Positions 1 to 56,962 of a DNA stretch of 56,962 nucleotides are shown piece after piece. Origin of the DNA: Octopus bimaculoides (Eukaryota). Position numbers and translations under genes: made by a program. The notes under the pieces were generated by a model that made no database searches, was not told the DNA's origin, and was given only the letters and a program-made list of their open reading frames with translations. The stretch covers positions 74,204,738 to 74,261,699 of the forward strand of contig NC_068988.1 of the NCBI RefSeq assembly GCF_001194135.2. The letters run 5' to 3'. Numbering within the stretch: the stretch's first letter is position 1; every line of letters starts with the position of its first letter.

Positions 1-235
1 ATATAGCATCATACAACGTGGAAGACAATTGGAGATTTCTGCGGGACAACCTGTTGAAAGCCACCGACCAGATCTGTGGCTGGTGTAAAGTCCCCTCTCG
101 ACCCAGAGTAACGTGGTGGTGGAACAAGGATGTAGACGGAGCTATTAGACAAAAGAAACAGGCTTGGAAGGACTGGAAGAACGGTGGTAGCAGGGAATTG
201 TACCAATGTGCCAGAAGGGAGGCAGGTAGGAAGGT
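1..235 (+). mobile_element. RTE-clade LINE ORF fragment
   Basis: Translation RDNLLKATDQICGWCK...TWWWNKDVDGAIRQKKQAWKDWK matches the 'WWN' linker between endonuclease and RT of RTE LINEs; it is cut by the window edge and by a microsatellite. Confidence 0.75.
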
Positions 236-370
236 AGGTAGATAGGTAGGTAGGTAAGCAGGCAGGCAGGCAGGCAGGCAGGTAGGTAGGTAGCGAGGTA
301 GCTAGGTAACCAGGTAGGTAGTTAGGCAGGCAGGCAGGCAGGCAGGTAGGTAGGTAGGTAGGAAGGTAGG
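228..370. repeat. Compound (GTAG)n/(GCAG)n microsatellite
   Basis: Directly visible tetranucleotide arrays. Confidence 0.95.
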
Positions 371-1035
371 CACACATATAAACAATATATACATGCACAG
401 TGCTTCTAGAAGTCAGATCAGCTGCAATGGGTGGGTCTTCTTGAGTTTCTTGTATCACCAGAGATTCTGGTCCTTTGTCATTTCTATTATGCGACTCAAA
501 ATCCTGCTTTCATCATATCACCCTGGGTATTACTTGTCCACAAGTCACAGCCACATTTAATGATCAGCATTTCTTTATATAACTGTCTTGATCCATACTC
601 ATCACATGTTTGTAACTGCACAATCTTATTTCTTGCACATTATATCTGATTCTTCTTTTTTCTCTCAGCACATTTATACTATGTCGTTCTTTCAGCTTCC
701 ATCTACCAAACACCTCTCAAAAGCCCATGGCTATATTAGTAAATAGTGCCTAAGATGCCATGCAATGGAACATAATTTGAGCCATGGTTTTGCGATTGTG
801 AGTGTCATACCCTAACCAACAGGCCACATACCTTCACATGCACACATGTATGTATATATTTGTGTGTGTGTATGTATGCAGATGTACCGATATTTGTATG
901 TATATGTGTGTGTGGGGGGGGGGCTATCTGTTGTGTAACTGTAGTGTAAATATTGTAGTGTTTGGTAAGGTGTTTGTGTGTGTTACAGCATTCAATTAAT
1001 GCAATGGGACTGAAACATTATTTCATTGTTTATAG

Positions 1036-1211
1036 ATTTGCTCTCACCTCAGCTTGAACAACGAAGACAGACTATCTGCTGTTGCTGTAGCTTGTTATTT
1101 AGCAGAGCAAGGAGCAAATTTTCATCACAAAAACAAAAAAAATAGGACCCCTCTTGACATCATTGATGATTCGAATTTAAAAGAGAAACTCAACAGATTT
1201 GTGTCCACTCG
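1036..1211 (+). CDS. MIB2-like protein, internal exon (end of ankyrin-repeat region)
   Basis: Acceptor tttatag| and donor |gtacgt. Reads ICSHLSLNNEDRLSAVAVACYLAEQGANFHHKNKKNRTPLDIIDDSNLKEKLNRFVST(R), resembling the MIB2 'AAVACFLALEGADVSYTNHRGRSPLDL' segment. Ends in phase 2, matching the next exon. Upstream exons lie outside the window. Confidence 0.85.
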
Positions 1212-1294
1212 GTACGTATTCACTAAACATTAGGGCATAACCCAGCAAATTGTTTTGTATTTCGTATTGTGTGCATAATTACGTTTAAGGGAAT

Positions 1295-2610
1295 TAATGA
1301 AGCAATGGCAGTGTTTATTTTAGACACTACAGTGTAATCATGGGAAAATAAAGTTTAATTAGTTTTAATAAGTTTTTATTGATTTACACATTAAGCAACA
1401 CCAGTGTGTTCAAGACAGTGTACTCTTGAACATATAAAGTACAATTAGTTTTAATAAGTTTACACATGAAGCATTAAGAGTATTTGCTTAAGACACTACA
1501 GTGTACACTTTTACAAATGAATTTTAATTAATTCTAATTAGTTTACTCATAGAGCATTCTTGTTTTGGATACTACAGTATACTTTTGGACAGATAAAGTT
1601 TAATTAGTATTAATAAGTTTATGCATAGAGCAATAACGGTATTTGTTTCAACATTTATAGTGTAATTTTTGTTAGAAAAAGTTTAAATAATTTTATTTAA
1701 TTTACATATGAAGCAATAGTAGCATTTGTTTTGGACACTACTGAGAACTCTTGAGCAGATAATTATAATTAGGTTTAATTCAATAGAATTAGGTTATGAA
1801 AGTAGAAATAGCAATGTTTGTTGTATGTAGCAATAATGATGTTTGTTTTTAGACACTGTTGTGCACTCATTTTAATTAGTTTTCACTTATAACAATGGCA
1901 ATATTTTTTTAGACACTATTGTTTGATAACTGTCAGATAAAATTTGTTTTAATTAGTTTTTATTAGTTTATACATCTGTCAATAATAACTCTTGAAGAGA
2001 TAAAGTTTAAATAATTTTAGTTACTTTTAATTAGTTTACACATAGAATAATAGCAGTGTTTGGTTTAGATACTAACAATATAATCTTGACAGATAAGGTT
2101 TACTTAGTTTTAATTAGTTTAACTATGAAACAGTAGCAGTGCATGTTCTTGACACTACTCTGTACATTTAAACAAATAAAGTCTAATTAGTTTTATAGTG
2201 ATTGTTTTAGACATTATATTGTACCTTTGGATAAATAAAGTTTAATTAGTTTTCATTAGTTTACAATTGTAGCAATATGAATCTTTGCCTTTGACACTAC
2301 AGTGTACTCTTGGTTAGGCATAGTTTAATTAGTTTAATTAGTTTAAACATGTAGCAGTGTTTGTTTTAGACACTATTGTGCACTCTTTGACAGACAATGT
2401 TTAATTAGTTTAATTAGTTTACACATGAATCATCAGCAAATTTCTTTTTAGTCACTACTGTGTATTTTTGAACAGATAAAGTTCATTTAATTTTAATTAG
2501 TTTAATTAGTTTACTCATGAAGTAATAACTGTTTGTTTTTGACACTACTCTGTACTCAAAGAGATAAAATGTAATTAGTTTTACTCAGTTTACACCTGAA
2601 GTGACAGTTT
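1295..2610. repeat. Diverged AT-rich intronic minisatellite, ~75-85 bp unit, roughly 15 copies
   Basis: Recurrent AGACACTACAGTGTA...AGATAAAGTTTAATTAGTTTTAAT...TTTACACATGAAGCA. Confidence 0.85.
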
Positions 2611-2852
2611 AAATCTCTTTAGAATTACCCGCTTGTACACTTTACCATAAATAACAAAATTAGACACTTTGTACTACTGTATAATTTAACATAATACATA
2701 CTATTTCCCATAATTAACATTATTTATTTTTACTTCTATCAATGCTGTTGCTGCAAATAACCCTTAAACTAACTCCTACATCTTTACTATAACAACATCA
2801 CATAGTTTAGTGATGTTTTCTTTATTATAGCAACATCAATGGAATTAGTTAT

Positions 2853-3575
2853 TGATCTTTTCTGTTTGGCTGCACCTATGGAAATTTCAAAGTTTTGTGA
2901 AAATTTTGAAATTTGATGTACTTATTTAATTTTCCATGCTGAATCTTGGGAGTTAATTCACTTTTTCCAGAAATTAAAAAAAAAAAAGTTACAGAGGTTT
3001 AAAGTTCGATCATTTTTACCCTGTTAGAAAACAGGATTTGGAAGCTGTTATTTTGTGCTTGACAGTATGTGTTGTCAACTGTAAACAAATGAAACATTGG
3101 CGGAATTCTGCTTCATGCATACCATATAATCACTCATAACTTTTATTTTTTGGAATTTTCAGAAAATTTTTGCAAATTTGTAGTCTAATCAAGGAAATTC
3201 ATACAATTATGCAAAACCAAATAGAAATTTTGTGCATGATTTAAGGCTTTTTTAGCTGTTATTTTTAGCATATCTCACACTGCATGTATTTTAAGCATTT
3301 AATAAGTGACAAAAAGAATGCATTGTAAGCAGCTCAGTGACAGTTTGGTTTGTTACTATGGAAACAAGCACCTATATGTCTGGCTTTCGAATTGGCTAAA
3401 ATAACCCAAAATTTGCCAATTTTAAAAGCTATTAACTCTTTAATTAATGATTTATGGAGAAATTGAATTTCATGTCAATGATTACTTTACAAAACTACAC
3501 CAACATGCCAAGCATTCATATTTGGAACAAAAAAAAAAAAGAAATTGAAAAGTGGCAGCCAAACAGAAAAGATCC
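2853..3575. mobile_element. Non-autonomous DNA transposon (MITE-like) with 20-bp TIRs and 8-bp TSD
   Basis: GATCTTTTCTGTTTGGCTGC (2854-2873) is the exact reverse complement of 3555-3574. TTAGTTAT flanks both ends (2845-2852 and 3576-3583). Confidence 0.8.
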
Positions 3576-3589
3576 TTAGTTATATTTTT

Positions 3590-3745
3590 CTTCCCTATAA
3601 CAACAGCAGTAGGATTAGTTATGCCGTCTTCACTTTAACATCACAGGGATTAGTTATATCTTCTTCAAGGTAACAATAGCAGTGGGATTAATTATATCTT
3701 CTTTACAATAACAGCATCACAGGGATTAGCTAAGCCTTTTTTTTT
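3590..3745. repeat. Short minisatellite (GGGATTAGTTATATCTTC core, ~35-40 bp unit)
   Basis: About 4 diverged units. A further unit lies left of the MITE (~2830-2852), so the MITE split this array. Confidence 0.7.
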
Positions 3746-3881
3746 ACTGTAACATCAATGGATTCCTCCTTAAATGTTACTTAATAATGTTTTTACAAAA
3801 GATGTTTAATGTGAATATTATAATAATATTGTCTGTAATCTGCTTGATACTTGTAATGTTTTTGGTATTTTTATTTGATAG

Positions 3882-4030
3882 TCTGCAATGTTTATTGTGC
3901 AAAGATAACCAGGCCACTGTAAAATTCTATCCGTGCAAACATACAGTAACATGTTCGAATTGCTATTCCAAAAACAGGCTTAAAAATTGTATCCAGTGCC
4001 AACATCCTATAACCAGCAAGAGTGGATTTG
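3882..4030 (+). CDS. MIB2-like protein, RING-finger exon
   Basis: Acceptor tttgatag| and donor |gtgaga; phase 2 in, phase 1 out. LQCLLCKDNQATVKFYPCKHTVTCSNCYSKNRLKNCIQCQHPITSKSGF is C-x2-C-x11-C-x-H-x3-C-x2-C-x8-C-x2-C, a C3HC4 RING of MIB/IAP type. Confidence 0.9.
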
Positions 4031-4640
4031 GTGAGAAATTCTTAGATAATCTGTCTGTTTGTCTCATCGATTTGTGCTGTGGCTACGTATTTTTATGTTG
4101 TTATTGTTGTTGTTTAACCCCAGCTCAATTCTGACTTAGCAGTCTTATGATAAAAAGTGTTCCAGGTGTGAGTACCTTGTCTTTTCTCACTATCTATCAC
4201 TACATCCATTACACATTGTCTTCATCCAAATAGAAGACTTGCGTCACTTGAAGAGAGTACTGTCTGCAAGATAAGACTAATAAGCAACATTGTACGATAA
4301 GTGGTGGCTACAGGAATATCAATAAATCGCCAGTTCTGACAGTAAACATCTATTTTTAACACTCAACTGTGAGGCATTAGAGATGGATAATGACTTAACA
4401 ATATTTTGGGAATCTGATACTTAAAGTCAAAGGAAATTACTATTTTACCAAAGTTTCAGCTTTGGTAAAACAGGAGATTAAATCACAAAATTTCAACTGT
4501 TAATTTAAGGACCAACATTAGAGACTAAATGTTAACTCAGTTGTGAATGTTTGTGATCATTAAAAGGTGATATGGATAATTGAAATTGACTGTGTGTCTG
4601 TGAATATTGGCAATTAATTAAAAGTGACATGGATGATTAC

Positions 4641-5187
4641 TGTATAGTGGCTATCGTTGGCTGTTCAAGTGCGTTACTAAATGGAAAAACAGTTAGTATT
4701 AATCACCGTAGGACATTTTTGTGTATAAATATATTGTTTATTCTGTGTTCACCTTTTGTGGTGGAAGCATGTAGTGTGTTTCAAAAACATGTGCGTTTAC
4801 ATACAAAGAAAGTTTTGATTTTTGCTTTTGCACTGAAAGAAGTAACATATGTGTAATGAGAACAGTCATTTTGAGAATGTGTGTGTGATAAAATATCATT
4901 GTTTACAAATTGTATATCTTGTGTCGAGGTGAATAGACATGTGAGTCACACATGGGGAAACTTGCACGTGGAGCTACAGAGAAGATATGTGTCTTTGAGT
5001 GAAACCTGGCAGGAACTGGTAGCCGTGTAGCTCAGAATGAAGCTAGTGTCTCAGAACGAGGCTAGTGTATCAAAGCGAGGCTAGTGTATCAAAGCGAGGC
5101 TAGTGTATCAAAGCAAGGCTCATCGATATATTCATCTGCTGTGCAGGTTGACTCACATGTTACTATGTAATATGTAGCTCTGCTGCA
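4641..5187 (-). repeat. Probable 3' LTR of the Gypsy element
   Basis: A polypurine tract AGCAGGAGGC (- strand, 5190-5199) precedes TG at 5187. It ends in ...CCACTATACA at 4641, where the flanking minisatellite resumes. AATAAA on the - strand near 4740; internal 19-bp tandem repeat at 5039-5120. No partner LTR is present. Confidence 0.65.
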
Positions 5188-5898
5188 TAGCCTCCTGCTA
5201 GACTTAAAAGAGTCGAAAAAAAATAGAGATGGCATATGTAAATATGCAGTGCAAAAAGCAGGTAAGAACATGGAATACAAACATAAGGATGCAATACAAT
5301 AGAAAATGAGTAACTGAAATGAAAAGACAAAGCATGGTTAGAGTAAATAGAATATGAACGCAAAGAAATAAGCAAAATTTTCAAGTCGATTAGGTAAAGT
5401 TCGAAGGAATACTGTGAAGAACAAAACTGTGACATTGGTGATATGTCTTGAAAAGTTTTTGCTAAGTTCACAAATAGTTCATCATAGTTCAAATGTATAT
5501 AGATAGCTTGGTAGGCCAATTTACACGGTGACCACTATGAGTAGTAATGATGTATGTAGATGGAGGAGGGATTGGTGTGTGTGATGGTGTTGGTAGTGGT
5601 TGCAGTGGAGTGGCATTTGTTTTATGTCGTACTGTGAATGTGGGAGGTTATGAGGTGGTATTGTGTATGCCCGCTTAAGCCTGTCTATTGAGACAGTTTC
5701 CTTTTTACCATTAATGTCTATAGTATATAGTTTGTCTGTGTGCGACAGGATGCGATAGGGTCCCATGTATGGAGGTGTGAGAGGGGTTTTCCCAGCGTCT
5801 TTTCATAGAAACACATAGGTCCAAGAATCAATGTCTTTTGGAATTGATGATTTAGTGGTTTGGTGTTGTGTTGACTGTGGAGTGTGCGTACGAGTAGA

Positions 5899-6147
5899 TG
5901 TAATCGCCTTACCTCGGTTTTCCTTTCGTCGACTGCAAGTCTGTCATGCAGTATCCAATCCTTGAAGCTTGCCCCGACCCAAGGTACACCAGGAATAGCA
6001 GCTGCCTCTCCCAAACCTAGACCGTCGCTCAACACGTCTTGTCCTGACCACAACCCCGTTCGAAAAAGGGCACGAATCCCGATCGAGGCTCCCTCTGCCC
6101 TTTTTCCCCTTCCGGTCAGCCTCCCCAGACACTGACGTCATACCACA
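5899..6147 (-). mobile_element. 249-bp solo LTR nested in the Gypsy integrase
   Basis: TG...CA termini with near-identical 4-bp flanks (TAGA/TTGA). Excising it plus one flank restores the frame QELPPMS-TRTHTPQSTQHQTTKSSIPKDIDSWTYVF. Orientation is inferred from similarity to the LTR at 56442. Confidence 0.8.
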
Positions 6148-8659
6148 TTGACATGGGTGGCAGTTCTTGCATGTATTTGCAAAGTCTGTGTATGTACATA
6201 GTGGGGTCTTGTCTGGACAGATCCACTGGGGCCAACATCTTACCTGGCAATGAAAGAGGTGTGCCATAAATAAGTTCTGCTGGGGAATAACTGAGATCCT
6301 CCTTTATTGAGGCTCGACAGCCAAGAAAGACTATTGGAAGATATTCGCTCCAACGCTGCTGATCTGAGTAAGCATGCAAAGCAGCTTTCATATGACGGTG
6401 GGATCGTTCCACCATACCGTTGGACTGTGGATGGTAACTGGTGGTTCGAATCCAATGTGTGCCTATGGTCTTCATGAGCTCATGGAAGAGTTGTGATTCA
6501 AACTATTTTCCATGGTCAGTAGTGATGGTGGTAGAAACTCCGTACCATGATATCCATCCTGTGAGAAAAGCTTTGGCAACAAATTCTGCAGTGATATCTG
6601 CTAAAGGAATAGCATCTGGCCAATGTGTGAAACAATCAATGCAGGTGAGCAGGTAGGTATATCCCTGGATGACTGGCCAAGGTCCAACAAGGTCGATGTG
6701 TACATGGTTGAAATGCACATCTGGTGTGTTGAATGTGCCAAGGGGTGCACGGACGTGCCTATGCACCTATGACAGAAAAGGCAGGAGCGTGATCAAGCAG
6801 TGATGTCTCATCTCATATTTGGCCAAAAGAATCTAGCCGAAATGAGTTTCACTGTGGCGGTGACACCAGAGTCTGACAGGTTATGGTGTGTGCTGAGGCT
6901 GTCTGTGGGTCTCTGGAATGAAAGGACAAGAAGAATTCTTGGAAGTATTGCACAAAATCTGTGCATCAGATGTGGATTCTAGGAAGTACTTGAAGTTGCA
7001 TGTGGCAAAGGCAGGTGAGGACATATCAATTGTCTCTAAGCGAGGTTGATCTTTAGCCAGGAGATGCAGGTCGATGCCTGTGGGTGACGACAGCAAATTC
7101 AGTGGTTGGCATGATAAGGCATCTGCTGCAGTTTTATCTACACCAGAGATATGGCGAATGTCAGCGGTAAATTGGGAAATGAAATCCAAATGTCTGGTTA
7201 CCCACAGAGAGTACTTGTCAGGCTTCGAGCGCAGGGCAAAGGTGAGTGGACAGTGGTTGGTAAAAATTGTGAATTGGTGTCTCTTGAGTGTGTGCTGGAA
7301 ATGTTTGACTGCTAAATACATAGCTAACAGCTCCTGTATGAAAGTGCTGTAGCAAGTTTCAGCTGGTTTAAGCTGCCGAGAGAAAAAGGCAAGAGGCTGG
7401 AGTTGTTGCTGGTGAAATTGTTGTAACACTGCGCCTATAGCAGTGTTGGATGTATCCACTACAAGGGATATCTGAGCATCTGCGACAGGGTGGGCAAGAA
7501 GTGATGCCTGAGCGAGTTGCTGCTTTGCTGTGTTGAAGGAGTCAAGTTGGGTGGAGTCCAATGCTATTGGCTCATCCCTCTTTTTCCTATTCTGAAGAAG
7601 CATGTTTAGCGGATATAGGATTTCAGCTGAATGAGGAACAAAGTGCCAATAGAAGTTGAATAGTCCCAAGAAATGTCGATCTGACATAACAAGGTGGGTG
7701 GAGGCAACTCCTGCAATGCCTTCACCTTGTCAGGCAGTGGTGATATGCCTTTGGGGCTGATGACATGACCTAGGAAGGTCAAAGAAGATACACCGCAAAC
7801 ACATTTGGTAGGGTTGATCCACACTTGGTAAGTCTTGAACCACTCAAACAGCTGACAACCATGATGGAGATGTTCCTCGGGTGAAGTGCTAGCTATCAAG
7901 ATGTTGTCAATGTATGCATAGATGAAGTCTAAGTCTCGGACGACTTCATCTATGAACCTTTGAAATGTGCTGGCTGAATTCCATAAACAAAATGACATAG
8001 TTAGGAATTTGAAGGCACCTAAAGGTGTGGTTATGGCAGTCTTCAGAATATCCTCTGGATTCCCAGGAATCTGATGGTATGCCTTAACCAAGTCCAGTTT
8101 GGTGACTACTCTGCAGTTGTGGAGAGATGGTGCAAAATCCTGGATGTTGGGTATTGGGTACCAGTCTGGCTCCGTGATGGAGTTTAATCTCCTGTAGTCA
8201 CCAGTGGGCTGCCAGTCCCCAGAATGCTTTGGAACCATGTGCAAAGGGCTATTAGAGGGGCGCCTTGGCTGCCTTTAGTTTCTCTGAGGAGAGACGGCAA
8301 GGGGGAGAAAAAAACCGAGCACCTTTAGTTTCGATGAAATGGGTGGTGGTGTGAGTTGGAGCAGCAGTAAAAAAATTTCGGTTAGTCAGCTCCAGATATG
8401 AGTTTAAGAGTGCATGGTATGGGTCGTCCATAGTAGTGATGAAAAATACTGGATTAACTGTAGGGGTTAGTGGCCTTTTAACTGGGATAGAAAGTTCTGT
8501 GGTCGCGTCTCATAAGTGCTGAGTATGCATGTCCACAAGTAGGTGGAAGTGGTGCAAAAAGTTTCCACCTAATATTGGGTAAGGGAGATCTGCGACTGTA
8601 AAAATCTACTTGAAGTCATGTCACAGATCTAAATCTAAATCTCTGCTACAACTGCTTTA

Positions 8660-8990
8660 GGTATGGTTGTGAAAGTTGATAATTGGTAAAAATTGATATA
8701 GTTAAGGTGTGGCTGTGAATTGGTAAAAGGTGGAGTAGATAATTACAGCTTTATGTGTGGCTATGAATAATGGTAACTGGTAAAAGGTGGCTGACATGAT
8801 TACCATTTTGAGTGTGACTGAATGTTTGTAATTGGTAAAATATATCATGGATAATTGAATTAGGGGTTTGGATGTGGATGTGAATAATAGTAATAGGTAA
8901 AAAATGACATGGACAATTACGATATTGCTAATGAAGATTTCAAATGGTTACAAATTGGTATGAAATGTTTATAATTGAGATTTGCATCCT
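8660..8990. repeat. Diverged minisatellite (AATTGGTAAAA...GACATGGATAATT); also present at ~4530-4640
   Basis: The same motif occurs on both sides of the Gypsy remnant, suggesting the Gypsy inserted into this array. Confidence 0.65.
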
Positions 8991-9034
8991 GAATGTCTCA
9001 TTTCAAGATAGTGTCTCCAATATTATATAAAAAG

Positions 9035-9425
9035 AAGAAAAGGGAATATTCTTTATTCTTTTACTTGTTTCAGTCATTTGACTGCAGCCATGCTGGAGCA
9101 CTGCCTTAAAGGGGTTTAGCTGAAAAAATCAATCCCAGGACTTATTCTTTGTAAGCCTAGTACTTATTCTATCGGTCTCTTTTGCCGAACACTAAGTTAC
9201 AGGAACATAAATACATCAGCATCAGTTGCCAAGCGGTGGCGAGGAAACAAGCACAGATACACGCACACACATAAATACATACATATATACAATGGGCTTC
9301 TTTCAGTTTCCACCTAGCAAATCCACTCACAAGGCTTTGGTTGGCCTTGCCCAAGGTGCCATGCAGTGGGACTGAACCTGGAACCATGTGATTGGGAAGC
9401 AAGCTTCTTCTACACAGCCATCCCT
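9035..9425 (-). mobile_element. tRNA-derived SINE (abundant family, several copies in the window)
   Basis: Shared body (CAGTCATTTGACTGCAGCCATGCTGGAGCAC...; GGGACTGAACC B-box-like head) is also seen at 11330-11538/12975-13143, 20958-21380 and 38022-38236. Confidence 0.8.
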
Positions 9426-9439
9426 TCAGGTAGATGGCC

Positions 9440-10590
9440 CTGCTCAATCCATAGAAAAGGCATAGGAAGAAACTCCATAAGACATACCTGGCGTAAGCTA
9501 TGAATATATAAGAGGTGCAGCAACATCAGGGGAAGGTTAACAGGGAAAATAGCTTTTGTGTGTGGAAGGTGCACAAGTACAATAAACACTAAAAATGTTC
9601 AGAAAATAGACTCCCTCCAATACCAAGGGAGAAATCTAGAAGCAGTTGATAACTTCCATTAACTAGGTAACAAAGACAGTTGTGGGGGTAGATGCTCCAA
9701 GAGCATAGCTGTGAGAATAAGAATAGGCTGGGCAAAGTTCAGAGTGTTCCTACCTCTGTTGGTAACAAAAGATCTCTCCTCAGAAGGAAAGACAGACTGT
9801 ATGATGCCTGTGTGTGAACAACCATGCTACACAGCAATAAAACATGGGCTGTGACCACTGAGGACATGCATAGGCTTGAAAGAAATTAAGCTAGTATGCT
9901 TTGCTGGATGTGCAATGTCAGTGTGCATGTATGACAGAGTGGCAAGCATCTTGAGAGAAAAGATGGGCACAAGAGGGATCATATGTGGTGTGCAAGAGAG
10001 ATGATTGTGCTGGTATGGGCATGTGAAGCATATGGACAAGGACAGCTGTGTGAAAAAGTACTGATCTCTAGCTGTGGAGGAACCTGTGGAAGAGGTAGAC
10101 CCAGGAAGACATGGGATGAGGTGGTGAAGCATGATCTTCAAATGCTTGGCGTCACAGAGGGAACTTTGGTGATATGTCATGCTTGAGAAAACCCATCAAG
10201 CCAAGTGAAATCATAGTCATGGCCGATGCCAGTGTCACATAACAGGCACCCATGCCAGTGGCACATAAAAAGCACTCTTTGAACGTTAGGTTTCATGGAG
10301 GCAATGATAAATGACCAAGACCTTTAGCAATATGCTATGCTTGAGAAGACTCACCAAACCAAGTGAAATCATAGTTGTGGCCAATGCTGGTGTCACATAA
10401 CTGGCACCCATGATGGTGTCACATAAAAAGCACCCATTGCACTCTTGCAGTGGTTGGCATTACGAGGGCGTCTAGCTGTAGAAACCATGTCAAATCAGAT
10501 TGAAACCTGGTGCAGCTCACTACCTTACTAGTTTAAGTCAAACCTTCTAACCCATGCCAGCATGGAAAGCAAACACTAAATGAGGATGGT
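9440..10590 (+). mobile_element. RTE LINE 3' fragment with 3' UTR
   Basis: Degenerate RT C-terminus (GWAKFRVFLPLL; ...GRGRPRKTWDEVVKHDLQML) followed by the UTR also seen at 46613-46785 and 54430-54790. Confidence 0.8.
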
Positions 10591-10599
10591 CACAAAATG

Positions 10600-11300
10600 A
10601 TGTTGATCACAAAATCATCAACAGGCATAATGTGAAATTAGCATATACGGCTTCTCACAATCTAGAATACTATGTACACAAATTAAATAACATAAAATTC
10701 AATAGGATAAAACTAGAGGGGGTTTACAGAAAAATCACAGATCATAACAAAATAAACAAAATGGAATGGTTGTAAATAGAAATTATAAAAGGTCATCCAA
10801 AATAAAAACAGGTTCAAACAGCACCATACAATTTGCCGTGCAATCCATACCTGAGGAAAATGAGAACACTGTTATAGGAGGTAGAACAAATGTGACCACC
10901 AGTAATAACTCCACTTACAGAACTGGAAAAAATATAACGTGTAACTTCAAATGGTAAAATAAATGCAAGTTTAACAACAACTGCCTCATAAAGAATGTGG
11001 TTTACAAATGTTAAGTGAAGATGGATACACAAAAATACGTGTACATTGGTGACACCAGAGACACCATAAAAAAATCGTCATTTTTCAATGTAAACAAAAG
11101 GTACTCTACATCATCGTCTAACCTCATATGGGGACTCAAGCACAATGGAGTGGAGCATACAACCAACTGGTCTACAATAAAAAATGCTACACCATACAAT
11201 AGAACATTGTTGGTGTGCAACTTATGGCTAGAGAAAATCCTGGAGATCATCACATCAGAGAAAACATAATTAATAGATACTAGCAGAGATACCCAGCCTT
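10600..11300 (+). mobile_element. Penelope-like element remnant (GIY-YIG endonuclease)
   Basis: CLIKNVVYKC...KYVYIGDT...NWSTIKNATPYN...CNLWLEK is a Penelope-type GIY-YIG domain, with stops. Confidence 0.75.
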
Positions 11301-11329
11301 GCTTGGGATTAAAATGGCATAGATTTTTA

Positions 11330-12881
11330 TTGTTTTACTTGTTTCAGTCATGTGACTGCAGCCATGCTGGAGCACTGCCATTGGTTGAAGAAATCAACCA
11401 CAGGATTTATTCTTTGTAAGCCTAGTACTCATTCTGTCAGTGTCTTTTACCAGACCGCTAAGTTACGAGAATGTAAACACAGCAACATCAGTTGTCAAGC
11501 GATGGTGGAGGTACAAACACAAGACATGCACACACATGNNNNNNNNNNTATATATATATATATATATATATATTAAAATTTGACTGAAGTGTTCAAAATT
11601 TAAATGGAAAGACTATTATTGTTCGATGTGTGTACACCCATACACACTCATGTTCTTCAGTGCGCATATCATAGGATTTCAAAATGCAATTTTTAAAAAT
11701 CATCAGCTAACCCTTTGGCGTTTTCATCGGGTTCAAATGAACCAGAGTGGACGACTACCTCAGAGTTTGGATCAACCCTCGAGTATGGTTTATTTGAATG
11801 GGTTATTACAGCAGAAGCGCCTTGAATACTGCAGTGAATAGGGGTCAGTTGCGGCGGTTTCTCCTCCTCTTGAAAATCACCAGATAAGGTGGGATGGGAA
11901 TTTATTCTCGCCTGTTCTTTGTCTCTTCGGATTCTCGCCTCTTCAGAAATACCTAACGACGCAACCGATTCCGACGATATCGATATATCGTCATCGATTT
12001 CTTCAATACGAGGGTTNNNNNNNNNNNNNNNNNNNNNNNNNNNNNNNNNNNNNNNNNNNNNNNNNNNNNNNNNNNNNNNNNNNNNNNNNNNNNNNNNNNN
12101 NNNNNNNNNNNNNNNNNNNNNNNNNNNNNNNNNNNNNNNNNNNNNNNNNNNNNNNNNNNNNNNNNNNNNNNNNNNNNNNNNNNNNNNNNNNNNNNNNNNN
12201 NNNNNNNNNNNNNNNNNNNNNNNNNNNNNNNNNNNNNNNNNNNNNNNNNNNNNNNNNNNNNNNNNNNNNNNNNNNNNNNNNNNNNNNNNNNNNNNNNNNN
12301 NNNNNNNNNNNNNNNNNNNNNNNNNNNNNNNNNNNNNNNNNNNNNNNNNNNNNNNNNNNNNNNNNNNNNNNNNNNNNNNNNNNNNNNNNNNNNNNNNNNN
12401 NNNNNNNNNNNNNNNNNNNNNNNNNNNNNNNNNNNNNNNNNNNNNNNNNNNNNNNNNNNNNNNNNNNNNNNNNNNNNNNNNNNNNNNNNNNNNNNNNNNN
12501 NNNNNNNNNNNNNNNNNNNNNNNNNNNNNNNNNNNNNNNNNNNNNNGCGATCGTTTGCAATTCGACCTCACTTAATGTATCGTTAATAGATTCACGAATA
12601 CCCGTTTGGCGAGTAAGAATGTCCTTAATTTCTGTACGAAAGGCTAGGCCCTTTCGTAAATACATTTTGCAAACATCGTTTCTTCCATAATAAGGGTTAC
12701 GGACTTTGGTAATGGCTCCCGCTCTAGCTACTTTGGCTTGCGAATCTACATCACATAAAATAAGTTTATATTTTGATGGATAATTATCAACTGAACTCCA
12801 CAGAGTGTCAACTAAAACTGCCTTTGAGGTAATTTTTATTTCACTTACATCGTTTTTCTGAACTACGAGTTCCAGATCATC

Positions 12882-12926
<45 letters not shown>

Positions 12927-13143
12927 CATACATATATGTGTGTGTATATGTATATATATATATATATATAAATATATATATACATACATACATGACAGGC
13001 TTCTTTCAGTTTCTCTTTACATAATCCACTCACAAGATTTTGGTTAGCTCAAGGTTATAGTAGAAGACACTTGCCCAAGGTGTCATGCGGTGGGACTGAA
13101 CCTGGAACTATGTGGTTGGGAAGCAAGCTTCTTACCACACAGC
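11330..13143 (-). mobile_element. SINE split at its internal microsatellite: tail half 11330-11538, head half ~12975-13143
   Basis: The two halves match the contiguous SINE at 9035-9425 and are separated by (TA)n-bounded foreign sequence and a 10-N gap. Confidence 0.75.
11693..12882 (-). CDS. Unassigned open reading frame (5'-incomplete, interrupted by a 530-N gap)
   Basis: About 112 stop-free codons before the gap ([28 protein letters not shown]...) and about 108 after it ([10 protein letters not shown]...GLADDF*), both on the - strand. CpG-rich relative to its surroundings. No domain recognised. Confidence 0.45.
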
Positions 13144-13218
13144 CATTGTAACTATATGCAATTAACACTTGCTACATTATTTGAATCTAGTTTCCATAAG
13201 ATCTTTCTACTGTGTGTG

Positions 13219-13259
<41 letters not shown>

Positions 13260-13294
13260 ATGTGCGTTTGCATGTGTGTGTGTGTACACACACG

Positions 13295-13342
<48 letters not shown>

Positions 13343-13832
13343 GGAGAGTATTGTAGTTCGCTTGAAGTATTGTGTATTATTTGTAAAGAATAAAAAGTTT
13401 TGAATGGTACAACAATGCACTATAATACAAAAAAATGGACTATATACCTGTTGTAATTTAGTTATCCATAGTCCGATGATATTTCGGAACGCAAATCCTT
13501 CTTCAGATATTCTTAGATGGAGTCGCTGTTATAATCTGTTTTCCAATGGCTTTTCTTTTTTCAGAAGCGTTTTAGTAGTGGTCTCACGAAGCTCCTTTCG
13601 GAATTCCTCATAAGAAGTGCGTGAGGTCAGCTATGTCTCAATCTCGTGTGTAGTACATCTGTAGCGCTGCTTCTAAGTTATGTATTATACATGCAGCTTC
13701 TAAGTTATGTATTATACATGCAGCTTCCTTTCTTTTTCCCTTTTTTACTCTTCTCTTTTTTTTGTTATAAGCAATAGATGAGCATATCAAAAATGAACCT
13801 ACATGCATCCAGATGTAGCTAAATAATATATT

Positions 13833-15089
13833 TGTAAGGAACGACCGTGCGAACTCAAAAAAGGAGAAATGGTGACGAATGGTAAAACAGAGGACTCCTT
13901 TTATTTAAACGTGTCACACGGTCGAACACACAATAATATATATATCAATGGATGATATACATGATATGCTATGCGACGATAACATAGATGACCAGTAATG
14001 AAAGACCACAACCGTATTAGATGAATAACAGAGATATTTATTATGGCGTTAAAGATGTATGTCTGTGTGAGAGTGTGAATGCGACATATAATAACATAAT
14101 CAAAGACAGGCCGTCATACAAAGAAAAGTATGTATGTGAGTGATACATGTATGTGTATGTGTATTATTACAGCAGATAGAAAGAGAGTCAATAACACGAG
14201 AGCAATTATACCAGTTCTTGGGTACACAATAATATGNNNNNNNNNNNNNNNNNNNNNNNNNNNNNNNNNNNNNNNNNNNNNNNNNNNNNNNNNNNNNNNN
14301 NNNNNNNNNNNNNNNNNNNNNNNNNNNNNNNNNNNNNNNNNNNNNNNNNNNNNNNNNNNNNNNNNNNNNNNNNNNNNNNNNNNNNNNNNNNNNNNNNNNN
14401 NNNNNNNNNNNNNNNNNNNNNNNNNNNNNNNNNNNNNNNNNNNNNNNNNNNNNNNNNNNNNNNNNNNNNNNNNNNNNNNNNNNNNNNNNNNNNNNNNNNN
14501 NNNNNNNNNNNNNNNNNNNNNNGTCACCTAACAGAATCGAAGAGAGAGATGTGCCGCGGAGGTTTGGTTTGGTGTACATAGTAAGTCGTGTTGACGCTGG
14601 TGGTGTAGAGGCTGCTTGGTAGTAATCGTGTTGGTCATGACGATGATGCTGGATAGTAGTCGTAGACTCTTGTTGCTGATGTGGCGACGGCGGTGGTCAT
14701 CGTTGGCTGGACGAAGCTGTTGAAGTGGTCGCTGGCTACTTGTTGCTGCTGCTGTCGTGTGGTACACGGAACAGATCTCAAAGAGAAACTGGACCGAGAC
14801 AAATTTGGTGGGTATGAGTTGATCTATTTATAGAGTATATCAGAAATATACTCTATCACGTGACCTTATTAAGGGCTGTGATTGGTCAGTTTGCGTTCTG
14901 GCTGGAACGGTTCGAAGAAGTTGCCGATTCGAATAATGATCAGTCACGTGATGACAAGGAATGGGTTCTCTACTACGCTCACATTTATTTATATTTAAAT
15001 GAGAAGATTGTATGTAATGGCGATAGTAGTTTTGTATCTAATGGCGATAGGTAGTTTTGTATCTAGTGACGATAGGTAGTTTCACTACA
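13833..15089 (-). mobile_element. Solo LTR (~1.25 kb including a gap) with 4-bp TSD
   Basis: TGT...ACA termini with TATT on both sides (13829-13832 and 15090-15093). Removing it gives TGGTAATCAATATATTATTTAGCTAC on the - strand, identical to the uninterrupted copy near 16720. - strand promoter: CCAAT (14881-14885), CACGTG (14857-14862), TATAAATA (14825-14832). Confidence 0.85.
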
Positions 15090-17026
15090 TATTGATTACC
15101 AACCTCCAGCCTGTTGTTAATATGGGGTCCTAGTCTGTGTATGAGTAAAGCTTCCTTAATTCTTAAATTACCCAAATTTCTCTCATTGGCCTCAATTGTG
15201 ACTGTTATGCTTTTGTCAGTGTTCCGGCATCTGTCTAGATGCTTTCTGAAGGAGGAGGTTCTCGTGTTCAGATGTTCTTTGATATAGACGTCTAATGGTC
15301 TTGTTGTGCTACCAACATAGAACTTGTTGCATTTGTTACATTGTATTCTATACACAGCATTTACTCGTTGGCATAAATCTGTGTCACGGATGGGACAATT
15401 TGTTAATGTGCATTGATTGTTGTCCCTTATTAGTTTCTTTGCGAGATGTCCTCTCAGAGAGGGGCCGGAGTGGGCTAGTTGTATGTCTAGCCCTTCTCTT
15501 CTTATGGCTCTTCAGATGGCTGTAGTTATCCTCTCACTAAAATGGGGTATTTTAAGGAAGCATGTGTTGCTGGGTTTTCTATGTGTTCGGTGTGTTGGTC
15601 GTCTTGGGCACTTAAGCCAATTTACAATGGATCTAGGATACCCGTTGGTTTTCAATATATCTAGGAAGCGTGTAGTGTGGATCACCTTGTCCTCCATTCT
15701 GCTGCATTTGCCTTGGATGCGTGCAAGTTCATTTCTGGCGTATCCTATTTTGGCACCGAGTGGAAGTGCTGAATTGTATTGAACAAACATATCTCTACTG
15801 GCTGCTTTCCTGTAGAACTTGGTGTGTATCTCCCCTTCTTCTGTTATATTCAATTTGAAGTCAAGTAATGATAGTGATCCAGTGATGTCAGGATGTTCTA
15901 TAGTGAACTTTATGTTCATGTCCATGTTATTGAATGTCGTTAATATTCTCTCGGCCTCTTCACGGAAGGTTGAGTATGAAGATGTCATCTACGTACCTGG
16001 TGAAGAAGGCACATGAGCGGCAGATGTTGAGTGCTCGACATTCCAGATGGTTCATATAAGTGATGGCTAGTAGGCCCGAGAGACTGGATCCCATGGGGAG
16101 ACCTGTTGTCTGTTTGTATATATGGTCCTGGAAAGTGAAGTAGGTGTTGTCCACGATGATGGACAAAAGTTAGTGTATATCAGCTGCGGTAAGTCTGAAG
16201 CATTGGATGTTGGGCGCTATTATGCAGTCAGTCAATAGGTTGACCGCCGAGTGGGCTGGCACCATTGTGTACATTGAGAGAACGTCAAAACTAAAGGCAT
16301 ATCTGTTTTGCCTGAGTTGATCTAGGGGTAATTAGTGCAGTCTTTTGATGACTTTGTTAGAGTTCTTGACGTGTCCCGAAAAGGTGGCGAGTATGGGTTT
16401 CAGGATATGAGAAAGTAGCCAGGATATTTTATATAGAGGTCTTTCAACACTGGAGACAATGGGTCTAATCTGGATCGTGTTGCTAGTCTTGTGTGTTTTA
16501 ATGAGGTGATAAAATCTGGGTAATCTACTGTTCTTTGTGATGAAGTTGTTCTTGAATTTATTATGTATTTGTCTCCGTCTACAGATGTCTGTCCATGCGG
16601 TGTTAATTCATCCTCAATCCTGGTCGCAGTTATATCTGTCACTTCAGAATATAGTCTGTCATTGCTTAAATGTTCTTGTGCCAGTCTATCATATATTTCA
16701 CAAGAAACCACGCAGAGATTGGTAATCAATATATTATTTAGCTACATCTGGATGCATGTAGGTTCAATTTTGATATGCTCATCTATTGTTTATAACAAAA
16801 AAAAAAAGAGAAGAGGAAAACAAAGGGGGGAAAAAACGAAGCTGCACGTATAATACATAACTTAGAAGCAGTGTTACAGATGTACCAACACACACGAGAT
16901 TGAGACATATCCGACCTCACGCACTTCTCATGAGGAATTCCGGAAGGAGCTTCGTGAGACCACTACTGAGGCACTTCCGAAAAAAAGAAAACTGTTAGAA
17001 AACAGTTTATAGCAGAGACTCCACCT

Positions 17027-17070
17027 AAGAATATCTGAAGAAGGAATTGTATTCCGAAATATCATCGGAC
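17027..17070 (+). ncRNA. Minimal hammerhead-ribozyme-like motif in the Penelope pLTR (second copy on the - strand at ~13471-13510)
   Basis: CTGAAGA (17035-17041), stem GGAAT/ATTCC, GAAA-TA-TC. Stem I is only about 2 bp, so activity is doubtful. Confidence 0.45.
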
Positions 17071-18519
17071 TATGGATAACTAAATTACAACAGGAATATA
17101 GTCCATTTTTTTGTGTTATAGTGCATTGTTGTACCATTCAAAACTTTTTATTCTTTATATATATATATATATATGTATATGTTTGTATGTATGTACTTCT
17201 CACATCTTGGATGTTTCTCAGGGCAAGAATGGTAGGACCAAAAGAGTGTCTAGGCACCTGAAACAATTAGTGAAACCATAGTATATGTTCTCAAGTCATA
17301 CTTGCTCATGAGTGATGGTTGAGTGAACTTTGTACTTTGCTTAAATGTAAGCATACAATATTTATTACTGTAAAATAATTCTAGACTTCAATGGAAGTAC
17401 TGTAATGTCAGCTGTACTGACACTCAAATTCAGATTATATATAGTGTGTGTGTGAGAGGGGGGGAGGCAGAGAGAGAATTTCTTTTCATTTACCTAGAAG
17501 TGATAAATTACAGAGCTCACTACATAAATGTAGAGTATTCTTTAATGCATCATAACTGAAAGGCTCATAAATCCATTTCTCCAAGTTTCATGTTTCTGAT
17601 TATTCATCTGATAATCCAAGCCTTTTTTCTCTCAAATCCAATAATCTCATCTTATATTCATCATCATTTAACATCTATATTTCATGATGGCATAAGCTGG
17701 ACAGTTTGATATGATCTGATGGTTCTAAAGACTGCATTGCACTCAGTGTCTGCTTTGGTATGATTTCTATAGCTAGATGATCTTCCTTTACTACTTTACA
17801 GTGTGTACTGGGTGCTATTTTAATGGCACCAGGACTAGTGAGGTCACAAGACAGCCTACAAGACTAAGATCCCCTTGGCAGTGGATTTATGCTACTGGAT
17901 AAGAGAAAGAGAGAAAGGGACAGAACAGAACAGGTTTCTTGCATTAAAGGAGCAACACAGTTACTCACATTATTGAAGAGAGGTCAGGAGTGTCCAGGAT
18001 AGAGTTGGAAGGAGATAAAATAGTGATGATTATGTGTTAGACTGGGGATTCTAAGTACAAGGTGAGTAGAAGTGAGTGAAACAGAACAGGGAGGACAGGT
18101 GGGTAGAGGTATGAAAGAGTGAAGGATGGTTAGAAACTGGGAATGGATGAGGGTTGAACATAATGAAGAGCAGGTGTTGAGATGTTAAGTAGGAACGGTA
18201 AGGAGAATTGGTAACAACAGTAGAAATTGGGCAGAATTGAAGTGGGTTGAGGGTGACTAACAGGGGAAACATGTGGTGGTGGAGGAGTGATAATTTAGTG
18301 GCTCAGGAAGGAGATCAATATAAACTGTTGGGGGAGAAAACAGTGTTAGGAATGAAAGATGGATAACAAGTGAAACGCTTCTAGATAGTAAAAGGGGTAA
18401 GTGGTATAAAAGAAAAGCTGGTGAAGTATGCAGTTTTTGTTCATTTAATTACTGCTGCAGAATATGGCAGTTAGAGAAACAATGAGAAGTGGAAATGTTT
18501 TGAGGAGAAAATTAGGCAG

Positions 18520-20380
18520 GGGAAGGGCAATTGTGCAGATACATACTGTGCCCTCTAAATCTCCGTTTCACCAAATTGGGCTGGTCTTCTCAAGTGCTGC
18601 ATGTCACCAGTTTCCCCCTGTTCCTTTGTCATACCTCCAAGAGGCTCAAGATCCTGAGATTAGCCTTCACCAATTCATCCCATGTCTTCTTGGGTTTCTC
18701 TTTTCTGCAAGCTCCATCCATATTAAGTGTGGCACTTCTCAAACAGCTGTCCTCATCCACACACATCACATATCCATGCCAGCATAGTGGGTGGGGAGGT
18801 GCACTATATCTGATTCCTCTTAAACCCAGTTTTTCTCTCAGTACTTTGTCATTCATGCACACTTATATTGCGCATCCAGTAGAGCATGCTTGCTTCATTT
18901 CTTTCCAGTTTTCTCAAGTCCTCTGCATTCAAGACACATGTCTTGTTACTGTGCAGCATTGCAGTTTTAACACAAGCATTATACAATCTGCTTTTCACTC
19001 TAAGAGAGAAAAAGACCTTTGTTGCCAGCAGTGGTAGAAGCTCCTTGAATTTTTTTCCAACCTGCTCTTACCCTTTTTACTATACTTTCTGAACAGTAGC
19101 CTTCCTTGGTAATTACATCCCCTGGATAATAAATAACATTGACTACTTCTAGTGAGCCATCCAGGTATTAAAGAGAATCTATTTCTGGAATGCTTATAGT
19201 ATGTACTGCTCAAGAACATCTGTCATAAATGAAGCTTACTTTCTCTGTTGTCTGTCTGTAATTCCTCTCCATCAATTATGTGTCCATAGTTTACATTGCA
19301 CACTACATATGGCATTTATACATACTTCTTTTTTACATATTGAGCTAGGCCATTGCCCTGAAGATACTAGAGTCTTATCTTCTTTCTTACTCACCTTTGT
19401 CTTTGCTAAATTTACTTTGAGGCCTCTTGATTCTAGGTTTACCTCTCTAATTTTCTTATAGATTTGGTTCTAAGAACTATATGACCAGCATATAAGAGTT
19501 CCTATGGACAGCCAATCTTAAACTCCTCTGTGATAGCCTGTAAGACTATGATGAATAAGAGGGGACTAAGGACTGAAGCTTGATGGACTCATACCCTCAC
19601 ATCAAATTCATCAGTAAAATTGCTTTTGATTCTCACTTTACTTACTGCATCTTTGTACACAGCTTGTACAGCCCTCTTAACCAATCCCTTTAAACATCAT
19701 TTCGTCAGTGACCACCAAACTACTGAACGTGGTACCTTGTCAAACGCCTACTACAAGTCAACAAAAACTAGGAAAATCCATTTATTCTCAGCCAAATATT
19801 CTCTTGCAGGTGCCTCACCAAGAAGATTGCATATGTGGTACCACTTTCGGGCACAAAGGCAAACTGCATTTCATCTAGAGCTACTCTGACATGGATCAGT
19901 TATGTTATAACTCCCTCTGTGACTTTCATAACCTGATCCAATAGTTTGATTCCTCTATAAATGCTTCTCTCTAAGGCATCTCCTTTGTCTTTTTAGTAGT
20001 TTACAATGATACTGTTATGCAGCCATTAGATATGACACCTTCTTGTATAACCTGATTAACTATCCAGATGGTAATCATGTGTTCTACCTCATCAGATATT
20101 TTGAGCATCTCTGCAACTAACCTTGGTGAATCTGCAGCTTTCCCTCTCTTCATGTCCTCAACCACTTTATTTAGCATGTTTCAGTCAACTTGAGTTTTTG
20201 GCCTCTTTGTAGTTCAAGTTGAGGTTGCCCCTCTTTATCCCATTTGTTATCCACATACAGCAACATTTCATAATAGCACTTTCTACATCATTATCTTGTC
20301 TTTCATATCAATGAAGAGCATGTCTTCATCATTCCATATAACTTCTCAGCAATAACATTTCAGTTCCCTCCACACATATT
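18520..20380 (-). mobile_element. RTE LINE fragments
   Basis: Reverse-strand RT-region pieces, including LREKLGLRGI...WHGYVMCVDEDSCLR...KPKKTWDELVK, interleaved with GA-rich debris. Confidence 0.7.
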
Positions 20381-20895
20381 TCGCAATCCTGTGCACTTCA
20401 CATCTCTGATTTTTAATGTTGCAGGACATGAATTGTTTGAATATATTTTGAAATATTATATAAAAGTTATAAAGAAAATATTAATCTTATGCTATTTTAA
20501 AAAGATCATGCAAGTGACAATATTTTAACGTTTTTTAAAATTATTTTCAAGAGAATACCATTACAAAAATTTTTTTTGGCATATTTGAAAAATATTCTAA
20601 AGTGAGAATGACTTTAAAAATGCGATAGATATTTTGTAAAAGACCCGTTCGTAACCTCAGTATGGAATAGTTTTTTCGAGTGCATTCAATGTATCTCCTC
20701 TTCAATGATTTGGCTGCTGTTTCTAGTACGCTCTGCTCCACATAACACTTATTTGCTATAAAGGACCCGAAATACCTGTTACGTGGTAGCAGGGCATGCA
20801 AGAAATAACAGCCAAATCTTTCCAAACTACAAAACAAAACTCTGTTGCTGGGAAACTTAGTTTCCCAGTGACCCACCTGGTCACGGATAGTCCAG

Positions 20896-20926
<31 letters not shown>

Positions 20927-20957
20927 GTATTTATGTATGTATGTATGTATAAGGCAC

Positions 20958-21380
20958 AAGTGTGGCTGCATGGTAGGAAGTTTCCTTCCCAACTATATGG
21001 TCCCAAGTTCAGTCTCACTATGTGACACCTTGGCCAAGTGACTCCTACTATAGACTTGAGCTGACCAAAACCTTGTGAGTGGGTTTAGTGGATGGTGGAA
21101 ATAAGTCCATTGCGTGTGTATGTGTATGTATGTGTGCGTATCTGTGTGTGTGTGTGTGTGTGTGTGTACTTGCATGTCTTTGTGCTGGTGTTTGTCCCCC
21201 ACTGCCATTTGGCAACTGGTGTTGGTGTGTTTACGTCCCTGTAACTTAGCCGTTTGACAAAAAAGACCGAGAATAAGTACCTGGTTTAAAAGTGGTGGGG
21301 TTGATTAGTTCTCCTAAACCCTTCAAAGTGGAGCCTCAGCATGGTTGCAACCTAATGACTGAAACAAATAAAAGATAAAG
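20958..21380 (+). mobile_element. tRNA-derived SINE, near full length
   Basis: Head AAGTGTGGCTGCATGGTAGG...GGTCCCAAGTTCAGTCTC, internal (TG)n and tail ...AATGACTGAAACAAATAAAAG; same family as 9035-9425. Confidence 0.8.
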
Positions 21381-21389
21381 AGAGGATTT

Positions 21390-22460
21390 AGGAATTAAGG
21401 AAGTCCAGACAAATACCTCAGTGAGCACTCTATGCATAAAACTTGGTTAACAAAACGTCAATGAAAGAAAATCAGAATCCATATTCAGTATGTGATGAGA
21501 TATTATATGCACAAAGAGTGGTAATACCTGAAGCGCTGCAATACAGAGTATTAAAAGACTTCCGTGTAGGACATCTGGGGATTGTCCAGATGAAGAGCCT
21601 CATGAGGAGTTACATTTATTGGCCAAATATGGACAAGCAAATTGAGAGACTGCATTTCGTTTGTATATGCCCAATTTTACCACACTTAAAACATGTTTTA
21701 TCTTTGAAGGGACAATCTTTCCTCAAATGTCAGTCTCCACAACCATTGCACCGTTTTGAATTTATATATTTTCTTCTATCTGTACTTTCTTTATGCATTT
21801 GTACATTCTTATTATTGTCTTCTATTTTTCTTGTATCATCTTGAAGATTTATTATTTGTTGGCATTCCTCAGCCACTTTCTGCAAGGTTAGTTTCACATC
21901 TTGATTCAGCTTTGATAATATTCTTTTTCTAATTTATGCATCTTCCATTGCCACCTTTAATGAATATTAGGCACTTGAACATATCTGGCGTTAATTCTTC
22001 CAGCTTGAACCTTTCGCAAGCCTTATTAACCATACCAGCATATGTTACAAAATCTTCGGACTCGTTTTTCTTTAGGTTTAAACATCTCCACCGAATGTTA
22101 AACTGCGAACTTTTCTTGCTAAAAATATTAGTCAAAATATTTATCGTTTCATCAAAACACAATTCCGCGGGCTTTCTCAGCAAAATAAAGTTACAAAAAC
22201 TTAAGCTTTCGCAAAAGAAGTCTTACCTTCCTTTCACTAGACCATCCCTTACATTCCTCTCTGAATATGCCTTTGTATCGTCTGTAAGATGCAGTAAAAG
22301 TAGTTCCTTCATCCAGTTTGTAGTGAAATTCTTCGATGGAATTTGCAACACCGTCCGCTGAAAAGGATTCTGTCATATTTCTCGACTGCAGTAACAATTC
22401 TGTTAACATATGTAGTTGCTGCTGTTGCTGCTCTTGTTGTTTGACAACTACTTTCATCTT
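21390..22460. mobile_element. Rearranged Gypsy fragments: integrase Zn-binding region (+, ~21390-21650) abutting gag (-, ~21655-22460)
   Basis: + strand QRVVIPEALQYRVLKDFRVGHLGIVQMKSLMRSYIYWPNMDKQIE. - strand gag ANSIEEFHYKLDEGTTF..YRRY...KVRLLLRKL...FNIRWRCLNL, with zinc knuckles (CFKCGKIGH). Confidence 0.85.
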
Positions 22461-22790
22461 GCTTGCATGTGTCCCCTACTTCTGCAGTTATAACATATTG
22501 GCAGTCTCCCCTCCACCACAACTCTCAGTCGAGTCTCATCGCGGAGTACCAACTCTTCCACTATTTTATGTAAATCTGGCAGGGTTATGTGGATCATGAC
22601 TTCCAGGCCATAACTCCACCAGTTGATCTCTCTTGACTTTTCCACTTTTAACACCTCCACTTCATCTTCACAGTTGTAGAGGATGGCTGCCACCAGCCAT
22701 TCCTCGTCTATCTCCGGGGGCACTCTCTTTATTCTAACTCTTGCGGCACACTTCCCGCAGTAAGTCAGTAAGAGTGCCCACTTTGCTGTT
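22454..22790 (-). mobile_element. LINE ORF1-like fragment with a CCHC zinc knuckle
   Basis: ...LRVVVEGRLPICYNCRSRGHMQAR* resembles L1/Tx1-type ORF1; the last Cys is replaced by a stop. Confidence 0.55.
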
Positions 22791-22799
22791 CTTCAATGA

Positions 22800-23386
22800 C
22801 TAGCTTTCACATCCACTATTTATACATATTGGACTAGCTTACTTATCGTCTGGGAGCATCCACACAACAAATACATTCATAAACACCAACTCAAGGAATA
22901 CTAGTGGAATATTCCCAACAAAACTTCTGTCAAATGTAAACATAACAAGCTAGATATTGTTGTTTGGGACAGAGGGGCAAAGGTATGTACCATCATAGAG
23001 GTCAGCTGCCCTGCAGATATAAATGTCTATTTGAAAATCAAAGAGAAAGAGGATATTTATGGACAACTGCTTCGAAACCTTCAGTTTCTATATCCAGACT
23101 ATGAATTCATATTCATACCAATAATAATTGGAGCACTAGGTTTTGTTAGTAAATGCTTAAAGGAGCATCTGGATAAACTGGGATTTTCAGAAAGAGAAAT
23201 TGGCCAGCTGATTCGTACATTACAAGTGCAGTCTGTGAGTTGAACAGTAAAAATATGCAAGACTTTTCTCAAGTTCCAAATGTGAATTTGTTTGTGTTAA
23301 CTACATTCCAAATATGGAGCCTTGTATCTTTGTTGGAAACAGGTTCCCTCCTCAGTGGAAGATTTATAATAAAATATAGAAGAGAC
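22800..23386 (+). mobile_element. R4/Dong-like non-LTR retrotransposon 3' fragment (restriction-like endonuclease)
   Basis: DIVVWDRGAKVCTIIEVSCPADIN...EKEDIY..L...IPIIIGALG is a PD-(D/E)xK REL domain; it is followed by (CATA)n. Confidence 0.8.
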
Positions 23387-23435
23387 ATACATACATACAT
23401 ACATACATACATACATACATACATACATACATACA

Positions 23436-24540
23436 TTAAACTTGGAAGGCAGCTCCTTGAGCAGCATTCCTTGTCTGATAACCTTAAACACATGCCCAAA
23501 GAGGTTGTACAACTCTATTGCAACATATCATCAGATGAAAGAATGAACGTATATGAGCAGAAGACCATGCATGGATATGTTAGTAAAAAGTTCCAGGGTG
23601 ATAATAACATTGAATCATCAAAGCAGTCTATCATGGACCAACAATCAGATTACTATCTCACACTTTGAAGGGTATGTGCTTGCAATCCTGGAACAGGAAA
23701 TATCAACCAGATACTTGATGCACAAAAGGAACAGAGATGCAGGAAAAGCAGTAAAATGTGACAACTGATGCAGACTTTGTGGAATTAAGATATCATTCAC
23801 ATCATAAGCAGTTGTCAGAAAATGTCATCATGATATTATCTACTGTATAATGAGATCCGTCGAAAGGATAACCTTGAAGGCAAAGAAATATGAACCCACA
23901 GTATGGTGGGAGCCATAGCCACTCATAACAAAAAGGAGCTCTAGTGGAATGTCCCAGTGAAAACCTCAATAAAACGTAAACACAGTAGACCTGATATAAT
24001 GATTTGGGACGGAGAAGAGAAATTGTGTACAGTTGTGGAAATCAGCTGCCCAGCAAATGTTAACATAAAGCTAATGGTTAATGAAAAAGAAAATACGTAT
24101 GCTGAACTATTGAGAAATGTGCAGTTACTCTATCCAGATTACAAGTTCAGGTTTATACCTGTAGTTATTGGGGAACTGCCTAAATACCAATCTTGAGAAA
24201 ACCAGAAAGGAGAAAGCTGATTTGAAGACTACAGATCCAAGCCATCACTGGAACTGTAAAAATCTGTAAAACTTTCCTGAAGATTATCATTTAAGTATAT
24301 ATAAGCATGTCTAGATATGCAAGTATATGTATGAAAATACATACATAAAACAAAACATACAAATCTGCACGTATACATACATACAAATAAAAATATCCCA
24401 TTGTTGATGTTGAAATTCCAATGGAGACTTGGATCTATGTTAGAAACCGACTCTTTCTCTATTGGCAAGAAATCTTGAAATAAAACTGAATAATGGCATA
24501 CAATTATGTGAATAAACAAATAAAACTGCTTGGATTTGAT
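23436..24540 (+). mobile_element. Second R4/Dong-like 3' fragment (CCHC + REL)
   Basis: MHGY...EGYVLAILEQEISTRY, CRLCG...HIISSC, and SRPDIMIWDGEEKLCTVVEISCPA...EKENTY...IPVVIG, with frameshifts. Confidence 0.85.
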
Positions 24541-24699
24541 ATACAAAATATATATACATGTATATAAGTAAATAGAGGGAAAGCAAAGACTAAAAATTTT
24601 CAGACAATGATAATCAAGTATAAATATATAGATATTTATATATTAACAGAGCACACTTACACAGAGTACAAATGACTGAGAAAATTAAAGGGGTGAGGT

Positions 24700-26550
24700 G
24701 TGACGTTAAAAGTCCAACAGCTGTTTCTGGGGATTTGGAGATCCATCATAATGTTGGCAGATGTAGTTCACCAGAATATGCAACCAGTAATGAAAACAAA
24801 TAAACATTGGATAAATTGAGTCTCCATCTACAGGGTTGCAAAAAGTCTAACTTTTCAGATCATGATACAGAAAAGTTTAAAGGTGGAATGGTTAAATGTG
24901 GAAGGCAAGGAATAGTGGTAGTGTAAGGAGTGTGGAAGCAGGGAAGGGTAAGAGATAATAGAGTTGGGAGATGAGTGGGAGGAGTGGGATGGGTAGTATT
25001 TGAAAAGTGGTCAGTTGTTGTTGGGTTTGTTAAAATTTTGGGATAAGGGCTATAGAACAAAAGGAAGTTGAGATTGTGAGAAAAGGAAGAGGCAATTATT
25101 AAAGGAAGTGAAAGGGTCCATTAACAGATGCTAGTAGGGTGGCAAAGGGGAAATCAGAGAAAGAAGTTAGATTGGCAGCAGAGGGAGATTACTAAGGTAT
25201 GTAGAAAAGTATGAGAGAAGAGAGAGGGAGGTGGACAGAGAGGCAGAGAGGGAGAGGTAGGTTGGTAGTCATGGCAGCAGTAGTTAGTGCTAGATGGTTT
25301 AGGTTGGAGGGAGGGATCAGAGAATGAAGGTGGGTTGGTGGCAGAAGGAGAGTACTGAGGTATGGAGAAGTGTATGAGAGTAAATTGGAGTTGGATAGAG
25401 AGGAAGGAAGAGGTGGATAGGTTGGTAGGTAAGGCAATAGGATAGATGCAAGTGGTTTCAGTTGAAGAGGAGATAGATGACAGGAAAAGAATATATATGA
25501 AGATTGGTTGGCTGTATGGGTGGGGGTACTGAGTAAGAGGAATGTGCAAAGGTAATCATAAGAAGAAAGAATTCAGTAGAAAGGGTGATATTAGTGAAGG
25601 GGGTATATTGCTTGTACAATCAAGTTGTACCTTAAGGTTAATCATAAGTAGGGTGAATTGTAATTAGGAGATTACATATATTTAACAAAATGAGCAAATG
25701 ATGAGTAGAACCTGTGCTTATAAGAGAGGATTACATCTGAGAATTTATTAAGTAATGAGGAATTGTGGTTGTGAACGATGGTGAGTGACCCTTAAACACA
25801 GTTTACAAATGCAGAGGTTAGTGATGTATAGAGGAATCTCACTTATGATGGACCAGGATAGGGTATAGGGAATGTTTTGGGATTTGAGGTTGCTAAGGAG
25901 GTAAATAATTTAGAAATTTGGATTGGACAAAGAGTTCATGCATGCTCAATAGCAGCACTTGAAATCAACAGTGCTGCCAATGTAAACCCTAGCTTGGTGG
26001 GAGCATGGTGTTACTACTTGGCATTTGTAGATTACATTTTTGTGTAGACAGAAACCTCCAAGAGGGCAGAGTTGAAACACCTGGAATTTGCACATTTTCC
26101 TGCCTGCCCTGCAGTTGGAATTGATCACTAGGAAGGTCAGGTCCGAATGGTCAGTTGCCAGCAAAGAAGAATGGGAGATATTATCAGTATCTGTGTTGGA
26201 TTGGGAGGGGGTACCACTGCTAGTTTACGTGATCATATCAGTAGCACTATGGGGAGAAGCATTAAGGGTGGTATTATTGAGTTGGGTAGGGTTACTAAGG
26301 GTTGTATTATTGCAACTAGATGGGTTGGGGTAGAGTTCAGTCAGATAGATTGTAGGGTCTAAGAACAGGCATTGAAGTTTGCATCTGTTAGAGGAAGCAA
26401 TTATGGATCCTAACTTAGGTGTGGTGATGTAGGAGATTTTAATAGATGATTTATTGAAGAAAGGGTAATATTTAGGCTGGGAAATTAGAGTTTAGAATTT
26501 TAAAGAAAAGTTTAGGTAGGGATTTAACTTACCTAAAAGGTGGCTGTCAG
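24700..26550 (-). mobile_element. Penelope-like remnant: GIY-YIG fragment, long pyrimidine-rich 3' region, degenerate hammerhead end
   Basis: CPLGGFCLHKNVIYKCQV...VYIGST (25946-26164). On the - strand, CTGGTGA...GAAACAGCTGTT near 24715-24775. Confidence 0.65.
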
Positions 26551-26553
26551 ACT

Positions 26554-27876
26554 TGTAACACCATACCTTCGCCCCTTTAATTTTCTTTGTTGTTTCTACT
26601 CTGTGTAAGTTTGCTCTGTGAACATATACATATCTACTTGAATATTCATTGTCTGAAAATTTTCGGTCTTTGTTTTCTTTCTATTTACTTGTATACATGT
26701 ACATATATTTTGTTTATCAGACCCAAGTAGTTTATTTCTTTATTTGCATCATTATTTCCATATCTGCTCACCTAGATTCATCTTATAGTCACTCTTTACC
26801 CCCACATATTTGGTCCCTTGTAAAGAGGTCAGAGTGTAGGTTCAAATCATTTGAGCACTGTAGCGAATCTTCTCTCTCAGTTATATATACATGCAAATGC
26901 GAACGTAGCAGATAACATCTAGCTTTCAGCTGCATCTTGGGACCCTGTTGTGTCCACCACTCCGATTGGTTGGTAGAGGCGCTCTTTTGTCTCTAGTTCT
27001 GTTTCGCACCAGGCTGCAGACCAACCAATCATAGCCTTCCGATAAGGTCACGTGGAATGGTTTTCTAAACCCCTCTGTGAGCTGATTTTTCTCTATACAA
27101 AAGCCAGCTTCGTCTGAGCTAGGTCGTCACGGCTTCAGACCTTCTGAGATCTAGCCATTGACCACAGAGCACCAACCAGCCAGTTTCCAGCGACGACATG
27201 ACTCCGCTCTACTGGAGAATCAACACCACCGTTCAACTGTTTACTACAAGCTTTGTCACCAGCATCTACACCGACGTCTCTACGTACACACTGCCAACAG
27301 CGCCCGCACAGTTTCTCTCAACACTGTTTGTGTGAATCACTTCACCATGAATAACAGCCAGAACTCAACCAGTGAGAACCATTTGTACCAAGTAACCGGT
27401 CGCAGCATCGTAGCCTCAACTTCTTCTCACGACATGTGACTCTTTGGCTCTGCTATTCGGCCCCAACCTCTTATGTACAGACTTTCAACTACTGTGTACC
27501 TTCACTAAGAACTGGGATTTCTTATCCTTGTGTTCAGGACACTTAACGTCCTTGGTATAGACTCTTTTCTATGCTTTGTATTCTCTCGCACTCACACATA
27601 CATGTTTGTATCCACACACTCTTTTGTTTACATGACGGCCTGTCTTATATTGTGCTATTATTATGTCACATTCACTCACACGCACATACAGTTTAATGCT
27701 CCAATAAAACCTTTCCCTTTATACTTCTTTACCAGTTGTGTCTCTCTCTTTTCCTTGTTGGCACTTCATCACATTCACTTGTGAGTTCTTATTTATATAT
27801 TTTGTGTCAACCGTGCGATGCGTTAAAAGAAGCCTTTCCTTCGTCACCATTCTCCTTGGTCGCATGGTCATCTACA
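26554..27876 (+). mobile_element. Solo LTR (~1.3 kb), related to the LTR at 13833-15089
   Basis: TGT...ACA termini; CCAAT 27025-27029, CACGTG 27049-27054, TATACAAAA 27094-27102, AATAAA 27703-27708. The 3' end (...TTCGTCACCATTCTCCTT..CGCATGGTCATCTACA) matches the other LTR. No clean TSD. Confidence 0.75.
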
Positions 27877-28434
27877 GCACTACTAAGTGTTTTCTATATT
27901 GATAATCTCTGGATTTCATCTGGTGATCTAGTGAATCTATATATGTCTGTGTATGTGCATGTGTGTGTATGTATGTATGTATGTATGTATGTATGTATGT
28001 ATGTGTGTATGTATGTATGTGCATATGTATACATATAGTATTGCAATATGTCAAGAAGTGTGGTATTGTGCTGCCTACAGGTCCCAATTAAGTAGGTATA
28101 ATTCAATAACTTTCTTAGTCTTGTACACTTGAAGTGTACCTTGCTTTGGAATTCAGAAGATGATTATAGTGAAAGACAGAGGTGAGAGAAGACTGTCATG
28201 TTGTAGATTTAGCACAGATGACAGAAAGGAAAGGCTAAAGAAAGAAAACTAAAGTATAATCAGCGAAAAGTTAAATGAGATAATTGCATCATTGTTAAAT
28301 TATGTAGGAGTCTTGATTCATAGCAGACATTTAGAAGGGCAAGTGTATTTTGTTTTGATCCTAATAAAAATGTTGACCAAAACCAGTTGATTTGATAATA
28401 AGAACATCATACAACAATAAAATATAGATTCTTT

Positions 28435-28640
28435 TCTTTTCTACTCTCAGCACAACATTTTTGGGGAGGGAGCCAGTCGATTAGATTGACCCCAGTACGC
28501 AACTGGTACTTAATTTATTGACCCCAAAAGGATGAAAGGCAAAGTCAACCTCAGCGGAATTTGAACTCAGAATGTAAAGACAAACGAAATACCACTAAGC
28601 ATTTCACCTGGCATGCTAATGTTTCTGCCAGCTCGCCACC
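28435..28640 (-). mobile_element. Second tRNA-derived SINE family (also + strand at ~34330-34540 and ~35200-35370)
   Basis: Shared GAGTTCAAATTCCGC..GACTTTGCCTTTCATCC..GGGGTCGAT body. Confidence 0.75.
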
Positions 28641-28715
28641 TTCAATAAAATGTAGATTATATAAATAGAAAAACTTTACTATAAAAGGTAAAACATGAAT
28701 TTATTTTGTTTTCAG

Positions 28716-28787
28716 AGTGTCAAAAACTTGAAGAACGGGACCTCATGATGATTAGCAAATTGTTGGGAAGAAAATGGTGGCAAGTAG
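28716..28787 (+). CDS. MIB2-like protein, Death-domain exon 1
   Basis: Acceptor ttttgttttcag| and donor |gtgcgt; phase 1/1. (E)CQKLEERDLMMISKLLGRKWWQV(G) fits Death-domain helices 1-2 (L..I...LG..W..LG). Confidence 0.8.
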
Positions 28788-29269
28788 GTGCGTATAAAAT
28801 AACTTTACCAAATTGATTTCTATAAAGGTAAATTTTAACTGAAAATTTATCTGAAAAGTTGTGTATATTACTCATATTTAATAAAACATTTACAAGATTT
28901 AACATAGTAGTAAGGACAAATGACACAATAAATTAAATATTGTTTCTTGGGGTATGAAACAAAAATATCTCATTCTGTTGGGGCAGATATGTCTGTGTTT
29001 GGGAATGGTTTTGTTTGTGTTACTTTTTTTATTGCATTTACTGATAGAGGCTGGAGGGTGGTGGAATTTAACCCTGTTTTGATAGTATTATATGCTTTCA
29101 AAGATATTCTTTTCTAAATATGCCTGTCTAGCTAATTAGAACTTGATACTGCCAGTCAACCCCTCTCAATTATCACTATGACATGTATAGTTAAATTTTG
29201 GGTAGAAATCAAAGATCAATGACATGCATGATCAAAGTCACTGTCACCTGACTATCCATCTGGTTAAGG

Positions 29270-29680
29270 ACTACACTTTCACTGACATGCATGTGGTGCA
29301 ATGTTGTAGTTTTGACATGTTGCTATACGTCCATTGTCCAGTTTCCATCTAGGTGAGCATGACACCAGTTTCCATCTAGGTGAGCAGTGGTTACTTGTAA
29401 ATGGTGTAATGTTGCAGTCTACACATGTTGTTGTCTCCCAACTATCCAGTCTAGTTGAAGATCATACTTAAATGACATGCACTGGTTAACTGTGTGTGGT
29501 GCAACATTACTGTCTAGACACACCATGTCTCTCTATTGTTCAGTTTTCATCTAGTTGAGAACTACTACACTTTACTGACATGAAGTGGTTAATTGGTGTG
29601 GTGCAGTGTTGTAAACAAGATATGTTGTAGTCTTTCCACTGCCCAGTCTAGGTGAGGACTACACTTCACTGACACGTGGT
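29270..29680. repeat. Intronic tandem repeat (~95-100 bp unit, 4-5 diverged copies)
   Basis: Recurrent CTACACTTTCACTGACATG..GTGGTGCAATGTTGTAG..TCCAGT..ATCTAGGTGAG. Confidence 0.75.
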
Positions 29681-29772
29681 GGTTAATTGTATATTGAGCA
29701 GTGTAGGTATCTTTTATATTATTAATGTTGTTATTACTGTTGTAGTAATTCATATTATTGTATTTGTTGTAG

Positions 29773-29993
29773 GTATCTTCTTAGGAATCAAAGTTGTTGA
29801 ACTGGAAATTATCAGAGGTGATTGTCCACTTGAAATTATACATCAAAGTTTCCAAATGTTACACAAATGGTTAAATCGTAGTGCAACTGGGGAATGCACA
29901 GTTAACCTCCTAAGAAAAGTTCTTGAAGAAGCTGAATGTTTTGATGCACTTGATTACCTTCAGAAAAATCAGGAATTTCAATGTAATTGCTGA
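29773..29993 (+). CDS. MIB2-like protein, terminal Death-domain exon
   Basis: Acceptor tttgttgtag|, phase 1. (G)IFLGIKVVELEIIRGDCPLEIIHQSFQMLHKWLNRSATGECTVNLLRKVLEEAECFDALDYLQKNQEFQCNC* has the Death-domain pattern LG....I..I......Q...ML..W......T...L...L. AATAAA at 30054-30059. Confidence 0.85.
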
Positions 29994-30984
29994 TTATGAG
30001 TGTGTATTTTAACTTAGAATGGAGGAGTGTGAGGGAGAAAGATAAACTTTAAAAATAAAGATAAACATTTATATCCTGCAGTGTAATGTTGATATAAGTA
30101 CCTTTTCTAACACTTCTATAGATCACTTTCCTCTGTTTAGTCAAGATTCAAAACCCAGTCCACACACCTGTTGCTTGTCAGATGAATGTCTGATCCTTTG
30201 TCTTTTATCTCTATGTTGGGAAATAAATGAGAAACACCTGCCGGCCCCACCCCTCCAGATCAATTTATTGTTTTAGGTCTGACCTACTGTCCGAACCTTA
30301 TATAACCAATTGAAAAGTTTGCTTCAACATCTTTGGTTTTCAACCAGCTAACTGAGAGCATATCTATCCTTGCACTTTTCAGTCGTCTGACAAAGAGCAT
30401 TAGCTGAATGGAAAGGGACAACGCAATTTTGACCCTTTGTTCCTCTTTGTCAGCAGACCATAACTTGGCTTACACACACAGCTTCCAACACACACTAAGA
30501 GAGCACGAACAACACATTATACCATTGTCATCTATACAACTACTACTATGTCTGTGATACTAACCACTGCCAGCTAATAAATCTGTAAATATCGTTCTTT
30601 TCTTTCAATGTTCTTATTACACTGCCTCATCCTACTTTCAGCTATCTACATGTAACAACCCCAATGCTGAAAAAGAATTACTATTTCTATATGTAGTAAC
30701 TTTTCATCTGTGCATTACAATTCATAACTCTCACATGAGAAACACAACCGTACATTACATTTGGTAACCCAGCACATCTCTATTAGATTTGGTGACCTCA
30801 CATACTTGTATGTTGCATCTGATGACCTCAGCATAAGAAACATATCGTATCATTACACTTCTATTGTTATATAGAAAGTTTTAATAGTCTTTGTGTTACA
30901 TATATACTTCCTTCATTATAGCTTAGGGTACAATAGCCATTTTATATCTATATCAATTCTCTTAATATCTTTGTTATAATATTT

Positions 30985-31270
30985 CTTTTATATGATGTAC
31001 GCTAGTCTCTACCCTTTTTCTCTCTCCTTGGAACATGTATATGATGTACCTTAGGACCAAGTTTCCCTCCCTTCACCCATTCTTTCTCCCATAACAATTC
31101 TGTTATATGAAGTACCTTCGGGCCTAATTTCTCTCACCCTTCTCGCTCTCTCTTTCTCAGTTTATCTATCTATCTATCTAACACTTCTTTTATATGATGT
31201 ACCTTAGGGCTTAGTCTCTCCCTTTCCCTTTCCTAATAACATTACTTTTAAATGTACTTTAGGGTCTATT
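30985..31270. repeat. Minisatellite (~60-70 bp unit, ~5 copies)
   Basis: Recurrent TATATGATGTACCTTAGG..TAGTCTCTCCCT. Confidence 0.75.
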
Positions 31271-31639
31271 CTCCCTTCCCACTCCTTTCCTTGCTCTTTA
31301 TGTATGTAGATTTCTGTAAGTTCATTGTCTTGATGAACTGTATCAGTAACAACTCGAGAGTTACCTCCTTCCAGTCATTTCAAAATAAGGTGTATGCATT
31401 TCAGTTAAGTACATTTTATATCTATTCAGATGTCTTGATAAACTAGGCTTTGTAAACATAATGCTAACAAAAACAGAGGACACTATAGTGAAAAAGAGAT
31501 GGAGAAGATAATATTGTTTTTGGGAATAAGGGCTGAATACAATTGATGATAGTAGGCATTGTGGAGAAACTGAATGAAAATGGCAGAGAGAGAGAGAGAG
31601 AGAGAGGAGGCGAGAGGCATTCCCCTCTCCTCCACTCCC

Positions 31640-32215
31640 TCTTCCCCTTGCTGGTTTGGCATCTACAGACTAGTTTCGGTGTAGTTGCCTCTTATCAATG
31701 TAGAGTAGCTGAACTCAGCAGGTGTCGCTGCTGACCATCTGTTCGAAGGATTATTTACCTAAATTCAGTGAAATACATCCACTGGTTTTCAAAAATAGAA
31801 ATATTAATATTTCTAAATCTCTCTAAAGGAGACTACGGCAGTGGAACTGGATATTAATAGTTACCACCAAGCTAACATGGCAGTCCAGAAAAATAGGATG
31901 AATGCTGCCGTTGATTAGCTCCAAGAGGCCATCGCCTCTAGCTACTCTACATTGATAAAAGACAACTACCCCAAAACTAGTCTGCGGATGCCAAACCAGC
32001 AAGGGGAAGCTACTGACCTACCCTGTTCGAAGGTTATAATGGACACAGGTTCGTGTGTCACATAGCTAGCTAAAGGCAATGGCCTCTTGGAGCTAATCAA
32101 TGACAGCATTTGTCCTATTTTCCTAGACTGCCATGTTAGCTTGGCGATAACTATTAATATCCAGTAACACTGCCGTAGTCTCCTGTAGAGAGATTTAGAA
32201 ATATTAATATTTCTA
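31640..32215. repeat. Interlocked inverted repeats (31799-31943/32062-32215 and ~31642-31710/~31940-32008)
   Basis: Arms are reverse complements by eye, e.g. GCTAACATGGCAGTC/GACTGCCATGTTAGC and CCCCTTGCTGGTTTGGCATC/GATGCCAAACCAGCAAGGGG. Confidence 0.85.
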
Positions 32216-32269
32216 TTATATCAACAATGATAATTATAATAATGATTACAGTAATGCTTTTAATTGCAA

Positions 32270-32860
32270 CCTGGATGATATGGGGGGAATTGGTGTGCTT
32301 AACACCAACAGTGACTCTAGAAATATCAAACATACTGCTAATAATCAAATTACCCTTAACAACCTTATCTTAGTGCCATTTACACTATGTAATTTTAGAA
32401 ATAAATTCCAGTTCCCTCTGAATAATAAGTGCCTGACTAAACACATTGTGTATAAATGTAATATTTATACTAACTAGAACACTTTTACCAATGTGGGTTC
32501 AACCACTTCCTCTTTCAAACTAAAATTTTATAACCACACTCACACCTTTAAATGAACAGATAAAACTAAAACCACATCACTTGCTACAAAAATCTAGGAG
32601 TAAAAAGATAAAGATGTCCACTGCAATATTACCTAGAGTTTTGTGAAACATGCTAAGCCTTTCTTTAGCAATAGATATATTTGGAACCTCTACTGAATGG
32701 AATTATTAGAAATCCTGAAATGCTCAGATGAAGTTATCAATAATTAAGACAAACTTAGGATTAAATGCCTGCATTCTATACAAAGAGGTCTACTCAGAAA
32801 ATTTTCTAAAGAGTTAACATGATTCAGTATCAATTGTTTGTTAGATTGAATATAAATAAA
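32270..32860 (+). mobile_element. Penelope-like GIY-YIG remnant
   Basis: CNFRNKFQFPLNNKCLTKHIVYKCNI...NVGSTTSSFKLKFYNHTHTFK. Confidence 0.7.
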
Positions 32861-33169
32861 CCCCTTCTGACTTTCTTTTATCTTAAAGTCTATAACTGTA
32901 AATTATAATTCCTCCTCTTCCTGTTCTTAAATGACACCCACTTTATACATCGTATAAATTAAAACCTTTGTTTGTAACTCCACCTTATAGAAGTCAATAT
33001 TTTCACCTCAGTTAATTTTACTTTTCTCCTAGTTCTGTGCTTTCTGGAAGAACAGCTTTCATGTAACTGAGATGTGATGTCAACCTGATATTTCAAATGG
33101 TCGCAGTCCTTTGGTGGCAGAGGTACCTTGTGACTTTTTACATAAATAATATATGAATTAACTATAGTT

Positions 33170-33760
33170 AGACATAATACTGGAGATATATGGATCATCA
33201 TAACTTATATCAGGATTCCAGTAGTTCCACAGTAGAATTAAACTGCTTGATACCAAACATAATGTTTATAGTAAAAAAAGTTCACTATGGCAGTAACCGT
33301 TGGCTGCCATAGTGGATTGGGTCTTCCACAAATAGAAATTATGCATTGAGCATATTTGTTTCCTCCATGATAGTTTCAAAAAAAACTTTGCAGTAAAAAT
33401 AAAAATAAATAGTTCAATGGTTGAGTACTGGGAGGTAGACTGTATTGTGGACTAGTCTTTTCTGTGAAATTACAAATTGTGGTTGATGTAGTAATCTTCA
33501 ACCATGTTGTAATGTTTGCAATATCATATTTATCTATCACTTTCATTATCAAACTCTTCCTCGCCGACAAAGATTCATAAATGTCAATACGATTCATCCA
33601 AAGACAAATCACTGCTGTTTTCATTTATATTTTGTACATCATCAAGAGTAAAACCTTCAAAGTTGGAATCACTACTAGTGGATGCCGTATTGTTAAAAAC
33701 TAAGTTATACACTTCTCTTCAAATGTTGAAAAAACCAAGAAGTCTCAAAAATTTCACTAT
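33170..33760 (-). mobile_element. piggyBac-type transposase N-terminal remnant
   Basis: - strand acidic SSDSNFEGFTLDD, then NFTEKTSPQYSLPPSTQPLNYLFLF, IMEETN, IMFGIKQ and YWNPDISYDDPYISSIMS, matching the piggyBac/PGBD order 'P.DYF.LF...ETN...MG...YW'. Many frameshifts. Confidence 0.55.
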
Positions 33761-36059
33761 CTTTATTTGAATAAAGGCAGGAAAAGCTTTATCTTGCATT
33801 ATCTAAAAGCTACGAGAATTCAATAATGTGATATGTTTATTTTTTTAGCAATTTCATAGAGGAATCAGATATGGCTGGATTTGGCCAGTTCAAACAAATA
33901 AAAGGAGAATAATTTTTGGCCAGCTTTGGGGTCTAAACTTGTGGTTAGAACATTTCCAGAATTTCCTGATGGCCTCACTACATCTGATAGTGCAGAGCAT
34001 ACTTGGTTTGTTTCTGCATTTAAGGCCTACATCTTATTACCATGTAGTATTGTTGTTTATATATATAAGTAACATAGTTTGATTTTTTATTACCAGAGGT
34101 AAAAGCTTTCTGAACTTTCTCCTACCCGTTCTTACCAAAGCAACTATACTTTCAGAACATCTTGTATCACTGCAGACTAAGTCGCCTATCAGTTAGTTCT
34201 AGAGATCCTCCCAGGCATGAGAGAATCTGTTTCCACTATACTCATGCATATCTGCCATCTACAAAGTCTTTCTCTACATGAATTGAATATTTCTGTGTCT
34301 TCCTCTTTATTATGAAAGGATTGTCAAGAATTGGGATTTGTTTTGTCTTGGTTTTGGCATTATTTATTAAGTCTTTCTTTTACGTCCTGAGTTCAAATTC
34401 CGCTAAGATTGACTTTGCCTTTCATCCTTTCAGGGTTGATGAATTAAGTACCAGTTACATACTGGGGATCGATCCAATCAACTGGGACCCCTCCCCCAAA
34501 ATTTCAGGTCTTGTGCCTATAATAGGAAGAATTATTTATTAAGTCTTTCTGATATTTTTGTCCCTAGAGGAATATTTTTAAATCTCCCAGATGTCATTAC
34601 CTAGTTCAACCTATAACTACTGCACATATAGAATTATGTATTCTATATATAAAATGGTAAGAGAATAACTTAAGAGTAAACCAACTTTATTCAATTTTCC
34701 CTATCATTAAGAATATTTTTAAAGAGTTAATAGGTCTGAACAAAGGATTCTGAGTGTCACCTCCATAGAGATGACAAGAGATTGAGAAAATGTGGTGATA
34801 TCATGCAAGACATGCATGTCCAACCTGTACCAGCTTGCAAGATGGGCATTAAAACATTGATGATGATTTACAAGGTTTTTCTATAACCCACTTTGCTTAT
34901 GTCCTAAGTTGAAGATTACGCCACACTGATAAATTAATATTCAGTTTAGCCCTCAAGTCATGAAGGAATCATATTATAAAGAAACGATAAAATTATATAA
35001 AACTACACCCAAAACCAACCTATTCTTTTGAAGATATATATGTGTGTGTGTGTGTGTGTGTATGATAAAACAATTGAAACAAAAATATATGTAACATGAA
35101 AGAATATAGGGAAACTGAGGTACAAAAAAAAACATCTTTAGACAGAAACTAATTTTGTTAATAAACTTAGGAAAGCAATGAACTGGCAGAATCACTAGAG
35201 CATAGAAAAAATGCTTTGTTCTTCATTTCTGAGTTCAAATTCCACAAAAGTCAACTTTGCTTTTTATCCTTTCAATAAAATACCAGTCCAAGAAGTGGGA
35301 TTGATGATGTCAACTAATCTCCTCCCCTCAAAATTGTTGGTCTTGAGTATGAACCAGAAATGATTAACATACTTGGGTTAAAAAAATAAGTAATAAGTTG
35401 GCTATGAAATAGATATTATTTAATAGAAATGGCAGTTACTGGCTACCCCATCCCTAATTCACTCTGTCTCACTCCCAGTACATAGTAAATCATCTCCTTG
35501 GGAACAATGACTTAAAGCTGAATGATTCAAACAAATCCCAGGGTAAAACATCACATTTTATTAAAATATTGTTGAATCACTGACTACATTACAAATAAAC
35601 AAACCATAAAATCTCAGAATTAATTTAAAAAGAAACAACAATAAAAGTGTTGTTTTAGTTTCCTAGTTAGAACAAATGTAATGTATTGACAGGATTATTT
35701 TTAATAGAAAGACTTGAATGCTTATATTATGAAACAAAACTATTTAGTGATGTCAATAGAGAATTCAAAGTGGCATGTCACGTGAGCAATTTGTTTGTTT
35801 TTGAATGGGATTTGCTAAGACGCCGTCTATGTACTCAAACAGAATTTCTGTAATGCCCTCAGCATAAGGAAACACAAAACAGTAAAACTAGTGTTTTTTC
35901 CCCACCTTTAAAAGAAATGTATTGTGTATGTGCATCTTGTGGGATTTTAATGACTTGGTTGAAGTAGTGGCAAATGGTTTTCTCTGTAGGAATTAGACAA
36001 AAGCAGTATCCTCCTGTATTACATTATATATTTCATTAGATGAAATTTTATAATTATTA

Positions 36060-36720
36060 GTAGCATCAATAACATTCAAGTATGAATTGTCATCACAGAA
36101 CACAGAAGAGTCAACACCATTATGAGATGAAATTTCTTTAACAAACAAGATCATCTTTTGCAATGTTGGTAGTCTTTAGACTGAGATACTTCTCTTCAGT
36201 TCCCCCATACATTTTTATTGGTTTCAAAACGAGTGTGGTACTCTTTTTTTTTTTTCTTTCTCTGTTGCCTTTTGCTTTTCTTGGGGTTGCTTTAAGAAAG
36301 AGATTGATCTGTTCTGACAAGATAATGATGGTAGACCTGCCACAAAACCAATGTAAAATGACTGGGCATAGCAGTATATGAATGGTTCTGTAGATTTTGT
36401 TGATGCTTGTAGCTCGACAAACTTGTAGCCTCAGGAGTCCTTAATGGAGTCACTTCTCACTTCATGAACAATAAAAACCTATATACTGGTTAATGTTCCA
36501 TGATGCTGGGTATTTTCTGTTGTTTCTATCGGCAAACTCTTAGAAAAGCTTTCTTCCTTTCGTTTGAAGGTGTACATATCTATGTATTTATACTCCTTCA
36601 TGAGTCCAATATTAATATAAACTCGTTCAGAGTATTTTATTAATACACCTGATTCCATGCATAATTTCCATTATCAACATTAGAGTTTCTAATTTTCTTT
36701 TCCAACATACAGTGGTCAAC
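36060..36720 (-). mobile_element. pogo/Tigger-like (CENP-B-type HTH) transposase remnant
   Basis: - strand EFADRNNRKYPASWNINQ...LRTPEATSL-RATSINK resembles pogo-family 'LSLRTPEATSL.R...FNK'; degraded. Confidence 0.6.
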
Positions 36721-37291
36721 CATTTTTTGTCAAAAACTAAAATTTAAAAAAATAAAACGTATTTTCCAACATGAAGATTAAAATTTGAAACCAAATTACA
36801 ACTGAGAAAATTATTATGCTCCAAAAATAAGTTACAGTAGCTTGTTATTCTATATTCTAATTCTATAATTAAACAGTACAACTAAACCTCTGACCTTTAA
36901 CTTAAAACCCATATTAAGGGAAGAATTCTAAAGCCTGATACTAGGAATCACCAATTTGCTCTTCCTCTGTACATTGCCACTGAGAAAGAGAATCTTATGT
37001 CCCTCTAAAGAGCAAACACAGTGATTGCTGTTTGGACAAGAAATAATACCATTATAATCTTAATTTCACCTTATACAGCACTCCATTTTTTAAAAATTCT
37101 GAAAAGTTGTAACTCTGTAATAATGAAAGGAAGAGTACCTCTAAATAATATTTTTCACTTTAATTTGTGTCCTTCAACTTGCACAATGTACAACAATGCT
37201 CAACTAAGCAGAGATTTCTTTTGTAAAATAATCTTTCTTTGTAAGGTCCAGAATATATAAGATATTGTATATATTCATATACATATATTCT

Positions 37292-37633
37292 ATTGTGGAG
37301 GTGCAATGGCCCAGTGGTTAGGGCAGTGGACTCGTGGTTTCGATTCCCAGACCGGGCGTTGTGAGTGTTTATTGAGCGAAAACACCTAAAGCTCCACGAG
37401 GCTCCGGCAGGGGATGGTGGCGAACCCTGCTGTACACAACTTTCTCTCACTCTTTCTTCCTGTTTCTGTTGTACCTGTATTTCAAAGGGCCAGCCTTGTC
37501 ACACTCTGTGTCACGCTGAATCTTCCCGAGAACTATGTTAAGGGTACATTTGTCTGTGGAGTGCTCAGCCACTTGCACGTTAATTTCACGAACAAGTTGT
37601 TCCATTGATTGGATCAACTGGAACCCTCGACGT
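37292..37633 (+). mobile_element. tRNA-derived SINE (third family), truncated by a gap
   Basis: Head GGAGGTGCAATGGCCCAGTGGTTAGGGCAG...GGTTTCGATTCCCAGACC (A/B-box-like) with a CpG-containing body. Confidence 0.7.
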
Positions 37634-38021
37634 NNNNNNNNNNNNNNNNNNNNNNNNNNNNNNNNNNNNNNNNNNNNNNNNNNNNNNNNNNNNNNNNNNN
37701 NNNNNNNNNNNNNNNNNNNNNNNNNNNNNNNNNNNNNNNNNNNNNNNNNNNNNNNNNNNNNNNNNNNNNNNNNNNNNNNNNNNNNNNNNNNNNNNNNNNN
37801 NNNNNNNNNNNNNNNNNNNNNNNNNNNNNNNNNNNNNNNNNNNNNNNNNNNNNNNNNNNNNNNNNNNNNNNNNNNNNNNNNNNNNNNNNNNNNNNNNNNN
37901 NNNNNNNNNNNNNNNNNNNNNNNNNNNNNNNNNNNNNNNNNNNNNNNNNNNNNNNNNNNNNNNNNNNNNNNNNNNNNNNNNNNNNNNNNNNNNNNNNNNN
38001 NNNNNNNNNNNNNNNNNNNNN

Positions 38022-38236
38022 ACGTAAACACACCAGCATCAGTTGTCAAGCGATGTTGCAGGGACAAACACAGACATACAAACATATACACACACATACA
38101 TATATATATATACAACAGGCTTCTTTCAGTTTCCGTCTACCAAATCCACTCACAAGGCTTTGGTCGGCCCGAGGCTATAGTAGAAGACACTTGCCCAAGG
38201 TGTCACGCAGTGGGACTGAACTCAGAACCATGTGGT
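38022..38236 (-). mobile_element. SINE head/body (same family as 9035-9425)
   Basis: CACTTGCCCAAGGTGTCACGCAGTGGGACTGAACTC... Confidence 0.75.
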
Positions 38237-38499
38237 GGGTAGCTGTTCCTCAATGTCAAATAAATCAACACTAACTTTTAGTTCTTTATGAAAATATGTC
38301 AAACAGGACATACACGAGAATTCTGAGAGTACAGTCTTATCAAAAATAGTAAGTTATCTCATTCATATAGACCTAGTTGTAATCATAAAAAATAGTGTTG
38401 GCAGGCTGTTATCACATTATTGCATCTTTCTTGTGTGAAAACATAACTTCTTTAATTAAAGCAGATTTTTTTATGACATTGAAATAGTTACTTTTTTGT

Positions 38500-39264
38500 T
38501 CATACACAAGCATGTTTTGTTAAGTGACTATTTTGAGAGAATGATTTACCACAAATATTACAGTGATATGGTTTTTCTCCTGTATGAATACGTTTGTGTT
38601 TAGTTACATCACTGTTTTGAAGAAATGATTTACCACAGACATCACATTGATATGGTTTCTCTCCAGTATGAATACGTTTGTGAGTAATTAAAGTACTATT
38701 TACAGCAAATGATTTGCCACAGATATCACAGTGATATGGTCTCTCACCTGTATGAACACGTATGTGAGTAGTTAACTCATCATTTCGATAAAATGATTTA
38801 CCACAGACATTACAATGATATGGCTTCTCTCCTGTATGAATGCGTTTGTGAACAGTTAACTCATTTCGAGAGAATGACTTACAACAGATATTACACTGAT
38901 ATGGTTTTTCTCCTGTATGAATGCGTTTGTGAGTAGTGAGATTACCTTTCTGAGAGAATGACTTTTTACAGATATCACAGTGATATGGTGCCTCTCCTGT
39001 ATGAATACGTTTATGTGTAGTTACATCACTACTTCCAGAGAAGGATTTACCACAGACATCACACTGATATGGTTTTTCTCCAGTATGAATACGTTTGTGA
39101 GTAGTCAGGTTACATTTTAGAGAGAATGATTTACCACAGATATCACAGTGATGTGGTTTATCTCCTGAATGAATACGTTTGTGGGTAGTTAGGTTACCTC
39201 TTTGAGAGAATGATTTATCACAAATATCACAGTGATATGATGATTTTCCACACTCATTCGGCAT
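38500..39264 (-). CDS. Tandem C2H2 (Kruppel-type) zinc-finger protein, 254 aa, 8 complete fingers plus 1 truncated
   Basis: First ATG at 39264 ([15 protein letters not shown]...); an in-frame TAA lies 9 codons upstream. Repeated Y-H/Q-C-x2-C-GKSF...H-x3-H-TGEKP with an intact frame. Consistent with the known octopus C2H2-ZNF expansion. Confidence 0.9.
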
Positions 39265-39954
39265 CTCTTCAGGAAACAAAATCAATTTTTAAGTTACACA
39301 GAGTATTCACTTGTCCATAATTTTTCTTGTCTCATTACAATAAATAATTAGTTTTCTTGTTTTTTTAACGTTTGTATTTACTTTTCTATAGTTACATCAA
39401 ATGTGACCTGTGTCAATACCTGAAGATGCAGCAAACTTCTTTGTAAATTTATCCAAGTTAAATTACAATCAAAATCATCTTGTACTCATTCCAAGCAGTA
39501 GAGAATTGATGACAATAATTGCAGTTCAAACAAAATATTTCACAGTAATTCTATTATAGATTTATACAATTTGGGTTATATTTATTATACACAGCATCTT
39601 CCTTCAGTTTGTAAAAGATGATAAATATGGACGATGACGTATCCCATGTAAAATGTTGTAATAATGCCATCTGATATTCTGAAAAAAAAAAAAAAAAAAA
39701 TGAGAAATAGTGTAAGATATAGAAGATACTTAAAATGCAGAGATTCAACTAAATATTTTACTATATTTATATATAAACAGTTAACTGAACTCAATATGTC
39801 CCACTCTTCTCATGATGAACAAGAAAGATTGAAAAGTAAGGAGGAGACAGATATATAAATAATGTATGAAATCAAGTAAAACAGTGGAAAGTGTAGAAAA
39901 TGAAAGAAACAATAACAATGAGTAGAATGAAAATAAACAGACAAAATGAAAAGA

Positions 39955-40325
39955 AATAGAATGCTTCTCCTGCAGTTGCCTTACTACAAAGATAGCATCA
40001 CTAGTGCTTCTCCCTGGCACAAAACCAAACTGCATCTCATCTAGGTTAACTCTCTTCCTTAGTTGAGCAATGACCCTTTCAGTAACTTTCATCACCTGGT
40101 CCAGCAATATGATACCTCTGTAATTACTTCTGTCTGAGGCCCACCTTTACTTTCATAGCAGTTGACTATAATACTACAACATCAGTTGTTGGATATGACC
40201 TTCTACTGGATAACCTGATTAATCATATGGGCAACTAAACCATATCCCACTCCACAAGATATTTTAAGCATCTCAGCAGTAATTTCTGATAGGTCAGAGA
40301 CCTTCCTCTGGCCCATTAGTAATTA
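39955..40325 (-). mobile_element. RTE LINE RT fragment
   Basis: MLDQVMKVTERVIAQLRKRVNLDEMQFGFVPGRSTSDAIFVVRQLQEKH. Confidence 0.85.
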
Positions 40326-40329
40326 CTGC

Positions 40330-40373
40330 TTACAAGAGAAGGAAAGGGCGAGAGTATGTTGAGATGATATGTG

Positions 40374-40420
<47 letters not shown>

Positions 40421-40487
40421 ACATACACACACAAACATCCATACAGACATATACATATATGCAGACAAATATACATACACACACAAA

Positions 40488-40565
<78 letters not shown>
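40330..40565. repeat. Compound (TA)n/(CA)n/(TG)n microsatellite
   Basis: Directly visible. Similar arrays at 12883-12975, 13212-13340, 23387-23435, 27955-28035, 44220-44320, 44866-44945 and 45360-45520. Confidence 0.95.
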
Positions 40566-40570
<5 letters not shown>

Positions 40571-41018
40571 AAATATAGAAATATTCCATTGACATTCAAT
40601 AATTTATTTATATTACAATCTTACATTAAATACTATGAATATAATATAACATAATATTATATAGATAATTATAAAAACCATAAAAGGCCAACAAATTGTT
40701 TCGACACATATTTTTTCTGATATACAAAATCACACTTCAATTATATACAAGTCACTTTTACAATCCAGCCGTCCTTTCCAGACCGAATTTCGTCTTTCTG
40801 AACCAATGGACCCTGAAGTGACTTATATATAATTGAACTGTGATTTTATATATCAGAAAAAATATATATAAGTTGAAACAATTTGTTGGCCTTTTACAGT
40901 TTTTATAATTATTTATATAATATTATGTTATGTTATATATCATATTCATAGTATTTAATGTAATATTGTAATATAAATAAATTATTGAATGTCAATGGAA
41001 TATCTCTATATTTAATTT
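40565..41018. repeat. Fold-back palindrome (arms ~40565-40758 and ~40816-41018)
   Basis: TCCATTGACATTCAATAATTT vs AAATTATTGAATGTCAATGGA; GGCCAACAAATTGTTTC vs GAAACAATTTGTTGGCC. Confidence 0.9.
40808..40891 (+). ncRNA. Type I hammerhead-ribozyme-like motif (one core substitution)
   Basis: GGACC-CTGAAGT-GACTTATATAT...ATATATAAGTT-GAAAC-AATTT-GTT-GGCC: 11-bp stem II, C-G closed stem III, stem I GG(A)CC/GGCC. The core reads CUGAAGU rather than CUGANGA. Confidence 0.55.
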
Positions 41019-41127
41019 ATATTTATTATTGAATTATACCAATATTTATATGGTATCCAACTGAAGTACCAGTGAATTGGATGTTCAACACACTCCTTTG
41101 AAGGATTTCGTTTCCTCAGTTTGTTAC

Positions 41128-41503
41128 TATATATATATATAAAGAATAAGGAGAAAATGGAGAGGTAATTAATAAAATATTATTTATTAATTATAAAATA
41201 TGACATCTCTGACAGCTGTTTCGATTCAGTAATCTTTAGATATTTAATTTATAAAATTAAAATCATTATAAGATGAATCTTTTCAGAGGTAGTAAAGATA
41301 TACCAATTAGAAATACATGTTGAGATAACAGCTATTAACTGTTAATGGTTTATAGCCACTTGTCTTATAATGATTTTAATTTTATAAATTAATTATCTAA
41401 AGATTACTGAATCGAAATACCTGTCAGATATGTTGTCATATTTTATAATTAATAATACTTTATTAATTACCTCTCCATTTTCTCCTTATTCTTTAAATAT
41501 ATA
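41128..41503. repeat. Fold-back palindrome (arms ~41128-41272 and ~41363-41503) with a degenerate hammerhead core on the - strand
   Basis: Arms are reverse complements. - strand CTGAAAA-GATTCA...TGAATC-GAAAC-AGCT-GTC-AG (41209-41286). Confidence 0.85.
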
Positions 41504-42359
41504 GATATATGAACCACAGTTTATATGGTTACCTTATAGTTGAACTTTCTATGGATTGGTAACTAACCAGTATTTTCATTGGATTTTATTATCCCTTAAT
41601 GAGGTTTATATCCTTTACTTGAATATATATATATATACACACACACATACAGAGAGAGAGAGAAAGAGATATGTACATACATATATACCATATAGACATA
41701 TACATATAAACACAGACATAGACACACACACATATATACCTATACAAATATACATACATGTGCACACATATACATGTGTAACAGGTTGAATGAATGTGGA
41801 TTCGTCCTTTAATTGGAGTGGTTTCCAAAAGAGATTTCTAACATTGATTCTTCATACTTTGCTGTGAGTTTACTGGTATAAATTGGCGAAGATATGAATA
41901 GTAGTATTAGAATATTAAGTGTATGATTAATTCATGGAATGAAGTTCTACAAATCCAATCATATTTGTCAAAATGGAGGAGATAAGATGTTAAAAAGTTA
42001 TAAGAAGTTTATTCATGCATACAATTGTTTTGTACATAGATAAAATTCATATTTGAATTGAAAATTATCATAGTACTCATTAGTGCAGAGAGAAAATAAT
42101 AATAGGAACTTAAAAAAAAGAACAGAGAAGTTGGATCAATGAGTTTCATGTTTGTCTGTTCCTGTCTGTGTGCAATATTGATGGGAGTCATGTGAAATAT
42201 TAACAATCTTATTTCTTCATTGTTTTGTAGTTTAGCTCTTTCCATTGGGTGGTGCTGAAATTTGAAGTAATTTTTTGTTTGTGCAGGGCATAATAGGGAA
42301 AATTTTCACTGCGGTAACAAAATTCATTGAGATTATTATTTCTGTCTTTGTGGGGGATG

Positions 42360-43900
42360 TGAGGAAATAACAATCAAAGAAGCGGACAAAGGAAGTGCAG
42401 TAGTGGTAATGGGCACATTTTACTACAAAAATCTAGTAGTATCCATACTTAATAATGATGAACACTACAAAAAAGTCAACAATTACATACCCTGAAAAAT
42501 AATGAAAAACCTCTTTTCAATACTCCAAACCCATGGAAAAGACGTAACAAAAAAAAGAAATAGACTATTTGATAAACTATAAATGTAAACCTAGCCTTTT
42601 CTATGATCTACCTAAACTTTACAAAAGCCAAACTATAAACGAAGCCATCAAAAAATCTCCAAAGGCATACATACATACATACATACACCAGCAGACCTAA
42701 AATTATGGCCCATTGTAGCTGGACCATCCTGTGAAATACATTAAGTTGCTTCATGGACATTCTCCTGAAACCATTTCTAAAACATATCAAGAGTCATATT
42801 AGAGATGACTAAGATATGTTAAATCACCTTCCAGAAAGAGTCAAGGAGGAAACAATCATGGTATCATTTGATGTGATTAATTTATACACCATCATACCCC
42901 ATAGTTATAGAATAGAAGCAATCCATTTCTGGCTGGACAAATATTCATAAGAAATACCAGAATGGATCAACAAAGATTTCATAATCGAATCAATTAAATT
43001 CATCCTCCAAAACAACCATTTCATGTTTGACACCACTGTTTATTGCCAAAAATTTGGAATTGCAATGGGAACCAAGGCAGCCCCAACCATTGCCAATCTA
43101 ACAATGAGCTATTTAGAAATAACAATATATCAGGAGTCTTTTTCAAAATTTGGAAACCCTGTCTCCCAATACATAAAAGAAAATTGGAAAAGATTTTTGG
43201 ACAACTGCTTCATCCTCTGGAATGAAGACATAGATAAGCTCCTAGAGTTCAAAAGACTTCTCAATAACATTATCACCAACATACAATTTACAATGGAACA
43301 CAACCATGAGGCACTCCCATTCCTAGACATACTGATTCAAAAAATAAACAAAAAAATTCTAAGTAACCATAAAATCATTAAGAGCAGCAAACAGCCTAAG
43401 ATACTGAAAAAGATTCTCAGCAATGTCAAACTATTCTCTAGAACAACGGACACAATAGTCGTAAAGTGTGGTCGCCCTAATTTCAGAACATGTCCCAGTC
43501 TCTTGGAAGCATCAGAATTCCATTTCTGACAAGGACAAATATTCAAAATCAAATCTAACTTCATTTGCACCTCCAAAAACCTCATTTATGCAACCAGATG
43601 CTTGGGCTGCCATCGAAACTATATTGGCTCAATAGGAAATTGGATCTGAAAGAGATGTATGTTCCACAGACAAATTTCCTCCCCAACAATATCACCAAAT
43701 ATACCTCAGTCAACACACTAACAAATGTGCAGAACAATTACAACTACAATTCATAATTTTCCCATTTTATTAACTTGCCTTCTGGACCTCAACACAAGTA
43801 AGACTGAACAAAGAAGCCTGATTTATCCAAAAATATAAAAAAGAATTAAATATGAACCCATATTAAAAATAAAGGACTTACCCCATCTTATGGAAGATAT
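42360..43900 (+). mobile_element. Penelope-like retroelement (RT + GIY-YIG), pseudogenised
   Basis: KEADKGSAVVVM, FYDLPKLYKS, VSFDVINLYT, QKFGIAMGTKAAPTIANL, WKRFLDNCF, IQFTMEHNHEALPFLDILI; GIY-YIG CTSKNLIYATRCLGC..YIG; many stops. Confidence 0.9.
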
Positions 43901-44236
43901 AAGCCAAAATAATTTATAGAACACAAAAGAACAAAAAAAAAAGTACAGATTTACTTCCCCTTTACTGCAAAATAAATGAGTGAACAATTATCTTCCCTAG
44001 CAATTTATCTTTTTCAACTCTCAGTTTGATGAGCAATGCAAAACTGGTCCTTACTTCAATTATGTTGAAAGAACAAAACCTGATTTTGCACAAAATTGTA
44101 TAATACCTTTATTATCATGGCCCTAATATACTCTTAAATCATGTAAAACAAATCTTCTATATTTTTTCATCTTTTCGCTTTATATATATCCACCATGTTT
44201 CCCCACTAAAATATTTTCTACTAAACACACACACAC

Positions 44237-44269
<33 letters not shown>

Positions 44270-44311
44270 CATATATATATATACACATACACACACAGAT
44301 GTATACATATA

Positions 44312-44730
44312 TATATAGTAAATCCCAAAAAGAACAAACAAAACAACAATGCGAGAACGTGGTACATGTAAAGTATTAGCAGACGCTCAGGGAAGGAAAG
44401 AAAAATGGTTTAATGTTTCGAGCAGATGCATTTCTTCAGAAACAGAGGCAAGTCCAATAGAAGGGAAGACGGAAGAAAATCGCCAACGATTCACATGTGG
44501 TTACATGTTGAAGTGATTCACATGTAGTTACATTTTGAAATCATTGGAGATTTTCTTCCTCCATCTTACCTTCTATTGGACTTTCCTCTGTTTCTGAAGA
44601 ATAGCGTCTGTTCGAAATGTTAAACCATCTTTATTTCCTCCCTTGAGCATCTGCTAATACTTTACATGTACCATGTCCTCGCGTTGTTGTTTTTTTGTGT
44701 TTGTTTGTTCTTTTTGGGATTTACTATATA
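44312..44730. repeat. Fold-back palindrome (~185-bp arms), each arm with a minimal hammerhead motif
   Basis: - strand 44408-44443: GTTT-CTGAAGA-AATGCATCTGCTC-GAAACATT-AAAC. + strand 44590-44625: GTTT-CTGAAGA-ATAGCGTCTGTTC-GAAATGTT-AAAC. Confidence 0.9.
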
Positions 44731-44864
44731 CCACACGCTCACATAAACCCCAACCTTCTGACTGACTTCAGAATACCTAATTCGCGGAATTCTTTCTACC
44801 ATCGGATTACATTACCTTGTTCATTCGGAATACGCCATTTCTGCACCTTGATTTTGAATCATTA

Positions 44865-44912
<48 letters not shown>

Positions 44913-45230
44913 CATGTATGTATGTGTATATATACATATGTATACATGATTTTTACCATTCTATAAAATTCGACCTTTAACTGTCTTCTTACATTTCACT
45001 TCCACTAAATATATCTACTTACAAGCCTTTAAGCTTTATTCCTATCGCTATATATCTTTCCACTATTAGTTTTCTGCTAATTTCTTTCTTTCTCCTCCTC
45101 TTTCTATAAACTGCCTTTGACGTTATATCTATTAACGGTTTTATTTTTAAAAACTTGCTAGCATTCCCTTCATCATATACGCAGTCATCACATTCTGTTA
45201 AAATGTCTTACTGATGTGTTTGGTTTCTTT

Positions 45231-45319
45231 CTTTTCCTGATGACATGATTGCATTGTTTTACATCATTTTATTCCTTCTGGAATAATACCAATGTTTTCT
45301 TTGAAACATATGTCGGAAG
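45231..45319 (+). ncRNA. Type I hammerhead-ribozyme-like motif with a long stem II region
   Basis: CTTTTC-CTGATGA (45237-45243)...GAAAC-ATAT-GTC (45303-45314)-GGAAG; palindromic loop III; stem II imperfect. Confidence 0.5.
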
Positions 45320-45473
45320 TAAAAAGATTTCAATAACACCTGCGTTTAACTCCATTTATTTATCTATTTATCTATCTATCTATCTATATACATACATACA
45401 TATATATAAATGTGTGTGTGTGTGTGTGTATGTATCGTTGGGTTTTTTTCCATTTGTGATTTACATTTATGTA

Positions 45474-45507
<34 letters not shown>

Positions 45508-46369
45508 TATATATACACACATAATAATAATATTAGGGATAAAATCCAAAATTACAGGTAAAAACTCAATTAAAATCAATTTATTAAAAATTAAAATTAA
45601 ATTAAGTTTCAGAGTAAAATATATATAAATATATAGTTTTAGGGAAAAGAACCAAGGTTCATGAACTCATCGATGAAAATCCAGTCACATATAGAAAAAT
45701 TAATAATTAAAAGCACAATAAATGAGTATAATATAATACAAAGTAAATATCATAAGATAAAGACAATAAAATGACTACACGTGTTTCATAACTAATTTTC
45801 AAATAGGAAGGAAATTTAAATCGATTAAAACTATCGAAAATCAATTCTATTAAAGAATATAGCTAATCTTTGGAAATTAGTTGTGGAGAAACGGCGAAAA
45901 CGAACAGTTTCGTAACATTGTTTACAAAATAGACGGTGATCGTTTGCGAAGGATCACAGTCGCTAGAAGGGGACTTAACTCATGCTCCGACTTTAAAATT
46001 GTGATAATTGGCTATACAAATGCTTGTGCAAAACAACTTTTTGTGCTACCCTGATTATACATAGCAGGATAATCCCTTTTCGCAGGAGCTAGGACGGCAA
46101 TTTGTGATGAAGCAATTGCTGGCGATCTGTTGCTACACAGTTCTGCTAGAATTCTATCAGATTGGGCAATAGATGTTGATGCACCATTTTGCATTATGTT
46201 TGAAGTAGCTTCTGGAATGTGGTGAATTGGTGCAGTCTGTTGCTGTCTTTTTAAACCGGTTGCATTCTTTCCCCAGCAAACTCTCTTCTTTGTAGGCATA
46301 ATCTATGTACATATTAAACAGAACAACAAAAGTTATAACAGATGGCAGGGTCGGCAGTTTTCACATTTC

Positions 46370-46552
46370 GGTAATTTTTCAGATTAACACCCGCACGATT
46401 ACCTAACCCTAACCCTAAAACCCTAATCCTAACCCAAACCCTAACCCCTAACCCTAAAACCCTAACCTTAAAACCGTAACTGTAACACTAACCCTAATCC
46501 TAACCCTAACACCATAGTGAAAATCGTGCGGGTGTTAATCTGAAAAATTACC
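46370..46552. mobile_element. 183-bp MITE (Merlin-like) carrying telomere-type (CCCTAA)n repeats
   Basis: Perfect 31-bp TIR GGTAATTTTTCAGATTAACACCCGCACGATT (46370-46400/46522-46552), perfect 8-bp TSD CACATTTC (46362-46369/46553-46560), interior of ~120 bp degenerate CCCTAA. GG-start TIRs with an 8-9 bp TSD are typical of Merlin; hAT is not excluded. Confidence 0.85.
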
Positions 46553-46612
46553 CACATTTCTAATGAAGTTCACTGATTTGCAATGAATATCTTTCTCCTT
46601 TCTATCATGTCC

Positions 46613-46785
46613 TCATCATCATCATCATCATCATCGTTTAACGTCCGCCTTCCATGCTAGCATAGGTTGGACGATTTGACTGAGGACTGGTGAAACCGGA
46701 TGGCAACACCAGGCTCCAATCTAATTTGGCAGAGTTTCTACAGCTGGATGCCCTTCCTAACGCCAACCACTCAGAGTGTAGTGCT
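46613..46785 (-). mobile_element. RTE-type 3' end with (GAT)n tail
   Basis: (CAT)n followed by CGTTTAACGTCCGCCTTCCATGCTAGCAT...CCCTTCCTAACGCCAACCAC; the reverse complement of the element ending near 54785. Confidence 0.8.
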
Positions 46786-48161
46786 AACTTAAACAAAACA
46801 ATTTATTATTAGTGCTTTGTGTGAGTGGGACCATTTAAACTTGTAAAAAAAAGAGGGAGACAGGAAGAGAGAAAGGAATATAGAATGGGAGTAATGAAGA
46901 GAGAGAAAGAAAAGAAGGGAAAACGGAAGACAGTTATAAGATAGCAACGCATGTGCGTGTTTGTATAATAAACACACACAAAGTAAATCTTATATCTATA
47001 ATGTTGATGTGTGTATGTGTTTATGTGTGTTGTTGTCACAGATCACGTATGTGTGGTTGTGTGTTTTTACGTTTCTATATCATGAAAAATATGTTAGAGG
47101 TAGAGGAAAGGTATTAAATGAGAGAGAGGAAGAAGAAGTAAGAGTGAAAAGGTAAACCAAGTTAATCTATGACTTTGTATGTATCACTTTCTCTCTCTCT
47201 CTCTCCCTCTTTTACTCTTACTCTCTATATTATATGTTGAACGCGTGATCGATGTGTAAGAACGCTGTTACAGGTAGAAGGGAAGAAATATGAAAGTTGC
47301 TAGAAATAACAGCCAAATCTCCCTTAAATCACACAAAGTAAATGGAATTTAAAAAATCTAATCACTGCACTGGAAAGTTCACATCGAGAAAATTCCATTG
47401 ATGTAAAAAATTTTACGAAAAAGTGGAAAATGTGGATTTCTATAGATGCAACACACACACTCACAAACTCAGCTATACTATAGTTATAGATAATATCGTT
47501 AAAGGTTTTTTTATTAAGACTTAAGCTATATAAAGTTTAATCTTTCATTCATATTTTTATTTCTAATAAACCTTTAGTTCTGATTCTTACGTTTAAGTTT
47601 CAGTTTGAACTGCAACAACATTTTGATTAGTATAATTTTTACTNNNNNNNNNNNNNNNNNNNNNNNNNNNNNNNNNNNNNNNNNNNNNNNNNNNNNNNNN
47701 NNNNNNNNNNNNNNNNNNNNNNNNNNNNNNNNNNNNNNNNNNNNNNNNNNNNNNNNNNNNNNNNNNNNNNNNNNNNNNNNNNNNNNNNNNNNNNNNNNNN
47801 NNNNNNNNNNNNNNNNNNNNNNNNNNNNNNNNNNNNNNNNNNNNNNNNNNNNNNNNNNNNNNNNNNNNNNNNNNNNNNNNNNNNNNNNNNNNNNNNNNNN
47901 NNNNNNNNNNNNNNNNNNNNNNNNNNNNNNNNNNNNNNNNNNNNNNNNNNNNNNNNNNNNNNNNNNNNNNNNNNNNNNNNNNNNNNNNNNNNNNNNNNNN
48001 NNNNNNNNNNNNNNNNNNNNNNNNNNNNNNNNNNNNNNNNNNNNNNNNNNNNNNNNNNNNNNNNNNNNNNNNNNNNNNNNNNNNNNAGTATTTTATATAA
48101 ATTCATTTGGTATTTATTGTTGGTTGATATATACATTCATTTGTTATTATTTTTTGTATTT

Positions 48162-48267
48162 TGACCTGAAGATTAGCTATATTTTTGAATAGAATTGATT
48201 TTCGATAGTTTTAATCGATTTAAATTTCCTTCCTATTTGAAAATTAGTTATGAAACACATGTAGTCA
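48162..48267 (+). ncRNA. Type I hammerhead-ribozyme motif with an intact catalytic core
   Basis: TGAC-CTGAAGA (48166-48172)-TTAGCTA...TAGTTAT-GAAAC (48252-48256)-ACAT-GTA-GTCA. Stem I TGAC/GTCA, stem II TAGCTA/TAGTTA, GUA cleavage triplet. The inverted partner copy has the palindromic loop ACGT but a broken CUGANGA. Confidence 0.65.
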
Positions 48268-48424
48268 TTTTATTGTCTTTATCTCATGATATTTACTTTG
48301 TATTATATTATACTCATTTATTGTGCTTTTAATTATTAATTTTTCTATATGTGACAGTGGATTTTCATCGATGAGTTCATGAACCGTGGTTCTTTTCCCT
48401 AAAACTATACATACATACATACAT

Positions 48425-50690
48425 ATATATATATAATGGCTTCTGTAGAACCACTGAGCAGATAGAGGGAAAGAAAAATGAATTCTTCCAATCCTATGCC
48501 CTTATCAGACCACACATTGACACTCTTGATGTCATCATGGAAAACTACTGTGGCATGGCTGACAAGGATAGGGAAAACAAAACAAAAACCAGAAGTCTCT
48601 TTGATCCAGTGGTTCCTCAAAGGAATGGATCTCCCACCCCTGTGAATGACAAGGCTGATAAGGATAGGGAAGCTAAGGAAGCAGCAACCAGAAGCCCCTC
48701 TGTGCCAGTGGTCCTACAAAGGAATGGAGTCCTCACCCCATTGGACAACCAGAGGAATGCAAGTGCAACCACCAGAAAAGGAAGGAAAGAACATGAGCAC
48801 AAACATAAATAAGGGGAGAAAAAGGAAAAGGAAAAAATGAAATAATTAAAACTGAAACCCAAAACCACAAAACAAGAAACAAAAACATGGAGGCTCCGAT
48901 GGAATCCAAAACCCTAGAGCAGAGAAGAAATTTGGAGTGAACTCAAGGACCTGCAAAGCAAATCTTGGCATGGGAAGACGGCACAAACTGCCAGTTTGTT
49001 CACCCAAGATACCACCAAAACTACAGGGGCCTTAAGGAGAAATACTTCCCTGAGGAAAGGCACCAATTTCCACCACAGAAAATACATACAAATGCAGTGT
49101 GCTCTTCAGATGTTATGTGCAAGGCAACAGCTGAGCAAGAGTCTTTTTTGTGCAGGGTGCAAAAGATTTGTGCAGCAGCTGACCTGGCTACATCAAGCAT
49201 AAACAAGGAACCTTGCCCACCACTGTGCAAGACCACCACAATAAACAGACACAGAATGGCCTCCCCTAATGCCTGCACAGTCGTCATGCCAATATTTTTA
49301 CTAAATATTGGGGGCCTGTGGCATCACAACAACAAAAGCAAAATTTTTTTCCTGAGAGACCTTGCTGCATGCAATCAAGCCCTATGCATAGCACTTGTGG
49401 AAACTCATCTGAGCCCTGATATAGAGGATGCTGAAGTACACGTACCAAAATATACCATACTGTGAATAGACAGAAAGGAAAGGAGCCATGGTGGAGTTGC
49501 TGTATACATCTATGAAGACCTCACACCCCAGGTCATATTGTCATACTGAAATTCAGTATGTGACACTCTAATTGTATACATAAGACAACACAATATAGTC
49601 ATATGTAATGCATATCGCCCACCAGATGCTCCAAACCACGTAAGCAAGTTTGAAGATTGCCTCACAAGAATTAAAGAAATCCTCATGAAACTGGAACACC
49701 ATGTGAGCATATTTCTTATGAGTGATTTCAACTTCCCCAATGTCAAATGGCCCAAAGGCCTCATTACAAGCAAGCACAAGTGGAGTCCCTGCTCAACCTC
49801 ACCAATGCCCTATTTATAGAGCAAGTTGTACTCAGACAAACTAGGGCGAATAACATTTTGGATCTCTGCTCCACGAATAATATAGACATTGTTCATGATG
49901 TGAAAGTGACGCCAACATTAGTCTCGGATCACAACATAATAGGGCTGTCTATGTTTGGGCTGAAAGTAGCCAGAGACATACAGCCTAAAGGAAGCACCCA
50001 AAATCTCTCCAATCTGAACTTCCACAAAGCAGACTGGAAATCGATCCAAAAAGAGATCCTCAGACAGGATTAGTCAAAATGTTTCTCCACACCAGACATT
50101 GGCATGAAACTAGAATATTTCATGTCTTTTGTGCAAACCATATGCCAGAAATATGTCTCAGAGCAGAAGGCCATAGCAAATAGGAACAAGATTCCAAGGG
50201 AGAGGAAGATCCTCATGAGACAACAGACGAAGGTTGCAAATCATCTCAACCAACATCCCACAAGTAGCAAAAGGTCCTGCCTAAAAACAACACTGATGGA
50301 GATTGAAAAAAGCCCGCAACAATCCTATGTGAGGGAAAGAACATACAAAGAAGCCTGGGTTATAAAAAAACAATGGCCTTCTTTCATTACGCTGCAAGAT
50401 AGGACCCCCTCTTCCAAAAGGATGGCTCCCTCACAGATATTCCAACCAGGATCAGTGAGGTACTGAATGGCCAGTTCAAAAGTGTCTTTACCACCCCGTT
50501 GGAACACAGAGAAGTGAATAAACCAGTGGACCTCTTTCTTGCCTCACCTATAACCAGCGAGGCAGTTACGATGGAATGCATCGATATTAGCAAAGAAGAT
50601 TTACTACCAGCCATAGATGAGGTGGATGCAAACTCAACTGCTGGTCCTGATGGAATCCAAGAAATTCTCAAATACAGCTTGTTCACCTTT
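48425..50690 (+). mobile_element. CR1/L2-like LINE 5' portion (ORF1 remnant + APE endonuclease), ending before the RT
   Basis: LLNIGGL, IALVETHL, DRKERSHGGVAVYI, AYRPPDA, SDFNFPNVKW, NNILDL, VSDHNII are AP-endonuclease motifs; ...DEVDANSTAGPDGI just before the break. ORF1 zinc-finger-like GTNCQFVHP. Confidence 0.85.
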
Positions 50691-51439
50691 AGAATTCCGA
50701 AATAGCCGGTAGTATTCTTATGGTATGCTACCAATTCTAGTCTTAGGTATTCCTCATGTGTGAAAGTAAAAAGTAAAAGAGTCAAAAGTAAGAGTTAGTA
50801 CGGTTAGGCAGCTTTTTAATCACTGCAAATGTTTTGATACATACAGATCCTCGTATATACAGGATATAAAGTTAAGTTTAAATTAAATTATGTAACGATT
50901 TACCTGTATAAGAAGATCTATATGTATCTCCTCAGCGATACTCAGTTACTGTTTCCGTAAGTAAATTTAGATTTTCATGCTACAACATTCATGGCTTCTT
51001 CTTTGAAACTTACAAACGCTGACGGTTTCAATTTGCTTGGTATGAGTGTGTTATCACGTTCGACATGAGCTGCAATGTACACGTTGTCTGTTTATTTATT
51101 CAGTTTCAACATGTTATTCTGCACATGCCAAACTGTACCATTACGCAAAATACATTCATCCATTAGCCCATACTTATACAATCACTTACACACCGATATA
51201 CCATGCATCACTGAGTGTTTCCATACACACACACATACACTCACACGCAGACATGTACACACATGCATATATATAAAAAATATATGTACATATATTCAGA
51301 TGCACACACATATGGATGTGTGATGATGGTGGAGGATATTGACTCTTTACTTGTTTTTCTAAAATGCACCATAAATATCCGTCGAATGTAAATAATCCAA
51401 ATAATATACATAATTCCTCATCTCTTAAATATAGAACTG

Positions 51440-52447
51440 TATGCACCATAAATGTTCAATAATATTGAGATCTGGGGACTGTGGTGGCCAGATACGATGT
51501 TCAACTTCACTAGAATGTTCCTCGTGCCATTCAGTAACAACTTTAGCTGTGTGAACAGTTTTGCAACCATACGATGAATTTAATCAGGTAAAATGCTTAA
51601 ATAGTCTTGACTATTAATTCTGCCATGAAGGGAAACCACTGGGTCGGCGGATTTCCAAGATATAGACCCCCACCCCACCCCAGATCATCAGATCTTTCTC
51701 CATGTTTAACAGTTGGAAGAAGGCAATCTGAGTCAAATGCTTCTTTCGGCTGTCTCCACACGTATACTCAGCCAGTGGTCAGAAATAAGGTAATGGATGG
51801 TTCGTCCGAGAAAATAACATTCTTCCATTGCTCTAGGGACCAATTCTGTAGGTTTTTACTCCACTATGAACGCTTTGCAACGTTTGTTTTTGAAAGTAGT
51901 GGTTTTCTGATTGAAGCCCTCCAGTGAAATCCAGCTTTGTGCAGCCCCCAGCGAACAGTTTTTGTGGAAACTGGATTCTCAAGGTGGTCATTAAGCTCTG
52001 CACTAATTTTGGGAGTTGTACCTTTGTGATCCTTTCTAACAATTTGCGTAAGAGTCCGACAATCCTTATCTGAAAGTTTTGGTTTTCTTCCGGAGTTTTG
52101 TTTTGACAAGGAGGTTTTTCTCTCTTTCTCAAAGGCTGTCATTACTATCGAGACAGTACTTCTTGATGCACCAAACATTTCTGCTGTTTTTGTTATGCTA
52201 GCGTCTGCCATACAAGCACCAACAATTTGACCACTTTGAAAGTCCAATAGATCTGTCATTTTAATGAATTTTAATTACCATTTTCTGATGATATCTGAAA
52301 AGAAACAGCAATTTTAGAAAAATGTATTAAGCAACACTAATAATAAATCAAAAAAACAAAAATAAACAAGCTTTTGACGGTTTTATAGATATTTCAAAAT
52401 TATGATGCTATGATGCTAGGTGTTTCCATTATTTTGTCCAACCCTTG
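51440..52447 (-). mobile_element. Tc1-like transposon remnant
   Basis: MTDLLDFQSGQIVG...SGRKPKLSDKDCRTL...IRKPLLSKTNVAKR; VIFSDE and VKHG motifs. 5' TIR CAAGGGTTGGACAAAATAATGGAAACACC with TA at 52448-52449; the other TIR was not found. Confidence 0.88.
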
Positions 52448-53099
52448 TATATATATACACACAACAAGTATGGATGTCAATAGTTTATACACCAACGTGC
52501 ATGCGGATGCATATATATGTTTCTTTTTAAGTTATTTATTAGGGTATATAAATTAAAGTATATAAGAGCAAAAATATAATATAAAAACTAAAGAATGAAA
52601 ATTAAAATAAAATGAACAAAATAAAATAAAATAAACTGCATGAAAGTGAAATAAACTTATGTTCATGCGTATATTATATCGGTTTAAATGCATATATACA
52701 TATCAAATAAGTATGAATGTCTTTGTTTATGTATTATTGTATGTGTGTGTGTGTGTTTTCTTCCTAAGTAACTGTATTAATTTGTAAGTATTTATGCATA
52801 TTATAAAAGGTTATGAAAGTAATCATTTATATTTAAATATAAAAGTATGTTTATTATTTGTGTGAGCGTGTATGTTCATTTGCGCATTACTTGATATTTA
52901 TATTTAAATTCAAAAATAATGATAATAATCAATTAAAGCATATAAGAGTAAAAGTAAACGATTAAAATATATAATAGACTAAATAAATAAGGAAGCAGGA
53001 ATAAAGAATAAATAAAAATAAAGGTGAAATAAAATTTGTTTGTGTATGTATGCAAGTGTATTTCTGGTAGTAATTTTACTGTTCTCATACTTAGTGCAA

Positions 53100-54253
53100 G
53101 TTTTGAAAGTACAGTTTGATTTTAAGTTATTTCTTCAAAGCCATAATAGAAGTGGCAAAGGAGCATATTCAGCATATTTTGTTTTATGGGTTCAACAAAG
53201 GCAACAACACAACGGAAAGTGCAAGGAATATTAATGTGTGTGTGTGTGTGTTTTCTTTCTAAGTTACTATATGGGGATTGGACAATAAGCGTAAGCCAGT
53301 GTCAATGGTGGTTCCAGAAATTCCAAACCAGAAACTACATCCTAGAAGACGAGACTTATTCTGGAAGATTTGCAGAGCTTGACAAGGACGTCCTGCAAAC
53401 TCTGGTGAAACAAAATCCCATAACTGTTGAGGAACTAGCAGAGAAGCTTCGATTTGGTCATTCAACCATTCATCGACACTTGCATGCCATTTGAAAAGTC
53501 AGTAAATTGAGTCAATGGGTTCCTCACAAACTTTCCAAGTCTAATCATGCACAGAGAGTGAATGTGTGCTCTTCTTTGCTGTCACGTCTCACGAATGAAC
53601 TTTTTTGGGACTGAATGACTGGTGACGAGAAATGGGTTCTCTATAAAAATGTCAAGCACCGAAGACAGTGGGTAGGGAAGGGAGAAACACCACCACCTCA
53701 GGCTAAAGAAGGCCTTCACCTACTTAAAGTGTTATCTGTTTGGTGGGATATGAAAGGTTTAGTCCACTTTGAACTTTTAAACCCAAATCAAACGTTAACA
53801 AAGGAGATCTACTGCAAGCAGCGTAAGTCAGTACTAGAAGAAAAAATGACCATCTTTGGTTTCACAGTGAAAGGTGTTCTTCCACCAGCATAATGCTCAG
53901 CCACATACAGCAAGGATGACATTCCAAAGGCTGGAGCAGTTTGAATGGGAAACAATGCTCCACCTACCATATTCACCAGACATTTCCCCATCTGATTATC
54001 ATTTATTCCGCATACTTCAAAATCGTTTGGACGGAAAAAATATGAATTCTGTAGACAAAGTCAAAACAGTACTGGAGGAGTATTTTTCACCACGGACAAG
54101 TGAATTTTGGAAGAGGGGCCTTGCAAGTCTACCAGATAAATGGAAGAGCAGTGTAGAAAATGAAGAGTATATTTTAGACTAAAAAAGAACTTTATCTTAA
54201 TTTTGAAAAATAAGAGTATTAAAAAAACACATTATTTATGGGATGAGCCAATA
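53100..54253 (+). mobile_element. mariner (DD34D) transposon, pseudogenised
   Basis: Decayed start ATA at 53146 (EVAKEHIQHIL); WVPHKL, TGDEKW, HNAQPH and YSPDISPSDYHLF motifs. A (TG)n-containing insert near 53236-53270; 3' TIR CATTATTTATGGGATGAGCCAA + TA (54252-54253). Confidence 0.92.
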
Positions 54254-54429
54254 GATATAATGTCTGTTTTCCATGCTGACATGTGTTGGACAGTGCATCA
54301 CGATCTAACAAATCAGACGACATCACTGAGCTCCAATGTCTACTTTGGCTGGTTGCCCTTCATAACACCAACAACAATGAAGAAGTCTGATGCTCTTACA
54401 CACATCACTTTCGTGAACTTTTGTCAGTG

Positions 54430-54790
54430 AACAGGTCGCAGTTTCAAAGCAACAAAAATCTTTTGACTGTGGCAAGTGAAAAAACATTCGAGCGAGGTCA
54501 TTGCCAGTGCTGCTGGACTGGCTCCTGTGCAGGTGGCACGTAAAAAACACCATTTTGAGCATGGCCATTGCCAGTACTGCCAGACTGGCCCTTGTGCTGG
54601 TGGCACGTAAAAGCACCCACTACACTCTCGGAGTGGTTAGCGTTAGGAAGGGCATCCAGCTGTAGAAACTCTGCCAGATCAGATTGGAACCTGGTGCAAC
54701 CATCTGGTTCGCCAGTCCTCAGTCAAATCACCCAACCCATGCTAGCATGGAAGGCGGACGTATGATGATGATGATGATGATGATGACAAA
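54430..54790 (+). mobile_element. RTE-type 3' UTR with (GAT)n tail
   Basis: Internal direct repeats (TTGCCAGT.CTG..GACTGG...GTGGCACGTAAAA) ending GGAAGGCGGACGT(ATG)n. Confidence 0.8.
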
Positions 54791-56441
54791 TGAAATTTAA
54801 ATGTTAAAGTGAAACTAACTGTTTTTGTGTGTTCTTGAATGGCTTACAAACATCCTCCATGCTACAATTGTTTTTGTTTCAGCACACAATCTCAGAACAA
54901 GTCACTTGCTATGGAAGTGCATCTCCGTAATTTTTTTAAATCACTGTGGATAAATGCCAGCAATGACCTCAGGTTCTCCAATATTTTAATTTCTAAACAG
55001 AAACAATTGGAGGCAGGGAGTGGGGTTGCAAAAAAATTCATAATTTTTAAAATTTTCTTTTTTATAACGTATAAATGTATTATTTATGGGGGGAAAATAT
55101 TGAAAAACATCAATATGCAAGAGTGATAAAGAAACCAAGAGGGTTGTCTTTGGATGTGCTAGAAACACCACCAAAATCACCCTTAATCACTCACTTTTCC
55201 TTCTGAAAATATTAACGATTTTTTCATTTCATGTTTATTTCATTCATTGTTTGCAATGTTCTCTCTCTCACACACACACTNNNNNNNNNNNNNNNNNNNN
55301 NNNNNNNNNNNNNNNNNNNNNNNNNNNNNNNNNNNNNNNNNNNNNNNNNNNNNNNNNNNNNNNNNNNNNNNNNNNNNNNNNNNNNNNNNNNNNNNNNNNN
55401 NNNNNNNNNNNNNNNNNNNNNNNNNNNNNNNNNNNNNNNNNNNNNNNNNNNNNNNNNNNNNNNNNNNNNNNNGTACAAATTTTCATATCCATCTTCCTGA
55501 AAGTTATGAGGGGAAAAAAGTCAGATCGTGTGAATTTTCCAAAACTCCTCTCTCCACCCCCTCAGAAAAATTCTTTCCCATAAATTCCTATATACTCTGA
55601 AGCCACAACATCTAAGCGGTATTTGTAGAAAATTTTGTTAAAAAGTATCCATTTTTCTGGATGTCATGAGGCAACAAAGTCGGGGGTGTATACATCTGTA
55701 GTAATGCCCTTTTATTTATACGATTTTTTCATTTCATGTTTATTTCATTCATTGTTTGCAATGTTCTCTCTCTCACACACACACTGCAATGTTTACAGGT
55801 GGGCTACTGAACTGTAATCTCTATGTTGCTTTGAGGGGAAGGTAAAACTTCACAAATTACTTCTCCCTCTGCTGTTGGACTACCGTGATGTTTGTTTAAA
55901 AGACAGAAATTATGACTGATAAAATAAAGAAAGTAATATTTACTAAGCAAGTGAGCACTATTATACAAAGATAAAATATAAAAATTATTAGAACTGGGAA
56001 TCAAATGTGAAAATATTAACAAGGGGCTAGTGTTTTTAACGAAATTTTCCAGATAGATGGTGTAAATAACCCCTCTTTTTGCGTTGTTTGATAATTGTGA
56101 TTTGCTCTCACGAAAACGAATTTCTAGAACATTTCATTTAAAATACCAGTCAGTATTTTAAAGAAAGCTACCAGGGAAAAGATTCGATAGTTGAGGGGTA
56201 AGGGGCACATAGTTCTGTTGTTTTGCCGACTTTTGCCCATTTCAGATTTCAACAAGCGATATCTTAAATAAATCCAAAATAAAACAACGCAGGAAATATG
56301 TGGGAAATGATTCTCAGTAAGACACAGCAGACATTTATTACAGCAACATTGAAAGAAACTTATCTTGGAAGCTTCTCAAACCAAAATAATAGAAAATGTG
56401 AAAAGAGCAAGGTCAGGGTTAGAAAATATATCTTTTGTGCC

Positions 56442-56713
56442 TGTGGTGTTATGGGCTGTGATGAGCTATGTGTTGTTGGTGGAGAGAGATGAAGCAAACG
56501 GAAGTGAAGCCAGACCGGAAGGGCCAGACGGGAAGTCGGACACACGCGGTCGAAGGCCAGCACGTGGGGGGCAGTCAGAAGACAGACAGCTTACAAGAAA
56601 GACGTGTTTTGATCTGGAGCGATCGTTTACTTCACCGCGGTCGACAAGGTAAGGTCCAACGTTTTCATTCTGTCCTTTTGCTTCTTGTTGTCTTTTTCCT
56701 CCATCACACCACA
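56442..56713 (+). mobile_element. 5' LTR of a young Gypsy-type retrotransposon (272 bp)
   Basis: Terminal inverted motif TGTGGTGTTATGG...CCATCACACCACA, CpG-rich, immediately upstream of a gag ORF. Confidence 0.75.
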
Positions 56714-56756
56714 AGCTATTTCGGCCCATAAAAAAAATTTAAAAAAAAAAAAAATT

Positions 56757-56962
56757 ATGAGTGTAGTCCGGATTTCGAACGATATGATTAAACCGTTTTG
56801 CGGTGACACGGACGTGGTCGCGTGGCTAAAAAAGATGAAGCTGGTCGCGAAGCTCCATGGGATAGGCGACTTGGCAAGCTTTCTACTACTGTACTTAGAT
56901 GGTCCAGCGTTGGCGCTATTTTTAGAGATGGAAGAGAGGGACCAAGTTAGCGCGGAGAAAAT
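56757..56962 (+). CDS. Gypsy gag N-terminus (runs off the window)
   Basis: MSVVRISNDMIKPFCGDTDVVAWLKKMKLVAKLHGIGDLASFLLLYLDGPALALFLEMEERDQVSAEK is open to the window end and has the gag pattern 'F.G..DV..WL...L.G.AL'. Confidence 0.8.
   Translation, partial: MSVVRISNDMIKPFCGDTDVVAWLKKMKLVAKLHGIGDLASFLLLYLDGPALALFLEMEERDQVSAEK

Follow-up and report, generated by a model that had tools for sequence, protein, structure and literature searches.

The question raised by this locus of Octopus bimaculoides, a window of 56,962 nucleotides, is whether four putative exons assemble ankyrin repeats (ANK), a RING finger and a death domain (DD) in one polypeptide, and what such a protein would do. The exons, at 1036-1211, 3882-4030, 28716-28787 and 29773-29993, have AG/GT flanks, the last one closing with TGA, and their splicing yields a single open frame of 205 codons. 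The product is identical (100% identity, 100% length) to residues 67-271 of RefSeq P0001, a 271-aa protein that NCBI names 'E3 ubiquitin-protein ligase MIB2 isoform X1 [Octopus bimaculoides]'. The frame reads just as the earlier note gave it and agrees with the RefSeq model. The gene lies on chromosome CM046608.1, with its 3' four-fifths in the window. Judged by its sequence it is a genuine, already catalogued protein-coding gene, whose RefSeq model is a prediction. Its features in the window are the following.

1036..1211, plus strand: coding exon 2 of 5 (aa 67-125), with AG/GT borders and a 100% tblastn match to P0001.
3882..4030, plus strand: coding exon 3 (aa 126-174), which encodes the whole C3HC4 RING finger (Pfam zf-C3HC4_3), donor in phase 1.
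3976..3977, plus strand: alternative internal acceptor AG of RefSeq isoform X2 (P0002), from comparison of the P0002 and P0001 sequences.
4031..28715, plus strand: 24.7-kb intron separating the RING exon from the two DD exons, with three assembly gaps and transposon remnants.
9991..26477, no strand: O. bimaculoides-specific repeat/transposon block of 16.5 kb that holds all three gaps.
28716..28787, plus strand: coding exon 4 (aa 175-198, ECQKLEERDLMMISKLLGRKWWQV), for helices 1-2 of the death domain, with AG/GT borders.
29773..29993, plus strand: coding exon 5 (aa 199-271 and TGA stop), for helices 3-6 of the death domain and the short tail that ends the protein, with AG acceptor and stop.

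A tblastn search with 172 family and DD proteins matches these four exons only and gives no further family-related exon in the window. The repeat block also carries a GIY-YIG ORF on the minus strand (15038-15355).

The predicted protein runs from ankyrin repeats through one C3HC4 RING finger and a short linker to a C-terminal death domain. This ANK-RING-DD architecture, put forward in the earlier note, is real: the RING is recognized by Pfam, the DD by sequence, profile and structure, and the ankyrin part by its match to MIB1. Pfam analysis of the spliced protein accounts for the RING (zf-C3HC4_3, E 4.6e-10, 39.6 bits for a cut-off of 27) but not for the DD, Pfam Death having no match to the O. 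bimaculoides protein itself even with E up to 1. Paralogues with 38-49% identity exceed the Pfam Death cut-off (23.8-45.1 bits). The best 13 PDB sequence matches of the C-terminal part are all DDs, phmmer giving hits to those of ankyrin-G (1.2e-5), PIDD (2.7e-5) and RIPK1 (1.5e-4), and a family profile retrieves the same domains with E-values of 1.1e-11 (RIPK1), 1.2e-9 (ankyrin-G) and 3.6e-9 (PIDD). Structure prediction bears out the proposed death fold. The AlphaFold model has a pLDDT of 82.5 overall and of 90-95 over most of the DD, with one block of 65, and its helix 58-78 supports the assignment of exon 28716-28787 (72 nt, symmetric, phase 1-1) to death-domain helices. Foldseek aligns the model to solved DDs with TM 0.77-0.87, led by those of ankyrin-G (rmsd 1.1-1.7 A), FADD, PIDD, ankyrin-1, RIPK1 and TNFR1; no CARD, DED or PYD is found among the best 50 matches. 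PDB sequence matches, paralogue Pfam scores, profile and predicted structure together identify the C-terminal domain as a death domain.

The RING has the pattern CLLC...CKH...CSNC...CIQC and its exon ends in ...SKSGF. Foldseek matches it to cIAP2, IDOL, XIAP and BIRC7, and profile and structure together point to cIAP1/2 and XIAP as the closest solved RINGs; the MIB1 RING3 chain is absent among the PDB matches listed. RefSeq predicts an isoform X2 that lacks 32 aa, including six of the eight zinc ligands, and would be an ANK-DD protein without RING. Its acceptor reads aaaaacag/GCTT in O. bimaculoides and aaaagaa/GCTT in O. vulgaris, in which the AG is not conserved.

The ankyrin part points to the ancestry of the protein. 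Its best natural PDB match is the human MIB1 ANK domain 8v0e (E 9.3e-20), aligned in a single collinear stretch of 118 residues (q1-118 to chain 251-381) up to the C-terminal end of the MIB1 ANK domain, and 8v0e is also the best match overall for profile A3. Exon 1036-1211 encodes a degenerate last ankyrin repeat and a pre-RING helix, ...LSAVAVACYLAEQGANFHHKNKKNRTPLDIIDDSNLKEKLNRF..., and its product aligns to the last repeat of 8v0e; MIB1 and the octopus protein share the same unusual terminal repeat (...VACYLAEQGANFHHKNKKNRTPLDIIDDSNLKEKLNRF in octopus), followed directly by the zf-C3HC4_3 RING. This likeness shows part of the origin and we infer the rest: the ANK-to-RING module is of Mind bomb (MIB1/MIB2) descent. 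It appears without the substrate-binding MZM/REP head and without the later RINGs, the predicted DD being provided by two phase-1 exons after the RING. A scan of 10 family members, among them the 653-aa model of the O. vulgaris orthologue, finds no MIB/HERC2, ZZ or REP domain. The protein is therefore an ANK-RING module derived from Mind bomb and joined to a DD rather than a true MIB2, and the Mind bomb-like identity given to it in the earlier note holds for the ankyrin part but not in the sense that defines MIB2. The link to Notch-ligand endocytosis made there has no basis in a family without these domains, and the exchange of terminal RINGs for a DD is one of several conceivable histories. 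The protein does begin upstream: residues 1-66 of P0001 are encoded ~31 kb upstream of the window, past an 8.8-kb assembly gap.

The gene was initially viewed as a single lineage-specific paralogue and is instead, by its sequence relatives, one member of an Octopus-restricted ANK-RING-DD family of dozens of genes. A search with the DD gives 95 matches, 31 of them below 1e-10. The family has at least 81 protein clusters below 1e-5, every one from Octopus species, and at least 44 paralogous protein models from three species place a DD after a RING. NCBI labels most members MIB2 or MIB1-like. Public automatic annotation already displays the architecture, as precomputed Pfam PF00531, PF13920 and ANK and as the UniProt name 'Death domain-containing protein'. 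The family nevertheless seems unstudied, no paper on this architecture having been found in the literature searched. Outside octopus the DD is most closely matched by proteins with several DDs from Branchiostoma, Patiria, Acanthaster and a fish. A taxon-restricted, multi-copy and fast-evolving DD family recalls the lineage-specific DD expansions, with shuffled architectures, of amphioxus, echinoderms, cnidarians and bivalves; it differs from them in that the ANK-RING-DD combination was not found outside Octopus in the sequence collections or literature searched.

Known proteins share parts of this design. MIB1 and MIB2 have MIB/HERC2, ZZ (MZM) and REP domains and two or three RINGs, whereas the octopus protein has none of the former, a single RING, and a DD at the C-terminus instead of the coiled-coil RING3. 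Mammalian MIB2, too, has a death-domain protein as a target: it binds oligomerised RIPK1 and ubiquitinates the RIPK1 DD region, but reaches RIPK1 via its MZM region and not through a DD (PMC5912950). In IAPs, likewise, a single polypeptide combines a zf-C3HC4_3 RING of the IAP type with a death-fold domain. Mammalian cIAP1/2 are BIR-UBA-CARD-RING proteins, and the CARD of cIAP1 reportedly regulates its RING (Lopez et al. 2011, cited in PMC8917759). The DD-RING combination is known in molluscs from oyster IAPs, BIRC2/3-like and BIRC11, with the order BIR-DD-RING (PMC8917759). The octopus protein lacks BIR, with ankyrin repeats in its place, and has RING and DD in the reverse order, so that, unlike in IAPs, the RING does not end the protein. 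Ankyrin-1/2/3 have N-terminal ankyrin repeats and a C-terminal DD in common with it, the ankyrin-G DD being the closest solved one (sequence E 1.2e-5; fold TM 0.77-0.81, rmsd 1.1-1.7 A). Other proteins with ankyrin repeats and a DD are ANKDD1A/B, NF-kB p100/p105 and DAPK1. None of these has a RING; ankyrins have ZU5-UPA ahead of the DD, and the octopus repeats are of Mind bomb and not of ankyrin type.

The 24.7-kb intron, with its three gaps of unknown length (11539-11548, 12017-12546 and 14237-14522, all away from the exons), could hint at a chimeric model in which the RING and DD exons come from two genes or from a mis-scaffolded region. Comparison with O. vulgaris makes this barely credible. 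There the RING is followed by the DD across a gap-free orthologous intron of 7.4 kb, to which the flanks 4031-9990 and 26478-28715 are collinear in order and orientation; the repeat block between them has no collinear counterpart, its flanking positions being adjacent in O. vulgaris (L002 63287 and 63291). Exon 4 has a counterpart of equal length and open frame (L002 64530-64601), exon phases are compatible, and the RING-to-DD splice of the earlier note, present in the RefSeq model, recurs in the at least 44 paralogous models, the ...KSGF/E... junction being found also in paralogues such as P0007. The gene could also be a decaying duplicate, a 5'-truncated copy drifting neutrally and annotated only for its still-open frame. 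This fits a RefSeq start at an internal Met within an ankyrin repeat, with the upstream frame open as far as the acceptor site (the model has 271 aa vs 653 aa in O. vulgaris), and the very long, transposon-filled introns. Overall dN/dS vs O. vulgaris is 0.66, not significantly below 1 (estimated chi-square ~1.9), reaching 1.4 in the ANK part, and coding divergence (7.7%) is no lower than intronic (~6%), so the gene evolves fast or under weak constraint. Yet we consider decay improbable. The five coding exons recur in O. vulgaris with unchanged lengths (198/176/149/72/221 nt) and splice dinucleotides, and their ORF of 271 codons is intact there. No indel separates the species in 816 coding nt, whereas adjacent introns have 6.4 gap openings per kb, from which ~5 would be expected (P ~0.005), and none of the 63 coding substitutions makes a stop. 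Constraint is strongest in the RING (dN/dS 0.26). Upstream of the gene, collinearity with O. vulgaris stops no more than 16 bp short of the large ankyrin exon of that species, so the missing ANK exons are probably just outside the retrieved locus, not lost. The orthologues are 85% identical and the nearest paralogues at most 55% in the DD; the gene appears to have split from these paralogues long before the divergence of O. bimaculoides and O. vulgaris.

Less easily dismissed, while still unlikely, is that the protein is a non-catalytic adaptor or decoy whose DD enters or caps death-domain assemblies while ANK binds a partner and the RING is a structural zinc module like RING1 and RING2 of MIB1. 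In that case the family would influence DD signalling through competition and not through ubiquitination. The linchpin Arg, typical of active RINGs and contacting E2~Ub in MIB1 RING3 and IAPs, is replaced here by Gln after the last zinc-binding Cys, and of 42 distinct RINGs in the family only 10 retain it. Several family models are ANK-DD or DD only, and RefSeq predicts the RING-less X2. The RING, directly after the ANK domain, also occupies the position of MIB1 RING1, which is catalytically inert, neither RING1 nor RING2 having ubiquitin-transfer activity (PMC10925295). Against this, all eight zinc ligands are invariant among paralogues (family alignment A1), the RING has the lowest dN/dS of the protein, its nearest structural and sequence relatives (cIAP1/2, XIAP, BIRC7, IDOL) are active RINGs, and O. 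vulgaris lacks the AG of the X2 acceptor.

We favour as probable the explanation that this is a Mind-bomb-derived ANK-RING plus DD gene of an Octopus family acting in death-domain assemblies, its product being a putative E3 ligase or adaptor recruited via DD-DD contacts. The DD would dock the protein through homotypic contacts into oligomeric signalling assemblies, with TNFR/RIPK1-like, MyD88-like or PIDD-like candidates in cell-death or innate-immune pathways. Together with a UbcH5-type E2, the RING would ubiquitinate neighbours or the protein itself, and the ankyrin repeats may choose a further partner. Clustering driven by the DD would also bring RINGs together, which is how IAP- and MIB-type RINGs are usually activated. 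The action of mammalian MIB2 on RIPK1, the oyster BIR-DD-RING proteins and the reported control of the cIAP1 RING by its CARD are precedents for such a mechanism. Members without the linchpin arginine, including the present one, and isoform X2 could serve as non-catalytic adaptors or decoys. A coupling of ubiquitin ligation to death-fold signalling by this octopus family is plausible.

Four AG/GT-bounded segments of the window, joined in order, give 618 nt in a single open frame of 205 codons. Exon borders and joined text are exactly those read from the DNA in the earlier note:

Window 1036-1211, plus strand: coding exon 2, end of the ankyrin (ANK) region
Window 3882-4030, plus strand: coding exon 3, RING finger
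Window 28716-28787, plus strand: coding exon 4, first exon of the death domain (DD)
Window 29773-29993, plus strand: coding exon 5, second exon of the DD, ending in TGA

Among 5.8 billion proteins searched, two match this spliced query: P0001 (RefSeq "E3 ubiquitin-protein ligase MIB2 isoform X1", 271 aa), with 100% identity over the whole query, and P0002 (isoform X2, 239 aa). The splice model is therefore the RefSeq model. Residues 1-66 of P0001 come from an exon ~31 kb upstream of the window, which belongs to chromosome CM046608.1 of assembly GCA_001194135.2 and is directly preceded by an 8,849-N assembly gap. Three gaps are found inside the window, all within intron 4031-28715 and none touching an exon:

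Window 11539-11548: assembly gap
Window 12017-12546: assembly gap
Window 14237-14522: assembly gap

The orthologous locus of O. vulgaris (L002, in OX597821.1) has no N anywhere, and its RING exon is separated from the first DD exon by 7.4 kb. Window segments 4031-9990 and 26478-28715 are collinear with this intron in equal order and orientation, while the 16.5 kb at 9991-26477 have no collinear counterpart, the flanking O. vulgaris positions 63287 and 63291 being adjacent. The gaps thus fall within a species-specific block of repeats and transposon remnants, and the scaffold order across all three matches that of an independent genome. Tblastn with 172 family and DD proteins matched only the four exons in the whole window and detected no extra exon (second RING, linker cassettes) in the sequenced part of the 24.7 kb intron or in the rest of the window. 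We give little weight to a chimeric gene model in place of one gene.

The intron and the remainder of the window carry several other elements:

Window 5500-8244, minus strand: LTR-retrotransposon pol remnants (RVT_1, RNase H and integrase fragments), within the RING-to-DD intron
Window 15038-16166 region, minus strand: GIY-YIG endonuclease ORF (Pfam 23.5 bits), adjoining reverse-transcriptase-like ORFs
Window 38500-39285, minus strand: intact C2H2 ORF of 261 aa with about eight tandem zinc fingers (Pfam zf-C2H2 1e-48, zf-H2C2_2 4.5e-80)
Window 51864-52259, minus strand: transposase fragment with a Tc3-type HTH (Pfam HTH_Tnp_Tc3_2 4e-12)
Window 53186-54182, plus strand: transposase fragment that reads as mariner-type, broken into several ORFs, the last without a Pfam match

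The stretch holding the LTR element aligns collinearly with the O. vulgaris intron (~90% identity), so the insertion is older than the split of the two species. The ORFs adjoining the GIY-YIG ORF have no Pfam match; a GIY-YIG domain next to a reverse transcriptase is the arrangement of Penelope-like elements, and these ORFs lie within the O. bimaculoides-specific block that also contains the assembly gaps. The C2H2 ORF, which probably belongs to the known octopus expansion of C2H2 genes, corresponds to the sole other called gene of the surrounding O. bimaculoides locus (L001 79502-80266, 254 aa). Microsatellites of (CA)n, (TA)n and (CATA)n type are very dense at 1-1035 and throughout the window (e.g., 13090-13420, 27872-28106, 40330-40600), and they give rise to numerous long but spurious ORFs with a high content of Y, I, C, V and H, so that the ORF list needs caution.

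In O. vulgaris the five coding exons have lengths identical to those of O. bimaculoides (198, 176, 149, 72 and 221 nt), with identical AG/GT borders and the stop at the equal place. The ORF is intact (271 codons) and codes for a protein 85% identical to that of O. bimaculoides. In P0003 (CAI9726805.1), the 653-aa model deposited for O. vulgaris, the splice runs from inside the RING exon directly to the last DD exon. This leaves out the 3' end of the RING exon as well as the whole 72-nt exon, so that DD helix 1 and the last zinc pair are lost. The sequences concerned are:

L002 56970-57118 (OX597821.1): RING exon, its 3' end omitted in P0003
L002 64530-64601 (OX597821.1): 72-nt exon, omitted in P0003

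Both are intact in the DNA and have good splice sites, and P0003 is therefore probably mis-spliced. Nei-Gojobori dN/dS between the two species is 0.66 for the whole coding sequence, 0.26 for the RING, 0.60 for the DD and 1.4 for the ANK part. With only 63 differences in total, the overall ratio is not significantly below 1 (estimated chi-square ~1.9). In 816 nt of coding sequence there is not a single indel, versus 26 gap openings per 4,092 aligned bases in the adjacent introns and 3' flank. At that rate ~5 coding indels are expected, and the chance of finding none is ~0.005. The window gene thus appears to evolve fast, yet with its reading frame kept. The dN/dS values would leave some room for a pseudogene, a reading to which we assign a low probability.

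Pfam zf-C3HC4_3 (PF13920) recognises the RING finger at 39.6 bits, well over its cut-off of 27 bits (E 4.6e-10). Its zinc ligands C5, C8, C20, H22, C26, C29, C38 and C41 are all invariant in the alignment of 15 members of the Octopus ANK-RING-DD family (A1), and Foldseek independently matches the RING half to the RINGs of cIAP2, IDOL, XIAP and BIRC7. Isoform X2 uses an acceptor AG internal to the RING exon (window 3976-3977) that removes six zinc ligands; this AG is missing in O. vulgaris, which makes X2 probably a minor isoform.

The assignment of the carboxyl-terminal domain required other tools, since Pfam Death (PF00531, gathering cut-off 22.6 bits) gives no match at E up to 1 with either the spliced protein or its C-terminal 97 aa. 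Four paralogues of 38-49% identity score above the cut-off (P0013, 29.5; P0016, 23.8; P0030, 43.9; P0039, 45.1 bits) and match the window DD at E 1.5e-15 to 1.6e-9. Phmmer against PDB sequences hits the DDs of ankyrin-G (1.2e-5), PIDD (2.7e-5) and RIPK1 (1.5e-4), followed by ankyrin-1 and TNFR1, and the best 13 matches are all DDs. An exhaustive HMMER scan of 1.84 billion representatives found 95 relatives, 31 of them below 1e-10. The family profile strengthens the PDB hits to 1.1e-11 for the RIPK1 DD, 1.2e-9 for ankyrin-G and 3.6e-9 for PIDD, and also matches CRADD, FADD, Fas, TRADD and TNFR1.

AlphaFold2 prediction of a 148-aa construct with a 42-sequence family alignment reaches pLDDT 82.5 overall and 90-95 over most of construct residues 60-140, except one block at pLDDT 65; single-sequence AlphaFold of P0001 is uninformative (pLDDT 38.8). 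Foldseek superimposes the model on the DDs of ankyrin-G, ankyrin-1, PIDD, FADD and RIPK1 in the PDB with target-normalised TM of 0.70-0.87 and rmsd of 1.1-2.9 Å. The ankyrin-G DD ranks first (TM 0.77-0.81 on target, rmsd 1.1-1.7 Å), followed by the DDs of FADD, PIDD, ankyrin-1, RIPK1 and TNFR1, and no CARD, DED or PYD is among the best 50 PDB matches. The predicted fold is a compact bundle of antiparallel helices that belongs to the DD type and resembles DDs more than CARD, DED or PYD; in the model, DSSP fuses DD helices 1 and 2 into a single kinked helix. The earlier note had tied its Death-domain reading to a Death-fold HMM and to structure prediction: the former is silent on this protein and the latter agrees. 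Every test except the Pfam Death HMM backs a death domain in the window protein.

The relation to Mind bomb was assessed through PDB entry 8v0e, the ANK domain of MIB1, after a search with the profile of the family's ANK end and RING (A3), aimed at canonical MIB1/MIB2 of other animals, gave no more than 15 proteins out of 266 candidates, all of them from Octopus. When residues 1-174 serve as the query, 8v0e is the best natural PDB match (E 9.3e-20), those above it being all designed multi-repeat ankyrin proteins (DARPins). Query residues 1-118 align in a single collinear stretch to residues 251-381 of the 386-residue chain, which takes the match to the very end of the MIB1 ANK domain. Profile A3 has 8v0e as its best match overall (E 7.5e-11) and aligns the degenerate last repeat of the family to the MIB1 terminal repeat. 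The MIB1 RING3 chain is absent among the PDB matches listed. The matches to 8v0e indicate that the family shares ancestry with the ANK-RING portion of Mind bomb.

The resemblance ends there. Mind bomb proteins bind substrates through an N-terminal MIB/HERC2-ZZ-MIB/HERC2 (MZM) region and REP repeats, whereas Pfam finds neither MIB/HERC2 nor ZZ domains in ten scanned family members, including the 653-aa O. vulgaris model, which starts with about ten ankyrin repeats. They also end in two or three RINGs, the last of which, with its coiled coil, is catalytic and dimerising; the window protein has one RING followed by a linker and the DD. Judged on these sequences, the family lacks the defining MIB1/MIB2 features and the window protein is not a MIB2. 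The ANK-RING-DD architecture proposed in the earlier note is thus real and its ANK part Mind-bomb-derived, but the MIB2 label does not hold. Neither does a role in Notch-ligand endocytosis find support, as this process depends on the MZM/REP head (PMC10925295), whose MIB/HERC2 and ZZ domains are those missing from the ten members. The family is also distinct from IAPs, which have at least one BIR domain: this hallmark was detected neither in P0001 nor in nine relatives.

The annotated protein may be incomplete at its amino terminus. Read in the upstream direction, the first coding exon keeps an open frame as far as a good acceptor (cacag before the splice point, GACCAAATACTGATG after it), where the O. 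vulgaris model runs on into about ten more ankyrin repeats. No upstream ankyrin, MIB/HERC2 or ZZ exon was detected in the 10 kb preceding the first coding exon of O. bimaculoides. The first base of these 10 kb aligns 16 bp downstream of a 753-nt ankyrin exon of O. vulgaris, so an O. bimaculoides counterpart, if present, is just beyond the examined DNA, and the real protein may be ~650 aa long rather than 271. A weak match resembling a RING, given by tblastn at 10 kb upstream (L001 624-692, E 0.14), is riddled with stop codons and was rejected.

The window gene is not the lone lineage-specific paralogue that had been supposed. Profile search retrieves at least 81 clusters below 1e-5, all from O. 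bimaculoides, O. sinensis or O. vulgaris and many with precomputed Pfam Death, RING and ANK. A complete C3HC4 motif followed by a DD is present in 44 of the 65 proteins checked, isoforms counted. Thirty representatives looked up by name are from Octopus, apart from one metagenome cluster, a protein of Argonauta hians that has only a DD, and more distant DD proteins from amphioxus, sea stars, a cod and a bird. Members are found on several chromosomes, and several of them lie together on scaffolds of ~10-12 Mb and ~35 Mb, suggesting an arrangement in arrays. Their RING-DD linkers vary and contain short repeated units. The DD of the window gene is at most 55% identical to that of any paralogue, compared to 85% protein identity with the O. 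vulgaris orthologue, identifying it as an old family member. The gene is a lineage-restricted shuffle of well-known domains whose architecture is already present in automatic annotation; UniProt tags several members "Death domain-containing protein", and a full-text literature search found no paper describing this ANK-RING-DD family. Automatic names of members (MIB2, MIB1-like, ankyrin-3-like, 26S proteasome subunit 10, RIPK1) call for a warning: MIB2, 26S proteasome subunit 10, ankyrin-3 and RIPK1 describe none of these genes.

DDs related to that of the window are also found in other octopus proteins encoded outside it. P0029 and P0104 (O. bimaculoides XP_014788728.1 and XP_052821851.1) are adhesion-type GPCRs with LRR repeats, a GPS motif and 7tm_2. 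They end in a cytoplasmic DD that belongs to the same octopus clade, scores 27.6 bits with Pfam Death and shares 44% identity with the window DD. It is unusual for a 7TM receptor to have a DD of its own. As far as their sequences show, P0031, P0033, P0018 and P0005 combine a low-complexity N-terminus with a DD, no kinase part being evident by eye. Their names are misleading, and as candidates they would be possible partners for ANK-RING-DD proteins.

Death domains act through homotypic assembly into oligomeric platforms, and RINGs of IAP and MIB type are most active as dimers and when clustered. The ccRING3 of MIB1 is a case in point (PMC10925295). Domain composition and its conservation are established; for how the protein works, the most economical reading is that the DD would recruit the window protein into a death-domain signalosome, where the RING with a UbcH5-type E2 could ubiquitinate signalosome components or the protein itself and the ankyrin repeats may bind a further partner. 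Death-fold domains and RINGs are joined elsewhere: in cIAP1/2 a CARD precedes the RING, and oyster IAPs have a BIR-DD-RING order (PMC8917759). In mammals, oligomerised RIPK1 is bound by MIB2, which attaches ubiquitin to lysines within and close to the RIPK1 DD and so restrains cell death (PMC5912950).

A RING-DD protein of this family could instead be a non-catalytic adaptor or decoy, a rival we judge improbable and still treat as serious. Activation of E2~Ub is associated with a linchpin Arg or Lys following the last zinc Cys, and with Pro or a hydrophobic residue following the seventh ligand. The linchpin position, an Arg in MIB1 RING3 and in IAPs, is Gln in P0001 (C-I-Q-C-Q) and in the O. 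vulgaris orthologue, with Arg retained in only 10 of the 42 distinct family RINGs. The window RING moreover occupies the place of RING1 of MIB1, which is inert in that protein (PMC10925295). It is this Gln and the RING1 position that give the adaptor or decoy role its standing, set against the ligase recruited through its DD.

We tentatively entertain a broader hypothesis, possible rather than probable, that octopuses built and expanded their own class of DD-tethered ubiquitin ligases. The Mind-bomb ANK-RING would be wired through its own DD into death-fold signalosomes, achieving in cis what MIB2 of mammals achieves in trans on RIPK1. The dozens of fast-evolving paralogues would supply a diversified layer of regulation for cell death and innate immunity, in an animal that lacks adaptive immunity. 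The relevance of the ANK-RING-DD architecture to the evolution of cell-death and immune signalling is moderate. Signalling in cell death and innate immunity is built mainly from two kinds of component, death-domain assemblies and RING ligases, which are usually joined by adaptors. A family that fuses both, and that is confined to a single animal lineage in which it has expanded, would amount to a natural experiment on how such pathways are rewired and would offer a handle on the poorly understood immunity of cephalopods.
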